A DNA stretch of 64,000 bases from Planctomycetota bacterium. GTDB taxonomy: Bacteria > Planctomycetota > PLA2 > JAEUHO01. Of this stretch, positions 1 through 64,000 are shown one piece after another (within the stretch, counting starts at the first letter, position 1; every line of letters begins with the position of its first letter). The translations under genes and the position numbers were made by a program. The DNA is taken from contig CAXQZU010000036.1 in the NCBI GenBank assembly GCA_964228555.1, forward strand, positions 39,867 to 103,866. Reading direction: 5' to 3'. The notes beneath the pieces were generated by a model. The model had not been told where the DNA came from, searched no databases, and saw only the letters and a program-made list of their open reading frames with translations.

Positions 1-778
1 GCAGCGGCAGCGCCAGCGCCTGCTGCAGCCCGAGGCCGGGCAGCGGCACGTAGAGCGCATCGCGGCCTTGCGCGCGGAAGACGGCGTTGTGCAGCGCGGG
101 CGAGGGCGACGGCGACGGCGGCGCGCCCAGCAGCCCGAACAGCCCGGCTTGCGGCGAGACCTCGCCGGCCCGCAACTCATCCACCAGGGCGCACAGCGCA
201 GGCGGCATGCCCTCGGCCACCGTCTCGCCCGGCAGCGGGGCACTGCCGTAGAGCAACGCGGCGCGGGCATCCAGCACGCGCAGGGCCGCCAGCGGGCCCG
301 TGGGCATGATCGCGCGCGGCGGGCCCTCGCGCTCGAGGGCCGAGCGGTAGGCCGACAGTCCCGCCGCATCGGCGAGGCCCCCGGCATGCTTGAGCACCGT
401 GCCGGCCGCCGCGGCGGGCACGTCCAGCCGCGCTGCGTGCGAGGAAGCCACGAGCCGCACGCCCGGCACGCGCCCCGCGAGCAGCGGCAGCACGTCCGCC
501 TCGGCGTCCAGCCACGCCGCACCGGCCTGAGCCGCCTCGTCCAGCCAGCGCGCAGCCTCGGCCGGCGTGCCGCCGAAGCCGCCGCCCTCGCGCACGCTGC
601 GCACGGTGGCGAGCACGGGCCGCGGGCTGGCAGCCACCCACGCCTCCAGCGCCGCCGCATCCCGCGCCGCAGGCAGCAGGTCCAGGCGCAGTTCCACGAG
701 GTCGGCGCAGGAGGGCAACGTGGCAAGGTCGGCGGGCTGCAGCACGCGCGGCGGGCAGGCCACGACCACCCGCAGCAT
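1..778 (-). CDS. aroDE: Bifunctional 3-dehydroquinate dehydratase / shikimate dehydrogenase (AroD::AroE fusion). The N-terminal about 259 aa are in the window; the C-terminus runs off the left edge.
   Basis: My own translation of the minus strand from the ATG at 776-778 gives MLRVVVACPP...ELRLDLL (type I DHQase-like). It continues in frame with no stop into GLFGLLGAPPSPSPSPALHNAVFRAQGRDALYVPLP, which matches the shikimate dehydrogenase N-terminal motif. The ATG overlaps the ispE stop (ATGA). Confidence 0.7.
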   Translation of the reverse strand, partial: MLRVVVACPPRVLQPADLATLPSCADLVELRLDLLPAARDAAALEAWVAASPRPVLATVRSVREGGGFGGTPAEAARWLDEAAQAGAAWLDAEADVLPLLAGRVPGVRLVASSHAARLDVPAAAAGTVLKHAGGLADAAGLSAYRSALEREGPPRAIMPTGPLAALRVLDARAALLYGSAPLPGETVAEGMPPALCALVDELRAGEVSPQAGLFGLLGAPPSPSPSPALHNAVFRAQGRDALYVPLPGLGLQQALALPL

Positions 779-1653
779 CAGCCCATCCTCGCCACGACCA
801 CGCGCCCCAGCCCCGCGAGCGCGCGTGCCTGCCTCTCGGCCTCGTCCTCGTCGTCCACGATGTCGTAGAGCGTGCTGCCGCTGCCGCTGAGCGCCGGCGG
901 TCGCCGCAAGCGCCGCTCCACCTCCGAGGTGAAGCGCGTGAAGGCCGGGTAGGCCCGCATGGCGGGCAGGGCCAGCGCATTCCAGTGCGCATCGCGCAGC
1001 GACGCGGCCGGCCCGCCCCCCAGCGCAGCCAGCGCCCGGGCCAGGTCCTGGCCCGGCAGGCGGCGCAGGCGCTCGGCGGCATGGGCGAACACCTGCGCGG
1101 TCGCGTGCGGCCAGCCGGGCGTCACGAGCACGCACAGGCGCGGCCTCACCTCCTCGACGGGCTCGAGCCTCTCGCCGCGCCCGCGACCCACCGCCGCGCG
1201 CGCGCCCTGCAGGAAGAAGGGGACGTCGCTGCCCAGCGCCAGCGCCATCTGCTGCAGCGCCTCGGGGCCCACGCCCGCGCCCGGGCCGGCCAGCGCCTCC
1301 AGCTGCCGCAGCACGGTGGCGGCATCGCTGCTGCCCCCGCCCAGCCCGCCCCCGACGGGCACGCGCTTGACGAGGCGCAGGCCCACGCCCCGGAACGGGG
1401 CCTGCTCGCCGCACGCTGCCAGCCACGCCTGCGCCGCGCGCGAGGCGAGGTTCTCGCCCTGCGCCGGCACGCCGGCCAGCGCGGCGGCCTCGCCCTCCAG
1501 CTGCAGGCTCACGCCCGGCTGGGCCCGGGGCTCCACGACCAGGTCATCGCCCCAGTCCAGCGCCACGAACAGGGACTCGATGTCGTGGTAGCCATCGGGC
1601 CTGCGCCCGAGCACGTCCAGCCACAGGTTGAGCTTGGCCGGCGCGAGGGCCAC
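778..1653 (-). CDS. ispE: 4-diphosphocytidyl-2-C-methyl-D-erythritol kinase
   Basis: ORF product MALAPAKLNLWLDVLGRRPDGYHDIESLF...GGGLGGGSSDAA has GHMP-kinase motifs that match IspE. Confidence 0.9.
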   Translation of the reverse strand: MALAPAKLNLWLDVLGRRPDGYHDIESLFVALDWGDDLVVEPRAQPGVSLQLEGEAAALAGVPAQGENLASRAAQAWLAACGEQAPFRGVGLRLVKRVPVGGGLGGGSSDAATVLRQLEALAGPGAGVGPEALQQMALALGSDVPFFLQGARAAVGRGRGERLEPVEEVRPRLCVLVTPGWPHATAQVFAHAAERLRRLPGQDLARALAALGGGPAASLRDAHWNALALPAMRAYPAFTRFTSEVERRLRRPPALSGSGSTLYDIVDDEDEAERQARALAGLGRVVVARMG

Positions 1654-1662
1654 GGCGCGGGC

Positions 1663-2034
1663 CTAGGGCCGCGCGGTGCCCACGACCTGGTCGATCGTGT
1701 TGCCCTCGCCCACGAAGCACACCTTGGGCACGTGCTGGCGGGCCTCGGCATCGGTCATGCTGGCGAAGGACATGATGAGGACGCGGTCGCCGGGCTGGCA
1801 CAGCCGGGCACAGCCGCCGTTCATGCCGATCACGCCGCTGCCCGCCTCGCCCTCGAACACGTAGGTCTCGAGGCGTGCCCCGTTCTCGAGGTTGACGACC
1901 AGCACCTTCTCGTGGGGCCACAGGTCCACCGCATCCAGCAGGGTGCGATCGATGGTGATGCTGCCGACGTAGTTCAGGTCGGCCTGCGTCACGCGGGCGC
2001 CATGGATCTTGCTCTTGAGCAGGGTCCGCTGCAT
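1663..2034 (-). CDS. panD: Aspartate 1-decarboxylase
   Basis: [29 protein letters not shown]...GDRVLIMSF is the PanD signature. The start is the ATG at 2032-2034 inside the longer ORF 1663..2370. Confidence 0.9.
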
Positions 2035-2113
2035 GCGCGCATGGTACCGGCCGGCGGGGCCACGGCGAGGCAGGCCCGGCGTGGGCCCTTCCCCGGGGCC
2101 GGCCCGGGCGCCC

Positions 2114-3493
2114 CTAGGCGCCCAGCACCCAGCGGTTGTCCAGCAGGCGAGTGCTGCCGCAGCGCACGGTGGCCACCGCCAGCGAGGGCTGGGCGCCCAG
2201 CCGGGCCACGGCCTCGAACGAGGCCGGGTCCACCACCGCGAGGTAGTCCACGGCCAGCCCGGCGGCCTCCAGGCGCGCGCGCCCGGCGTCCACGAGCGAG
2301 CCCACCGAGCGCTCGCCGGCGGCGGCCGCCGCCTGCAGGGCCTCCAGCGTGCGCGGCAGGGCCAGCGCACGGGATCGCTCCTCCGCCGTCAGGTACCGGT
2401 TGCGCGACGAGAGCGCCAGCCCGTCGTCGTCCTTCACGGTCGGCGCGACCACGATCTCCACGGGCACGTCCAGGTCGCGCACCATGCGCTGCAGCACGGC
2501 CACCTGCTGCGCGTCCTTGCGGCCCAGCCAGGCCCGCCCGGCGCGCGCCCGCAGCAGCAGCTTGAGCACCACCGTGGCCACGCCGCGGAAGTGCCCGGGC
2601 CGGCGCTCGCCCTCCAGCGGCAGCGCGGGCCCCTCGGGCAGCACGGCGGTGGAGAAGCCCGGCGGGTAGAGGTCGCCGGCCTGCGGCACGTAGACGGCGT
2701 CGGCGCCGCACGCCGAGAGCACGGCGAGGTCGGCCTCCAGCGTGCGCGGGTAGCGCGCGAAGTCCTCGTGCGGCCCGAACTGCAGCGGGTTCACGAAGAT
2801 GGTGGCCAGCACGGACGGGCACTCGGCACGCGCCCTCCGCACCAGCGCGGCGTGGCCCGCATGCAAGGCCCCCATCGTGGGCACGAGGCCCACCGCGCCC
2901 GGCTGCTGGGCGCGCCAGCGCGCCAGCTGCGCCGCGTCCTCCAGCACCTCCACGCGCCGGTCGAGGGCCGGCAACGCGAGGCCCGGCGCGGGCTCGAGCG
3001 CCGCGAAGGCCTGGGGGGCGCGCGCGCGCAGGCGCATCGCATGCTCCAGCACGGTGGCGCGCGTGCCGGGCACGTGCGTGAGCGGTGCCACCTCCTCCCA
3101 GGGCGCGAGCACGAAGGCCCGCTCCAGCGCGCGCGGGTGCGGCAGGCAGGGCGCGTCGGGCTGCACGGCATCGCCGCAGCACAGCAGGTCGAGGTCGAGG
3201 CTGCGCCCCGGCCGGCCGTCGCGCACGCGGCCGGCTTCCTGCTCGAGGCGCAGGCAGGTGGCCAGCAGCTCGCGCGGCGAGAGCGTGGTGAGCACCTCGG
3301 CCACGCTGTTGAGCACGCGTGGCGCGCCGGCGGGCGTGCTGCCGCCCGCGTCCACGAAGGGCCCCCACACCGGCGCGGCCACCGCGGCCACGCGCACGCC
3401 GGCGGCCTCCAGCCCGCGCAGCGCCCCCTCCATCAGGACGGCCGCCTGCGGGTGCGTGGAGCCCAGGCCGAGGAAGGCCCGCTGGGCGCTCAT
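2114..3493 (-). CDS. folK/panC: Fusion of HPPK (2-amino-4-hydroxy-6-hydroxymethyldihydropteridine pyrophosphokinase, FolK) and pantoate--beta-alanine ligase (PanC), 459 aa
   Basis: The N-terminal half, [12 protein letters not shown]...SLDLDLL...AFVLAPW, is FolK-like. It continues with no in-frame stop into ...[17 protein letters not shown]...[13 protein letters not shown]...[12 protein letters not shown], which is PanC. The start is the ATG at 3491-3493 and overlaps the pssA stop. Confidence 0.8.
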
Positions 3494-4383
3494 CCCTGGC
3501 GTCCCGGCGGCTCCACCACGGGGGCCTCTTCCTCGTCCTCGGGCGGTGCGCCCTCGTCCTCGTCCTCGCGCAGGGCCCAGCCGAAGCGGTCCGAGGCCAG
3601 CGCCGCCAGGGCCACGGCGGGACCGCTGAGCACGTAGAGCAGGAACAGGCCGGCCACCGTGGCCTCGAAGAAGGAGATCACCAGCCAGATGGCCACGACC
3701 GCCAGCACCACCGTGCCCAGGCCCGCGCCGCGGTCCACGTAGCGGTTCATGACGTGCGTGTAGGGCAGCCGGCTGATCATCAGGACGCCCAGCACGGGGC
3801 AGGACAGCAGCACGGCCCAGTCCATCCACGGCAGGCCGTACTCGTGCTTGAGCAGCACCAGCGCCGCCACGGTGCCGGCCGCGGCCGGGCTGGGCAGCCC
3901 GCGGAAGGTGCGCGTCACGTGCGCCCCGGCCCCGGCGGCCACGGCGGCCGACTCGGTGTTGTAGCGGGCCAGCCGCAGCGCCGCGCCCACGGCGTACAGG
4001 GCCACGAGGCCCATGGCGATGCGCGCCGGCAGGTCCGTGCCGGACGTGACCATCAAGGCCTTGGCCATCACGGCGGGCGTGGCCCCGAAGGTGACCACGT
4101 CGGCCAGGCTGTCGAGCTGGGCGCCGAAGGGCGACGACACGCGCATCATGCGTGCAATGCGCCCGTCGAGCGCGTCGCAGGCCATGCCGGCGAAGACCAT
4201 CCAGGCGGCCAGCACCACGAAGGCCTCCTGCTGGGCCGGCGGCGCCTTGGCCGCGTCGACCAGGTAGGAGAGGGCCAGCACGCCACAGAACAGGTTGCCG
4301 GCCGTGACCAGCGTGGGCAGCACCTTCACCACCCGCAGGCGGCGACGCGGGGGTCGGGCGGACGGGGCAGGCTGCGCCAGCAT
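3490..4383 (-). CDS. pssA: CDP-diacylglycerol--serine O-phosphatidyltransferase (CDP-alcohol phosphatidyltransferase family)
   Basis: MLAQPAPS... with CDALDGRIARMMRVSSPFGAQLDSLADVVTFG, the D-G-x-x-A-R...G-x-x-x-D-x-x-x-D motif. Several TM helices and an acidic C-terminal tail. The ATG is at 4381-4383. Confidence 0.8.
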   Translation of the reverse strand: MLAQPAPSARPPRRRLRVVKVLPTLVTAGNLFCGVLALSYLVDAAKAPPAQQEAFVVLAAWMVFAGMACDALDGRIARMMRVSSPFGAQLDSLADVVTFGATPAVMAKALMVTSGTDLPARIAMGLVALYAVGAALRLARYNTESAAVAAGAGAHVTRTFRGLPSPAAAGTVAALVLLKHEYGLPWMDWAVLLSCPVLGVLMISRLPYTHVMNRYVDRGAGLGTVVLAVVAIWLVISFFEATVAGLFLLYVLSGPAVALAALASDRFGWALREDEDEGAPPEDEEEAPVVEPPGRQG

Positions 4384-4524
4384 CGTGCCCGCAGTGTAGG
4401 GCCGGCCCCACGGCGGACGCCGGGGCGCCGCCGCGCCCCGCACGCGCGCCCCCCGGCGTTGAGCGGCGAGGGACCCCGCCTGTAGCCTGCTGCCCCTCGC
4501 CCCCAGCCCCGCCCGGAGCGCGCC

Positions 4525-7278
<2,754 letters not shown>

Positions 7279-7348
7279 CCCGGCGCGCCCGCCCCGGGCA
7301 CGGGCCCCGGCCCGGTATCCTCCCGCCCTCTGGCCGGGAGGCTCCGTC

Positions 7349-8647
7349 ATGGGCAGCACGCAGGTTGTCGAGGTGCGCGCACGCGAGGTGCTCGACTCGC
7401 GCGGCAACCCCACGGTGGAGGCCGAGGTGCGCCTCGCCGGCGGCGCGCGCGGCCGCGCCATGGTGCCCAGCGGGGCCAGCACGGGCGCCCACGAGGCCCA
7501 CGAGCTGCGCGACGGTGGCGCGCGCTTCCACGGCAAGGGGGTCCGGCAGGCCGTGGCACACGCAGAGGGCGAGCTGGCCCGGGCCGTGGCCGGCCTCGAC
7601 GCGGCCGCGAGCGCGACCCTCGACCGCGCGCTGCGCGCGGCCGACGGCACCCCCGCGCTCGGACGCCTGGGCGCCAACGCCACGCTGGCGGTGTCGTTGG
7701 CTGCAGCGCACGCGGCAGCCGCGGGCCTCGGCGAGCCGCTCTACCGCTTCGTGGCCCGGCAGTTCGAGCAGGCGGGCGGAGGCCCGGCGCGCCTGCGGCT
7801 GCCCGTGCCGTTGATGAACGTGCTCAACGGCGGCGCCCACGCCGACAACGGCCTCTCGGTGCAGGAGGTGATGATCGCCCCCACCGGCCTGCCCTCCTTC
7901 GCCGAGGCGCTGCGCGCGGGGGCGGAGGTCTACCAAGCCCTCAAGAAGGACCTGGCCAAGGCGGGGCTCTCCACGGCAGTGGGCGACGAAGGCGGCTTCG
8001 CGCCGCGCGTCGCCTCCTGCGAGGAGGCCATCGAGCGGGTGGAGCAGGCCATCCGCAGCGCGGGCTACCGCCCCGGCACGGACATCCGGCTGGCCCTGGA
8101 CGCGGCCGCCACCGAGTTCCACGAGGGCGGCCGCTACCGCGTGGATGGGCAGTCCCTGGACGCAGCCGGGCTGGTGGACCTGTACGCAAGGTGGGCCAGC
8201 CGCCACCCGATCTACTCGATCGAAGACGGCCTGTCGGAGGACGACTGGTCCGGCTGGCGCAGCCTCACCGAGCGGCTCGCCGGGCAGGTGCAGCTCGTGG
8301 GCGACGACCTCTTCGTGACCAACACCCAGCGACTGGAACGAGGCCTGCGCGAGCGCGTGGGCACCTGCGTGCTGGTCAAGCCCAACCAGATCGGCACGCT
8401 CTCCGACACGCTCGCCTGCGTGCGCACCGCCTATGCAGGCGGCTACGGCGCCATCCTCTCGCACCGCTCGGGCGAGACCGAGGACACGACCATCGCCGAC
8501 CTCGCCGTGGCGCTGGGCACGGGCCAGATCAAGACCGGCGCCCCCTGCCGGGGCGAGCGCACGGCCAAGTACAACCGCTTGCTGGCCATCGAGGCCGAGC
8601 TCGGCGAGGCCTCGGGCAGCGCGCCCCCCTACGGCCTGCGGGGCTAG
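7349..8647 (+). CDS. eno: Enolase (phosphopyruvate hydratase)
   Basis: [27 protein letters not shown]...[48 protein letters not shown] lies 6-11 nt upstream of the ATG. Confidence 0.95.
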
Positions 8648-8656
8648 CCCGCGCCC

Positions 8657-8992
8657 ATGAGCCTGCCCGTCCTGCTGCCCCCGGAGCCTGCGCCGCCGCC
8701 CACCCTGCCGCCGCTGGTGGCCTGGCTGGGCGGGGCCGGCCTCGCCGTGGTGCTGATGGGCACCATCCCGGCCACGCTGGAGCGCCGCCGGCTGGACAAG
8801 GTGCACGCGAGCCTCAAGCAGTCCATCGTGCGCCAGGAAGCCGAGCTCGAGCGTTGGGAGCGCATGCGCCGCGAGGCCGGGCAGGTCTCCTACCTGCGGG
8901 AGCGGGCGCTGCGCGACCTGCTGGCCGCCGGACGCCCGCCCGTGCGAGCCCCGCTGCCGGTCCCGGCGGCACCAGCCCGCCCCGCGCGCTGA
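8657..8992 (+). CDS. Septum-formation initiator family protein, FtsB/DivIC-like (one TM helix plus a short coiled coil)
   Basis: MSLPVLLPPEP...LVAWLGGAGLAVVLMG (TM) followed by LKQSIVRQEAELERWERMRRE...SYLRERALRDL. Its position directly after eno matches a common eno-ftsB synteny. Confidence 0.5.
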   Translation: MSLPVLLPPEPAPPPTLPPLVAWLGGAGLAVVLMGTIPATLERRRLDKVHASLKQSIVRQEAELERWERMRREAGQVSYLRERALRDLLAAGRPPVRAPLPVPAAPARPAR

Positions 8993-9055
8993 GCCCCGGG
9001 CCCGCGTCCAGCCCGCGCGCCGCTCGGCGGGCAGGGTGCGTGCGATGATGCCGGC

Positions 9056-11362
9056 GTGCTGCGCGCCCGGCCCGCCTCCACCCTGCCGCTGGTGGCCCTG
9101 CTGGGCCTGCTGCTGGCGGGCCCGCCGCCGCGTGCAGAGGGCGATGCCGGCGAGGGCCCCTCGCGCGGCGCCGCACCGATGGACAACCCGTCGCACGTGC
9201 ACGACGACGATCCCGGCGTGCGCGAGGCCTTCGAGCGTGCCGGCCAGGCCGAGCGCGAGGGCCGCCACGACGAGGCCGCCGAGCGCCTGCAGTCCATCGT
9301 GGACCAGCGTTTCGTCGACGCGGCGCAACGTGAGTGCGTGCCCTCCGTGACGGCCGTGGAGGGCCGCTCCACCTACGAGGGGGCGTGGCGGGTGGCACGC
9401 CACCGTCTGGCCGGCGGCTCGCCCGCCCTGCGCGCGGCCTACGCGCGGCGCTTCGGCGCGCCGGCGCGCGAGCTGCTCGCGCGGGCCGTGGCGGCGCTGG
9501 ATCGGGACCTGCTGGCCGAGGTGGCCCGGCGCTTCCTGCCCCTGGAGGAGGGTCGCGCCGCCGCGCTGGCGCTGGCCGACCTCGCGCTCGAGCAAGGCGA
9601 CCTCGACGGGGCACTGCATCGCGTGGAAGCCCTGGAGGACCTGGAGGAAGTGGCCGTCGAGGAGGACGCTGCCCGGCTGGAGAGCTGGCGTGCGGCGCGC
9701 ATCGCGCGCGAGGCGCGGGCCCTGGCCCGCAGCCCGGCCGAGGTGGGCGAGGTGGAGCGACACCTGCTGGAGGCAGCGCGGCAGGGACCGGGCGCGGCCT
9801 CGCGACACGAGCGGGTGCCCGACGCCCTGCGGCGGGCGCCCGTCCGTCCCTCCACCTGGCCCACCACCGGCGGGCTGCCCTCGCGCGCGGGCGCCGCGCC
9901 GGCGCTGGCGGGCAGCCTGCGGCCCGTGGCCTCCGTGGCGCTGCAGCCCGACGCCGAGGAGCGTGCGCTCGCGCGCGAGATGGAGCCGGCGCGCCCGGAC
10001 CGCCCCAGCCCGTGGGTGACGCCGCGGGTCGTGGTGGGCCGCGACACGGTGTTCTGCTTCGACGGCGAGCTGCTCTCGGCCTTCGGCCGCGCGGACGGCC
10101 GCCTGCGCCATCGCGTGCGCGTGCGCGGCGAGGGCGAGGCGCGCCCGGCCCTGGGGCAGGACCCCCGCGAGGAGCTGCCGCTGCTGGAAGGGCACTGCCT
10201 CACGCTGGAGGAGGTGCCCGGGCGCGCCGCCCGCATCTACATCGCCAGCGCCACCCGCACCCTGCGCGCGCTGCGGCGCGAGGCCTCGGCCTTCGGCAGC
10301 GCCGCCGCCGCCGAGCCGCCGTGGGGCGAGGTGCTGATGGTGCGCTGGGACGGCGAGCGCCTGCTCAAGGGATGGCGCGCCAGCGGCTTCGGCAGCCAGC
10401 CGCGCCTGCCGCAGGGCCTCTCCGTGTTCGGCGCTCCCTGCCTGCACATGGGCCTCGCATGGGTCGCGGGGGTGCGGCCCAGCCAGGCCACCAGCGACGA
10501 GGTGGAGTGCTGGCTCGTGGGCCTCGAGCCCGGCACGGGCGAGCCGCAGCGCCTCGTGCGCCTGGGCAGCGGCAGCCCCTGGCGGCTCAAGCGCCTCGAC
10601 GAGGCCATCCCCTCCTCGCCCGCCGCCGCCCATGGCCGCGTGGTGGTGGCCACCTCGCTGGGCTGGGTGGCCGCGGTGGACGCCGAGGACGGGCGCGTGG
10701 CGTGGATCCAGCGCTACGACCGCACGCGCGAGACCGGTCGGCTCACGCGCCTCAACGCCATGGAGGCCGACCTCACGCCGCGCGTCACGGGCTTCGCCAA
10801 CGAGCCGCCGCTGCTGGCCTTCGGGCTCGTGGTGGTGGCCCCCACCGACAGCCACCAGCTGCTGGGGCTGGCCACCCGCCCGCGCGGCCCCGGCCGCCAC
10901 CTCGTGCGCTGGGACCCGCGCGACCGCCGCAACCACTTCGACCGCATGGCCGTGGAAGCGCTGGTGGGTGCGGCCGGCGGCGACGGCGAGGTGCCCCCCA
11001 CCATCGTGGCCACCGGCAAGGGCGATGCCGGCGAGGGCGAGCCGCCCGGGCGCGTGGTGTGCGGGCTGGACCCGGCCACGGGCGCCACGCGCTGGAGCGT
11101 GGCAGCGGCCACCGGCCACCAGCCCAGCACCTGGGGCCGCGCGGCCCTCTGCGCCGACCGCGCCTGGGTGCCCACGCTGCATGGGCTGCTGGCCGTGGAC
11201 CTGCGCCGGGGTCGGGCCGAGGGCCTGCTGGGGCGCGACCTGCTGCCGCCGGGACAGGCCGAGCCCGAGTCGCGCTGGTACGGCTCGCTGGTGCCGCTGC
11301 CGGGCGAGGGCCTGGTGGCCGTGCACGAGGGCCACATCACCTTCTGGCGCGTGGCCCGCTAG
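9056..11362 (+). CDS. Secreted PQQ-like / BamB-like beta-propeller repeat protein (768 aa)
   Basis: Signal peptide MLRARPASTLPLVALLGLLLAGPPPRAEG. Repeated segments of the form ...G.V.A.D...G...W match PQQ-type propeller blades (RVVVATSLGWVAAVDAEDGRVAW; VVCGLDPATGATRWS). The composition is not that of a spurious ORF. Confidence 0.65.
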   Translation: MLRARPASTLPLVALLGLLLAGPPPRAEGDAGEGPSRGAAPMDNPSHVHDDDPGVREAFERAGQAEREGRHDEAAERLQSIVDQRFVDAAQRECVPSVTAVEGRSTYEGAWRVARHRLAGGSPALRAAYARRFGAPARELLARAVAALDRDLLAEVARRFLPLEEGRAAALALADLALEQGDLDGALHRVEALEDLEEVAVEEDAARLESWRAARIAREARALARSPAEVGEVERHLLEAARQGPGAASRHERVPDALRRAPVRPSTWPTTGGLPSRAGAAPALAGSLRPVASVALQPDAEERALAREMEPARPDRPSPWVTPRVVVGRDTVFCFDGELLSAFGRADGRLRHRVRVRGEGEARPALGQDPREELPLLEGHCLTLEEVPGRAARIYIASATRTLRALRREASAFGSAAAAEPPWGEVLMVRWDGERLLKGWRASGFGSQPRLPQGLSVFGAPCLHMGLAWVAGVRPSQATSDEVECWLVGLEPGTGEPQRLVRLGSGSPWRLKRLDEAIPSSPAAAHGRVVVATSLGWVAAVDAEDGRVAWIQRYDRTRETGRLTRLNAMEADLTPRVTGFANEPPLLAFGLVVVAPTDSHQLLGLATRPRGPGRHLVRWDPRDRRNHFDRMAVEALVGAAGGDGEVPPTIVATGKGDAGEGEPPGRVVCGLDPATGATRWSVAAATGHQPSTWGRAALCADRAWVPTLHGLLAVDLRRGRAEGLLGRDLLPPGQAEPESRWYGSLVPLPGEGLVAVHEGHITFWRVAR

Positions 11363-11470
11363 GCCACGCACGGCCCGGGCGGGCGCGAGTCCCCCGCCGC
11401 CCCGCTGCGTGGTCTAATGCGGCCCCGGTCCGGGCGAGCGCCCGCCGGCCCTCCCGGAGCCCCGCGGCCC

Positions 11471-12538
<1,068 letters not shown>

Positions 12539-13433
12539 CCCGCTCGACCCCGAGGTCCTCGAGCGGCTCTCGGGGCTGGAGCTCAAGGCGCGCGCAATCG
12601 TCGAGGGCACGATCTCGGGCCTGCACCGCAGCCCGTTCCGCGGCTTCTCGGTGGAGTTCGCCGAGCACCGCGAGTACGTGCCCGGCGACGACATCCGCTT
12701 CCTCGACTGGAAGGTGTTCGGCAAGACCGATCGCCTCTACCTGAAGCGCTACGAGGAGGAGACCAACCTCGAGGCCACGCTGCTGGTGGACACCAGCGCC
12801 TCGATGGGCTTCGCCCGTGCCGACGGCGGCGGCGTGAGCAAGCTGGCCTACGCCCGGCTGGGCGCCGCCGCGCTGGCCTACCTCATCGCACAGCAGCAGG
12901 ACGCGGCCGGCCTCGTGCTCTTCGACAGCGAGCTGCGCGCGCAGCTGCCTGCCCGCACGGGACCGGCGCACGTGCGCGAGCTGTTCCAGCGCCTCGAGGC
13001 CGCGCGGCCCGCAGGCACCACCGGCGTGGGCCGCGCGCTGCTGGAGGCCAGCGAGGCCGTGCGCCGCCGCGGCGTGGTCGTGCTCTTCAGCGACCTGCTC
13101 GACGACCCCCGCGAGGTGCTGCGCGGGCTGCGCCACCTGCGCCAGCGCGGGCACGACGTGCTGCTGTTCCACGTGCTGGCCCACGAGGAGGTGGCGTTCC
13201 CCTTCACGCGCATGTCGCGCTTCGAGGGCCTGGAGGACGCCTCGCGGCTGGTGGCCGACCCCGTGTCGCTGCGCACGGCCTACCTCGCCGAGCTCGAGGG
13301 CTTCCGGCGCATGCTGCGGCGGGCCTGCCTCGCCAACCGCATCGACCTCGTGGAGCTGGACACCTCGCAGCAGCTGGCCGTGGTGCTGGCCGCCTACCTC
13401 GCGCAGCGCGCGGCCCGGCGCAAGGCCTAGCGC

Positions 13434-15830
13434 ATGGCCTCCCCGACGCTCGCCTACCTGTGGAACGGCTGGGGCCTCGTGGCGCTGGGCGGTGCCCTCA
13501 CGGCGGTGCCCATCGTCATCCACCTGCTCAACCGCCGGCGCGTGCGGGTGGTGCCGTGGGCGGCGATGACCTTCCTGCGCGCGGCGCTCAAGCGCAACCA
13601 GCGGCGCCTGCAGCTGGAGAACTGGCTGGTGCTGGCGCTGCGCGTCCTGGCGGTGGCCTTGCTGGGCCTCGCGCTGGCGCGCCCGGTGGTCACCGACAGC
13701 GCGCTGGCGGGGCTCGCCGGCCAGCGGCGCAGCCTCTACCTGCTGCTGGACACCAGCGCGAGCGTCGGCGCCCGGCGCGAGGCGCGCTCGGTGCTGGATG
13801 CGCTCAAGGCCGAGGCGGCGCAGGCGCTGGAGGCACTCGACGGGCAGGACACCTTCTGCGTGGTGCTCACCAACGACCCGCGCGTGGACGCCGCCTCGGG
13901 GCGGGCGCCCGCCGTGCTGGTGCCCCGCACCAGCGGCAGCACGGCCCTGTCCAAGGCCAAGGAGTCGGTGGCCGCGCTGGCCACCCGCGAGGCCCCGGCT
14001 GCGTGGGCCGATGCGTGGGCCCTGCTGGCGCAGCAGTTCGCCAACGAGGACGCGGGCCGGCAGGTCGTGGTCGTCACCGACCTGACCGCGCGCGACCACG
14101 TGCTGGGCGCGGCCCGCGACCGCACCGGCGAGGCGCTGCGCGCCCTCGTGCGCCGCGGCGCGCGCATCACCTACGTGGACGTGGGTGGCGCCGCCGACAG
14201 CCGTCACAACCTCGCGGTCAGCGCGGTGGAGCTGCGCGGCGACCGGCCGGCCTTCCCCGGGCGCGGGCTGTCCCTGGGCGTGCGCGTGGCCAACCACGGT
14301 CCCGACGAGGTGCGCGGCGCGCTGGTCACCGTGATCGTGGAGGACGAGCGCGGCGAGGCGTGGCGCAAGCGGCGGGTGGCTCCGCCACTGCCCGCCGTCG
14401 ACCCGCTCACGGGCGCGCCCGGCGTGGCCGTGGTGGACGTGGATGCCCCGGCCGGCACCTTCCGCGCGCCGGGCGCCTTCCACGTGCGTGCCAGCATCGA
14501 CCCGCCCGCGACGCAGCCCGGCGCGGATGCGCTGGCGCTGGACAGCACGCGCTGGGCGGCGCTGGACGTGCGCGACCGCGTGCGCGTGCTGGCGTGGACG
14601 CGTGCCAGCCAGGGCGCGCGCCAGGTGCCACTGTCGCTGCTGCGGCCCATCTTCGATCCCGTGCCGCAGGAGGGCACGACCGGCGCCTCGCCCGCGCCGC
14701 CCGCCTTCGAGTTCTCGCACGCGGACAGCGAGTCCACCTTCGCGGCGCGCCTGGCCGCCTCCACCGGCCGGCCCGACCTCGTCGTGCTGGCCAACACGGC
14801 CCCGCGCACGGCCTCCACCATGGCCGCGCTGCGCCAGCACGTGCTCGATGGCGGTGGCCTGCTGGCCTTCATGGGCGACGCCATCGACCCGGCGATGTGG
14901 AAGGAGCCTCCCGGCATGGCCGAGGAGGCCGCCGGCCCGCTGCTGCCCGTGGCGCTGGAGCCCGCCAGCGTGCCCGCCCGCAACGCGGGCGACCCCGCGC
15001 CCTACCGCCTCGACCTCGCCACGCCCAGCGACGAGCCGTGGGCGCGTGCCTTCAGCGGGCCCGAGGTGGCGCTGTGGCTGGGCCGCTTCCCGCCTGACGT
15101 GCTGGGCCGGCTGGCGCTGGCCGAGCCCGCTGCGCCGCAGGCCAGCGGCCCGCGCGCGGCGCGCGTGGTGCTGCGCTGGGTGGAGGGTCGCGGGCCCGCG
15201 ATGGTCGAGGGGCGCCTGGGCCTGGGCCGCACGCTCTGGGTGGGCACGAGCGCCGACGAGGGCTGGCTGCGCCTGGGCGTGCCCTTCTTCCTGCCCGTGT
15301 TCCTCGACGAGGCGGCCTTCCACCTCGTGCAAGGCGAGTCCACGCCACGCTCGCTGCTCGTGGGCGATGCGCTCGAGGCGGTGCTGCCGCGCGGCGCAGA
15401 GGGCGAGCGGCTCGAGGGCCCGGGAGGCCGGGATGCCTCGCTGCGCCTGCTGTCGGCAGAGACCGCCGCCGCCCGCCGCCGCGTGGCCTGCGAGGTGACC
15501 GGCACCGTCGGCGCGTGGAGGCTCACGTCCCGCGTGGACGGCAGCCGCACTGCGACGGCGTGGCACGCGGTCAACGTGGATCCCGACGAGGGCTCGCTGC
15601 TGCGCGCCGACCCCCAGGCGGTGGTGGCCAGCGCCGGCCCCGAGGCGCCCGTGGAGGTGGTCACCAGCCTGCGGGCGATGGCGACCACGACGCAGGAGGT
15701 GCGCGAGGGGGAGCTGGCGCGCGTGCTGCTGGCCATCGTGCTCGGCCTGCTGCTGGCCGAGTCCCTGCTGGCCCACCTGCTGGGCCGTCGTGCGCGCGCC
15801 GCCGAGGGCGGCCCGGGGAGCGCGGCATGA
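13434..15830 (+). CDS. BatA-like membrane protein with an N-terminal double-TM domain (798 aa)
   Basis: MASPTLAYLWNGWGLVALGGALTAVPIVIHLLNRRR...WLVLALRVLAVALLGLALARP...LLLDTSASVG. The N-terminal two-TM aerotolerance-like domain and a C-terminal TM (VLLAIVLGLLLAESLL). Confidence 0.75.
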   Translation: MASPTLAYLWNGWGLVALGGALTAVPIVIHLLNRRRVRVVPWAAMTFLRAALKRNQRRLQLENWLVLALRVLAVALLGLALARPVVTDSALAGLAGQRRSLYLLLDTSASVGARREARSVLDALKAEAAQALEALDGQDTFCVVLTNDPRVDAASGRAPAVLVPRTSGSTALSKAKESVAALATREAPAAWADAWALLAQQFANEDAGRQVVVVTDLTARDHVLGAARDRTGEALRALVRRGARITYVDVGGAADSRHNLAVSAVELRGDRPAFPGRGLSLGVRVANHGPDEVRGALVTVIVEDERGEAWRKRRVAPPLPAVDPLTGAPGVAVVDVDAPAGTFRAPGAFHVRASIDPPATQPGADALALDSTRWAALDVRDRVRVLAWTRASQGARQVPLSLLRPIFDPVPQEGTTGASPAPPAFEFSHADSESTFAARLAASTGRPDLVVLANTAPRTASTMAALRQHVLDGGGLLAFMGDAIDPAMWKEPPGMAEEAAGPLLPVALEPASVPARNAGDPAPYRLDLATPSDEPWARAFSGPEVALWLGRFPPDVLGRLALAEPAAPQASGPRAARVVLRWVEGRGPAMVEGRLGLGRTLWVGTSADEGWLRLGVPFFLPVFLDEAAFHLVQGESTPRSLLVGDALEAVLPRGAEGERLEGPGGRDASLRLLSAETAAARRRVACEVTGTVGAWRLTSRVDGSRTATAWHAVNVDPDEGSLLRADPQAVVASAGPEAPVEVVTSLRAMATTTQEVREGELARVLLAIVLGLLLAESLLAHLLGRRARAAEGGPGSAA

Positions 15831-18604
15831 CGCCCCTCGTCGATCCCGCCGGACTCCTCCCGCTGCTGCGTGGCCTCCCCTGCGGACCGCTCGCGGAGGT
15901 GCGCGTGGAGGCGGGCGAGTGGCGCTGGACCAGCCTGCCGGCGCCCTGGGCGCTGACGCTGGTGGTGGTGGCCGTGGTGCTCCTGGCCCGCTGGCTCTAC
16001 CAGCGCGAGCGCGGCACCACCGGCAAGGCGCCGCGCGTGCTGCTGGGCGGCCTGCGCGCGCTGGCCCTGCTGCTGGTGCTGCTGGCCATGGCCGGCCCCT
16101 ACCGCGAGGAGGTGCGCACCAGCGAGGACAAGAGCCACCTCGTCGTCCTGCTGGACACCAGCGCCTCCATGGCCAACGAGGATCTCTACACCCCCGCCGA
16201 GGAGCAGCGCCTGCTGGAGGCGGGCTGGCCGGAGGGCTCGGGCACCCCCCGGCCCGCACGGCTGGCGGGCAGCGAGGGCGCGACGCGGCTGGGGCTGGCC
16301 CGCCGCGTGCTCGCGGCCCGCGAGGGGGCCTTGCTGCGCCGCCTCGCCGACCGCTTCGTGCTCCACGTGTTCGCCTTCGACGAGGACTGGCGCTCGCTGG
16401 GCAGCACGGCCGAGCCGGCCGGCGAGCGTCCCCCGGGCGCCGGGCAGCCGGCGCGGGATCCCGTGGCGGGCATCCTCGCGGCGCTGGAGGCGCAGGCCCC
16501 CAGCGGGCCGCGCACGCGCATCGGCGTCGCGCTGCGCAACGTGGCCTCGCAGTTCCTGGGCCGCGCCGACCAGCGCCTCGCCGGCGTGGTGCTGGTCACC
16601 GACGGGCAGGACACGGGCGAGGGCGACACCCCGCTGGAGATGCTGGCCGCGCTGCCGGGGGCGGAGCAGCTCTCGGTGTACGCCGTGGGCATGGGCAACC
16701 CGGACAGCGACAAGAACCTGCGCGTGGAGCCGGTGCGCGCCAAGGACGTGGTGCTGGTGCGCGACCAGGTGCTGTTCGAGGCCGACCTGCGACAGAAGGG
16801 CCTCACGGGCGTGGGCCCGGTGACGGCCCGGCTCGAGGTGGAGCAGGTGGCCGACGGCGAGGGCCGGCCCATGCCGCCGCGGCGCGTGGACCTCGTGGAT
16901 GACGCGCGCACGCGCGCCAGCGTGGAGGTCGCGGCGCTGCCGGCCGAGGAGCAGCCCACGCCCGTCCGCCTGCGCGCGCCCTTCGACGAGCCGGGCACCT
17001 ACCGAGTGACGGTGCGGGCCAGCCTGCCTGCCGGGCGCGAGCGCGAGGATGCCATCCTCGACGACAACGCCGCCACGCACGAGCTGCGCGTGGTGGACAC
17101 CAGCATCCGCGTGCTCTACGTGGACCGCGACGCACGCTGGGAGCTGCGCTTCCTGGGCACCTACCTCACGCGCGAGGCCCCCACCCGCACCGGCTCGGCC
17201 GGCGGCGGGCTGCGCAACCGCTTCCTGACGCACGTGCTGCAGCAGACCGCCGACCCCACGGTGCAGATGCCGCACACGCCGGGGCCCGACATCTTCAAGC
17301 GCCCGCTGCGCGAGTTCCCTGCCACGCGCGAGGCGCTCTTCGCCTACGACGTGCTGCTGCTGGGCGACGTGGACCTCAACGCACTGGCCGGCGGCCAGCC
17401 GGCCCGCAAGCAGGAGATCCTCGCGCTGGTACGCTCCTTCGTCGAGGAGGGCGGCGGGATCGCGCTGCAGGCCGGCAGCGAGATGAACACGACGCTGGCG
17501 ATGCTGGGCACGCCGCTGGCCGACCTGCTGCCGGTGAGCGTCACGGAGGCCGACCGCAAGGCCACGGACGCGCTGGACACCACGCGCGAGTTCCGCCTGC
17601 GACTCACGGAGGCCGGCCGGCAGCACCCGGCCTTCAACATCCTGCCCCCCGGCCGCGACGGCGAGCAGATGGACCCGGCGCGCGTGGCCACGGTGTGGGC
17701 CCACGAGGACCCCAAGGTGGACATCGCGCGCCGCTGGGCGTGGTACTGGGGCTACCGCTGCCTCGGCGGCCTGCGGCCCGGCGCCGTGGCGCTGGCCACC
17801 GCCTTCCGGCCTGGCCAGCCCGACGCGCGCGACGTGCTCGACGGCCGCGACGAGCCGATGGTGCTGGTGGCCACCAAGTCCTTCGGCCGGGGCCGCGTGT
17901 TCTGGCTGGGCCTCGACGACATGTGGCGCATCCGCCACGGGCACGGCGACACCTACTACGGCGCGTTCTGGGAACAGGTCGTGCGCGACCTCGCCACGTA
18001 CCGCCTGCTGGGCGGCAACAAGCGCTTCAAGATCTTCCCGCGCGACGAGGAGGTGGCCGTCGGCGACACGGCCGAGATCCTCATCACCGCGCTCGACGAG
18101 CGCTACCGGCCGCTGGACACGCCGTGGCTGGACGGCGTGCACGTGGAGCTGCCCGACAGCGGCGTGCCGGGCAGCGGCGGGCGCATCGACCTCGAGGGCG
18201 AGAGCCGCCCCGAGCGCAACACCGACCCCGACGCGGCGCCGGGCGAGTACCGCTTCCGCATCCCCGTGACGCGTCCCGGGAGCTACCTCGTGTGGATCGA
18301 GCAGCGCGGCGACGTACGCGACGGCGGCGAGCGCGCCGAGCGCCGCTTCCGCGGCGTGGCGCGCTCGCGCGAGGATGCGCTGCGCCTGCCCAACCACCAG
18401 GCGCTGGCCGCCATCGCGGCCGAGACGCGGGGCCAGGTGGTGCGGCTGTCGCAGCTGGGGGAGCTCTCGCCTCCGGCCCAGACGGTGACGCGCGTGCTCA
18501 ACCGCACCCGCAAGGACCAGTGGGACAAGGCGTGGGTGCTGTGGCTGCTGGTGGGCGTGCTGGGCCTGGAGTGGGCGCTTCGCAAGCGCTTCCAGATGAT
18601 CTAG
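15827..18604 (+). CDS. BatB-like transmembrane von Willebrand factor A protein (925 aa)
   Basis: The start ATG overlaps the upstream stop (ATGA). TM (ALTLVVVAVVLLARWLY; LALLLVLLAMAGPY) is followed by a MIDAS-like VVLLDTSASMANED and a large extracytoplasmic domain. A C-terminal TM (WVLWLLVGVLGLEWAL). Confidence 0.75.
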   Translation: MTPLVDPAGLLPLLRGLPCGPLAEVRVEAGEWRWTSLPAPWALTLVVVAVVLLARWLYQRERGTTGKAPRVLLGGLRALALLLVLLAMAGPYREEVRTSEDKSHLVVLLDTSASMANEDLYTPAEEQRLLEAGWPEGSGTPRPARLAGSEGATRLGLARRVLAAREGALLRRLADRFVLHVFAFDEDWRSLGSTAEPAGERPPGAGQPARDPVAGILAALEAQAPSGPRTRIGVALRNVASQFLGRADQRLAGVVLVTDGQDTGEGDTPLEMLAALPGAEQLSVYAVGMGNPDSDKNLRVEPVRAKDVVLVRDQVLFEADLRQKGLTGVGPVTARLEVEQVADGEGRPMPPRRVDLVDDARTRASVEVAALPAEEQPTPVRLRAPFDEPGTYRVTVRASLPAGREREDAILDDNAATHELRVVDTSIRVLYVDRDARWELRFLGTYLTREAPTRTGSAGGGLRNRFLTHVLQQTADPTVQMPHTPGPDIFKRPLREFPATREALFAYDVLLLGDVDLNALAGGQPARKQEILALVRSFVEEGGGIALQAGSEMNTTLAMLGTPLADLLPVSVTEADRKATDALDTTREFRLRLTEAGRQHPAFNILPPGRDGEQMDPARVATVWAHEDPKVDIARRWAWYWGYRCLGGLRPGAVALATAFRPGQPDARDVLDGRDEPMVLVATKSFGRGRVFWLGLDDMWRIRHGHGDTYYGAFWEQVVRDLATYRLLGGNKRFKIFPRDEEVAVGDTAEILITALDERYRPLDTPWLDGVHVELPDSGVPGSGGRIDLEGESRPERNTDPDAAPGEYRFRIPVTRPGSYLVWIEQRGDVRDGGERAERRFRGVARSREDALRLPNHQALAAIAAETRGQVVRLSQLGELSPPAQTVTRVLNRTRKDQWDKAWVLWLLVGVLGLEWALRKRFQMI

Positions 18605-18682
18605 CGGCGGCGCGTGCCCGCGGGGGCGTCGGGCGCCCGGCGCGGGCACGGCGCTGCCCCGCGGCCGGGTAGAGTCCGGCCC

Positions 18683-21600
18683 ATGCGCCGGATCCGCCTC
18701 GCCCTGCTGCTGCTGGCCGCCGCACTCGCCGGTAGCGTGGCGCGCGGCGAGGAGCCGGAGGTGCGTGCGCGTGCCTTCGGGCTGCGGGACACCAGCGAGG
18801 GTCGCCACGCCGTGCAGGAGGCGGCGCGCCTGCACGCCGCGGGCGAGGTGGAACGGGCGCTGCGCGTGGCCCAGTCGGGCCTGGAGCGCCATGGCGAGGA
18901 CGCCTACCTCGAGGAGCAGGCGCAGGCCTCGGAGCGCTGGCGTCCCGTCGCGCAGGTGCTGGAGGCCTGGCTGCTGGCGCTGCCGGACGCGGACCGTGCC
19001 CTCTACGATGCGCAGTGCCTGCCCGCCGTCGAGCCGCTGCTGGCCGCAGCGCGCCGCCTCGGCGACACGGCCCCGCTGGAGGAGGTGCGACGCCGGTTCC
19101 GGGCCAGCCGCCACGGGCTGGAGGCCAGCCTGCTCCTCATGGAGCGCGCTGCGGAGGCCGGCGATGCTCGCCGGGTGGCCCGCCTGGCCGAGGAGGTCGT
19201 GACGCGCGAGCCGCAGGCGGCCACCGCATGGTGGCGCTGGATGGAAGCCCTCGGCACGCTGGGCGATGGCGCGGCCCTCGAGCGGCTGGCGCCCCCGGCG
19301 GGGCTCGTGGCCCGCACGGCCCGCGGCGAGGTGGCCTTGGCCGCCCGGCTGGAAGGGCTGCGCGCCGAGTCGGCCGCCCGTGCGAGGCCGGCAGGCTGGC
19401 CCGCCTGGGGCGGCGCCTCCCACCGCACGCTGCACCCGGCCCCGGCGGGGCGCACCGTGGGCCTGCGCTGGTCGCTGGACACGACGCTGGCCCCGCGCGA
19501 GCACGACGTGCCCGGGCGCGAGATGGAAGGCGACGAGCAGGTGACCTTCGTGGCCACGCTCGCCTCCTGCTTCCCCATGTTCCCGGCCAGCGACGGTCGC
19601 GCCCTGTTCGTGGCGGACGGCCGCAGCGTGCGCGCCATCGACCTCTACGGCGGGCGCACGCTGTGGGCGCTGGAGCGCGCCCAGGCCGGCCTCCCGCTGG
19701 CCGAGGCGCGCAGCTGGTTGCGCGGGCGCAGCGCCATCGACCGGCCCTTCGCCCCCACCCTGTGGCGTGACAGCGTCATCGCCACGGTCGAGGTCCAGGT
19801 GGACTGGACCGAGGAGCGCGTGCTGGGCACGCAGACCAACTACTACATGCCGCGCCGCACGCTGGTGGCGCTGGCGCAGGACAGCGGCGCGCTGCGCTGG
19901 CGCATGGGGGCGCAGGGCCTGGACCGGGAGCGCCTGCGCAACGTGCACGTGTGCGGCGAGCCGGTGGTCGTGGACGACACCGTCGTGGCCGTGGTGTCAC
20001 GCTACGCCGGCTACGAGCAGGTGTCGGTGGTGGGCCTGGAGGCGGCCACGGGCCGCCTGCGCTGGGAGCGGCAGCTGGCCTACGGGCAGCAGGAGACCAA
20101 CCTGTTCGGCAATCCGGTCAAGGAGTTCAGCGCGGGCGCGGCCTCGGCGCGCGATGGCGTGGCCTACGCCTCCACGGGGCTGGGCTGCCTGTGCGCCGTG
20201 CGCGTGCAGGACGGGGCGCTGCTGTGGCTGGCCTCCTACGACAACATCCCCATCCAGCCGGTGCAGGCCTGGTACCAGCCGCGCATCCGCGTGCCCCTGG
20301 CGGGCCCGACGGCGCCGCTGGTGACGCCGTCGCTGGTGGTGGTGGCGCCGGGCGATGCGCGCCACGTCTCGGCCTACGAGCGCGACAGCGGCCGGCTGCG
20401 CTGGCGCGTGAGCCTCGAGGAGGGCGTGCGCGCCGGCCACGGCGCGCTGCGCCACGTGCTGGGGCTGGCACAGGTGGCCGGCCGCGAGGCCTTGATCGTC
20501 ACGGGCGCCAGCGTGCAGGCGCTGGACCTTGCCACGGGACGCCTGCTGGCCCGCGGCGGCCTCGAGGAGGAGCCCGGCACGGAGCCGCGCGCGCTCGGCC
20601 AGGGCCTCGTGCGCGGCCGCGAGGTGCTGGTGCCCACCCGCGTGGGCCTGCAGCGCTTCTCGCTGGACGGCGAGCTCAAGCTGCTGGGCGTGGACCCGTG
20701 GCCAAGGGACGCCGGCCCGGGCAACCTCGTCTCGGTGGGCAACGTGCTGGTGGTCACAGGCCGCGGGCCGGTGCAGGCGCACTACGCATGGGAAGAGGTC
20801 GAGCGAGAGCTGGCCCGCCGGCGGCGCGAGCGGCCGGACGACGCCGAGGTGCTGCTGGAGGCGGGCGACCTCTACCTGCGCGGGCGAGGGCCGGGCGAGG
20901 CGCGCGCGGCCTTCCGGGCTGCGCTGGAGGTCGCCGCCCCGGGCAGCGTGCTCGCCGACCGCGCGCGCCGTGGCCTGTTCGACGCGTGGATGGCCGAGGG
21001 CCGGCTGCGCGCGGCCGAGGAGGCCGGGCGCGGCGCGCCGGCGTGGCGCGAGGCCCTGCAGGTGGCCGTCTCGCCGGCCGAGCGTGTCGAGGCCCGGCTG
21101 GCACTGGACCAGGCGCTCGCCTCGCGCCACGAGGAGCGCATCGACAACCTCGAGCGGCTCTACGAGGAGGCGGGTGACGAGCTGACGCGCCTGGATGGCA
21201 TGGACACCGGCCTGAGCGTGCGCGTGCTGGCGCTGCTGCGCATCGCGCGCGCCGAGGAGGCCGCCCAGCGCGCGCCCCAGGCCGTCGCGGCCCTGCAGCG
21301 CCTGCTGGCGCTGCACGGGGAGGAGGTCGTCGCGGCCGAGCGCGCCAGCGCGCTGGCACGCCGGCGCATCGCGGCCCTGCTGGAGCGCTTCGGGCCCGGG
21401 GCCTACGCCGAGCAGGAAGCCCTCGCGCGCACCGAGCTCGATGCGGCGCGCAGCGCCGGCGACGTGGCCCGCCTCGAGCGCGTGCTGCTCGCCTGGCCCA
21501 ACGCCGCCGTCGTGCCGGAGGCCCGCCTGGCGCTGGGCCGGGCCCGGCTGGAGGCCGGCCAGGCGCAGGGCGCGCTGGCCCCGCTGCTGGACCTCTACGC

Positions 21601-23002
21601 GCAGGCACCCGACCGGCCCGACGGGCGCGAGGCCCTCGGCCTGGTGGCCCGGGCGCTCGAGGCGCTCGGCGCGCGCGGCGCCCTGCGGGCGGTGCGCAGC
21701 GTGCTCGCGCCGGCGGGCGCGACGCCCGCCAGCGTCCCGCCGGCGGCCGCCGAGGCGGGTGCGCTGGCCTTGCCGCTGCGCCTCGTCGAGGCGGAGCCGC
21801 GCGGCGACGAGGACGTGGTGCTGCCCCTGCCCGTGGCCAGCGAGGCTGGCGTGGCCGTGCCCCTGGCGCTCACCTCGCGCGGCGGCACGCTGCGCGCATG
21901 GAGCCTCGCCAGCGGCCGCCTGGCCTTCGAGCGGCCGGACGCACACGCTTCGCGCGCCGCCTGGTGCGAGGGCACGCTGCTGGCCTCGCTGCGCAGCAGC
22001 CTGCATGCGCTGGACCCGGCCACCGGCCAGACGCGCTGGACGCAGGACCGGCTGCGCTCGCTGCACGACATCGCCGTGGGTCCCGGGCTCGTCGTCGTGC
22101 TGGGCCAGCGCGCGGCCGATGCCGGCGGCGAGCGCGTGCTGGAGGCGTACGACGCCACCACGGGCCTGCTGCTGTGGAGCACGCCCCTGGGGCAGGAGCC
22201 CGTGTTCCAGCTGCAGCTCGGCGGGCCGCACGTGCTGCTCTCGCGGCAGGTGCAGCAGGCCGGCGCGCGGAGCACCCGCACGCTGGTCTTCGACCTGCTG
22301 TGTGGCGCCCTGCGCACCACCATCAACCCGCCGGGCCAGCTGGACCTGCGCGAGGTGCTGCTCCCGGGCCAGGTGCTCGTGGCCGGTCCTGCCCGGTCCG
22401 GCCCGGGACGCAGCGTGAGCTGCCTGCGACTGCCGGACGGCGAGCCCGCGTGGAGCACGCCCCTGGAAGACCCCGCCTACGTCACGGCGCTGCTCCCCCA
22501 CCGTGACGACGTGTGGGTGCTGCAGCACGGCGGCGCGCTCACCCGCCTCGCGCTGGCGACGGGCGAGGTGCGCTCGCGTACCAAGGTGGCCACGGGCCTG
22601 GCCCACGCGCGGCCCGCCTTCGGCACCAGCCTGCGCATGCACGGCGACCTGCTCGTGATGATGGCGCTGGGTGCCCGCGGGGCCAGCCCGCTGCTCGCCT
22701 TCGACACGGCCAGCGGCAAGCTGCGCTGGGCCGTGGAGGCCGACCCGCTCGCACAGTCCCAGCAGCACGCCCTGCTGGCCGTGGGCGACCACCTGCTCGC
22801 GCTGTGGACAGGCGAGGACGCCAACCGGGTGCGGCAGGCCCGCCTGAAGGTCGTGCGCGCCGCCGACGGCACCGTCGAGCAGGAGGTGGACCAGCTGCTG
22901 GCCGGGCCCCACGGCGTGGTGGCCGTCGCCGCCGGCCCGGGCGCCGTGCTGCTGGTGGCCGACGGCGGGGCCGCCAGCTACGGCCCGGCCAGCCCCCGCT
23001 AG
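18683..23002 (+). CDS. Secreted 1439-aa protein with TPR-like helical repeats and PQQ-like beta-propellers
   Basis: Signal peptide MRRIRLALLLLAAALAGSVARGEEP. Helical TPR-like stretches alternate with propeller-blade repeats (GRLRWERQLAY; DGALLWLASYD; GRLRWRVSLEEG; GQTRWTQDR; GLLLWSTPLG; GKLRWAVEAD). This corresponds to the TPR gene position (BatC-like) of Bat operons. Confidence 0.7.
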   Translation: MRRIRLALLLLAAALAGSVARGEEPEVRARAFGLRDTSEGRHAVQEAARLHAAGEVERALRVAQSGLERHGEDAYLEEQAQASERWRPVAQVLEAWLLALPDADRALYDAQCLPAVEPLLAAARRLGDTAPLEEVRRRFRASRHGLEASLLLMERAAEAGDARRVARLAEEVVTREPQAATAWWRWMEALGTLGDGAALERLAPPAGLVARTARGEVALAARLEGLRAESAARARPAGWPAWGGASHRTLHPAPAGRTVGLRWSLDTTLAPREHDVPGREMEGDEQVTFVATLASCFPMFPASDGRALFVADGRSVRAIDLYGGRTLWALERAQAGLPLAEARSWLRGRSAIDRPFAPTLWRDSVIATVEVQVDWTEERVLGTQTNYYMPRRTLVALAQDSGALRWRMGAQGLDRERLRNVHVCGEPVVVDDTVVAVVSRYAGYEQVSVVGLEAATGRLRWERQLAYGQQETNLFGNPVKEFSAGAASARDGVAYASTGLGCLCAVRVQDGALLWLASYDNIPIQPVQAWYQPRIRVPLAGPTAPLVTPSLVVVAPGDARHVSAYERDSGRLRWRVSLEEGVRAGHGALRHVLGLAQVAGREALIVTGASVQALDLATGRLLARGGLEEEPGTEPRALGQGLVRGREVLVPTRVGLQRFSLDGELKLLGVDPWPRDAGPGNLVSVGNVLVVTGRGPVQAHYAWEEVERELARRRRERPDDAEVLLEAGDLYLRGRGPGEARAAFRAALEVAAPGSVLADRARRGLFDAWMAEGRLRAAEEAGRGAPAWREALQVAVSPAERVEARLALDQALASRHEERIDNLERLYEEAGDELTRLDGMDTGLSVRVLALLRIARAEEAAQRAPQAVAALQRLLALHGEEVVAAERASALARRRIAALLERFGPGAYAEQEALARTELDAARSAGDVARLERVLLAWPNAAVVPEARLALGRARLEAGQAQGALAPLLDLYAQAPDRPDGREALGLVARALEALGARGALRAVRSVLAPAGATPASVPPAAAEAGALALPLRLVEAEPRGDEDVVLPLPVASEAGVAVPLALTSRGGTLRAWSLASGRLAFERPDAHASRAAWCEGTLLASLRSSLHALDPATGQTRWTQDRLRSLHDIAVGPGLVVVLGQRAADAGGERVLEAYDATTGLLLWSTPLGQEPVFQLQLGGPHVLLSRQVQQAGARSTRTLVFDLLCGALRTTINPPGQLDLREVLLPGQVLVAGPARSGPGRSVSCLRLPDGEPAWSTPLEDPAYVTALLPHRDDVWVLQHGGALTRLALATGEVRSRTKVATGLAHARPAFGTSLRMHGDLLVMMALGARGASPLLAFDTASGKLRWAVEADPLAQSQQHALLAVGDHLLALWTGEDANRVRQARLKVVRAADGTVEQEVDQLLAGPHGVVAVAAGPGAVLLVADGGAASYGPASPR

Positions 23003-23055
23003 GGCCGGCCGGACGGGCCGGGCCGCCCGCCCCGGCAGCGGATAGCATCCCGCCC

Positions 23056-24228
23056 ATGCGCCGGCTGGTTGCCTGCCTCCCCGTGCTGGCCGTGCTGGGG
23101 CTGCTGGCCTCGCTGGCGCGCGGCCCGGCGGGCGCCGACCAGCCGGCCCGCGGCCTCGTGACGCCGGCGGCCCGCGAGGCCATCGACAGGGGCCTCTCCT
23201 TCCTCGCCAGCCAGCAGCACACCGATGGCTCGTGGAAGAGCAACGCGGGCAAGAAGATCAACGAGGGCTACCGCATCTTCGAGGGCGGGCGCGACGTGCC
23301 GCACGTGGGCGTGACCTCGCTGGCCGTGCTGGCCTACCTCGCCGGCGGCCACGTGCCCGGGCGCGGCCCCTACGGCGAGGTCGTGGAGCGGGCCGTGCGA
23401 TTCCTCGTCGAGCAGGGGGATCCCGGCAGCGGGATGATCGCGGCCCACGGCACGCGCATGTACAGCCACGCCTTCGCCACGCTGGCCCTGGCGGAGGTGT
23501 ACGGCATGTCGCCGCAGCCTCGCGTGCGGCGCGTGCTGGAGGCCGCCGTGGACTTCACGGTGCGCTGCCAGAACGAGACCGGGGGCTGGCGCTACGTGCC
23601 CTTCACGGCCGACAGCGACATGAGCGTGACGGTGTGCCAGGTCGTGGCCCTGCGTGCGGCCCGCAACGTGGGCTTCAAGGTGCCGCAGGCCACCATCGAC
23701 CGCGCCATCGGCTACGTGCTGCGCAGCGCCTACACCGGCGCCGAGGCGCGCGGCGGCTTCCGCTACCAGCCGGAGGAGATCCGCTGGAACCGTGACTCCT
23801 TCTCGCTGGCGGCGGCCGGGCTGACGACCCTGTTCCAGGCCGGGCTCTACGACAACGCGGCCATCGCGCGCTACGTCAAGGAGCACCGCATCCCGCAGTC
23901 GCCGCCACCGCGCATCGAGGACACCGTGCGCTACCTGCGCAACCAGTTCTCCGACGTGCCCAACGACCACTTCTTCTTCTGGTACGGCTCGTACTACGCG
24001 ACGCAGGCCTTCTACCTCGTGGGCGGCAGCAACCCGCAGGAGTGGTCCGGCTGGTACACGGCCGTGCGCGACCGCATCCTGGCCACGCAGCGAGAGGCCC
24101 GCCTGCCCGGCGGCCAGCGCGGCGCCCACTGGGTCAGCAACGTGGACGACAGCCACGCCTATGCCACGGCCACCGCCCTGCTGATCCTGCAGTTCCCGCT
24201 GGACTACCTGCCCATCCACCAGCGCTGA
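23056..24228 (+). CDS. Secreted prenyltransferase/squalene-oxidase-repeat (terpene-cyclase-like alpha/alpha-toroid) protein
   Basis: Sec signal MRRLVACLPVLAVLGLLASLARG. Repeats of the QxxxGxW type (SQQHTDGSWKS; QNETGGWRY; ...GGFRYQP). No DxDD motif. Confidence 0.7.
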   Translation: MRRLVACLPVLAVLGLLASLARGPAGADQPARGLVTPAAREAIDRGLSFLASQQHTDGSWKSNAGKKINEGYRIFEGGRDVPHVGVTSLAVLAYLAGGHVPGRGPYGEVVERAVRFLVEQGDPGSGMIAAHGTRMYSHAFATLALAEVYGMSPQPRVRRVLEAAVDFTVRCQNETGGWRYVPFTADSDMSVTVCQVVALRAARNVGFKVPQATIDRAIGYVLRSAYTGAEARGGFRYQPEEIRWNRDSFSLAAAGLTTLFQAGLYDNAAIARYVKEHRIPQSPPPRIEDTVRYLRNQFSDVPNDHFFFWYGSYYATQAFYLVGGSNPQEWSGWYTAVRDRILATQREARLPGGQRGAHWVSNVDDSHAYATATALLILQFPLDYLPIHQR

Positions 24229-24256
24229 GCCCGGGCCGCGGCCGCACTCCGGGCCG

Positions 24257-26854
24257 GTGGCGCCCGGGGGCCGCCTGCGGGCTGGCGCCCCGGTAGGCTG
24301 GACCCATGGGGCCCGCGCCGGGCCCCGCCCGAGGTGCAGCCTGGCCGCCCCGTCCCCCACGCTCGAGCTGCGCCGCAGCCTTGCCGCCCAGCGGGCCCGC
24401 ATCCGCGCCGGGCTGGCGCTGGCCGGGCTGGCGCGGGTGGCGCTGGCCGCCGTGCTGGCGCTGGGCGCCTTCTACCTCGCCGACCGGGGGCTGGACCTCC
24501 CGCTGGCGCTGCGCGCGTTCGTGCGGCTGGGTTGCCTCGGCCTGCAAGACCGCCTCCCCCTGCCGGCCTGGCTGCCGCTGGTGCTGGCCAGCGCGGTGGT
24601 GGCCTTCTACCTCGTGCGCGGCCGGCGGGCGGGCGCCCCGCTGGCGGGATTTGCCTTCGGGGGCCTTGCCGGGCTGCTGGCCGCGCTGGCGGTGCGCTGG
24701 CTGGCCCCGGTGGGCGTGCGGCTCGAGGACGCCGAGCTCGCCGCGGCCGTCGAGCAGCGGCGGCCGGGGCTCGGCGACCGGCTGGCCAGCGCGCTGGACT
24801 TCGAGGCCGAGCTGGCCCGCGAGGCCGCGGGCCAGGGACGTGGCGAGAGCCGGGCGATGATGCAGGCGCTGCTGGACGAGGCGCGGGTCACCGCGCGCGG
24901 CGCGTCGTGCGCTCAGCTGGCCAGCGGTCGCGTGCCGCTGGCGTGGCTGGGCACCCTGGCCCTGGCGCTGGGCGCGGCCGTCGTGGCCGTGGCGCTGGAC
25001 CCGGAGCAAGCCCGGCTCTTCGCCCGGCGCTCGCTGGCGCTGGAGGACCTGCCCTGGCCGCGCGCCACCACCCTGTGGGCGGTGCGGCTGGAGGCGGACG
25101 GCCGCGTGACGCGCTGGGATCCCCAGCAGCCCTTCGAGGTGGCCGTGGGCCGCACGCTCGTCGTGCACGCCGAGGCCGAGGGCGAGCCCGTGGAGGACGC
25201 CCAGCTGCTCGACCTCGCCGATGGCCAGCAGCCCCTGCCGCGGCGCATGTTCCCCGTGACCGGCCGCACCGGCATCTACGCCGTCGAGCTGGTGAACGTG
25301 CGGCAGGGCTTCGGCTTCGTGCTGCAAGGCGGCGACGACACGGACGACACGCCCGTGTACCGCGTCGAGGCCACCGTGGCCCCCGCGCTGGTGGACGTGG
25401 CCGCCGACCTCGTGTTCCCGCCCTACCTCGGCCGCGAGCCTGCGCGCGTGCTGTCCGGCAGCCTCGAGGTGCCGCAGGGCACGCAGGTGACGCTGACCCT
25501 CGTGCCCAGCGAGCCGCTGGAGTCGCTGCGCGGGGTGCTGGGCGAGGAGGCGCGCGAAGCCGAGCGCATCACGGCCGACGGCGGCGGCGAGGCCTGGCGC
25601 GTGTCGCTGGTGGCGGAGCGCAGCCTGCGCTGGCGCGCCGCGCTGCGCTCGCCGCAGGGGCGCGAGAACGACCCGGGGCAGGACGCCTACGAGATCGTGG
25701 TGCGCCCCGACGCCGCGCCCAAGGTGGCGTGGGCCTGGCCCCGTGGCGTGACGGAGGTGACGCCCGCGGGCCGCGTGCCCCTGCTGGTGGCGCTCACCGA
25801 CGACCATGCCGTGGCGTCGGCCACGCTCGAGCTGCGCGTGGGCGCCGACGGTGCCCTGCAGGCCCTGCGCCTGCAGGCCATGGAGGGCGAGGGCCCGGTG
25901 CTGCCGCGCGGCGAGCCCGGCCAGCGCACGCTGGCGGCCCTCGACGGCCCCGACGGGCGGGCGGGCGTCATGGCCTACGTGCCGCTGGAGCTGGGCTGGC
26001 TGGGCGAGGGTGCGCCGCTGCCCGTGCCGTCCACCGTGCAGGTGCGCGTGGTGGCCACCGACACCCGCGGCCAGCGAGCCGAGGGCGCCTGGCAGGTGCT
26101 GGAGGTCTATGCCCCCGCCGAGGTGGAGCGCCTGCTGTCCACGCGGCGCTCCGGCGTGCGCAGCGCCGTGGCGGCCCTCGAGTCCGAGCAGGCCGCCCGG
26201 CTCGCCCAGGTGGTGGAGCTGCAGCGCGGGGCGCTGGAGGCCGGCGACCTCGACCTGCTCAAGACCGTGCAGTTCGCGCAGTCCAAGCTGGCCCAGCACA
26301 CCGACCGCGCGGTGCGGGACTACCTCGACGTGTTCGCCAGCTTCGTGCTGGACCGGCTGGGCGCGCAGAACCCCAACGAGCGCATCCTGTCCATGATCGA
26401 CCGGGCGCACCGCGGCGTGGCCCAGCGCGGCACGGCGGCGCTGCGCGACGACGCGGCCTTCCCCTACGCCCTGTTCGAGGAGGTGGTGGCCGCCTGGCGT
26501 GGCCGCACGCTCATCGACACGGCACTGCTCGAGCGCATGCTGGCCGTGCTCGCGGCGGCGCTGGAGGCCACGCAGCGCACCGCACCCGCAGCCCAGGAGG
26601 CCGCGCAGCAGGCCGCGCAGCAGGCCGGGCCGGGAGCTGCCGCCGGGGTGCTGGCCCCGCTCGAGCAGGCCCAGCGCGCCCACCTCGCCGCCCTGCGCCA
26701 GCTGGCCGAGGCGCTCTCCTCGTGGGAGAGCCTCAACGACGTGATCGTGCGCCTCAAGCGCATCGTCGAGGAGCAGCGCGCGCTGCTCGAGCGACTCGAT
26801 GCCGAGGGGCGTGCACAGCCTGGCAGGCCTGCGCCTGCACCCGGAGCCCGTTGA
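24257..26854 (+). CDS. Hypothetical multi-TM protein with a large extracytoplasmic domain and a C-terminal helical region (865 aa)
   Basis: N-terminal TM helices (LALAGLARVALAAVLALGAFYL; WLPLVLASAVVAFYLV; FAFGGLAGLLAALAV; LAWLGTLALALGAAVVAVAL). Balanced composition with W/Y/F/Q/K, unlike spurious GC ORFs. The stop is 2 nt before the next gene's ATG. Confidence 0.65.
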   Translation: MAPGGRLRAGAPVGWTHGARAGPRPRCSLAAPSPTLELRRSLAAQRARIRAGLALAGLARVALAAVLALGAFYLADRGLDLPLALRAFVRLGCLGLQDRLPLPAWLPLVLASAVVAFYLVRGRRAGAPLAGFAFGGLAGLLAALAVRWLAPVGVRLEDAELAAAVEQRRPGLGDRLASALDFEAELAREAAGQGRGESRAMMQALLDEARVTARGASCAQLASGRVPLAWLGTLALALGAAVVAVALDPEQARLFARRSLALEDLPWPRATTLWAVRLEADGRVTRWDPQQPFEVAVGRTLVVHAEAEGEPVEDAQLLDLADGQQPLPRRMFPVTGRTGIYAVELVNVRQGFGFVLQGGDDTDDTPVYRVEATVAPALVDVAADLVFPPYLGREPARVLSGSLEVPQGTQVTLTLVPSEPLESLRGVLGEEAREAERITADGGGEAWRVSLVAERSLRWRAALRSPQGRENDPGQDAYEIVVRPDAAPKVAWAWPRGVTEVTPAGRVPLLVALTDDHAVASATLELRVGADGALQALRLQAMEGEGPVLPRGEPGQRTLAALDGPDGRAGVMAYVPLELGWLGEGAPLPVPSTVQVRVVATDTRGQRAEGAWQVLEVYAPAEVERLLSTRRSGVRSAVAALESEQAARLAQVVELQRGALEAGDLDLLKTVQFAQSKLAQHTDRAVRDYLDVFASFVLDRLGAQNPNERILSMIDRAHRGVAQRGTAALRDDAAFPYALFEEVVAAWRGRTLIDTALLERMLAVLAAALEATQRTAPAAQEAAQQAAQQAGPGAAAGVLAPLEQAQRAHLAALRQLAEALSSWESLNDVIVRLKRIVEEQRALLERLDAEGRAQPGRPAPAPGAR

Positions 26855-26856
26855 CC

Positions 26857-29800
26857 ATGCCCTCCCGAACCCAGCCCGATGCCTCCCGCCCGGCCAAGGC
26901 GCCGCGCGTGCTCCTCGCCACGCTGGCGCTGGTGGCTGCGCTGGCGCCGTGGGCCCCGGCCGCGCGCGCCGAGGACGCCGACCGCGAGGCCCGCGTGCAG
27001 GCCCGGCGTCGCGAGCAGGAGGCGATCCGCGAGAAGACCGAGGCGCTCACGGCCAGCATGCGCTCCCTGCGCGAGTCGCTGGAGCGGGAGGGCAGCGCCT
27101 ACGAGGTGGAGATCCTCTCCCGGGCGCTGCAGCACCTCGAGGGCGCCAACCTCGCGGCCGGCATCCAGGCCGCCCTGCAGGCGCTGGAGGGCACGCGCGA
27201 CGTGTCGCAGGTGGCGCGCGAGCAGGTCTCGCGCGTGCTGGCCGACCTCGAGGGCCTGCTCGAGATCCTCGAGGACCGCAAGCGCGAGGTGACGCGCGAC
27301 CAGATCGAGCAGCGGCTGGAGGCGGCCAAGGAGGCGCTGGAGGCCACGCAGCAGCTGCGCCGCGAGCAGGAGCAGGTGGCGCGCGCCATCGAGCAGGCCC
27401 AGCAGCAGGCACGCACCGAGGCGGCCCGGCAGGCCGAGGCACTGTCACGCGAAGCGGCCGCCCTGCGCGCGGAGCAGCAGCGCCTGCGTGAGGAGGCTGC
27501 GCGCGACGCCGGCGAGCAGGCGCGCGCCGAGCGTGCCATGGCAGAGAACCTGCTGGCGCGCCAGCGGGAAGCGCTGGAGCGCCTGCGGGCCGCACGCCGT
27601 GCCGAGGGCGAGCAGGCGCGCGCCGCGGCGCAGGAGGCCCGGCGCCTCGCGGAGGAGGAGCGCGCTGCGGCGGCTCAGGCCAGCGGCGACGGGGTGCGCG
27701 AGGCCCTGCGGCAGGCCGTGGGCGACGCCGCGGCACAGGCCGCGCGCGCAGCCGCCGCGGCGCGCACGCAGGCGGCCGCCGAGGCTGCGGTGGAGGCGGC
27801 CCGCGAGGCCGGCCGCGCCGCGCAAGCGCAGGCGCGGGCCGCGGGGGGTGGCGCCGATGCGGCACAGGCGGCCGACGAGGCGCGCGAGGCCGGCGAGCGA
27901 GCGCGCAGCGCCGCCACGCGCGCACAGCGGATGGCCCGCGAGGCCGCCGGGGCGAAGGGGGCCGAGCGCGCCACGGCAGAGGCCGCCCAGCGCCTCGCCG
28001 AGCAGGCCGGGCCGCTGGCGGCGGGTGAGGCAGGCGCCGCCAGCCCGCAGCGCCGCGAGGCGCTGGAGCAGGCGGCCGCAGCCGCCGCGCAGGCCTCGGC
28101 GGCTGCGGCCCAGCAGGCCGAGTCCGCCGCCGCCGCAGCGCGGGCGGCCGCGCAGGCACTGGAATCGCTGGAGCGGGCCGGGATGGCCGAAGGGGGCGCT
28201 CAGGCTGGCGCCTCCGCCGAGGCCGGGCGGCAGGCTGCGCAGCGTGCCCGTGCGGCCCTCGAAGAGGGCGCGGGCCAGCTGGAGCAGGCGGCCCGCGACA
28301 TGCAGCCCGGCACGGCGGCTGGCGCCCGCCCTGCCGGGGCGGACCGCGCAGAGGCCGGCCGGGAGCGGCTGGAGGCGGCCGCGGAGGCGCTGGGCGCCGC
28401 GGTGGCTGCCGGGTCCTCCTCCACGCCGCAGGACCGGGCGCAGCAGGCGGCCGCGGAACGCCAGCGTGCGCAGGCCGCCCAAGGGCTGGCCCGCCAGGCC
28501 GCGCAGGCGGCGCAGGCGGTGGGCGAGGCAGGCAGCGGCGAGCGCGCCGCGGCTGAGCAGGCGGCTCGCGAGGCCAGTGCGCAGGCCGAGGCGGCCGCGC
28601 GCGCCATGGAGCAGGCGGCCTCGGCCCTGGCCGGGGGCCGGCCGGGCGAGGCGGCGGGCCAGCAGGCCGAGGCCGCCGAGCACCTCGACCGCGCCGCCCG
28701 CATGCTGGGCGGCGAGGCAGGTGCGTCCGGGCTGGCCGAGGAGCAGGGCATGCTCGCGCGCGGTGCGGAGTCGCTGGCCCAGCGGCTCGAGCAGCAGGCG
28801 GGCGGCCAGGCCGGCACCGCACAGCCCGGCGCGCAGGCTGCCGAGGCTGCGCGCCAGCAGGCAGCCGGGGCGGCCCGCGAGGCCGCGCGCCACCTGGAGC
28901 AGGCCCAGCAGGCACTCCAGCAGGGTCGTGGCGGCGAGGCGGCTGCCGCCGAGGAGCAGGCCGTGCAAGCCCTGGAGCAGGCCCGCGAGGGCCTGGCCGC
29001 GCGCGAGCGCGACCTGGCCGCCGCACGCGAGCAGCGCGAGCAGGCGCTGGCCGAGGCCCAGCGCCGGCTGGTGGCCAAGGCCAAGGAACTGGAAGAGCGC
29101 GCCCGGCAGCTCGCGCCCTCCTCGCCCGAGGCGCAGCAGCAGGCCGAGCGCGCACGCGAGGCGCTGCAGCAGGCCGCGCGCGCCATGGAGCAGGCGGCGC
29201 AGCAGGCCTCCGGGGGCCAGTCCCAGCAGGCCGCCGGCTCGCAGCAGCAGGCCGAGCAGTCCCTGTCCGAGGCCCAGCGCCAGCTGCAGCAGGGCGCCCG
29301 CGAGACCGAGCGCACGCCTGCACTCGAGCAGCAGCTCAAGGAGCTGTCCGAGCGGCAGGAGCGCCTGCGCGAGCGCATGAAGCAGCTGGAAGACCTGCTG
29401 GCCAAGACCGAGAACGAGGCAGCGCAGGAGGCCGGGCGGCGTGCGCGGCGCGCGATGGAGGCCACCGAGGACAGCCTCGAGCAGGGCCAGGCCCAGCGCA
29501 GCCGCCAGCAGGCCGAGGAGGCGCGCGAGTACCTCGAGCAGGCCGAGCAGGCCCTCGACGAGGAGCGCCGGCGCTACCAGAGCCTGGAGCAGGAAGAGAT
29601 GCTGTTCCAGCTGGTGAAGGACCTGAAGGCCGCGCGCGAGGCCCAGGCCGCGCTGCGCAAGGAGAGCGAGGAGGTCGTGGCCGAGGCGCAGCGCCTGCGC
29701 GACGAGGGTGGCCGGCTCTCGCGTGCGCGCCGCAAGCGCACGAAGGAGATGGCCGCCGAGGAGCAGGCGCTGGCCGGCACGCTCGACGAGCGCCGGCAGG

Positions 29801-30273
29801 CCGTCGAGAAGGAAGACTCGGCGGCCTTCGCCGCCAGCCTCGCCGAGGCGGTGGAGGACGTGCGCGAGGCCGCGCGCCAGCTCGAGCAGCCCGACGAGCT
29901 CGGCCCGCTGCTGCTGGCCGTTCAAGACGCCGTGCTGCAGCGCCTCGACGACCTCGTGGGCGGCTTCGAGGACGAGCTGGAGCGCCGCCAGCAGGAGGAC
30001 CCCCAGCAGCAACAGCGCGATCGCCAGCAGGAGCAGCAGCCGCAGCAGGAGCGCCTCGTGCCCTTCGAGGTGGAGCTCAAGCTGCTGCGCCGCCAGCAGG
30101 TGGACCTCAACCTGCGCGTGCAGCGCTTCTTCGAGCGCACGCCCGGCCTCTCCGAGGGCCGGGTGGGCGAGGCCGAGCGGCGCATGCTCGAGCGCCTCTA
30201 CCACCAGCAGGGCCGCATCAAGCGCGTGCTGGAGGACCTGGTCGAGAAGACGCTGGGAGGGCAGGGCGGATAG
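26857..30273 (+). CDS. Secreted 1138-aa Ala/Glu/Gln/Arg-rich coiled-coil protein
   Basis: Signal peptide MPSRTQPDASRPAKAPRVLLATLALVAALAPWAPAARAEDA, followed by about 1100 aa of heptad-like, charged, A/E/Q/R-dominated sequence (for example EQARAAAQEARRLAEEERAAAAQ) and ending in a less biased C-terminal about 120 aa (LVPFEVELKLLRRQQVDLNLRVQRFFERTPGL...). It is in frame with, and directly follows, the upstream membrane-protein gene. Confidence 0.7.
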   Translation: MPSRTQPDASRPAKAPRVLLATLALVAALAPWAPAARAEDADREARVQARRREQEAIREKTEALTASMRSLRESLEREGSAYEVEILSRALQHLEGANLAAGIQAALQALEGTRDVSQVAREQVSRVLADLEGLLEILEDRKREVTRDQIEQRLEAAKEALEATQQLRREQEQVARAIEQAQQQARTEAARQAEALSREAAALRAEQQRLREEAARDAGEQARAERAMAENLLARQREALERLRAARRAEGEQARAAAQEARRLAEEERAAAAQASGDGVREALRQAVGDAAAQAARAAAAARTQAAAEAAVEAAREAGRAAQAQARAAGGGADAAQAADEAREAGERARSAATRAQRMAREAAGAKGAERATAEAAQRLAEQAGPLAAGEAGAASPQRREALEQAAAAAAQASAAAAQQAESAAAAARAAAQALESLERAGMAEGGAQAGASAEAGRQAAQRARAALEEGAGQLEQAARDMQPGTAAGARPAGADRAEAGRERLEAAAEALGAAVAAGSSSTPQDRAQQAAAERQRAQAAQGLARQAAQAAQAVGEAGSGERAAAEQAAREASAQAEAAARAMEQAASALAGGRPGEAAGQQAEAAEHLDRAARMLGGEAGASGLAEEQGMLARGAESLAQRLEQQAGGQAGTAQPGAQAAEAARQQAAGAAREAARHLEQAQQALQQGRGGEAAAAEEQAVQALEQAREGLAARERDLAAAREQREQALAEAQRRLVAKAKELEERARQLAPSSPEAQQQAERAREALQQAARAMEQAAQQASGGQSQQAAGSQQQAEQSLSEAQRQLQQGARETERTPALEQQLKELSERQERLRERMKQLEDLLAKTENEAAQEAGRRARRAMEATEDSLEQGQAQRSRQQAEEAREYLEQAEQALDEERRRYQSLEQEEMLFQLVKDLKAAREAQAALRKESEEVVAEAQRLRDEGGRLSRARRKRTKEMAAEEQALAGTLDERRQAVEKEDSAAFAASLAEAVEDVREAARQLEQPDELGPLLLAVQDAVLQRLDDLVGGFEDELERRQQEDPQQQQRDRQQEQQPQQERLVPFEVELKLLRRQQVDLNLRVQRFFERTPGLSEGRVGEAERRMLERLYHQQGRIKRVLEDLVEKTLGGQGG

Positions 30274-30336
30274 CCCGCTGCCCTTCCGCCCCCCCGCCGT
30301 TCGCCGCTACCATCCACCCAGCCCGCAGGACGCCCC

Positions 30337-31179
30337 ATGCGCCTCTACCCGCTCGCCCTCACCCTCCTCGCGCTGCTGCTGCCCGCCGTGCCCCTGCGCG
30401 CCGAGGAGCCGGGCGACCTCGAGCGCAAGCTCAAGGAGCAGATGGAGAAGGTGCTGCGCCTGATGCGCGAGAACGAGGAGGCACTCCTGCGTGCCAGCCA
30501 GCAGGGAGGCGCGGCTCCCAAGGGTCCCGACATCCCCATCCCCCCCCTGCCGCCGGCCCCCGGCGGGCAGGGCGGGCCTGGTGGCGCGCCGCAGGGCGGC
30601 GGGTCGCAGGGTGGCGGGGCGCAGGGTGGCGGCCAGGCAGGAAGCGGCGCAGGCACGTCGGGCGAGGGCGCCCGGGTGGCCCTCGAGGAGATCCTCAAGG
30701 TGCTGCGCGAGGGTGGCGGCGCCATCCCCGGCGAGATCGAGAGCCTGATGCGCATGCTGCCGGAGCAAGAAGGCGGCGGCGGCGGCGGGCAGGGCTCCTC
30801 CTCGCGCAAGCCGGGCTCGCGAGGTGGCCCGCAGACGCCCGAGGCCCGCGAGGCGCAGCGCCAGCGCGAGCTGGAGGAGCAGGCTCGCAAGCAGCACGAG
30901 GAGCAGCAGCGGCAGGCGGGCGGCACGCCCCCGCAGGGCCCCAAGCCCCCGCAGGACCCCGCGGGCCAGGCCGCGCGCGACGGACAGCCCCCGCCCAAGG
31001 AAAGCGACCCGAAGGTGGACCCGTGGTTCGCCTCGCTGCCGCCCGAGATCCGGGAGTTCTGGGCAGGCGGCGGCCTGGAGCGGCTGCCGGCGCGGGTGCG
31101 CAAGATCCTCGAGGACTACCAGCGCAGCCTCGATGCCGAGACGCGCCGCGCGGGCACGACGGGCCCCGCCGCCCGCTAG
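30337..31179 (+). CDS. Secreted low-complexity Gly/Gln/Pro/Glu-rich protein (280 aa)
   Basis: Signal peptide MRLYPLALTLLALLLPAVPLRAEEP. Contains K/E/M/W/F residues that spurious GC ORFs rarely carry. GGQGGPGGAPQGGGSQGGG tract. C-terminal DPWFASLPPEIREFWAGGGLERLP. Confidence 0.55.
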   Translation: MRLYPLALTLLALLLPAVPLRAEEPGDLERKLKEQMEKVLRLMRENEEALLRASQQGGAAPKGPDIPIPPLPPAPGGQGGPGGAPQGGGSQGGGAQGGGQAGSGAGTSGEGARVALEEILKVLREGGGAIPGEIESLMRMLPEQEGGGGGGQGSSSRKPGSRGGPQTPEAREAQRQRELEEQARKQHEEQQRQAGGTPPQGPKPPQDPAGQAARDGQPPPKESDPKVDPWFASLPPEIREFWAGGGLERLPARVRKILEDYQRSLDAETRRAGTTGPAAR

Positions 31180-31286
31180 GGCAGCACGGCAGCGCCCGCC
31201 GGGACTCCGCGCAGGCCCTGGAAGGAGCCTGGCCGCGCCGCCTGCCGGCGCTCCCCCACAGGCCGGGCGTACGATGGCACGCGCCG

Positions 31287-32435
31287 ATGGCCTCGCTCCC
31301 GCCCACCCGCCGCGACGTGCTGGGTGCCCGGCCCAGCGCGCTGGCGCTGGCCGCGCTGGCCCTGACGTCGTGGGCAGGCAGCGAGGAGCGGGCCCGCGCC
31401 AGCACAGCCGAGGACCCGGCACGCCGCGAGCGGCGCCGCCGGGCCATCGAGCGTGGCGCGTCCTGGCTGGCGGTCCAGCAGCGCACGGGCGGAGGCTTCG
31501 GCGACGACAAGGCCGTCGTGGCGCTCACCGCGCTGTCGGTGATGGCCCTGCAAGCGTCAGGCAGCGCCTACGGACGGGGCCCCCACGGCCTCGCCGTCAA
31601 GCGCGGCATCGACTTCCTGCTGCAGCTGGTGGAGACGCCCTCGACCGTGCAGTGGCACCCCGAGGGCTACTTCCACCATCCCGGCGACACCGACTCGCGC
31701 ATGCACGGGCAAGGCTATGCCGCACTCGCCCTGGCCACGGCACTGGGCATGGCGCCCGGTCCGCGCGCCGAGCGCTTGCGCAGCGCCGTGGCCAAGGCGG
31801 TGCGCTGCATGGAGGCGGCGCAGACCAGCACGGGCGGCTACGGCTACAGCCCCTCGCCGGACAACGACCACGAGGGCAGCGTCACCGTGTGCGTGGCGCA
31901 GGCCTTGCGCGCCGCGCGCGACGCCGGCCTCACGGTCAGCCAAGGCGTCGTGCTGCGCGGCCTCGAGTACCTGCGCAAGAGCCAGGTGGCCTCGGACGGG
32001 GCCTCCGACGGCGGCTTCACGTACAGCATCACGCACACCAAGCACACCTACGCGCTGACGGCCGCGGCCATCTCGTCCTTCTACCTGTTCGGGCGCTACA
32101 AGGACGACCCGCGCCGCACGCTGGACCGCGGCATGCGCTACATGCTGCGCGCCCTCGAGCGCGGTGCCGTGGACGAGGAGTGGTGGTACTACGGCCACTT
32201 CTATGGCGCCTGGGCCTTCTGGCAGCGCGACGGCGGCGACTGGTCCAGCGCCTCGATGTGGGGCCGCTGGGCTGCGCTGGTGCTGCCCGAGCTGGTCGGA
32301 GAGCGCCAGCGCAGCGACGGGTCGTGGGACGACCGCGCGAGCGGCAAGTTCCACTACGGGCCGGTGCTGAGCACGGCCTTCGCGGTGCTCACCCTGTCCA
32401 TCCCCGACGAGGCGCTGCCGGTGTTCCAGCGCTGA
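31287..32435 (+). CDS. Tat-secreted prenyltransferase/squalene-oxidase-repeat (alpha/alpha-toroid) protein
   Basis: Twin-arginine signal MASLPPTRRDVLGARPSALALAALALTSWAGS. Repeats QQRTGGGFG, QTSTGGYGYSP and ...DGGFTYS. Paralogous in architecture to 23056..24228. No DxDD. Confidence 0.7.
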   Translation: MASLPPTRRDVLGARPSALALAALALTSWAGSEERARASTAEDPARRERRRRAIERGASWLAVQQRTGGGFGDDKAVVALTALSVMALQASGSAYGRGPHGLAVKRGIDFLLQLVETPSTVQWHPEGYFHHPGDTDSRMHGQGYAALALATALGMAPGPRAERLRSAVAKAVRCMEAAQTSTGGYGYSPSPDNDHEGSVTVCVAQALRAARDAGLTVSQGVVLRGLEYLRKSQVASDGASDGGFTYSITHTKHTYALTAAAISSFYLFGRYKDDPRRTLDRGMRYMLRALERGAVDEEWWYYGHFYGAWAFWQRDGGDWSSASMWGRWAALVLPELVGERQRSDGSWDDRASGKFHYGPVLSTAFAVLTLSIPDEALPVFQR

Positions 32436-32451
32436 GGACCGGGGGCGGTCC
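32436..32451. terminator. GC-rich hairpin GGACCG-GGGG-CGGTCC between the convergent genes at 31287..32435 and 32474..33379
   Basis: Perfect 6-bp inverted repeat with a 4-nt loop immediately after the TGA at 32433-35. There is no U-tract, as expected in a high-GC genome. Confidence 0.35.
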
Positions 32452-32473
32452 GCTCGCCGGGTCCAGGGTGCGC

Positions 32474-33379
32474 CTAGCGCGGCGCGGGCAGGCCGCCCAG
32501 CCGCACGAGCCCGGGCGGCGGGGCGCGCAAGGGCTCCTGCAGGCTGCCGCTGCGATAGCCCTCGAGGTCCAGCGCCACGAAGGCGAACCCCTGCGCCTTG
32601 AGGGCGGCCACGGCGCGCTCGCGCAGGCCGGGCTCCAGCAGGCGGGGCAGGTCCTCCGCCGGCACCTCGATGCGTGCCACCGGGTCATGGACGCGCACGC
32701 GCACCGAGCGCAGCCCGAGGTCCTTGAGGGCCGGCTCGCAGGCCGCCACGCGCACGAGGCCCTCGGGCGTCACCTCGGTGCCGTGCGGGAACCGGCTGGA
32801 GAGGCAGGCCTCGGCGGGCTTGTCCCAGGTGGGCAGCCCGCGCTGGCGGCTCAGCTCGCGGACCAGGTCCTTGCCGATGCCGCACTCCAGCAGCGGCGAG
32901 CGCACGCCGTGCCGGAGGCCCGCAGCGTGGCCCGGCCGGTGGCCATCGAGGTCGTCGGCATTCGTGCCATCCAGCACCAGCGCGAGGCCCCGCTGGGCGG
33001 CCACCCTCGACAGCTCGCCGTAGAGCGCGTCCTTGCAGTGGAAGCAGCGGTCCGGCGCGTTGCGCCGGAAGGCCTCGAGGTCCAGCTCGCTCCCAGCCAG
33101 CACCTCGTGCTCCACGCCGGCCGCCTCGGCCTGCGCCCGCGCGGCGTCCAGCTCGCCGGGAGGCAGGCTCTCGGAGCGGCTGGTGACCGCCAGCAGGCGC
33201 TGGGGGCCGAGCACGCGGGCGCAGGCGTCCAGCAGGAAGGCACTGTCGGCGCCGCCACTGGCGGCAATCACGGCCCCGCCCTGTCCATGGCGCTGCAGCC
33301 ATGCGCACAGCCGTGCCTGTGCGTCGGCGGCGTCCGAGGCCCGGGCCGGTGCTGTACCGCCTGCCACCGTCATGCGCAC
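32474..33379 (-). CDS. PP-loop ATPase of the LarE / TIGR00268 family (ATP-dependent sacrificial sulfur transferase-like)
   Basis: AVIAASGGADSAFLLDA (SGGxDS PP-loop)...CFHCKDALYGEL...conserved Cys-rich core. The ORF starts at a GTG at 33379. An ATG two codons in (33373) is an alternative. Confidence 0.75.
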   Translation of the reverse strand: MRMTVAGGTAPARASDAADAQARLCAWLQRHGQGGAVIAASGGADSAFLLDACARVLGPQRLLAVTSRSESLPPGELDAARAQAEAAGVEHEVLAGSELDLEAFRRNAPDRCFHCKDALYGELSRVAAQRGLALVLDGTNADDLDGHRPGHAAGLRHGVRSPLLECGIGKDLVRELSRQRGLPTWDKPAEACLSSRFPHGTEVTPEGLVRVAACEPALKDLGLRSVRVRVHDPVARIEVPAEDLPRLLEPGLRERAVAALKAQGFAFVALDLEGYRSGSLQEPLRAPPPGLVRLGGLPAPR

Positions 33380-33406
33380 GCCTCCCAGCGCAGCCCCACC
33401 AAGCGG

Positions 33407-33437
33407 GAGGCCCGCCCGCCGTGGGCGGACGGGCCTC
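33407..33437. terminator. Imperfect GC hairpin downstream of the lipoprotein gene
   Basis: GAGGCCCGCCCGC-cgt-GGGCGGACGGGCCTC. The 8+4 bp stem with one mismatch sits about 50 nt beyond the stop at 33486 on the minus strand. Confidence 0.25.
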
Positions 33438-33485
33438 GCAGGGCCTCGAGGGCCAGCGTGGGGAGCGCTCCTGCTGGTCGCGCTC

Positions 33486-36269
33486 CTACTGGTCGTAGGT
33501 GTAGCGGATCGTCCACTGGTCCAGGATCGGGCCCGGATCGAAGGGCCCGAAGCCGTTGGGCAGGTAGAACGTGATGCGCAGCTGCACGAACTCGCGCGTG
33601 TTCAGGTTGCTGAAGCCCGCACCCGAGTTACCCGACGGCAGCACGGCGATGTCGCTCGCCGGCGGGTTGGCGTTGGCCACCCAGTTCGGCGCACTGCCGA
33701 CGCCGCTGTCCGTGAAGTAGCCCACCGTGAACCAGCCCGTCGGGGCGGCCGAGTTGTAGGCACCGTCGGTGCGCAGGTTGTAGCCACGCGCCTCGATCAG
33801 CATCAGGGTCTTGCCGGCACCGCGCGACGCACCCGAGGGCAGCTCGGCGAGGAAGTCCCCGGTGACGGCCGTGATGAAGCTGGGGTTGGCCGGCGAGCAG
33901 AAGAACACGTCGGAGACGATCTGGGGCTCGAGGCCACCGCCCTGGAAGCGGGCCGCGTTGAACACGCCGCGGTAGAAGCCGGTCTGGCCCTCGCCGGGGA
34001 TCAGGGTCGTGACGGCACCCTGGCCCGTGATGATCGAGTCACCATCCTCCATCACCACGCGGCCCAGGCCACCCTGGCCGCCGTTGTTGATCGTCGCGCC
34101 GCCCGCCGTGGGCTGCGCGCCGCCGCCACCGGGCCCGCCCGCTGCCGTGATCACGCCGCCCGTGATGTCGATGCGGTTGGGCGTGAGCAGGCGGATGCCG
34201 CCACCCGCGCCACCGCCCGCGCCGCCCGAGCCGTTGTAGAAGCCGGCCGCACCCGAGCCACCGCGACCGCCCGAGGCATCGACGGTGCCGAAGATGTTGA
34301 TGTCAGCCGAGGAGGTGATGTCCACGGCACCGCCGCCACCACCGCCACCGGCGCCCGTGGCACCGTTGCCGAAGGTGCCCATGTCGTTGGCACCCGAGCC
34401 GCCGCCGCCGCCACCCGCGGTCAGCGTGGGCATCGTGTCGCCACCCATCGCCGGGTAGGCCGCGCCGCCCGTGCCACGAGCCGTGGCCTTGAAGGGGTTG
34501 GTCGAACGCGCGACCGAGCCACCCGCCGTGCCCGCGGCCGCGTGGCCACCACCGCCACCACCGTTGGAGTTGCCGCCGTTGGTGAAGGTGCTCGTCGAGG
34601 CGCTCGCGCCGCCCAGGCCGGCGCCCACGCCACCCAGCACGCCGTAGCCGGAGGTGGACCCGAAGGCCGAGGCACCGTCGGTGGCGTAGTTGGCGGAGTT
34701 GTTCAGGCCGGGGGCTGCGCCACCGCCACCGCCGCCGCTGTACCCCACGCCGCCGGACACGCCGGTCGTGGTGTTGGTCGAGGCACCCGTGCCGATGTTG
34801 GTCAGCGTGCTGCCCAGGCCATCACCGCGCGCCAGGATGCGGCCGCCCGCCTCCACCGTCGCGGCGCCCTGCACCAGGATGATGGCCGGGTTGACGCCGA
34901 TGATGCGCACGGTGCGGCCTGCACGGATGCGCATCGTGCGGAACTCCCACACCACCGCACGGCTGCCGTCCGTGACGTTGTTGCAGGTGTTGATGCTCAG
35001 GCCCGTGTCCAGGCGGATGTCCGCGTTGGGATCCAGGTCGTCCTTGACGCCGTCGTTGGCCTGGCGGGGCGTGGTGCAGGCCGAGGGCTGGTTGGGCAGC
35101 GAGGGCAGCAGCTGGTTGCCGCCGTTGTCACCGTCGCCGGCGAACAGCATCCAGCCCTGCGCCCGGCCCGGCGAGCGCGAGGTGTTGACGTCGCCGGTCG
35201 AGAGGTCGCCCAGCACGTTGGGCGATCCCGCCTCGAAGGTCAGCGTCTTCGAGCCGGTCTGCGTGGCCAGGTTCTGGGTCGTGAACGCGACCGTGACCGG
35301 GATCAGCGACGAGCCGGCGAGGTCACGCAGGCCGAAGGTCAGCTCCAGCACGCACAGGGCGTTCTCGGGGAAGCGGCCGAACTCGGGCGTGACGCGCAGG
35401 CGCGTCTGCGTGAAGTCCTGCTCCAGCGTCAGCACCGCACGGATGCGCTGCGGGTCGCTGAAGAGGTTGGTCTCGCCCGCGTCGATCGGGCCCCACGAGA
35501 AGGGGTTGCCGGTGTCCTGGTCCGCCGCCGGCGTGAACCCCGTCTGGCGTCCAGAGATCGGCTCCACGTTGAACACGGTGGGGCTGCCGCGCTGGTACTC
35601 GAAGAAGCGCACGGTGGTGTCGCTGACCGTGCACGGATCGATGTTCTCGCTGAAGGTCAGCACCATGTCGTTGCCGTCCAGCACCGGCACGGCGGCGGTG
35701 CCGTTGAGGCTGAGCGTGCCCTCGTTGACGGCACTGACGAGGAAGGGCTGCTGGGCAGGGATGCCGTCGCGCCACAGGGGGGCGCTGGGGCTGTCCGCAC
35801 GCGTGCGGAACTCGAAGTTCATCGTGCGGCGCAGGGGCTGGCCCACCGAGTTGCGGATGGGGAACTGCTCGGGGTAGCCCACCAGCGTGATGCGGTACTG
35901 GATGTCGGGCTGGAAGCCCGAGTCCGACAGGTCGCAGAGCCCGGGCAGCTGGGGGTAGAACAGCACCGTCGAGCCGCTCACGGCCATCTGGCCGGGCACC
36001 GCCTGCCCGAAGCCGGGGCCGCGGCGCACCTGCAGCGTGGACACGTTCACGGTGGCCGCGTCCACTTCCTCGCTGAAGCGGAACTCGAGCACCTCGTTGA
36101 GCGGCAGGTTGCCCACGCCGTTCTGGATGAACGTGACGAGCTGCAGGCCCTGGCCCGCGCCGTCCGGGCCGGGCCCACCACCGCCGCCACCGCACGCCGG
36201 GAGGGCGATGGAGACGAGGGCCGCCACGGCGAGTGCGAGGCGGCGAGCGAGGAGACGCGACTGGCGCAT
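33486..36269 (-). CDS. Large Gly-rich lipoprotein, about 927 aa. The lipoprotein signal peptide leads to an Ig-like N-terminal region, long poly-Gly/Ser/Thr/Ala tracts and a C-terminal beta-rich domain.
   Basis: [32 protein letters not shown] has a Lys/Arg n-region, a hydrophobic core and an L-P-A-C lipobox. The ORF extends further 5' in an R/G/P-rich stretch that I take to be non-coding. Central region of [10 protein letters not shown] / [10 protein letters not shown] / GAGGGGGGGA tracts. The start coordinate is uncertain by 1 nt. Confidence 0.7.
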
Positions 36270-36545
36270 GGAGATGCTCCGGAGGATGCGACACGCTGGC
36301 AGGCAAAGCCCGTTCCCTGTCACGCGGCCGCGTGACGGGGCCCGGCCGCGAGAGCCTGCCCGGCGCTTGGGCCGCATGCTAGCGCCCGGGGGGCCGCGTT
36401 GCACGCCCCTTTCCGGCGCGCCCGCCCAGCCCGCAAGCCGCTCCCGGGACCGAGGATCCAAGGCCGTCAGGGCCCAGGCGTGCCCGAACGCCCCCCGGCC
36501 GTGCGGAAGCGCACGCACCCCGGGAGAACGGCGCGGGGCGGCGCA

Positions 36546-36565
36546 ATTGTTCGCGTATTGTTCGC
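36546..36565. promoter_or_regulatory. AT-richer island with a tandem direct repeat ATTGTTCGC-gt-ATTGTTCGC
   Basis: caATTGTTCGCgtATTGTTCGCtat sits in an otherwise about 75% GC context, at the 3' end of the TPR gene and in the 5' region of the lipoprotein gene. Confidence 0.3.
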
Positions 36566-38226
36566 TATCCCTCGACACCCGGGCCAGCCTGCCAGCCCTC
36601 CAGGGTGCGAGCCAGCCGCTCCTGGTCGAGGGCCGAGGCCGGCTCGCCCCCGGCGCGCAAGGCCGAGGCCAGCACCCGGTAGCCGTGGGGATCGGACGGC
36701 GCGGCCAGCACGTAGCGCCTCAGCAGGAGCACCGCCTGCGGCAGGTCGCCCGCCGCAAGGCAGGCGGCCCCGAGATCGCGCACCACCTCGTCATGGGGCG
36801 CCGCGCTGCGCACGGCCACGCGGCCGGCCGCCATGGCCTGCCGCGGCCGGCCCCGCGCCAGCAGCCAGCGCACCAGCAGCGCCAGGGCCTGCGGATGGCG
36901 CGACGAGCAGCGCAGCGCCGCGCGCAGCCGCGAGCGCGCCGTGCCCGCCTGCCCTGCGTCCAGGGCCAGCTCGGCGGCCGCAGCCCACAGGTCGGCGCTC
37001 TGGGGCTGGCTGGCCAGCGCGCGCAGCAGGCCGCGCTCCGCCGGCACGGCCCGCCCACGCGCGCACTGCGCTGCGGCGAGATCCAGCGCCAGCGGGACGG
37101 AACGCGGGTTGCGCATGCATGCGCAAGCCAAGGTCCTGGCCGCCGCGCGAGCCCGCCCGCTGCGCGCGAGGGCGCGCGCCAGCACGCGCGGCACGTCCTC
37201 GTCATCCGGGTCCAGGCGCAGGGCACGGCGCAGCACGGCCACGGCGCGGCCGGCCTCGCCCTGCTCGAGCAGGTGCTCGCCCAGGTGCAGCCACGCGCGC
37301 GGCGCGTCGGGCTGCGCCTCGGCAAGCGCCTCCAGCAAGGCACTGGCGTCCTGCCCGCGCCCCAGCGCACGCAGCACGGGCGCGCAGGCGCCCACCACGT
37401 CGGGATCGTGGGGATGCCCCTCCAGCACGGGCAGCAGCCTGTTCCAGCCCGCTTCGGGCTCGCCCTGCTCGCACAGCGTGTGGGCCAGGCAGAGGCTGGC
37501 CTCGAGGTGGCCCGGGTCAGCCTCCAGCGCGACGCGCAGCCGCGCCGCTGCCTCGGCCAGCCGTCCCTGCTGGCGCTCCAGCTGCGCCAGCCCGAAGGCT
37601 GCATCCGCCCGCACCGGTCCCGCCAGGGCTCGCAGGTAGCAAGCGCGAGCCTCGTCGATGCGATGCAGGGCCTCGAGGCAGCGGGCCCGGCCCAGGTCCA
37701 GCTCGGGATGGCCGGGCTCCTCCCGCTCCACCTCGCCCCACAGGGCCAGCGACTCGCCCGGCCGCCCGGCCACCCAGCAGGCCAGCGCCATGTGCCGCAG
37801 GGCGTGGACGCACTGCGGGTCGAGGCGCCGGGCCTCCAGCGCGTGCGCGCGCGCCTCCGACAGCTGGCCCAGCAGCGCGTGGCAGTGCGCCAGGTGGCAG
37901 TGCGCCTCCTCGCAGGAGGCATCCAGCGCCACGGCGCGCTCGAGGGCGGCGATGGCGCGCTCGACCTGGCCCAGCCTGCCGTGCACCAGGCCCAGGCCCA
38001 CCCACGGGGCAGCCGAGGCGGGGCTGCGCTGGGCCGCCTTGCGGTAGCGCGCCAGCGCGGCCTCCGGGCGGTCGGCCTCCAGGTGGCAGTGCCCGAGGTA
38101 GAGGTCGATGCGAGGGCTCTGCACGCCCTTGCGGTCCAGGCTGCGCAGCATCGCACGCGCGGCCTCGAGGTCGCCCTCCTCGAAACGCTCCACCGCCTTG
38201 CGCAGCCGCTGGTCGGCGTCGAACAT
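36565..38226 (-). CDS. TPR-repeat protein (553 aa)
   Basis: [27 protein letters not shown]... carries many 34-aa TPR-like units (for example [44 protein letters not shown]). The ATG is at 38224-26. The longer ORF upstream of it lies antisense to fusA and I take it to be spurious. Confidence 0.75.
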
Positions 38227-38481
38227 GGCGCGCGGGGACCTCCGGCCGGGCAGTCTCGCCCGGCGCGGGGACACGGAGCGCCCTGCGCGGCGGGCGGGAC
38301 CACCACGCGCAGGCCCGGCATGGCGCGCCTCGCTGGCCGCAGAGTTGGCCCCGGCCGGGTTTCGCCCTACCGTCGGTGGTTTCCTGCCGTCCGGCGCCTG
38401 CCGGCGGCCCAGCCCGGAGCGCTTCCCATGGCCACGCCCAGCACCCCCTCCAGCGCCGGCAGCGACGCCCAGGAGCAGATC

Positions 38482-40593
38482 ATGATCCCGTGGCCCGAGG
38501 CCAAGCGCAACCCGCTGGCCGACGTGCGCAACTTCGGGATCATGGCCCACATCGACGCGGGCAAGACCACCGTCACCGAGCGCATCCTCTTCTACACCGG
38601 CCGCATCCACAAGACGGGCGAGGTGCACGAGGGCGGCGCGACGATGGACCACATGCCCGAGGAGCGCGAGCGCGGCATCACGATCACCAGCGCCGCGACC
38701 AACTGCTACTGGAAGGGCGTGCGCCTCAACATCATCGACACGCCCGGGCACGTGGACTTCACGGCCGAGGTGGAGCGCAGCCTGCGCGTGCTGGACGGCG
38801 CCGTGGCCGTGTTCGACGCCAAGGAGGGCGTGGAGCCGCAGTCGGAGACCGTGTGGCGCCAGGCCAACAAGTACAACGTGCCGCGCCTCGCCTTCGTCAA
38901 CAAGATGGACAAGGCCGGCGCCGACTTCGACATGTGCGTGCGCATGATGCGCGACCGCCTGGGCGCCAAGGCCTTCCCCATCCAGTACCCGCTGGGCCAG
39001 AGCGACACCTTCAAGGGCGTCGTGGACGTGCTGGAGAACATCGCCGTCTACTACGACGAGGAGAGCCAGGGCAAGCGCTGGACCACCGCCGAGGTGCCCG
39101 CCGAGCTCAAGGAGCGCATCGAGGGCCTGCGCCGCGAGCTGGTCGAGGCGGCTGCCGAGATGGACGACTCGCTCCTGGAGCGCTACCTGGCCGGCGAGGA
39201 GCTGCACCGGGCCGAGCTGATGCCGGCCATCCGCAAGGGCGTGCTGCAGGGCAAGATCGTGCCGGTGCTGTGCGGCGCCGCGCTGCGCAACAAGGGCGTG
39301 CAGCGCCTGCTGGACGCCGTGTGCTGGTTCCTGCCCTGCCCGCTGGACATCAAGGACATCACGGGCTCGGATCCCGACACGAAGGAGCCGCGCGTGGTCC
39401 AGCCGGACCCCAACGGCATCCTGGCCGCGCTGGCCTTCAAGACGGTCAGCGACAAGAACGGCGACCTCTACTTCGTGCGCGTCTACAGCGGCAAGCTCGA
39501 GCAGGGCATGCAGGTCTACAACGCCACGCGCCGCAAGAAGGAGCGCATCGGCCGCCTCATGGTGATGCACGCCACCGAGCGCGAGGCGGTGGAGGTGCTG
39601 ACCGCCGGCCAGATCGGCGCGGTGGTCGGCTTCAAGGACACCTACACGGGCGACACGCTGTGCCAGAAGGAAGACGCGATCTTCCTCGAGCCGCCGCAGT
39701 TCCCGGCCACGGTGATCTCGATGTCGATCAACCCGGCCAGCCGCGCCGACCGCGACAAGCTGGGCGAGGCGCTGCAGAAGCTCTCGCGCGAGGACCCCAC
39801 CTTCGCCACCTTCACGGACGACGAGACGGGCGAGACCATCATCTCGGGCATGGGCGAGCTGCACCTGGACATCATCTGCAGCCGCCTCAAGCGCGAGTTC
39901 GGCGTGGCCTGCGAGACGGGCAAGCCCAAGGTGGCCTACCGCCAGACCTTCGCCCGCAACATCGATGTCGAGGGCCGTCACGTCAAGCAGTCGGGCGGTC
40001 GCGGCCAGTTCGGCGTCGTGCGCATCCGCTTCTCGCAGATCGAGGACACGGCCAACACCTTCGAGAGCTCCATCGTGGGCGGCTCGGTGCCCAAGGAGTA
40101 CGTGCCGGCCATCGAGAAGGGCCTGGACGCTGCCTACGTCGAGGGCTACCCGCTGGGCTTCCCCTTCGTGAAGGTGGCCGCCGACCTCTACGACGGCAAG
40201 TACCACGACGTGGACTCGTCGGAGATGGCGTTCAAGGAGGCCGCACGCCTCGCCGTGCGCGAGGCCACCGAGAAGGCGGGCATCACCATCCTCGAGCCCT
40301 GGATGCGCATCACCGTGACGGCGCCCGAGGTCAACCTCGGCGACGTGCTCGGCAGCCTCAACCAGCGCCGCGGCATGATCGAGAAGACCGAGAAGGGCGG
40401 CGGCGACGCGGTGCGCATCTACGGCGTGGTGCCGCTGGCCGAGATGTTCCGCTACTCCGAGGCGCTGCGCGGCATGTCGCAGGGCCGTGGCGTGTACTCG
40501 ATGGAGCCCTTCGAGTACCGCGGCGTGCCCATGAGCGTGGCCGAGAAGATCCGCAAGGAAGTGGAGGCCGAGAAGGCCAAGCGCGGCAAGTAG
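38482..40593 (+). CDS. fusA: Elongation factor G paralog (EF-G-like translational GTPase, about 703 aa)
   Basis: [24 protein letters not shown]...[23 protein letters not shown]...NKMDK...[18 protein letters not shown]... gives the full G domain and domains II-V. I chose the ATG at 38482 because AGGAG lies 6 nt upstream. An in-frame ATG at 38428 is an alternative. The gene is not within an rpsL-rpsG-fusA-tuf context. Confidence 0.85.
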
Positions 40594-40616
40594 CCGGCCG
40601 CCTCTGGGCACCTCCT

Positions 40617-40648
40617 GCGGGCCGCGGGCGCATGCGCCTGCGGCCCGC
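40617..40648. terminator. 32-bp near-perfect palindrome, a candidate bidirectional terminator between convergent fusA-like and HEAT genes
   Basis: GCGGGCCGCGGGCGCATGCGCCTGCGGCCCGC has both arms complementary except for one G/T position, which is wobble-compatible in RNA. It lies 24 nt after the fusA TAG. Confidence 0.4.
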
Positions 40649-40704
40649 TTCATGCCCGCCGGCGCCGCGCGCCGCCCGGGCCATCCCGGTCAGGGGCATC
40701 CCGG

Positions 40705-42867
40705 TCAGAGGATGGTGACCAGCTCGGCCAGTGCGTCCGTACGGGCGCTGTAGGGCAGGTCGCGCGTGATGCGCAGCAGGCTGGGACGGGGCTCCGGGTC
40801 CAGCAGCAGGCCCAGCGCCACCACCGCCAGCGCGCGCACGGGCTCGCTGCGGTCCTCGTCGGCAGCCAGCTGCGCCAGCCCGGGCACGGCGCCCAGGTCG
40901 CCCAGCCGGCCCAGCGCCGCGGCCGCCTGTGCGCGCACGTGCTCGCTGGCGAGGTCATCCGCGGCCTCGCGCAGCAGCAGGGGCAGCGCCTCGCGGGCGC
41001 GCAGCGTGGCCAGCGCCTGGGCCGCATGGGCACGCAGGTCGGCCTCGTGCCGGACGCCCAGCGCCAGCACCACCGCCTGCACGGCCTCGGGAGCCGTCGG
41101 CTGCAGCAGGGCCAGCGCCAGCGCGCCGTGCCCACGCAGCAGGGCCGGCGCATCGCGGTCGCCGACGACCCCGACCAGCGGCGCCACGGCCTCGGCGGCA
41201 GGCAGCAGGCCCAGCGCCAGGGCGTGGGCCGCGCGTACCGCCGGGTCCTCGCGCCCCTGCTCCAGGCCCGCGCGCAAGCGAGCCCGCGCGCGCCGGCCCC
41301 AGGCCTCGGGCGCGGCGCGGCCACGGCCGGCCAGCCCCACGGCCAGCACCGCGTAGCCGCGCTCGATGCCGCGTGCGCGGTCCACGCCGCCCAGCACCTG
41401 CTCGAGGCCCGAGGAGACCAGCAGCAGGCTGCCGGGTGCGTCCAGGTCCTCGCCCAGCACGCGCCCCATCGCGAGGCGCAGCAGGCCGCGCGTCCACGGG
41501 TCGGCCTGCCCCTCGAGGGCGCCCGCGAGCCCGCTGAAGAGGCCTGCTCGCGGCTCCGGCTCGAGGGCCGCCGCCAGCGCGGGGGCCACGAGGGCGGCCG
41601 CGCGCACGACCTCCTCGCTCTGGCCGCGCCGCTGCAGCGCGCGCAGCAGGTCGGCCTGCGCGGGGCCCGGTGCCAGCCGCGCGAGGCAGGCCAGCGCGTG
41701 CGCGCGCTCCAGGGCAGACCACTCGCGGCCGAAGGCCTGCCGTCCCACGAGGATGCTGCGCAGGCCGTCGCGCACCGGTTCCAGCAGCGACTGTGGAGGC
41801 TGGTGCGAGAGCGCCAGCAGCAGGGCCACGGGCAGCTCGCGGCTGGCCCTTGGCATGGCCATGCGCGACCACAGGGTGCGCACCCACGCCGAGGCGCCCT
41901 GCTCGCCGGCCTCGAGGAAGGGCTGGTCGCCCAGCAGGCCCAGCGAGAACACCGCGAAGCAGCGGGTGCGCATGGGCGCGCCGTCGTCGTCGGCCACCGT
42001 CAGCGCCACCTCGCGCAGCCGCTCCACCTCCAGCGCGGGCAGGCGCGCGGCGGGGTCGCTGCGGCGGAACAGGCCCAGGGCCAGCGCCGCCGACTCGCGC
42101 ACCAGCGCGGGCGCGCCGGCGTCACGCACGGCCTGCACGACGCAGGCGCGCGCCGACGGGGCCGTGCTGATGCGGGCCAGCGCCAGCAGCGCCGAGCCGC
42201 GCACGTCCTCCAGCGCCCCTGCCGTGCTGGCCAGGCGCTCCAGCAAGGGCACCACGGCCTGTCGCGCCAGCGCCGCCTGCTGCGCCTCCAACTGCTCGCG
42301 CGCCACGTCGGGCGCGTTGCCTGCCGGGGTCACCGCGGCGCCCGCCATGCCCCACTGCCGCGGCGGCAGCCACGCGCCGCCCACGATGCGCCACCACACC
42401 GGCCAGTCCTGGACCGAGCCGCCGGCCGCCGAGGTGGCCGGTCGCCGTCCCAGGCCCATGAGCCCGGCGCGCGGGTTGGGACGCAGGCTCGAGGGACGGG
42501 TGGGCAGGGTCTCGGCCACGCCGGGCGGGCCGGCCGCAGGCCCGGTGACGGGCGGTACCGGCACGGCAGGCGCCGGCGTCACGGGCGGCTTCTCCTGGGG
42601 CGGGATGCTCACCGGCGGCGGGGCCACCACCGGGGGCCGGGGCGGCTGGGGGTCGGCCGGAGGGCGCGGCACCGGGCCCGGATCGGGGGGCGGCAGCGGG
42701 GCACCGCCGTGCGCATGTGCGCGAGCACCCAGCCCCAGGCACCCCGCCGTGGCCAGCACCGTGGCGGGCAGCAGGCCGAGCGCCGCCTCCAGCACGGCGG
42801 CCAGCAGCAACGGGCGCAGCAGGCGCGCGGGCAGCCGTGGGCCGCGGGGGGCAGGGGTCAGGCGCAT
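40705..42867 (-). CDS. Membrane-anchored HEAT / PBS-lyase-like repeat protein with a Pro-rich linker (720 aa)
   Basis: MRLTPAPRGPRLPARLLRPLLLAAVLEAALGLL (signal anchor), then PPPDPGPVPRPPADPQPPRPPVVAPPPVSIPP, then many helical repeats with the ...VRxxAAxALGxLGD... pattern of HEAT/PBS-lyase repeats. Confidence 0.65.
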   Translation of the reverse strand: MRLTPAPRGPRLPARLLRPLLLAAVLEAALGLLPATVLATAGCLGLGARAHAHGGAPLPPPDPGPVPRPPADPQPPRPPVVAPPPVSIPPQEKPPVTPAPAVPVPPVTGPAAGPPGVAETLPTRPSSLRPNPRAGLMGLGRRPATSAAGGSVQDWPVWWRIVGGAWLPPRQWGMAGAAVTPAGNAPDVAREQLEAQQAALARQAVVPLLERLASTAGALEDVRGSALLALARISTAPSARACVVQAVRDAGAPALVRESAALALGLFRRSDPAARLPALEVERLREVALTVADDDGAPMRTRCFAVFSLGLLGDQPFLEAGEQGASAWVRTLWSRMAMPRASRELPVALLLALSHQPPQSLLEPVRDGLRSILVGRQAFGREWSALERAHALACLARLAPGPAQADLLRALQRRGQSEEVVRAAALVAPALAAALEPEPRAGLFSGLAGALEGQADPWTRGLLRLAMGRVLGEDLDAPGSLLLVSSGLEQVLGGVDRARGIERGYAVLAVGLAGRGRAAPEAWGRRARARLRAGLEQGREDPAVRAAHALALGLLPAAEAVAPLVGVVGDRDAPALLRGHGALALALLQPTAPEAVQAVVLALGVRHEADLRAHAAQALATLRAREALPLLLREAADDLASEHVRAQAAAALGRLGDLGAVPGLAQLAADEDRSEPVRALAVVALGLLLDPEPRPSLLRITRDLPYSARTDALAELVTIL

Positions 42868-42952
42868 GGCCGCCCCCATGGCACGCGGCGTGCCAACCTG
42901 CACACAGCGGTGGCCACGGCCACGCGGGCTGATGGCCGCGCCCACGCCGGGC

Positions 42953-45900
42953 CTAGCGCGCCGGGGGCGCGCCCGCGCCCTCGGGGGCGCCCCACTCCAC
43001 GGCCTGCAGCACCACCTGCCCGCCCATCTCCATGCGCAGGAGGCCGGCGCAGGGCACGGCCGGCGTGAACACGAGGCGGGCCTCCACGCCCTGCACCTCG
43101 AGCGTGACGGCCACGCCCTCGGCGCTGCTGCCTCCCACCTGCGCCGTGACGGTCTCGCTCGCGCGCAGCGTGCCCAGCGCGGCCAGCTGCTCCTTGAGCG
43201 CAGCCACCGGCAGCGTCGCGGGCAGGTCCAGCGCGAGGCCTGGCCCGGCCTCCAGCGTGCGCTCGAAGGTGGCGTTGCCCCCCTCCAGCGCGACCAGCAC
43301 CACCTTCACCACGCTGGCCTCGCCCTGCGCGGGCTGGCTGCGGTAGCGCACCCACTCGCCCACCCGGGCGTCGGCCAGCAGGCTCTCGCCCAGCAGGCGC
43401 GGCTCGGCCTTGGGTGCCGCCACGGGCGGCTTGGGCTCGGGCTGCGCCTCGGGAGGCGGGGCCTCGCCATAGCGTGCCTTGACCTGCTGCATCACCACCT
43501 CGAGGGCCTTGTCCAGCTGCGGGTCGCGGCCTGCGAGGCGGTCTTCGCTGGTCTCGGGCACGACAACGTCGGGCACGAAGCCGTTGTTCTCGAGGTTCTG
43601 GCCGTCGAGGCTGTACCAGCCCACGCGGGGGATGCGGAAGTTCGAGCCGTCGCTGAGCTTGACGTCGGTGGTGCCGATCACGCCACCGGGCGTGGGCATG
43701 CCCACCGTGGTGCCGAGGCCGCCCGCCCGGAAGGACCACGGGAACACTTCCGCGTCGCTGAAGGAGCGCTCGTTGACCAGCAGCACCACGGGCTTGTCCC
43801 AGTAGAGCTGCGGCTGCGTCATGCGCGGCGCGCCGCGCGGCTCCAGCCGCATGAAGGGCCGCGCCTGCAGGATGGCCATCAGCTGCACGTGGATGTTGCC
43901 GCCCCCGTTCTCGCGCACGTCCAGCACCATCCCCTGGTTGCGCGGGTCGGCGTTGAAGCGCGCCACGGCCTGCTGGAAGCGCACCAGGTTGTCCTGGTCC
44001 ATCTGGTCCAGCTGCACGTAGCCCACGCGACCCTGCGAGGCGTCCTTGGTGCGGGCCTCGTTGCGCACGCGCCACTGCTCGAAGTGCGCTCGTGCCAGCG
44101 CCGGGGCGGCCACGGCCCGCACCGCCACCTCCCTCTCGGCCTCGCCCTCCACCAGCGTCACCTTGACCTCCTTGCCGGCCATGCCTGCCAGCACGCGGTC
44201 GAGGTCGACGCCCGGCGCGAGCGGGATCCCCTGCACGACGCGCACGCGCGCGCCGGCCTTGAGGCCCGCCTTCTCCGCGGGACCGCCCGCCAGCACGCTG
44301 GCGACGAGGCGCGTGTCCGCGCCCGGCTCCAGCGCCAGCTCCATGCCCAGCACGCCCGTGGCGGGGCCACGCCCCGCGCTGGGGGCACCCTCGTCGCCGC
44401 CCCCGGGCGAGATGCCCAGGTGGCTGGCGCCCAGCTCCGCGAGCATCTGGTTGACGATGTTGTAGAAGGTGTCCTTGTTCTCGGCGTCCGCCGCCATGTC
44501 ACGGTACCTGGTGCGCACGGCATCCCAGTCCACCCCGTGCATGGCCGGGTCGTAGAAGCCTTCCTTGAGGCGCTTCCACGCCTCGTCGAAGAGCTGCGCC
44601 AGCTCCTCGCGCCGGTCCACCTCGACGCGGCCCAGGAAGGGCACGCGCTCGCCCACCAGCACGCCCTGCGGCGCGGGCAGGCGCCAGATGCCGGCCTGCC
44701 CCTCGCGCGTGGCATGGAAGTAGATCCATCCACCCGAGCGCGTCCAGCAAGCCACCTGCCCGTCGCGCGAGAGCTGCATGGCCGGGCCGCCGGCGGCCGA
44801 GACCACGAACAGGCCGCCGCTCTGGCCGCTGTCGGGCTGGAAGGCCTCGAAGGCGATCATGCTGCCGTCCGGCGACCACGCGGGCACCTGGAAGAAGCCG
44901 CTGCCCTGCGTCACGCGCCGGGCCGGGCCGCCCTCGGCCGGCATCACGTAGATGGCCTGCCCGCCGTCGCGCCCGCTGTCGAAGGCGATGGAGCGCCCGT
45001 CGGGCGACCAGGACGGGTCGTCGTCGGCCGCGGGGTGGTTGGTGAGCTGGGCCTCCTTGCCGCTGGCCAGGTCCACCGCCCAGATGTCGCGGTTGCCGCT
45101 GCGCTCGCTGGAGAAGGCGATGCGCGTGCCGTCGGGCGACCAGCACTGGAAGAAGTCGTCGGCCTTGTGCTTGGTCACCTGCGCCGTCCGGCCGCTGGCG
45201 AGGTCCAGCACGTACACGTCGCTCTGCCCGCCCACCGTCACGCTGTAGGCGAGGCGCCGGCCGTCAGGGCTGAAGCGCGGCCACTGCTCCTCCTCGGCCG
45301 TGCTGGTGATGCGCCGGCCCGCGCCGCCTCCGCCCGGCATCAGCCACAGGTCGCCGTGCAGCGCGAAGGCCACCTGCGTGCCGTCGCGCGAGACGTCCAC
45401 CTGCTCGCCGCCCTGCGTGATGGTGCGCACGTCGATGCCGCTGCCGCGCTCGTCGGCCTGCACCACGAGCGGCAGCTCGCGCAGCGGCTCGCCCGGGGAC
45501 TCCAGCGAGAGCACGCAGAGGCGTCCGCCGCGCTCGACGGCCACGCGCTTGCGCGCGGCGTCCGGGAGCATGCGCTGCAGGTCCGCGCCCGCGAGCCGCG
45601 TCACCTGCTCCCTCTCGCCACCCGCCGCCGGCATGCGCCAGAGGTTGGCCACGCCCTGCTCCTCGGCGAGGAACCACAGCGAGGCCCCGTCGGCCGAGAG
45701 GAAGGGCCAGCGCTCGTTGCCCGGGGTCGAGGTGAGGCGCCGCGGCGTGCCGCCCTCGCGGTCCACCTCGTAGAGGTCGTAGCTGGCCGAGCCGCGGTAG
45801 TTGTCCTGGTAGATCGTGTTGAAGCCGCGGGCGTAGACGATGCGCCGGCCGTCGGCCGAGTAGGTGCCGTCGCGACCGCCGTCGCGCGTGATGCGCCGCG

Positions 45901-46384
45901 GCGTGCCGCCCGCCACGGGCACCTCGTAGAGGTCCATCTGCCACAGGCTGGGCTCGCGGTTCGAGAGGAAGAGCAGGTGCGTGCCCTCGGGCGACCAGTC
46001 GCAGAGCAGCTCCAGCGCGCTGTGGAAGGTCACCTGGCGGGGCGGGCCGCCCTCGATGGACACGACGTAGAGGTCGAAGCCGCCGTTTCGCCGGCTGCTG
46101 AAGGCCACCTGCGTGCCGTCGGGGCTGACGCGCGCCAGCGTGTCCTGCGCCTCGTGCACGGTGAGGCGATCGGCATGGCCGCTGCCGTCCAGCGCCATCT
46201 TCCAGATGTCGCCGCGGTAGTCGAACACCACCCAGCGCCCGTCGGGCGAGAGGCTGGGGTAGCGCAGCCCCTGCGTGGGCGCGGGCGCGTCGGCCGCCTC
46301 GGCCCGCGCCAGCCCCCCGCCGGGCAGCAGGCAGGCGAGCGCGAGCAGGACGGCGAGCGGGGCGACGGGCAGGGTGCGGCGCAT
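42953..46384 (-). CDS. Tricorn protease homolog (TolB-like beta-propellers + PDZ + S41 peptidase domain, 1143 aa)
   Basis: Signal peptide MRRTLPVAPLAVLLALACLL. Repeated SPDG..(I/V)AF...(D/N)(I/L)(W/Y) blades (YPSLSPDGRWVVFDYRGDIWKM; FSPDGRRLAYS...DVYVLD; WSPDGTRIAFSSERSGNRDIWAV), a PDZ-like segment, and DVRENGGGN...LVNERSFSDAEVF, which is an S41 nucleophile-type motif. Confidence 0.8.
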   Translation of the reverse strand: MRRTLPVAPLAVLLALACLLPGGGLARAEAADAPAPTQGLRYPSLSPDGRWVVFDYRGDIWKMALDGSGHADRLTVHEAQDTLARVSPDGTQVAFSSRRNGGFDLYVVSIEGGPPRQVTFHSALELLCDWSPEGTHLLFLSNREPSLWQMDLYEVPVAGGTPRRITRDGGRDGTYSADGRRIVYARGFNTIYQDNYRGSASYDLYEVDREGGTPRRLTSTPGNERWPFLSADGASLWFLAEEQGVANLWRMPAAGGEREQVTRLAGADLQRMLPDAARKRVAVERGGRLCVLSLESPGEPLRELPLVVQADERGSGIDVRTITQGGEQVDVSRDGTQVAFALHGDLWLMPGGGGAGRRITSTAEEEQWPRFSPDGRRLAYSVTVGGQSDVYVLDLASGRTAQVTKHKADDFFQCWSPDGTRIAFSSERSGNRDIWAVDLASGKEAQLTNHPAADDDPSWSPDGRSIAFDSGRDGGQAIYVMPAEGGPARRVTQGSGFFQVPAWSPDGSMIAFEAFQPDSGQSGGLFVVSAAGGPAMQLSRDGQVACWTRSGGWIYFHATREGQAGIWRLPAPQGVLVGERVPFLGRVEVDRREELAQLFDEAWKRLKEGFYDPAMHGVDWDAVRTRYRDMAADAENKDTFYNIVNQMLAELGASHLGISPGGGDEGAPSAGRGPATGVLGMELALEPGADTRLVASVLAGGPAEKAGLKAGARVRVVQGIPLAPGVDLDRVLAGMAGKEVKVTLVEGEAEREVAVRAVAAPALARAHFEQWRVRNEARTKDASQGRVGYVQLDQMDQDNLVRFQQAVARFNADPRNQGMVLDVRENGGGNIHVQLMAILQARPFMRLEPRGAPRMTQPQLYWDKPVVLLVNERSFSDAEVFPWSFRAGGLGTTVGMPTPGGVIGTTDVKLSDGSNFRIPRVGWYSLDGQNLENNGFVPDVVVPETSEDRLAGRDPQLDKALEVVMQQVKARYGEAPPPEAQPEPKPPVAAPKAEPRLLGESLLADARVGEWVRYRSQPAQGEASVVKVVLVALEGGNATFERTLEAGPGLALDLPATLPVAALKEQLAALGTLRASETVTAQVGGSSAEGVAVTLEVQGVEARLVFTPAVPCAGLLRMEMGGQVVLQAVEWGAPEGAGAPPAR

Positions 46385-46475
46385 GGCGGCTCCAGGCGGG
46401 CGGCGCGGGGCACCGCGGGGAGCCGCATCCTACGGGAGGGCCGGTCGCGGGGGAATGCGCCGCGCGCCGGCCGCG

Positions 46476-47879
46476 CTAGGAGCGCTCCTTCTGCTTCTGC
46501 GCGACCTGCGCGAGGAACTCCTCGTTGGTGCGTGTCTGCTCGAGGCGCTCGCCCAGCAGCTCCATCGCCTGCACGGGGGCCACGCGGTTGAGCACGCGCC
46601 GCAAGAGGTAGATGCGGTCGAGCAGCTCCCGCGGGAGCAGCTTCTCCTCCTTGCGCGTGCCGCTCCTGTTCACGTCGATGGCCGGCCAGATGCGCTGCTC
46701 GGCCAGGTCGCGGTCCAGCACCAGCTCCATGTTGCCGGTGCCCTTGAACTCCTCGAAGATCACCTGGTCGAGCCGGCTGCCCGTGTCGATGAGCGCCGTG
46801 GCCACGATGGTGAGCGAGCCGCCCCCCTCGATCTTGCGCGCGCCGCCGAAGAAGGCCTTGGGCTTCTCCAGCGTGCGCGAGTCCATGCCGCCCGAGAGCG
46901 TGCGCCCGCCGCCCTTGGCCAGCAGGTTGTAGGCGCGGCCCAGGCGCGTGAGCGAGTCCATCAGCACCACGACGTCCCGGCCGGCCTCCACGAGGCGGCG
47001 CGCCTTCTTGAGGATCACCTCGGTCAGGTGCGTGTGGCTCTCGGGCGTGCGGTCGTTGGTGGACACGGCCACCTCGCCCTGCGTGCCGCGGCGCATGAAG
47101 GTGGCTTCCTCGGGCCGCTCGTCCACGAGCAGCACGATCAGGTACACCTCGGGGTAGTCGCGCTCGATGGCCTGCGCCAGCTTCTGCAGCACGGTGGTCT
47201 TGCCGGCCCGCGGCGGCGACACGAGCAGGCCGCGCTGGCCGAAGCCGATGGGGCAGAGCATGTCCACGATGCGCAGCGTGAGGTCGCTGCTGCTCGCGGT
47301 GAGGCGGATGCGCTCCTCCGGGTCGATCACCGTGAGGTCGTCCCAGGCCGGCAGGGCCCGGTAGGCATGCGGGGCCACGCCCCCGATGCACGTGGGCCGC
47401 AGCATCACGGGGTTCTGGCCGGGCCGCTGCGGCGGGCCCACCTCGCCGGCCAGCAGGCAGCCGTCGCGCATGCCGTACTCGCGCACCATCCGCGAGGGCA
47501 CGTAGGGATCGTCCGGCGAGGGCTCGTAGCCGCTGGCCGGGTTGCGCACGAAGCCGTGGCCCTCGCGCGCGAGCTCCAGCACGCCCATCTGGTAGAGCTC
47601 CGCCATCGTGGGCGGGGTGAACGGATGCTCGGGCAGCGGCTCCTGCAGCGCCACGCCGCCGGCCACCTGCTCGAGGGTCATGCCGCGCTCGGGGTCGTAG
47701 GACCCCGGGGCCGGCGTGGGCGCGCCGCCGCGCCCGCCACGGCCACCGTGCCCGCCCTGCGGCGGCATGCCGGATCCGGGCCCGCCCCCGCCACCGAAGC
47801 CACCGCCCCGGTGCCGGTTGCGACCGCCGCGGCGCCGCCCTCGACGACGGCCACCACCCCTGCCTTGCTCGAACATCAT
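46476..47879 (-). CDS. rho: Transcription termination factor Rho, with an Arg/Gly-rich N-terminal insertion
   Basis: GLLVSPPRAGKTTVLQKLAQAI (Walker A)...VVLMDSLTRLGRAYN...TALIDTGSRLDQVIFEEFKGTGNMELVLDR is the canonical Rho core. The N-terminal about 60 aa are RGGGRRRGRRRGGRNRHRGGGFGGGGGPGSG. The start is the tandem MM at 47877-79, with GGAGG 7 nt upstream. Confidence 0.9.
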   Translation of the reverse strand: MMFEQGRGGGRRRGRRRGGRNRHRGGGFGGGGGPGSGMPPQGGHGGRGGRGGAPTPAPGSYDPERGMTLEQVAGGVALQEPLPEHPFTPPTMAELYQMGVLELAREGHGFVRNPASGYEPSPDDPYVPSRMVREYGMRDGCLLAGEVGPPQRPGQNPVMLRPTCIGGVAPHAYRALPAWDDLTVIDPEERIRLTASSSDLTLRIVDMLCPIGFGQRGLLVSPPRAGKTTVLQKLAQAIERDYPEVYLIVLLVDERPEEATFMRRGTQGEVAVSTNDRTPESHTHLTEVILKKARRLVEAGRDVVVLMDSLTRLGRAYNLLAKGGGRTLSGGMDSRTLEKPKAFFGGARKIEGGGSLTIVATALIDTGSRLDQVIFEEFKGTGNMELVLDRDLAEQRIWPAIDVNRSGTRKEEKLLPRELLDRIYLLRRVLNRVAPVQAMELLGERLEQTRTNEEFLAQVAQKQKERS

Positions 47880-48182
47880 CCAGCCTCCAGCCCGCCTCGT
47901 CCCACGGTTCACCGCAGGGTGGGCAAGGCCCGGGATCCACGCACGTCTCACAGGGCGCGCCGCACCTGCAGCAGGCCCCGGACCCGCTGCTGGCGCCCGC
48001 GCTTGCGGGGCGGCCGGCCGGGCCCACGGGACGTGGAGGCTGTGCAGGGTCGCACTGGTGCGCCGGCTGGGATCCCGGGGGGCCGGGCCCTGCTCGTTCA
48101 CGGCTTGGCGCCACACCGCTTGCGCGGGGCTTGCCCAGCCACCCTGGACGCCATCCTCGACGTCCCAACGCGTTGCATCCTA

Positions 48183-48196
48183 CCCCCCCGGGGGGG
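48183..48196. promoter_or_regulatory. Perfect C7G7 palindrome in the rho-tig divergent region
   Basis: CCCCCCCGGGGGGG lies about 100 nt upstream of the tig ATG, within a 419-bp intergenic region that also carries the long rho leader. Confidence 0.2.
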
Positions 48197-48298
48197 CCTG
48201 CCAAGGAACAAGGCTGCGAGGGCCTGCCGAGGCGCCTTCCCTCGCCACCCACGGCCCGCGGGGCTACCCTCGCCCGCCTTCCCCACGGGTCACCCGCC

Positions 48299-49600
48299 AT
48301 GGACTTCACCTTCGACATCAAGGCCCTTGCCCCCTGCCGCAAGCAGATCGGGGTCACCATCCCCGGCGAGCAGGTGCGCGCCGAGTACGACCGCCAGTAC
48401 GGGGAGCTCAACCGGCAGCTGGCCATGCCCGGGTTCCGCAAGGGCCACGCGCCGCGCAAGATGCTGGAGAAGCGCTTCGGGACCGCGATGGTGGGCGAGG
48501 TCAAGGAGTCGCTGGTGCGCGCCGCGCTCGAGCAGCTGGTGCGCAACCACAAGGTGGAGCCCATGGCCCCGCCCTCCATCGACCTGCACGCGCTCGCGCT
48601 GGACCCGGCCAAGGACCTGCGCTTCGAGTTCGAGCTGGCCACGCGCCCCGAGTTCGAGACCCCGTCCTGGCAGGGCCTGCCCCTGGAGCTGCCCGCCGTG
48701 AACGTGGCCGAGGAGGACGTGGACAAGGCGGTGGACTCGGTGCGCCGCCGCGCCGCGCGCCTCGAGCCGGCGCCCGACGCGGCCATCGCCGAGGGCGACG
48801 TGCTGGTGATCGACTGGAAGGCGAGCGAGGGCGAGGCCGTGCTGGCCGAGGACAAGGGCGTGTGGCACCCCTACGGCCGCGGCGCCGTGGCGGGCTTCGT
48901 GGCCGCCGAGGTGGAGCAGGCCCTGCTGGGCAAGAAGGCCCCGGCCGAGGCCCGCGGCCAGGTGACGGCGGACGCCGACGACCCGCGCGAGGGACTGCGC
49001 GGCAAGGCGCTCTCGCTGGAGGTCCAGGTGCACGAGGTGCGCCGGCCCGTGCTGCCCGAGGTGGACGAGGCCTTCCTCAAGAAGATGGACTACGACGACG
49101 TGGCCGAGATGCGCGCCGACCTCAAGCGCCAGCTGACGCGGGCCAAGGTGCGCGAGCGCGACGAGGCCGCCGAGGACGGGCTGGTCGACACCGTGGTGGG
49201 CTCGGCCCGCATCGACCTGCCCGCCGACCTGCTCGACCAGGAGCTGGAGTCGTGGGCCGCACGCCGCCGCATGGAGCTGGAGCAAGAGGGCACCACGGAC
49301 GCCGCCCGCCTCGACGCGCAGGTGGCCGAGGGCCGCGCGGGAGCGCGCGAGCGCATCGCTGCCGAGCTCAAGCGCTTCTTCGTGCTGGACCGCATCGCGC
49401 GCGATGCGGGCCTCGCCGTGGGCGACCAGGAGGTGGCGCAGGCCCTCTCGGAGATCGCGCAGGCCTATGGCCGCCCGGTCGAGGAGGTGCTGGCCGCGTA
49501 CCGCCAGGGCGGCCGCATCGAGGAGCTGCGCACGCAGCTGCGCCACCGCAAGGTGCGCGAGGAGATCCGGCGCACGGCCAAGGTGTCCGAGAAGGCCTAG
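48299..49600 (+). CDS. tig: Trigger factor
   Basis: MDFTFDIKALAPCRKQIGVTIPGEQVRAEYDRQYGELNRQLAMPGFRKGHAPRKMLEKRFG is the trigger-factor N-terminal ribosome-binding domain with a GFRxGxxP signature. Its position upstream of clpP-clpX is the conserved one. Confidence 0.9.
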   Translation: MDFTFDIKALAPCRKQIGVTIPGEQVRAEYDRQYGELNRQLAMPGFRKGHAPRKMLEKRFGTAMVGEVKESLVRAALEQLVRNHKVEPMAPPSIDLHALALDPAKDLRFEFELATRPEFETPSWQGLPLELPAVNVAEEDVDKAVDSVRRRAARLEPAPDAAIAEGDVLVIDWKASEGEAVLAEDKGVWHPYGRGAVAGFVAAEVEQALLGKKAPAEARGQVTADADDPREGLRGKALSLEVQVHEVRRPVLPEVDEAFLKKMDYDDVAEMRADLKRQLTRAKVRERDEAAEDGLVDTVVGSARIDLPADLLDQELESWAARRRMELEQEGTTDAARLDAQVAEGRAGARERIAAELKRFFVLDRIARDAGLAVGDQEVAQALSEIAQAYGRPVEEVLAAYRQGGRIEELRTQLRHRKVREEIRRTAKVSEKA

Positions 49601-49664
49601 CCAGCCGGCCCCGCGCCACCCCACGCCGCCGCCCTGCCCGCCGGGCGGGCGACCCGGTGGCAGC

Positions 49665-49688
49665 GCCCGGGCGGTGACACGCCCGGGC
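49665..49688. terminator. 9-6-9 inverted repeat GCCCGGGCG-gtgaca-CGCCCGGGC between tig and clpP
   Basis: Perfect 9-bp stem with a 6-nt loop, 65 nt after the tig stop and about 40 nt before the clpP ATG. It could be a tig terminator or attenuator, or an operator for clpP. Confidence 0.35.
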
Positions 49689-49729
49689 CCTGCGCCCGCG
49701 CTACCCTTCCCGCCTGCCCGGAGGACCGC

Positions 49730-50434
49730 ATGAGCCGACCCGACCAGCCCCTGCCCGAGAGCCTGCGCACGCTGATGGAGGGCCCCGGCGCCCCCGCCAG
49801 CCCGCTGGCCTACATCCCCAACCCCACCATCATCGAGCGCACGGGGCGCGGCGAGCGGGCCTACGACATCTGGAGCCGGCTGCTCGAGGACCGCATCATC
49901 TTCCTGGGCACGCCGATCAACGACACGGTGGCCAACTTCCTCATCGGCCAGCTGCTCTACCTGCAGAAGGCCGACCGCACGCGCGACGTGCACCTCTACA
50001 TCAACAGCCCCGGCGGCAGCATCTCCGCGGGCCTCGCCGTCTACGACACCATCCAGTACATCTCGTGCCCCGTGGAGACGGTGTGCATCGGCATGGCCGC
50101 CAGCATGGCCGCCATCCTGCTGGCCGCCGGCGCGCCGGGCAAGCGCTACGCGCTGCCCAACTCGCGCATCATGATCCACCAGCCGTGGGGCGGCGCCCAG
50201 GGCACGGCCGCCGACATCGAGATCCAGGCCGAGGAGATCCTGCGCGCGCGCGAGATCCTCAACGGCGTGCTCAGCAAGCACACCGGCCGCCCGCTGACGC
50301 AGATCGAGCACGACACCGAGCGCGACAAGTACCTGAGCGCCCAGGAGGCCCGCGAGTACGGGATCATCGACGAGGTCGTGTCCTCGATGAAGAAGGGCAC
50401 GGCGGGCCCCGCCGCGCCCCTCGTGGGCCGCTAG
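49730..50434 (+). CDS. clpP: ATP-dependent Clp protease proteolytic subunit
   Basis: ...[23 protein letters not shown]...[23 protein letters not shown]...[14 protein letters not shown]...IMIHQPWGG is the ClpP Ser-His-Asp core. GGAGGAC lies 6 nt upstream. Confidence 0.95.
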
Positions 50435-50549
50435 GCGGCGCCACCCGCCCGGCCCTGCCCGGCGAGGGGGTCGCACCCGCCGGCGCTGCTAGTCTTGCCA
50501 CCCTTGGCGCGGTGCGTGTGCACCGGGCCTGCTTGCGGAGACCCCACGC

Positions 50550-51845
50550 GTGACGCAGCGCCGCGGACCCGTGGAGAAATGCACCTTCTGCAGCAAGGGG
50601 CGCTCGGCGGTCGAGAACCTGATCGCGGGCCCGCCCGGCATCAACATCTGCAACGAGTGCGTCGAGCTCTGCAACACGATCCTGCTGGAGGAGCTCAAGC
50701 GCTCGGGCCGTCCCCCGCGCAAGAAGAAGCGCGAGCGCCCGGCCGGGGCCGGCCTGCGCGAGGAAGGCGCCCTGCGCACGCCGCGCGAGATCATGGCGCA
50801 CCTCGACCAGTACGTGGTGGGCCAGGAGCGCGCCAAGAAGGTCCTCTCGGTGGCGGTCTACAACCACTACCGGCGCGTGTTCCGCGGCACCGAGGGCGAG
50901 GTCGAGATCGACAAGAGCAACATCCTGCTGCTGGGCCCCACGGGCAGCGGCAAGACCCTGCTGGCACGCACGCTGGCGCGCCTGCTGGACGTGCCCTTCG
51001 CCATCGCCGACGCCACCACGCTGACCGAGGCCGGCTACGTGGGCGAGGATGTCGAGAACATCCTGCTCAAGCTGCTGCAGGCCGCCGACTTCAACCGCGA
51101 GCGGGCCGAGCTCGGCATCGTCTACATCGACGAGATCGACAAGATCAACCGCACCACCCAGAATCCCTCGATCACGCGCGACGTGAGCGGCGAGGGCGTG
51201 CAACAGGCGCTGCTCAAGATCATGGAAGGCACGGTGGCCAACGTGCCGCCGCAGGGGGGCCGCAAGCATCCCGAGCAGCAGTACATCCAGATGGACACGG
51301 AGAACATCCTGTTCATCTGCGGCGGCACCTTCTCGGGCCTCGAGGAGATCATCGCGCGGCGCCTGGGCCGCAGCCTGATCGGCTTCGGCCGCGAGGGCGG
51401 GGCGCCCGACCGGGCCGACGTGCTGGAGCGCGCGCGGGTGCTGCGCCATGCCGAGCCGCACGACCTGATCAACTTCGGCATGATCCCCGAGTTCATCGGG
51501 CGCCTGCCGGTGCTGGCCACGCTGGACCCGCTCACGAAGGACGACCTCGTCCGCGTCATGACCGAGCCGAAGAACGCGCTCAGCAAGCAGTACCAGGAGC
51601 TGTTCGCGATGGACGGCGGCACGCTGGAGTTCGAGCCCGCTGCGCTGGAAGCGATTGCCGAGAAGGCCATGCAGCGCGAGACCGGCGTGCGCGCCCTGCG
51701 CTCGATCTTCGAGGAGCTGGTGCTGGACCAGGTCTTCGACCTGCCCGAGACCGAGCAGGGCACGGTGTTCCGCATCACGCGGGCTGCCGTCGAGGGCCGC
51801 GAGCCGGTGGAGCGCATCGCGCGCCGCCGCAAGACGGGCACCTAG
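50550..51845 (+). CDS. clpX: ATP-dependent Clp protease ATP-binding subunit ClpX
   Basis: N-terminal Zn-binding CTFCSK...ICNECVEL, then [45 protein letters not shown]...[10 protein letters not shown]. The start is apparently a GTG at 50550. Confidence 0.93.
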
Positions 51846-51851
51846 GCCGCC

Positions 51852-52940
51852 ATGGACGCGGCCGCCCCTGCAGGGGCCCCCGCCCCCGCCGGGGCGCCGC
51901 CCCCCGCGCTGGCGGGACTGTCCTGCGAGGCGCTCGAGGCGCTGGTGGCCGGGGCGGGCGCGCCGCGCTTCCGGGCCGACCAGCTGTGGCGCGCGCTGTG
52001 GCAGCAGGGGGCGGCGTGCTGGGACGACGTGCACGTGCTGCCCGCGGCCTTGCGCGAGCAGCTGGCCGCGCGCGTGGCCTTCGCGGCCACCGCGGTCGTG
52101 GAGCGGCAGGATGCGGCCGATGGCACCACCAAGTGGCTGCTGGGCCTGCACGACGGCAAGCGCATCGAGACGGTGCTGATCCCCGACGACGGGCGGGCCA
52201 CGGTGTGCGTGTCCACGCAGGTGGGCTGCCCCATCGGCTGCACCTTCTGCGCCTCCGGCGTGGCCGGCGTGCTGCGCAACCTCTCGGTGGCCGAGATCGC
52301 CGAGCAGGTCCTGCACGTGCAGCGCCACCTCGGGCGGCGGCCCAGCCACGTGGTGGTGATGGGCATGGGCGAGCCACTGCTCAACCTCGAGGCGCTGGCC
52401 CCCGCCATCCGGCTGTGGACCGACGCGCGCGGGATGGCCTTCTCGCCGCGGCGCATCACGGTGAGCACCGCGGCCACGCCGGCAGGCATCGACCGGCTGG
52501 CCGCCGAGGGGCTGGGCGTGCAGCTGGCCGTCTCGCTGCACGGGCCCGACGACGCGGTGCGCCGGCGCCTCGTGCCCGGCAGCCCCGAGGGCCGCGTCCG
52601 GGGCCTGGTGGACGCCGCTGCGCGCTATGCGCGCGACACGGGACGCGACGCCACCGCGGAGTACGTGCTGATCGCCGGCCAGAACGACGCTCCCGAGCAC
52701 GCCGAGTCCCTGGCTGGCGCGTTGCGCGGACGGCACGTGCACGTCAACCTGATCCCGCTCAACCCGGTCGCGCACCGGCCGGAGCTCTCCGCGCCCGCCG
52801 CGCCCGTGGCGCGCGCCTTCGTGGAGGTGCTGCGCGCGCATGGCGTGTCGGCCACCCTGCGCACCCGCCGTGGCGACGACATCGCCGCCGCCTGCGGCCA
52901 GCTGGCGCTGGAGCGCGCGCTGGGCGGCAACCCGCGCTAG
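51852..52940 (+). CDS. rlmN: 23S rRNA (adenine2503-C2)-methyltransferase / tRNA m2A37 methyltransferase (radical SAM)
   Basis: ...TVCVSTQVGCPIGCTFCASG (CxxxCxxC radical-SAM cluster)...VVMGMGEPLLN...HVNLIPLNPV matches RlmN. Confidence 0.85.
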   Translation: MDAAAPAGAPAPAGAPPPALAGLSCEALEALVAGAGAPRFRADQLWRALWQQGAACWDDVHVLPAALREQLAARVAFAATAVVERQDAADGTTKWLLGLHDGKRIETVLIPDDGRATVCVSTQVGCPIGCTFCASGVAGVLRNLSVAEIAEQVLHVQRHLGRRPSHVVVMGMGEPLLNLEALAPAIRLWTDARGMAFSPRRITVSTAATPAGIDRLAAEGLGVQLAVSLHGPDDAVRRRLVPGSPEGRVRGLVDAAARYARDTGRDATAEYVLIAGQNDAPEHAESLAGALRGRHVHVNLIPLNPVAHRPELSAPAAPVARAFVEVLRAHGVSATLRTRRGDDIAAACGQLALERALGGNPR

Positions 52941-52990
52941 CAGGCCCGCCCGGGGTGGCCTTGGAGCCCCCGGCGCGGCATGATGCGCGC

Positions 52991-53350
52991 ATGAGCCCGG
53001 GCCCCACGCCGCCCACGCCCCCCACGCCCGCCGGGACAGCCCCGGTCGCAGCGCCCACGATCGACGCGGCGCTGGTGCGTCGCGTGGCCGCCCTGGCGCG
53101 GCTGGAGGTGGACGAGGCGCGGCTGCCCGCCCTCACCGAGCAGTTCCGCCGCATCCTCGACCTCGTGGGCGCGGTGGCTGCCATCGAGGTGCCGCCCGCC
53201 GCCGGCGCGCTGCTGCCGCCCGCCTCGCTGGAGCAGCTGCGGCCCGACGAGCCCGGCCCCACGCTGGGCCGGCGCGAGGTCTCCCGCAACGCGCCCGCCC
53301 ACGACGGCGCCTTCCTCGTGGTGCCCCGCTTCCGCGGCGACGAGGACTAG
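52991..53350 (+). CDS. gatC: Glutamyl/aspartyl-tRNA amidotransferase subunit C
   Basis: ...IDAALVRRVAALARLEVDEARLPALTEQFRRILDLVGAVAAIEV...LRPDEP, with a Pro/Thr-rich N-terminal extension. It is directly followed by gatA. Confidence 0.8.
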   Translation: MSPGPTPPTPPTPAGTAPVAAPTIDAALVRRVAALARLEVDEARLPALTEQFRRILDLVGAVAAIEVPPAAGALLPPASLEQLRPDEPGPTLGRREVSRNAPAHDGAFLVVPRFRGDED

Positions 53351-54828
53351 GTGGCCCACGCCCTCGACCTCCCCGTGGCCGAGATGGCCCGCCGCGTGCG
53401 CGACCCGCGCGACCCGCTCACCGCGCGCGTGCTGGTGGACGAGTCCTTGCGCCGCATCGAGGCCCTCGACGGGCGGGTGAAGGCCTTCCTGCACGTCGCC
53501 CCGGACCTCGCGCGCGCCCAGGCCGGCGCCGTGGACGCCGCCGTCACGGCGGGCCGCGACCCGGGCCCGCTGGCCGGCGTGCCGCTGGCGGTCAAGGACA
53601 ACCTCGAGGTGGCCGGCCTGCCGCTGACCTGTGCCTCGCGCATGCTCGCGGGCTACGTGGCGCCGCGCGACGCCACGGCCGTGGCACGCGCCGTGGCCGC
53701 CGGCTGCTGCGTGGTGGGCAAGGCCAACCTCGACGAGTTCGCGATGGGCTCCTCCACCGAGAACTCGGCCTTCGGGCCCACGCGCAACCCCCATGACCTG
53801 GCACGCGTGCCCGGCGGATCCTCGGGCGGCAGTGCCGCCGCGGTGGCGGCGCGCATGGTGCCGCTGGCGCTGGGCAGCGACACGGGCGGCAGCATCCGGC
53901 AGCCCGCCGCGCTCACGGGCCTCGTGGGCTTCAAGCCCTCCTACGGCCGCGTCTCGCGCAGCGGCCTGGTGGCGTTCGCCTCCAGCCTCGACCAGGTGGG
54001 CCCGCTGGCCCGCAGCGTGGAGGACGCCGCGCTGCTCTTCCGCGCGATGCGCGGCCACGACGCACTGGATGCCACCACCCGCCGGGACGTGGAGGCAGCG
54101 TGCCCCCTGCCCTCGCTGGCGGGGCTGCGCGTGGGACGCGTGGCCGAGCTCGAGCTGGGCGAGCGGCCCGACGCGGGCACGGCTGCCGCGCTGGCGCGCG
54201 CGCGCGCCGCGCTGGCCGGCGCCGGCGCGCACGAGGTGGAGCTCTCCATCCCGCTGGCAGGCGCCGCCGGGCTGCCCATCTACTACATCGTGGCGCCCGC
54301 CGAGGCCTCGTCGAACCTGGCGCGCTTCGACGGCATCCGCTACGGCCTGCGCGTCCCGGGCGAGGGCCTCGAGGGGCTGTACGCCGCCACGCGCGGGCAG
54401 GGCTTCGGTGCCGAGGTGCAGCGACGCATCCTCGTGGGCACCTTCGTGCTCTCGGCCGGCTACGCCGACGCCTACTACAAGCGCGCGATGGCCGCTCGGC
54501 AGGCGCTGGCCGCCGCGCTGGAGCAGGCCTTCACGCAGGCCGACGTGCTGCTGACGGCGACCACCCCCACGCCCGCCTTCCGGCTGGGCGAGAAGGCCTC
54601 CGACCCGCTGGCCATGTACCTGTGCGACGCGCTCACGGTGCCGGCCAACCTCGCCGGCGTGCCGGCGATCTCGCTGCCGGCCGGGGTGGACGCCCAAGGC
54701 CTCCCCATCGGCCTGCAGCTGTGGGCCCGCGCGGGCGCCGACGAGGCGCTGCTGGCCGCGGCGGCGGCCGTGGAGCGCCTGCTGGCCACGCCGTCCCCGC
54801 TGCCGGCGCTGGCGCGCGAGGTGGGCGC

Positions 54829-54832
<4 letters not shown>
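53351..54832 (+). CDS. gatA: Glutamyl/aspartyl-tRNA amidotransferase subunit A
   Basis: ...GVPLAVKDNLEVAGLPLTCASRML...GKANLDEFAMGSSTENSAFGPTRNP...GGSSGGSAAAVAA...GSDTGGSIRQPAA is the amidase signature. A GTG start immediately follows the gatC TAG. Confidence 0.93.
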
Positions 54833-56298
<1,466 letters not shown>

Positions 56299-56402
56299 CC
56301 CGCGAGGGCCCCGGCGCACCCGGGCCACCGAGGGAGGCTGGCCCGGGCAGGCGGGCGCGCCGCTCCCGGCCCTATGCTGGCGCCTCTCGCGAGGAGTGCC
56401 CC

Positions 56403-58025
56403 ATGAGCGCCCTGTGCATGCCGCCGTCCCGTGCCCTCCCGACCCTGGCCCTGCTGGCCCTCAGCCTGCTGGGCCTGCGCGGCGCCCCGCTGGCAGCCGA
56501 GCCGCCGGCGGCCGCCAAGCCGGGCGACACGATCGGCTGGGTGCAGCCCGTGACGGCCGCCTACGAGGCCGCGGCGCGCGAGAAGAAGCCGCTGATGATC
56601 TGCATCAACAGCGAGCGCGTGGACGGGGGCCGGGTCGAGGCCGCGGCCAAGGAGCTGCGCGAGGCCACCTACAAGGACCCCGCGGTGGTGACCCGCTCGC
56701 GCGAGTTCGTGTGCTGCTTCCTCACCTCGGGCGGCTCCTCGGACGACTTCGGCGAGCTGCGCGCGCGCTACCAGATCGAGGGCCTGATCGTCTCGCCCCA
56801 GCACATCTTCGCCTTCCCCGACGGCACGCTGATCGGGCGCCACGAGTACTGGCCGCACGGCACGGGCGAGCGCTCGGTGAAGGCGCTGCTGGGCCTGATG
56901 GACGGTGCGCTGGCGCGCGTGAAGGCGCAGGCCGGCCTGCCGCCCACGCCTCCCACGCCGGCGCCGGGCGCCACGCCCGAGGCGGCCCCGCTGCCGGCCC
57001 CGGGCGGCGGCGACGCGGCCACGGTCCAGCAGCAGCTGCTGCTGGCCGTGGCGGAGGGTCCCGCCGAGCGACGCAAGGAGGCCCTGCGCCGGCTGCTGTT
57101 CGAGGACAAGGACGGCACGAACCTGCAGGCCCTGCTGGGCCTGTGGCCGCAGCTGGTGGCTGCCAAGGACGTGGCGGCGCAGGTGGACGTGGTGCGAGCG
57201 CTGGGCCGCCCGGGGCTGGTGGCCGCCACGCCGCTGCTGGGCGAGGCCCTGGAGGCCAAGGACGTCGAGTTGCGGGCCAACGCGGCCGTGAGCCTCGAGT
57301 ACGTGGGCGACCCGGCCGCCGCGGACGCGCTCAAGGGCCGGCTGGACCGCGAGAAGGACGAGCTGGTCCTCTGCCACGTGATGCGCGCGCTGGGCCGCTG
57401 CGCCGCCGCCGACCCCGAGAAGGGCGGTCGCTCCTCCGCCCGCTCGGCGCTGGACAAGCGCGTGGCCTCCAGCAAGACCGAGGCGCTCTCGTGCGCCGCC
57501 ACCATCGGGCTGGCCTACTTCGACAAGGACCCGGCCGCGGCCCGGGCGCTGGAAGAGCACCTGCAGAAGGTGGGCGTGCCCGCCTTCGGCCGCCGTGGCG
57601 GCCAGGGCGCCAACACGCAGAAGCGCACCTACCTCGCCTGGGCGCTGGCCGAGGTCGGTGACCCCAAGAGCAGCGAGTTCATGCGCAAGAAGATGCTGCC
57701 TGCGATGGACAACGTGGATGGCGGCTGGCTGGTGCAGGGCATCCGCACCTTCTACGACGCGGTGGCGGACGTGTGCGAGGGCAAGGCCGAGCAGATGGCC
57801 ACCGTCGAGGGCGGCGTGCAGTTCGTGATCCGCGGCGCCGAGACGCCGCTGAAGGACGATGCCCGCCGCGGCCGCGACGACGCCGGCTTCACGCCGCTGG
57901 CCGACTGGGACCCGGGTGCGGGCGGCCAGGGCGGCCCCGGCGGCTTCCCGGGCGGCCTGCCCGGCGGCAACCCGGGCGCGGGCGGCTTCCCGGGCATGCC
58001 CGGCGGCCAGGGCGGGCCGCGCTAG
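56403..58025 (+). CDS. Secreted thioredoxin-fold (no CxxC) / HEAT-repeat protein with a Gly/Pro-rich C-terminal tail (540 aa)
   Basis: Signal peptide MSALCMPPSRALPTLALLALSLLGLRGAPLAAEP. Thioredoxin-like region ...KKPLMICINSERVDGG...FVCCFL... without a CxxC. HEAT-like repeats (VDVVRALGRPG...ANAAVSLEYVGDPAAADAL...VMRALGRCAAAD). Tail GAGGQGGPGGFPGGLPGGNPGAGGFPGMPGGQGGPR. GAGGAG RBS 6 nt upstream. Confidence 0.65.
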   Translation: MSALCMPPSRALPTLALLALSLLGLRGAPLAAEPPAAAKPGDTIGWVQPVTAAYEAAAREKKPLMICINSERVDGGRVEAAAKELREATYKDPAVVTRSREFVCCFLTSGGSSDDFGELRARYQIEGLIVSPQHIFAFPDGTLIGRHEYWPHGTGERSVKALLGLMDGALARVKAQAGLPPTPPTPAPGATPEAAPLPAPGGGDAATVQQQLLLAVAEGPAERRKEALRRLLFEDKDGTNLQALLGLWPQLVAAKDVAAQVDVVRALGRPGLVAATPLLGEALEAKDVELRANAAVSLEYVGDPAAADALKGRLDREKDELVLCHVMRALGRCAAADPEKGGRSSARSALDKRVASSKTEALSCAATIGLAYFDKDPAAARALEEHLQKVGVPAFGRRGGQGANTQKRTYLAWALAEVGDPKSSEFMRKKMLPAMDNVDGGWLVQGIRTFYDAVADVCEGKAEQMATVEGGVQFVIRGAETPLKDDARRGRDDAGFTPLADWDPGAGGQGGPGGFPGGLPGGNPGAGGFPGMPGGQGGPR

Positions 58026-58074
58026 CGGCGAGCGAGGGGCCGTTGCGGGCCCGTGCCGCTACCATCCGGGCCCC

Positions 58075-58671
<597 letters not shown>

Positions 58672-58701
58672 GGCCGCGGCAGGCGCGCCCTGCTCGCGGC
58701 C
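58672..58701. terminator. GC-rich hairpin between convergent orn and guaA
   Basis: GGCCGCGGCAGG-cgcgcc-CCTGCtCGCGGCC has a stem of about 12 bp with a single bulge. It lies immediately after the orn TAG. Confidence 0.35.
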
Positions 58702-58720
58702 GGCGGCGGCCGTGGCCGCA

Positions 58721-63748
<5,028 letters not shown>

Positions 63749-63752
<4 letters not shown>

Positions 63753-64000
63753 GCGCGAGCCACCGGCCGGCACAGCCCCAGCGTGGCGAGCACGGCGCCC
63801 AGCCGCGCCCCGGCCGGGACCAGTGCGTGGGCCGCCCCAGCATGCCGGCAGGCGCGCGCCAGTGCCCGCTGGCGGCGCTGCCAGCCCTCGGCGAGCGCCT
63901 GCAGCAGGCCCGGCGTGACGTCGATCTCGACGCGCTCGCCCGTCTCGGCGTCCACCGCCTCCACGGACCGGCCCAGGGGCAGGTCCACGTCGGCGCGGTC
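63749..64000 (-). CDS. C-terminal fragment of a DUF58-like protein whose N-terminus lies beyond the right edge
   Basis: The tail ...LLQALAEGWQRRQRALARACRHAG resembles the C-terminus of the DUF58 protein at 12504..13430 (...LAELEGFRRMLRRACLANR). Its stop overlaps the BatA-like ATG (ATGA). Confidence 0.4.

Follow-up and report, generated by a model that had tools for sequence, protein, structure and literature searches.

The window analyzed here, a 64-kb stretch of a Planctomycetia MAG with 76% G+C, contains an array of 11 plus-strand genes (g1–g11) spanning positions 9056–32435. The genes and two associated features are as follows:

9056–11362, plus strand: g1, secreted protein of 768 aa with a Sec-like N-terminus (PQQ_2, 34.3 bits)
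11417–12538, plus strand: g2, cytoplasmic MoxR-type AAA+ ATPase of the AAA_3/MRP class (Pfam AAA_3, 216 bits; AAA_lid_2, 71.7 bits)
12504–13430, plus strand: g3, VWA-like DUF58 protein (DUF58, 158.9 bits; VWA_2, 40.5 bits)
13434–15830, plus strand: g4, BatA-type protein of 798 aa (BatA, 54.2 bits; TIGR02226, 71.5 bits; VWA_2, weak, 19.2 bits)
15827–18604, plus strand: g5, second membrane VWA protein, 925 aa (VWA, 24.0 bits against a cut-off of 23.8)
18683–23002, plus strand: g6, secreted giant protein of 1439 aa (PQQ_2, 92 bits over four stretches)
23056–24228, plus strand: g7, Sec-exported single-domain (alpha/alpha)6 toroid of 390 aa, terpene-cyclase-like, with no DxDD
24229–24256, no strand: g7/g8 junction of 28 nt, the site of ECF sigma and FecR anti-sigma genes in most relatives
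24257–26854, plus strand: g8, membrane protein of 865 aa, the N-terminal half of a DUF4175-like protein that is split in this array
26857–30273, plus strand: g9, secreted helical protein of 1138 aa rich in Ala, Glu, Arg and Gln, the C-terminal half of the same protein
30337–31179, plus strand: g10, small secreted Gly/Pro-rich protein of 280 aa, its C-terminal motif conserved
31287–32435, plus strand: g11, second toroid, 382 aa, with a twin-arginine N-terminus (Prenyltrans, 29.6 bits)
32436–32451, no strand: G+C hairpin with a 6-bp stem and no T-tail, between the convergent g11 and a larE-like gene

GC3 phasing indicated uninterrupted plus-strand coding from 9056 to 32435, in agreement with the original prediction that every gene here lies on this strand. 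That prediction counted 12 genes instead of 11 and included a TPR protein in the core; no separate TPR gene is present, and TPR-like helices form the N-terminal parts of g1 and g6. The intergenic gaps from g1 to g11 are, in order, 54, −35, 3, −4, 78, 53, 28, 2, 63, and 107 nt. The starts of g4–g11 (798, 925, 1439, 390, 865, 1138, 280, and 382 aa) coincide with the depositor's calls on GCA_046089665.1, as does that of g3 (308 aa, truncated where the compared sequence stops), while g1 and g2 fall outside the compared locus and both rest on their own GC3 phasing and start calls; g2 has an alternative start at 11471. Two of the three stop/start overlaps proposed earlier are genuine (12504/12538 and 15827/15830), and the third (26854/26857) is a 2-nt gap. 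Several junctions recur in related loci (numbered L005–L019, plus the P0016 contig). The 35-nt g2/g3 overlap is called identically in L009, and the g4/g5 ATGA overlap, in which the ATG of g5 overlaps the g4 stop, measures 4 nt in L007 and the P0016 contig and 1 nt in L019. The g8/g9 junction stays tight in relatives (−4 to +2 nt; 18 nt in L008). Under random orientation, 11 co-oriented genes would have a probability of about 2^-10, and the g1–g11 order was found again in many divergent genomes. The co-directional run itself begins upstream, at 4525, with PPDK, enolase, and a small ORF, and the array start at 9056 is justified by comparative data only. The hairpin proposed to close the array was found (GGACCG-GGGG-CGGTCC) but, without a T-tail and between convergent genes, it is no demonstrated terminator, and a consensus terminator scan reported nothing at 32436–32451.

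Signal peptides and transmembrane (TM) segments were judged by inspection and hydropathy. Sec-like N-termini were recognized in g1, g6, g7, g9, and g10, and TM helices were predicted in g4, g5, and g8. Nearly all products other than the ATPase and DUF58 carry a predicted signal or TM segment, which supports the original view of a mostly exported or membrane-bound set. The Pfam searches proposed as a check returned AAA_3, DUF58, the BatA N-terminal anchor, PQQ_2, and weak toroid matches.

Judged by their AAA_3, DUF58, BatA, and TIGR02226 scores (216, 159, 54, and 71.5 bits), g2–g5 are a core of the Bat/Cmd type, the MoxR-DUF58-VWA core anticipated in the original prediction. The Walker A motif of g2 is GVPGLAKT. 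The g3 protein, overlapping g2 by 35 nt, has the MIDAS sequence DTSAS and no TM segment. In g4, a double-TM anchor at the N-terminus precedes a VWA domain (DTSAS), and a further TM segment lies at the C-terminus. Besides its own VWA domain (also DTSAS), g5 has two TM helices and a region resembling GATase1 (weak GATase1_like match of 19.7 bits; match to STM1381-like 3soz, E 0.0095).

The core is accompanied by two propeller proteins. The g1 protein has a helical, TPR-like N-terminal part followed by a PQQ/BamB-like beta-propeller. A propeller gene, homologous or equivalent in position, lies 5' of MoxR in L007, L009, L013–L016, and the P0016 contig, and wherever a locus reaches far enough upstream, the g1 propeller stands before MoxR. 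The g6 protein joins TPR-like helices to two PQQ-like propeller regions; its homologs share 27%–79% identity, several with TPR Pfam matches. Its gene comes after the VWA gene and before g7/g8 in L007, L009, L010, and L017–L019, and in L008 it adjoins g8–g11 (module B) without MoxR.

The original prediction treated the 865-aa and 1138-aa proteins as separate cargo, and profile matches show instead a split DUF4175-like protein. The g8 protein consists of TM helices, beta-sandwich domains with an invariant GGDD at 358–361, and a helical bundle. It belongs to a family of 13,199 cluster representatives and itself has no Pfam match, DUF4175 included, while 6 of 26 relatives give DUF4175 hits, at best with E 1.3e-11, over the beta-domain part of the profile. 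Its AF2 model has a pLDDT of 79.4, and a fold search for g8 gave nothing beyond generic helical bundles. A profile of the g9 C-terminus matched the C-termini of 40 of 47 long-form g8-family proteins, none of 104 short forms, and no shuffled controls, and the g9 N-terminal profile matched 26 long forms at about residues 740–960. On this sequence evidence, a single long DUF4175-like membrane protein is here divided between g8 and g9. The family search for g10 gave no match, and its motif W..LPP..R...(L/I)P..Y...L is kept in L005, L006, L008, L017–L019, and the compact locus L013; g10 is the conserved small partner of the g8/g9 protein.

The g7 and g11 toroids are paralogs sharing a C-terminal LPxFQR. 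Their Pfam matches are weak, and their best fold and sequence matches, QW-like repeats included, are terpene-cyclase/prenyltransferase-like. As predicted, the catalytic DxDD is lacking (no D.DD was found in either protein), and by inspection and hydropathy one toroid is Sec-like (g7) and the other twin-arginine (g11). The RR motif of g11 is kept in L005, L006, and L017, and not in L008 or L019.

Two forms of the cluster were recognized. The compact seven-gene form (propeller-MoxR-DUF58-BatA-VWA-long g8/g9-like-small protein), found in the P0016 contig and L013–L016, occurs across Planctomycetota and includes g1, g8, g9, and g10. The extended form occurs, whole or in part, in L007, L009, L010, L011, L017, L018, and L019. 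Most of the cargo is thus not foreign to the Bat architecture, contrary to what had been supposed, since these four genes belong to the compact form and the g8/g9 type is found also in Gemmatirosa kalamazoonensis (Gemmatimonadota), in the order MoxR-DUF58-BatA-DUF4175-like (1268 aa). In each of the eight extended loci that are long enough to judge, g6, g7, and g11 keep their synteny, and among the loci sampled these genes were met only in planctomycetes. The conserved set comprises MoxR, DUF58, two VWA proteins, the DUF4175-like protein, a g10-type partner, and the TPR-propeller g1; the giant double propeller g6 and the ring-shaped g7 and g11 are additions of the sampled lineage.

An ECF sigma gene stands directly before g8 in seven relatives (L005, L006 = L012, L008, L009, L011, L018, and L019), six of which also have a FecR match; in L008, FecR is indicated by a weak Pfam match of the gene call only. 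The pair lies between g7 and g8 in L009, L011, L018, and L019 and directly 5' of g8 in L005, L006, and L008; in L007 the sigma gene is located about 1.1 kb 5' of g8. Five of the sigma-bearing loci have a conserved ECF-like promoter motif. No ECF sigma or FecR was found in the 64-kb window by tblastn, and the pair is also absent from L010 and L017. Since it is missing here and present in most relatives, the unbroken array is a lineage-specific fusion of two units. The single operon originally proposed is weakened by the sigma gene directly before g8 in the seven relatives.

This arrangement could mean that two independent systems are neighbors, a Bat/Cmd-type MoxR module (g1–g5, perhaps with g6–g7) and ECF-sigma-controlled surface or periplasmic g8–g11, with no shared mechanism and the unbroken array an accident of sigma/FecR loss. 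Besides the regulators and promoter motif before g8 in most relatives, this is favored by L008, where no MoxR module occurs within 10 kb of g6 and module B, and by unrelated genes inserted in L007 (three between g6 and g7), L018, and L019. We consider it unlikely, although the best of the alternatives: in the compact loci of several planctomycete lineages a g8/g9-like gene comes straight after the VWA gene, without an intervening regulator, in Gemmatirosa such a gene directly follows BatA, and of the 13 loci that extend far enough 5' of the g8-like gene, 12 have the MoxR/DUF58/BatA/VWA module there (for L010, L018, and L019 the sequence retrieved covers just the BatA/VWA part). The linkage of the downstream genes to MoxR/DUF58, proposed as a check, is therefore present in related genomes.

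A periplasmic glycan or cell-wall polymer apparatus, with toroids binding or cleaving glycans, propellers as scaffold, and the membrane complex as tether, could serve envelope polysaccharide remodeling or polymer uptake. The toroids' terpene-cyclase/prenyltransferase-like matches with QW-like repeats, the lack of an identified CAZy-type catalytic motif, and the absence of conserved glycan transport or glycosyl hydrolase genes in the cluster make this improbable. From the monodomain class II terpene-cyclase-like toroids (8paj, MstE 6sbb), and from YPO2471 (7tem), an exported protein of Yersinia, g7 and g11 differ in lacking DxDD, in carrying signal peptides (Sec and Tat) and a conserved C-terminal LPxFQR, and in having no isoprenoid pathway genes nearby.

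The Bacteroides fragilis Bat operon and its spirochaete relatives (Leptospira bat, Borrelia bb0170-bb0176) share with the array co-directional genes for MoxR AAA_3, DUF58, BatA-type VWA, and TPR-containing partners, the products of which are thought to form a membrane complex. An aerotolerance or oxidative-stress role like that of the Bacteroides operon would fit these common genes and an AhpC-TSA/Redoxin gene inside the L018 cluster. It is still less probable, since no BatD match, SH3 match, or stand-alone TPR gene (BatC/BatE type) was detected in the array and no sampled locus other than L018 has a Redoxin/AhpC Pfam match. The partners encoded in the array are the TPR-propellers, the DUF4175-like protein in its two parts, the Gly/Pro-rich protein, and the pair of toroids, and its relatives have the ECF sigma/FecR pair inside the cluster. 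The Rhizobium leguminosarum cmdA-D genes (RL3499-RL3502), a "broadly conserved operon," share with the array the four genes of the core, those for MoxR, DUF58, and two membrane proteins (RL3501 and RL3502, which we take to combine the TIGR02226 double-TM anchor with VWA), whereas the array has seven more conserved genes around this core. The cmdA-D phenotype concerns envelope integrity and cell morphology (as cited in PMC5700661). The DUF4175 (PF13779)/TIGR02302 low-complexity membrane proteins of Alphaproteobacteria have the architecture of g8, g9, and g10 read together (N-terminal TM helices, beta-rich periplasmic part, long helices, low-complexity tail). The link is made by the six PF13779-matching g8 relatives and the Gemmatirosa homolog (26 bits); the array differs in that g8 itself has no match and the protein comes in two parts, the second of which (g9) has gained a signal peptide. 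Published discussion of DUF4175 covers only the N-terminal part, in Acinetobacter AdvA (PMC7481262).

The MoxR-vWA-beta-propeller ternary conflict (immunity) systems of Kaur, Burroughs, Iyer, and Aravind (2020), which also act near the membrane, occur in planctomycetes, and include MoxR, VWA, and TPR-propeller proteins (PMC7159879), are a most improbable match despite a weak bpMoxR hit (45.9 bits only, versus 216 for AAA_3), since g2 belongs to a different MoxR clade (P-loop GVPGLAKT versus GXXXTAKS), the presence of DUF58 and BatA marks the housekeeping Bat/Cmd class, the VWA proteins carry no fused propeller, a variable effector region at the N-terminus is lacking, PADLOC gave no match, and the array proteins are conserved and syntenic rather than variable. 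Three defining features contradict this assignment.

The array is real and widely conserved, and is a variant of a known MoxR/Bat-type system rather than a new kind of machine. In both g4 and g5, the paired TM helices at the N-terminus are joined by a basic loop. In the mechanism we propose, these loops would face the cytoplasm, which would place their VWA/MIDAS domains in the periplasm; the VWA domain of the BatA-type Borrelia BB0173 is periplasmic by experiment (PMC5700661). These domains may hold acidic partners (the Glu-rich g9, g10, propellers, and toroids), forming a periplasmic scaffold anchored in the inner membrane. MoxR-DUF58 would dock at the cytoplasmic face and use ATP for assembly or remodeling of the complex, following the chaperone logic of other MoxR-VWA pairs (PMC7159879). 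In most relatives an envelope-sensing ECF sigma/FecR pair dedicated to the g8–g11 half would turn it on; this genome lacks that switch, and the two halves abut as one array.

Several observations count against this mechanism. The VWA domains and the MoxR ATPase would lie on opposite sides of the membrane, and with sigma/FecR inside the relatives' clusters each half may have its own regulation and some independence of the other. The absence of a nearby MoxR module in L008, the L007 insertions, the lack of a DUF4175 match for g8, and the generic outcome of its fold search also weigh against it, as does the Leptospira bat deletion, which left growth rate and morphology unchanged (PMC3557215). In its favor, mutants in Rhizobium cmdA-D are defective in envelope and morphology (cited in PMC5700661).

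We give an even chance to the array being an expanded planctomycete form of a widespread, poorly understood envelope system working by the proposed mechanism. The ATP-driven machine building an extracytoplasmic structure, as originally envisaged, is a reasonable inference, and the most likely function would be that of a periplasmic protein assembly anchored in the inner membrane, with MoxR-DUF58 servicing it.

The array consists of eleven plus-strand genes at 9056–32435, referred to here as g1–g11 in gene order. At the 76% G+C of the window, spurious long ORFs appear in every one of the six frames; the gene map was built from third-position G+C (GC3) phasing and inspection of start codons. With this map, eleven genes were found instead of the twelve originally proposed. 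The lengths of g3–g11 equal those of the depositor's gene calls on the matching record GCA_046089665.1, JBJSYI010000067.1 (a Planctomycetia MAG), a locus outside which g1 and g2 fall.

Genes of the array (window coordinates, strand, product length, product)
g1, 9056–11362, plus strand, 768 aa, exported propeller protein
g2, 11417–12538, plus strand, 373 aa, MoxR
g3, 12504–13430, plus strand, 308 aa, DUF58 protein
g4, 13434–15830, plus strand, 798 aa, BatA-type protein
g5, 15827–18604, plus strand, 925 aa, VWA protein
g6, 18683–23002, plus strand, 1439 aa, exported propeller protein
g7, 23056–24228, plus strand, 390 aa, toroid protein
g8, 24257–26854, plus strand, 865 aa, half of a putative DUF4175-like protein
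g9, 26857–30273, plus strand, 1138 aa, other half of this protein
g10, 30337–31179, plus strand, 280 aa, low-complexity protein
g11, 31287–32435, plus strand, 382 aa, toroid protein

The intergenic gaps from g1 to g11 are 54, -35, 3, -4, 78, 53, 28, 2, 63, and 107 nt. Two of the three overlapping stop/start pairs of the original prediction (12504/12538 and 15827/15830) are thus real, while 26854/26857 is a 2-nt gap. The co-directional run, thought to begin at 9056, is indeed on the plus strand, but its true beginning is further upstream, at PPDK (4525), which is followed by enolase and a small ORF before g1. The enolase gene (7349–8647, plus strand) adjoins g1 on the same strand; an enolase gene also adjoins g1 in L007, a locus of a relative with a g6 33% identical to that of the window, there on the opposite strand (L007 1–279, minus strand). 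The hairpin expected to close the array at 32436–32451 exists, but its role as a terminator was not confirmed, since the T-tail is absent, convergent genes flank it, and the terminator scan was silent. Scans for sigma-70 promoters and intrinsic terminators, which are uninformative at 76% G+C, found none inside the array. Rfam gave no match in the window, and the only tandem repeats there were short low-complexity coding repeats.

A gene for a LarE-type ATP-dependent sacrificial sulfur transferase (32474–33379, minus strand; TIGR00268, 282.6 bits, cut-off 150) is convergent with g11. LarE-type homologs lie directly 3' of g11 in four loci of relatives (L005, L006, L017, and L019); in L017 the two genes share one strand. 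This gene is a conserved neighbour of the array. A 1544-codon stop-to-stop ORF at 35959–40593 (plus strand) would give EF-G an 850-residue N-terminal extension; GC3 phasing indicated minus-strand coding at 36.6–38.25 kb and the beginning of the EF-G gene near 38.5 kb, and the ORF is therefore an artefact.

The proposed Bat-like MoxR-DUF58-VWA core agrees with the Pfam and NCBIfam scores of g2–g5. It is headed by g2, encoding MoxR (AAA_3, 216 bits; AAA_lid_2, 71.7 bits in Pfam), and the adjoining g3, which overlaps g2 by 35 nt, encodes a DUF58 protein (158.9 bits). The product of g4 matches BatA (54.2 bits) and TIGR02226 (71.5 bits), has a double-TM anchor, and matches VWA weakly. Two TM helices and a VWA domain (24.0 bits, cut-off 23.8) were found in g5, together with a weak GATase1_like region (19.7 bits, cut-off 27). 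The MIDAS motif DTSAS is present in g3, g4, and g5. The Bat operon of the B. fragilis type has in common with g2–g5 the AAA_3-type MoxR, the adjacent DUF58 gene, and the BatA-anchor/VWA membrane proteins. Unlike the array, it also includes BatD and the stand-alone TPR (and SH3) proteins BatC/BatE; no BatD, SH3, or stand-alone TPR gene was found among the 11 products with Pfam and NCBIfam. The separate TPR gene initially assigned to the array is accordingly missing, and the TPR-like helices are N-terminal parts of g1 and g6. The Rhizobium Cmd operon (RL3499–RL3502) comprises MoxR, DUF58, a TIGR02226 double-TM/VWA protein, and a second large membrane protein, and this gene order is the order g2-g3-g4-g5. 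The Akkermansia MUL1 locus, a conceivable Bat-like relative within the PVC group, was left out of the comparison. The core passes as a Bat/Cmd-type MoxR-DUF58-BatA-VWA module. The make-up of the Cmd operon was partly taken from PMC5700661, which also cites the description of the Bacteroides Bat operon in 1999 (Tang et al.). MoxR-DUF58-BatA-VWA operons occur in several phyla, including members such as Bacteroides, spirochaetes, Rhizobium, and Francisella (PMC5700661, PMC3557215).

Both propeller proteins, g1 and g6, are exported and have a predicted signal peptide, N-terminal TPR-like helices, and PQQ/BamB-like propellers; g6 homologs also match TPR models in their N-terminal parts. The MoxR-vWA-beta-propeller ternary conflict systems defined in PMC7159879 were considered for this array and rejected, since it departs from three of their defining features. 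The MoxR of these systems belongs to the bpMoxR clade, and its P-loop is often GXXXTAKS, whereas g2 scores 216 bits against AAA_3 versus 45.9 bits against bpMoxR and has the P-loop GVPGLAKT. No propeller match was found in g3, g4, or g5 with Pfam. The third component of the conflict systems has an N-terminal region that varies, then a TM segment, TPR, and a propeller. In g1 and g6, TPR-like helices and a propeller follow a signal peptide; synteny of both genes is kept in every locus with enough sequence, and neither shows an effector-like N-terminal region that is obviously variable. PADLOC gave no match for g1–g8. The MoxR-DUF58-transglutaminase (YebA) system of PMC3495828 was dismissed because there is no transglutaminase-like gene here.

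No Pfam or NCBIfam match was found for g8, g9, and g10, in Pfam even at E 10. An exhaustive profile search for the g8 family yielded 13,199 cluster representatives (8,592 at E < 1e-10), in two size classes of about 770 aa and about 1200 aa. Among 26 sampled g8 relatives, found by the g8 profile at E < 1e-76, six matched PF13779 (DUF4175), with a best E of 1.3e-11, and the matches fall in the beta-domain part of the profile; P0176 scored 30.1 bits against PF13779 (cut-off 27.3). The predicted link of g8 and g9 to DUF4175 is transitive, running through relatives without a direct match. Profiles of the C-terminal and N-terminal domains of g9 were each built from eight g9 orthologs. The C-terminal profile matched the C-termini of 40 of the 47 long-form proteins (E down to 4e-37), none of 104 short forms, and no shuffled control, and the N-terminal profile matched 26 long forms at about residues 740–960, right behind the g8-homologous part. 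The long form is therefore g8 plus g9 in a single chain, and in the window g8 and g9 are the split halves of this probably DUF4175-like protein, of which g9 has gained a signal peptide. From the split and the signal peptide on g9 it can be argued that g8 has its beta-sandwich and helical parts in the periplasm. DUF4175/TIGR02302 proteins have N-terminal TM helices, a long extracytoplasmic region, and a low-complexity tail, and the TM, beta, and helical domains of g8 together with the low-complexity g9 and g10 fit this layout.

The g8/DUF4175-like family shares an invariant GGDD motif (g8 residues 358–361, window 25328–25339) and, near it, a PPAYTG-type segment that is almost invariant even at ~25% identity. 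The GGDD region of the beta-sandwich part could be a metal-binding or catalytic site. Within g9, the AT skew at 28001–30000 is extreme (0.37) and the GC skew is positive, owing to an Ala/Glu/Arg/Gln-rich composition (27/14/13/12%) and short coding repeats.

The toroid proteins g7 and g11 are paralogous to each other (30% identity, E 2e-31) and match prenyltransferases and squalene cyclases weakly. Both have the (alpha/alpha)6 toroid fold with QW-type repeats, a feature of class II terpene cyclases, and comparison of g5, g7, and g11 with PDB sequences gave marginal matches only. The catalytic DxDD is absent, as originally noted, with no D.DD in either protein. A D186-S-D188-M-SVTVC segment located behind a GGW motif is nearly invariant in g7, and its counterpart in g11 is DND; in the alignment of the g7 profile to squalene-hopene cyclase only the QW-type repeats were matched, and DSDM is a tentative candidate for the equivalent of the catalytic DxDD. 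The g7 family, with 2117 homologs, is conserved far better than its neighbours (58% identity in L009 versus 35% for g6 and 42% for g8). In all orthologs examined, both toroid families end exactly with LP[IVLT][HF]Q[RKN], represented in the window by LPIHQR in g7 (24208–24228) and LPVFQR in g11 (32415–32435). This C-terminus may be a docking or sorting peptide.

Loci of relatives (L005–L019, where L006 and L012 are the same, and the P0016 contig) were sampled via homologs of g8, g6, and g7, and their neighbourhoods were determined from gene calls and tblastn mapping of all window proteins. A compact, seven-gene form with the order propeller, MoxR, DUF58, BatA, VWA, a ~1200-aa g8-like protein, and a ~240-aa secreted protein was found in the P0016 contig and L013–L016 (Planctomycetota and Pirellulales MAGs). 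The extended form, with the window order and g6, g7, and g11 added, was present, complete or partial, in L007, L009, L010, L011, L017, L018, and L019, and its g8 identity ranged from 80% to 38% (recorded for L007 and L009–L011). Three g7 orthologs on long contigs, chosen by identity level alone (63, 58, and 49%), all proved to sit in the cluster (L017–L019). The linkage of the downstream genes to MoxR/DUF58, on which the original prediction depended, is conserved in related genomes: the MoxR/DUF58/BatA/VWA module lies upstream of the g8-like gene in 12 of the 13 loci whose upstream sequence is long enough, the fetched stretch covering only its BatA/VWA part in L010, L018, and L019. The exception is L008, where g6 adjoins g8–g11, but sugar-metabolism genes are found upstream. 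A profile scan of genome contigs with the g8 alignment detected 7 loci and understates the distribution because a single peptide pattern was used. A C-terminal motif is common to the g10 orthologs and recurs in the small protein encoded by L013, a compact locus.

Insertions of unrelated genes were observed at module boundaries in three loci. They comprise three minus-strand genes in L007 (14522–17890; an ABC ATPase, a GntR regulator, and a third gene), a gene without a Pfam match and an AhpC-TSA/Redoxin gene in L018 (3065–5576), and two 23S_rRNA_IVP genes in L019 (4107–4902). The MoxR gene of L007 (2747–3786) and the g8-like genes of L015 and L016 (~9100–12900) are fragmented in the same reading direction, probably by frameshift errors of long-read MAGs rather than as pseudogenes.

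In a tblastn search against annotated plasmids, a DUF4175-positive relative matched the 1.1-Mb replicon of the cultured Gemmatirosa kalamazoonensis, which carries genes for a VWA protein, a TPR protein, MoxR, DUF58, BatA (VWA and GATase1-like), and a 1268-aa protein, in this order. The 1268-aa protein scored 26 bits against DUF4175. This MoxR-DUF58-BatA-DUF4175-like order indicates that the MoxR-BatA core is repeatedly partnered by a DUF4175-type protein, and the view of the cargo as foreign to this architecture does not hold, since such a protein recurs beside the core even in Gemmatirosa. Within the literature covered, we found no description of the planctomycete extended cluster or of the DUF4175 association, and nothing relevant on DUF4175 context, DUF1355/TIGR02226, or ECF groups.

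An ECF sigma gene is located directly upstream of g8 in L005, L006 (=L012), L008, L009, L011, L018, and L019. According to gene calls, a FecR-domain gene stands behind it in all seven, confirmed by tblastn except in L008 (weak Pfam match only) and L018/L019 (unmapped). In L007, the sigma gene lies about 1.1 kb upstream of g8. Five sigma-bearing loci have in common a CCGAACC-N15-GGTTT motif 40–75 nt before the sigma start codon, which we take to resemble ECF promoters. Neither sigma nor FecR genes were found by tblastn anywhere in the window, its plus strand contains no copy of the motif, and the g7 stop is 28 nt from the g8 start. The pair is also missing in L010 (80% identity) and L017. Given its presence in most relatives and its absence from the window, the unbroken array is derived, the regulator having been lost by this genome. 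In most relatives, g8–g11 probably have their own envelope-stress-type promoter. The reading of the whole array as one operon is weakened by this internal pair, while the functional linkage of the two halves still stands.

The composition of the array, its conserved order, the split-or-fused relation of g8 and g9, and the regulator pair of the relatives are established; the mechanism can be proposed as follows. In both g4 and g5, a loop rich in Arg/Lys connects the paired N-terminal TM helices; by the positive-inside rule and our reading of the sequences, this loop would be cytoplasmic, which would place the VWA/MIDAS domains in the periplasm. Experiments demonstrated a periplasmic VWA location for BB0173, a BatA-type protein of Borrelia (PMC5700661), and in other MoxR-VWA pairs the two proteins serve as chaperone and adaptor, with a peptide bound via the MIDAS site and the client remodelled (PMC7159879). 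Given a periplasmic VWA and this precedent, we propose that g4, g5, and g8 could form an inner-membrane platform on which two exported, acidic partners (g9 and g10) would be held in a periplasmic assembly together with the propellers and toroids, and that this assembly would be built or turned over by MoxR-DUF58 acting from the cytoplasmic side. The proposal fits the defects in envelope and morphology that PMC5700661 cites for cmdA-D mutants of Rhizobium; a caution comes from the bat mutants of Leptospira, whose growth rate and morphology did not change (PMC3557215).

It is improbable that the extended 11- to 13-gene cluster builds a large periplasm-spanning structure found only in planctomycetes, such as a skeleton, a tether, or a part of a crateriform or pore-like envelope complex, in which g9, the propellers, and the toroids would stand on a BatA/VWA/DUF4175 base, assembled by MoxR-DUF58 and controlled by ECF/FecR. 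If true, such a structure would at last give Bat/MoxR-VWA operons a structural role. As a system, the cluster is solid and widely conserved, but it is neither categorically new nor a new type of machine. MoxR-DUF58-BatA-VWA operons have been known since 1999, and this locus offers testable handles on the old question of their mechanism. The recurrent neighbours of the core, namely the DUF4175-like protein, fused or split, its Gly/Pro-rich partner, and the TPR-propeller protein, are candidate clients of the ATPase or structural partners. The location of half of the planctomycete cluster behind an ECF sigma/FecR pair with a promoter motif leads to a predicted regulon and an inducing envelope signal. 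The locus also supplies genomic context for DUF4175 and for a very large, well-conserved Planctomycetota family of exported terpene-cyclase-like toroids.

Follow-up and report, generated by a model that had tools for sequence, protein, structure and literature searches.

A predicted exported helical protein of Planctomycetota encoded in a Bat-like operon and its probable place in a split DUF4175-like envelope unit

Proteins of the TIGR02302 type consist of N-terminal transmembrane helices followed by a long extracytoplasmic region that contains low-complexity sequence rich in Gln and Gly. TolA (domain II) and Lpp bridge periplasmic distance with helical segments, exported or anchored and rich in Ala and charged residues, that take the form of single long helices or of a trimeric coiled coil. 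In MoxR-vWA pairs such as RavA-ViaA, NorQ-NorD and CbbQ-CbbO the vWA proteins recruit their substrates via contacts between the MIDAS and acidic residues. A TIGR02302 gene of Rhodobacter is listed among the genes tied to the CenR envelope/division regulator (PMC9275681), and deletion of TIGR02302 in Azorhizobium leads, according to Sato et al. 2016 as cited in PMC6842974, to exopolysaccharide overproduction. The AdvA protein of Acinetobacter baumannii, which carries a DUF4175 annotation next to two transmembrane helices, is credited in the available text of PMC7481262 with an envelope/division phenotype, and the physiological role of the Bat-like operons is called unresolved in the available text of PMC3557215 and PMC5700661.

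The gene considered here (the target gene) lies in a window of 64,000 nucleotides, the whole stretch of DNA that was analysed, within a cluster whose order is β-propeller, MoxR, DUF58, BatA, vWA, β-propeller, toroid, anchor, target, p280, toroid:

9056..11362, + strand: 768-aa secreted protein whose gene opens the cluster (BamB/PQQ-propeller-like, but with weak matches only; NCBIfam E 1.2e-4, well short of the cut-off)
11417..12538, + strand: MoxR-type AAA+ ATPase with AAA_3 and AAA_lid_2 (AAA_3 E 1.8e-64)
12504..13430, + strand: DUF58 / vWA-like protein (DUF58 E 1.4e-46)
13434..15830, + strand: BatA-type protein with N-terminal double-transmembrane and vWA domain (BatA E 2e-14; TIGR02226 E 5.3e-20)
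15827..18604, + strand: second membrane-anchored vWA / GATase1-like protein (weak VWA, VWA_CoxE and GATase1_like matches)
18683..23002, + strand: giant secreted PQQ_2 β-propeller protein, about 1439 aa (PQQ_2 E 5.4e-26; signal peptide MRRIRLALLLLAAALAG)
23056..24228, + strand: secreted α/α-toroid protein (prenyltransferase / squalene-cyclase-like), 390 aa (signal peptide; weak Prenyltrans and SQHop_cyclase matches)
24257..26854, + strand: anchor gene ("UP", up to 865 aa), 99% identical to MFM8387280.1 / ACKOCB_10770
26857..30273, + strand: target gene, 1138-codon frame from the ATG at 26857; its product is a predicted exported all-α protein
30337..31179, + strand: p280, 280 aa, exact match to MFM8387282.1 / ACKOCB_10780
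31287..32435, + strand: second α/α-toroid protein, 382 aa, with a twin-arginine-like N-terminus (PTRRDVLG)

The anchor, target and p280 genes occupy the distal end of a MoxR-DUF58-BatA-vWA ("Bat-like") operon, in which the ATG of the second vWA gene overlaps the BatA stop by 4 nt; no terminator-like site was found on the + strand between 24000 and 33000. Most of the products have a signal peptide or a membrane anchor; in MoxR and DUF58 neither a signal peptide nor a convincing membrane segment is seen, and both are therefore presumably cytoplasmic. A toroid gene of the 23056..24228 type lies directly upstream of the anchor gene in nearly all loci, and the second toroid gene is conserved downstream in many of them. 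The p280 protein has a signal peptide, Gly/Gln/Pro-rich low complexity and a conserved C-terminal motif (W..LP......LP.R.R..L.DY), with homologues in loci L007-L009, L029, L041, L072 and L087. Neither this operon nor the link to DUF4175 had been mentioned in the original prediction made for this DNA.

The frame 26857..30273 is a genuine coding gene. The flanking genes match ACKOCB_10770 (upstream) and ACKOCB_10780 (downstream) of a Planctomycetia MAG and, judging from these two tags, the gene itself is probably ACKOCB_10775. Its GC content at the three codon positions is 0.89/0.53/0.93, the frame plot agreeing with the + frame, and its differences from the 1137-aa orthologue of locus L002 are distributed over the same positions as 152/136/356; of the changed codons, 246 are synonymous and 222 non-synonymous. 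Non-synonymous codons amount to 6–9% in the terminal modules (6–20% along the N-module) and ~30–36% in the middle of the protein. Codon usage and periodicity had been proposed as a means of recognizing a frame opened by GC bias, and both the GC3 of 0.93 and the dominance of third-position substitutions indicate coding. A mere open frame in DNA of 76–78% GC might have been suspected, the window being rich in long spurious ORFs, such as the out-of-frame 24334..26856, and an antisense ORF of 919 aa (27445..30204) having a GC3 of 0.91. However, substitutions pile up at the third position of the sense codons, where the codon-aligned antisense frame has its first, purifying selection acts strongly on the terminal modules, the signal peptide is conserved, as is the start/stop overlap, and homologues are present in loci ranging from 57% to 78% GC; these comparative data refute the non-coding reading, to which we attribute virtually no probability. 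On the other hand, the target and the upstream gene, which had been placed in the same frame, are in different ones (24257 mod 3 = 2, 26857 mod 3 = 1). The 1979-aa ORF (24334..30273) owes its existence solely to the lack of stops in frame 1 along the upstream gene, in DNA of this GC content; the ~840 codons at its start encode R/A/G/P junk, and it represents an out-of-frame, GC-bias read-through of that gene.

Within the target gene the following parts can be distinguished:

26857..26970, + strand: Sec-type signal peptide, residues 1–38 (hydrophobic segment; presumed cleavage after A-R-A)
26971..27636, + strand: conserved helical N-module, residues ~39–260, about 220 aa (low non-synonymous change, orthologue alignment)
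27637..29106, + strand: variable Ala-rich low-complexity helical middle, residues ~261–750 (indels, composition, pLDDT 45–75)
29107..30270, + strand: conserved family-defining C-module, residues ~751–1138, about 380 aa (identity to P0004, alignment A2, pLDDT)
30055..30150, + strand: C-terminal motif LVPFEVELKLLRRQQVDLNLRVQRFFERTPGL, residues 1067–1098, quoted in the original prediction

The N-terminus, MPSRTQPDASRPAKAPRVLLATLALVAALAPWAPAARA followed by ED after the cleavage site, has the basic n-region, the hydrophobic stretch (residues 15–36) and the A-x-A site of the classical signal peptide that had been foreseen, as recognized by eye and from hydropathy. A hydrophobic N-terminal segment occurs in 84 of the 92 full-length family members and the called starts in the genome loci are all signal-peptide-like; the pLDDT of residues 1–40 is below 50. 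From these sequence features, the product would be exported by the Sec pathway. Ala, Glu, Gln and Arg account for 65.8% of the 1138 residues (A 302, E 160, R 145, Q 142), where more than 50% had been claimed, and both strings singled out at the time can be located, EQARAAAQEARRLAEEERAAAAQ beginning at residue 252 and the other being the motif of residues 1067–1098. The C-terminal module had been described as short; the conserved C-terminal part measures ~380 aa and is accompanied by the conserved N-module of ~220 aa. The C-module is 32% identical to P0004 over 379 aa (E 6e-25) and has a pLDDT of about 85–95; its motif is conserved family-wide as RLVPDxAELKLLxRxEVD and recurs at the C-terminus of P0029, in which anchor and target are fused.

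In keeping with the multi-transmembrane protein predicted, the anchor has N-terminal hydrophobic helices; they are followed by tandem Ig-like β-sandwiches (residues ~271–617) and a C-terminal helical bundle (~620–851), with an AlphaFold pLDDT of 79.5 and Foldseek matches to tandem Ig/FnIII arrays (E 2e-8). Hydropathy gives four strongly hydrophobic segments in the source clade vs three in P0029, P0030 and the L087 homologue; with four segments and the basic N-terminus inside, the Ig-like domains would be cytoplasmic, so that, in view of this count, we only infer that the C-terminal part of the anchor is extracytoplasmic. The junction with the target gene reads as follows:

26843..26856, + strand: gene junction, with GGAG at 26843–26846, the anchor TGA stop at 26852–26854 and a 2-nt spacer before the ATG

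The ATG at 26857 indeed lies 2 nt past the upstream stop, and the arrangement GGAGCCCGyTGAsCATG is shared with L002–L004; L005 lacks the GGAG and retains the 2-nt spacer. Among 63 junctions from across the phylum, the two genes overlap by 4 nt in 39 and are 1 nt apart in nine, 48 of the 63 falling between −4 and +1 nt, and the co-occurrence with the membrane gene that had been called for is found throughout, an anchor homologue lying immediately upstream in 68/68 planctomycete loci having upstream DNA. The functional tie to the membrane protein is supported by this synteny, by the tight junctions and by P0029 (1203 aa), a natural fusion of an anchor-like region (29% identity over 556 aa, E 2e-20) with a C-module (hmmsearch E 1.6e-8; hhalign 92% probability over 289 columns). 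The P0029 gene comes directly after MoxR-DUF58-BatA-VWA on its contig, where a PQQ_2 protein occupies the matching position before MoxR.

The target product had been depicted as a secreted coiled-coil protein. Export, as predicted, and an almost entirely helical nature are what stands of this picture: the AlphaFold model (pTM 0.44) is all α, with 984 of 1138 residues (86%) helical. These are distributed, however, over about 30 helices of median length 30 aa with loops between them, the longest of 86 aa and others of 71, 59 and 51 aa, and the sequence contains 76 Gly and 22 Pro, all of which is at variance with an almost uninterrupted helix. Furthermore, neither the protein as a whole nor its N-module, middle or C-module taken singly has excess power at period 3.5 (z −0.9 to 1.0), and the best Foldseek matches, none of them significant (E 4e-3 to 5), are α-catenin, vinculin, talin and spectrin. 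The ~30 short helices and the absent heptad periodicity therefore indicate serial hairpins or bundles and not one 150-nm coiled coil, even if the pLDDT of the middle (45–75, with several segments below 50) leaves the overall shape uncertain.

The fibre of ~150 nm originally proposed, i.e., one near-continuous dimeric or trimeric coiled coil that works as a ruler or tether in the periplasm or at the surface, anchored to the upstream membrane protein, thus appears unlikely. The helices of the model are parted by Gly/Pro-containing breaks, the recurring unit is a helix-Gly-helix hairpin, the large hydrophobics of the middle (8%) are too scarce to occupy the a and d positions of a core, serial helical-bundle proteins are what the weak fold matches point to, and 984 helical residues × 0.15 nm give 148 nm only without any fold-back; this must be weighed against the helical content and the few long helices, the charged, Ala-rich composition, the real and tight coupling to the anchor gene, a family length of 723 to 1433 aa, as possible for a ruler co-varying with envelope dimensions, and the fact that an intermolecular coiled coil cannot show in a monomer AlphaFold run.

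The middle is made of 39% Ala, 10% Gly and 8% large hydrophobics, arranged in degenerate helix-Gly-helix hairpin repeats, and it evolves fast, with indels among five aligned sequences that include a P/G/S/T-rich insert in L005. Such a composition, like the low pLDDT, would also suit a protein in which only the terminal modules fold, the remainder being a largely disordered or transiently helical linker, an entropic spacer or a gel-like periplasmic filler; moreover, the Ala and Arg contents follow genomic GC (rho 0.59 and 0.71), which suggests weak constraint on residue identity, and the adjoining p280 is likewise mostly Gly/Gln/Pro low complexity. We deem this rather unlikely, since AlphaFold predicts helices across the whole middle, the region is retained in most full-length members, the indels in the five-sequence alignment keep the frame, and hairpin repeats kin to the well-conserved C-module hairpin are detectable (E 7e-5 to 3e-4; hhalign places one at 665–714 with E 3e-4, that near 543–586 being non-significant at E 0.04).

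Pfam and NCBIfam searches with the target gave zero matches even at E ≤ 10, and none to DUF4175 or TIGR02302; an initial homologue search returned 13 homologues. Such components had been considered rare, a view contradicted by the C-module profile, which retrieved 3096 cluster representatives at E ≤ 1e-3 (1962 at ≤ 1e-10 and 278 at ≤ 1e-30), mostly of 850–1100 aa with the module C-terminal, and 127 species-level genome matches in genome contigs. Of these 127, the best 80 almost all bear the label Planctomycetota (for a few it is just "bacterium") and include MAGs labelled Planctomycetia, Phycisphaerales/Phycisphaeraceae and Brocadiaceae. In P0002/P0003 a target homologue is fused to p280, the p280 C-terminal motif following the C-module (E 3e-5); the helix/low-complexity resemblance of these proteins to p280 was judged by eye.

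A short relative, P0195, matches the C-module (E 1.7e-16 database-wide) and passes the Pfam DUF4175 gathering score (44.5 vs 27.3 bits, profile positions 507–752 of 825). P0190 also lies above this score, and P0004, P0008 and P0011 have sub-threshold matches at positions ~507–760. The link of the target to DUF4175 is transitive and limited to the helical-hairpin region, where compositional similarity can inflate scores. Between the anchor and the N-terminal portion of the DUF4175 profile no resemblance was detected. In L087 the P0195 gene comes after BatA-like, VWA-like and anchor-like genes, and a p280-like gene comes after it. The target family is conserved throughout Planctomycetota, where it probably makes up one part of a DUF4175-like envelope protein that is split, the unit being distributed over three tightly coupled consecutive genes: anchor (24257..26854), target and p280 (30337..31179). 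The best reading is that the target is probably the planctomycete counterpart of the helical, C-terminal portion of envelope proteins of the DUF4175 type, and we consider it fairly probable that it is a periplasmic structural subunit of the split unit in a Bat-like envelope system. The N-module would dock non-covalently on the extracytoplasmic helical bundle of the anchor, replacing the peptide bond of the fused homologues; the middle would be a semi-flexible helical spacer of lineage-dependent length; and the C-module might keep p280, and perhaps the secreted propeller/toroid proteins, away from the inner membrane, the assembled whole constituting a periplasmic scaffold of the Bat-like complex.

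That the target is instead a ligand or client, its Glu side chains (14% of the residues) being bound by the MIDAS of BatA/vWA and the protein being assembled, remodelled or turned over by the MoxR-vWA machinery, would accord with an operon shared with two vWA membrane proteins and a MoxR ATPase, and with the MIDAS-acidic recruitment established for MoxR-vWA pairs. By analogy only, and quite improbably, would this apply here: MoxR and DUF58 are presumably cytoplasmic, whereas the target is predicted to be exported, and the fusions tie it to the anchor and p280, not to the vWA proteins.

The structural-subunit reading can be set beside the known systems. With α-catenin, vinculin, talin and spectrin the target has in common many ~30-aa helices packed in successive bundles, but these are eukaryotic cytoskeletal proteins, neither sequence nor significant structural homology was detected and, with a TM-score of at most 0.12 of the query, the analogy is one of shape only. 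Like TolA and Lpp, to which PDB sequence searches found no homology, the target is Ala-/charge-rich, helical and (as predicted) exported, but it is segmented into hairpins. The likeness with AdvA concerns the DUF4175 annotation next to two transmembrane helices and the envelope/division phenotype, no MoxR operon being reported for AdvA in the available text of PMC7481262. The Bat (Bacteroides aerotolerance) operons of Bacteroidota, Spirochaetota and others share the one-strand core of MoxR AAA_3, DUF58 and BatA-type double-transmembrane vWA; unlike them, the present operon contains two PQQ_2 propellers, two α/α-toroids and the anchor-target-p280 trio, and among the genes scanned there was no match to BatD nor, apart from a faint TPR_16 on one L087 gene, to TPR (BatC/BatE-type) proteins. 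With DUF4175 (PF13779) / TIGR02302, finally, are shared the long helical low-complexity region, with its hairpins of the type A..AM..A...L..G....A...Q..A...L, and the placement after MoxR-DUF58-BatA-vWA genes. Unlike these proteins, the target itself has no match to either profile and bears a cleavable signal peptide (as predicted) in place of transmembrane helices, and the planctomycete unit is split over three genes; yet the TIGR02302 layout corresponds to that of anchor, target and p280 combined.

The reading frame at positions 26857..30273 (plus strand), whose product of 1138 amino acids is helical and of low complexity, is a real gene. Because the GC content of the window lies between 71 and 80% (2-kb windows; 78–79% over this target gene), long open frames are cheap, and 49 ORFs of at least 100 amino acids are found between 20 and 36 kb. 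That the frame is coding and not merely held open by GC bias is indicated by its codon-position composition (GC1/2/3 = 0.89/0.53/0.93), by a sliding frame plot in which the upstream gene's high-GC3 phase gives way at ~26.9 kb to the target's, and by codon-by-codon comparison with the 1137-aa orthologue encoded at locus L002, in which the substitutions are dominated by the third position (152/136/356 differences at codon positions 1/2/3). The latter comparison yielded 246 synonymous and 222 non-synonymous codon changes, the non-synonymous ones amounting to ~3–9% in residues 101–200 and 801–1138 and to 29–36% in residues 301–600.

The original prediction placed the target in the same frame as the membrane-protein gene preceding it (24257..26854, plus strand; henceforth the anchor), within a single ORF of 1979 amino acids. 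This is incorrect, for the target is read in phase 1 and the upstream gene in phase 2. What appears as one ORF of 1979 amino acids consists of the target plus ~840 codons (24334..26856, plus strand) of out-of-frame, stop-free read-through of the anchor gene, which translate to Arg/Ala/Gly/Pro-rich junk, and is a GC-bias artefact merging with the true gene. A further long frame faces the target:

27445..30204, minus strand: antisense ORF, 919 aa, GC3 0.91, Leu/Gly/Ala/Arg-rich, codon-aligned with the target

This ORF was rejected as a true gene, for coding on that strand is contradicted by the substitution pattern, under which most changes would fall on the first position of the antisense codons; the ORF is hence a shadow thrown by the target's GCN/GAG/CAG/CGN codons. 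Likewise rejected was a 91-nt tRNA-Ala (anticodon GGC) called by ARAGORN at 27094..27184 (minus strand), which lies within the coding sequence of the conserved N-terminal module and lacks Rfam support, the whole window being free of RNA families at the Rfam gathering thresholds; in DNA this rich in GC the call is most probably spurious. The 1979-aa ORF, the antisense ORF and the intragenic tRNA call, artefacts all three, are a caution for the reading of very-high-GC DNA. Between 28001 and 30000 the AT skew (0.37) and the GC skew (0.09) are the highest of the window, the coding strand being purine-rich there because of its GAG, CAG and GCN codons.

The N-terminus of the product (MPSRTQPDASRPAKAPRVLLATLALVAALAPWAPAARA followed by ED) contains a hydrophobic, signal-peptide-like segment at residues 15–36. 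By inspection and hydropathy it presents the basic n-region, hydrophobic h-region and A-x-A site of a Sec/SPase I signal, and neither a lipobox Cys nor a twin-arginine motif, so that the export signal originally proposed is borne out; a hydrophobic N-terminal signal-like feature is kept in 84 of 92 family members. Alignment with the orthologues of loci L002, L004, L005 and L001 and with 13 distant homologues divides the target protein as follows.

Parts of the target protein
Residues 1–38: signal peptide
Residues ~39–260: N-module, conserved
Residues ~261–750: Ala-rich middle, fast-evolving, with indels
Residues ~751–1138: C-module, conserved, holding the C-terminal motif quoted in the original prediction

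In the middle, Ala accounts for 39% of the residues, Gly for 10% and large hydrophobics for only 8%, and the L005 orthologue has a Pro/Gly/Ser/Thr-rich insert there. The C-module is 32% identical to the homologous protein P0004 over 379 residues (E 6e-25). Both peptides originally quoted are found in the target, and the composition bias is confirmed, Ala, Glu, Gln and Arg making up 65.8% of the protein. This bias is a family trait (mean 52%, range 42–65%) and within the family the contents of Ala and Arg correlate positively with genomic GC (rho 0.59 and 0.71, respectively) and that of Lys negatively (rho -0.69); the 66% of the target is the family bias amplified by a GC content of 76–78%.

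An AlphaFold model built from a 14-sequence alignment (mean pLDDT 74, pTM 0.44) is all-alpha according to DSSP, with 984 helical residues in 30 helices of median length 30 aa, the longest having 86 aa, and with pLDDT values of ~85–95 in the C-module vs 45–75 in the middle; helices running for hundreds of residues without breaks do not occur in it. Heptads were sought as the period-3.5 Fourier signal against 500 shuffles, a crude test in that register shifts would weaken the signal, and gave z values of 1.0 for the N-module, -0.9 for the middle, 0.0 for the C-module and 0.0 for the whole protein. The proposed single coiled-coil fibre of ~150 nm, a length obtained by multiplying the 984 residues by 0.15 nm and assuming zero fold-back, is not upheld by these 30 short helices and this lack of 3.5-residue periodicity: a canonical long coiled-coil fibre has sustained heptads and unbroken long helices, neither of which is seen in the target or its model. 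The initial observation was largely right, its frame claim and its continuous-fibre picture being the parts that were wrong.

A profile of the hairpin at residues 848–905 (pattern A..AM..A...L..G....A...Q..A...L) detects, in self-comparison, weaker copies at ~761–812 (E 7e-5) and 665–714 (E 3e-4) and a non-significant match near 543–586 (E 0.04); a strict regular expression for the motif finds a single copy in the target. Foldseek comparison of the model with the PDB gave nothing at E≤1e-3, the top weak matches being the serial helical-bundle rods alpha-catenin, vinculin, talin and spectrin, and PDB sequence searches returned only noise (polyQ, FlhA, CobT, E≥0.02). What the model depicts is a chain of predicted hairpins or bundles of helices whose middle part is ill-defined.

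The full-length homology search of the target recovered at least 13 distant homologues; its list of 8000 candidates was swamped by low-complexity words, so that the close orthologues escaped it and were retrieved via the neighbouring anchor gene. An exhaustive search with an HMM of the C-module found 3096 cluster representatives at E≤1e-3, 1962 at E≤1e-10 and 278 at E≤1e-30, the typical match being a protein of 850–1100 aa with the module at its C-terminus; further extensions are seen in P0107 (850 aa, module at 274–592) and P0171 (1293 aa). Relatives are encoded in 127 stretches (contigs from one genome per species), the best 80 of which are all from MAGs and nearly all labelled Planctomycetota, with Planctomycetia, Phycisphaerales/Phycisphaeraceae and Brocadiaceae among the labels. 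In a Planctomycetia MAG, MFM8387280.1 (ACKOCB_10770) is 99% identical to the anchor product and ACKOCB_10780 is identical to p280, the 280-aa product of the gene downstream of the target; the target should therefore be ACKOCB_10775, and the annotation of all three neighbours is "hypothetical protein". No match to the target was found in Pfam (E up to 10) or NCBIfam (E up to 0.1), and in the literature on DUF4175, TIGR02302, Bat and planctomycete MoxR clusters a study of its family was not found.

The target lies in the following cluster, in which toroid stands for an alpha/alpha-toroid (prenyltransferase/squalene-cyclase-like) protein and propeller for a PQQ_2/BamB-like beta-propeller protein.

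Genes of the cluster, in order
9056..11362, plus strand: secreted 768-aa protein with weak BamB/PQQ-propeller-like matches
Second in order, plus strand: MoxR (AAA_3, E 1.8e-64)
Directly after MoxR, plus strand: DUF58 protein (E 1.4e-46)
After DUF58, plus strand: BatA/TIGR02226 vWA protein (BatA 2e-14, TIGR02226 5.3e-20)
After BatA, plus strand: second membrane-anchored vWA/GATase1-like protein
18683..23002, plus strand: secreted PQQ_2 propeller protein of ~1439 aa with clear PQQ_2 matches
23056..24228, plus strand: secreted toroid protein, immediately before the anchor
24257..26854, 26857..30273 and 30337..31179, plus strand: anchor, target and p280 (the trio), consecutive
31287..32435, plus strand: second toroid protein, with a twin-arginine-like N-terminus (PTRRDVLG), after p280

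These genes form a co-directional cluster of MoxR AAA_3, DUF58, BatA double-TM and vWA type, in which the vWA matches of both membrane proteins are sub-threshold and VWA_2 is matched by the DUF58 protein only (40.5 bits). No terminator-like site was found on the plus strand between 24 and 33 kb. Equivalent MoxR-DUF58-BatA-vWA clusters surround the homologues and, in nearly all of the 80 best genome loci, propeller, toroid, anchor and target follow one another in this order. Other junctions of the cluster are tight as well: the end of moxR and the longest DUF58 ORF share 35 nt (12504..12538), so that the true DUF58 start is probably further downstream, and the ATG of the second vWA gene overlaps the BatA stop by 4 nt (15827..15830). 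The two toroids flank the trio, both being conserved in many planctomycete loci, and the PTRRDVLG N-terminus suggests that the second one is exported through the Tat pathway in folded form and possibly with a cofactor. Two large secreted proteins (9056..11362 and 18683..23002) bracket the MoxR-DUF58-BatA-vWA core; MoxR was first tied to the activation of methanol dehydrogenase, a PQQ-dependent propeller enzyme.

An anchor homologue lies directly upstream of the target relative in 68 of 68 loci with upstream DNA (80 loci surveyed, 12 ending at a contig edge). The 2-nt spacing after the upstream stop is likewise confirmed; the GGAG...TGA-2 nt-ATG junction is conserved in L002–L004, L005 retaining the spacing only, and among the 63 junctions with a callable start 39 have a 4-nt start/stop overlap and 9 a 1-nt gap. 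Because the junctions are so tight and conserved, anchor and target are, with good support, probably coupled in translation. The anchor model (AlphaFold, pLDDT 79.5) comprises N-terminal hydrophobic helices and a small helical domain, tandem beta-sandwiches at residues 271–617 that Foldseek matches to tandem Ig/FnIII arrays (E 2e-8), and a helical bundle at residues 620–851. An extracytoplasmic location of the Ig-like domains is indicated indirectly, by a fused homologue, by the Ig-like folds and by the signal peptide of the partner. Hydropathy gives four strongly hydrophobic segments in the anchor of this clade (residues 51–247) vs three in the distant homologues P0029, P0030 and the L087 gene; the extra segment at ~102–120 would turn the predicted topology around if it did not pair with the weak helix 83–92. 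The true start codon of the anchor is uncertain, its orthologues spanning 803–866 aa.

Natural fusions tell which pieces belong together. P0029 (1203 aa), whose gene is preceded on its contig by PQQ, MoxR, DUF58, BatA and VWA genes, is 29% identical to the TM and Ig-like part of the anchor over 556 aa (E 2e-20), and its tail matches the C-module profile near end to end (hmmsearch E 1.6e-8; hhalign 92% probability, 289 columns). P0002 and P0003 (~1210 aa; metagenomic proteins, like P0029), on the other side, join a target homologue to a p280 homologue, their C-module being followed by a helix, a Gly/Gln/Pro-rich stretch and the C-terminal motif of p280 (E 3e-5). The genes of the trio thus act as one unit that is fused differently elsewhere.

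The same C-module leads to DUF4175. Its profile A2 matches P0195 (514 aa) at an E of 1.7e-16 for a database of 5.8 billion sequences, and P0195 in turn passes Pfam DUF4175 (PF13779) with 44.5 bits (E 7.8e-12, profile positions 507–752 of 825); P0190 also passes the gathering threshold (28.5 bits vs 27.3), and sub-threshold scores were obtained for P0193 (24.4 bits), P0011 (24.1), P0004 (18.4) and P0008 (17.3), the last three covering the same profile region as P0195. At locus L087 the P0195 gene follows BatA-like, VWA-like and anchor-like genes (anchor profile E 1.8e-47) and precedes a p280-like gene. The target itself gave no match to PF13779 (threshold 27.3 bits) even at E≤10, TIGR02302 was matched at E≤0.1 by none of target, anchor, P0195, P0190, P0029 and P0004, and tblastn of P0195 against plasmids had no match. 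The homology of the helical region to DUF4175 is thus transitive (A2 to P0195 to PF13779), and the target, as judged from these profiles, is a distant relative of the DUF4175 helical part, not a member by the curated threshold. The compact L087 system (6859..8403 and neighbours) encodes BatA-like, VWA-like, anchor-like (712 aa), DUF4175-positive (514 aa) and p280-like proteins, the latter of 353 aa with a faint TPR match, propeller and toroid genes being absent between them; this layout suggests an older core into which the propeller and toroid genes were inserted in particular lineages.

The target accordingly belongs to a phylum-wide family with signal-peptide-like N-termini and segmented helices, located within a mostly exported MoxR-DUF58-BatA-vWA cluster. 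In the most likely reading, the N-module would dock onto the helical bundle of the anchor, the middle would be a length-variable spacer and the C-module would hold p280 and possibly other periplasmic partners, the parts together providing a putative scaffold of a Bat-like envelope complex. A more far-reaching reading is that the trio, the secreted propellers and toroids and the MoxR/vWA module constitute a Planctomycetota-wide periplasmic skeleton. In it, helical rods of variable length, whose assembly would require the MoxR ATPase, would stand out from the cytoplasmic membrane and contribute to establishing or preserving two planctomycete features, the membrane invaginations and the periplasm with its unusual width and compartment-like character. 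Such a skeleton, which we consider quite improbable, would fit the conservation across the phylum, the export signals and the variation in length. The main value of the present analysis is a subunit map (anchor, helical rod, Gly/Gln-rich tail), drawn from synteny and fusions, of an uncharacterised envelope system present in at least 127 species-level genomes, those listed being nearly all labelled Planctomycetota.

Bat-like MoxR-vWA operons and DUF4175/TIGR02302 proteins are widespread. MoxR-vWA-beta-propeller ternary conflict systems have been described by Kaur et al. 2020 (PMC7159879). In such systems a best match to bpMoxR and defence components are expected, whereas neither was found in the cluster: its MoxR scores 45.9 bits with bpMoxR vs 216 bits with AAA_3, and its propeller proteins carry signal peptides. 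This assignment was dropped, PADLOC having matched no defence-system model to 8 cluster proteins. The Bat operon of Bacteroides differs in encoding BatC/BatD/BatE-type (TPR, BatD) proteins; BatD had no match among the window genes from 11417 to 32435 (9056–11362 by NCBIfam only) or in the precomputed Pfam lists of related loci. For the wider family, published reports point towards the envelope: PMC9275681 names a Rhodobacter TIGR02302 gene among those tied to the CenR envelope/division regulator, and an Azorhizobium TIGR02302 mutant is cited in PMC6842974 as overproducing exopolysaccharide. PMC3557215 and PMC5700661 describe the role of the Bat proteins as still unresolved. DUF4175 proteins, finally, combine N-terminal TM helices and a helical low-complexity region in one polypeptide, a fused form present in P0029, whereas the target is without TM helices and a separate upstream gene supplies them. 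In Planctomycetota the DUF4175-like unit is thus divided over three genes, probably coupled, within a cluster of ~12 genes whose products are mostly exported, and the target is an uncharacterised yet common part of a known operon type in the split architecture typical of this phylum.
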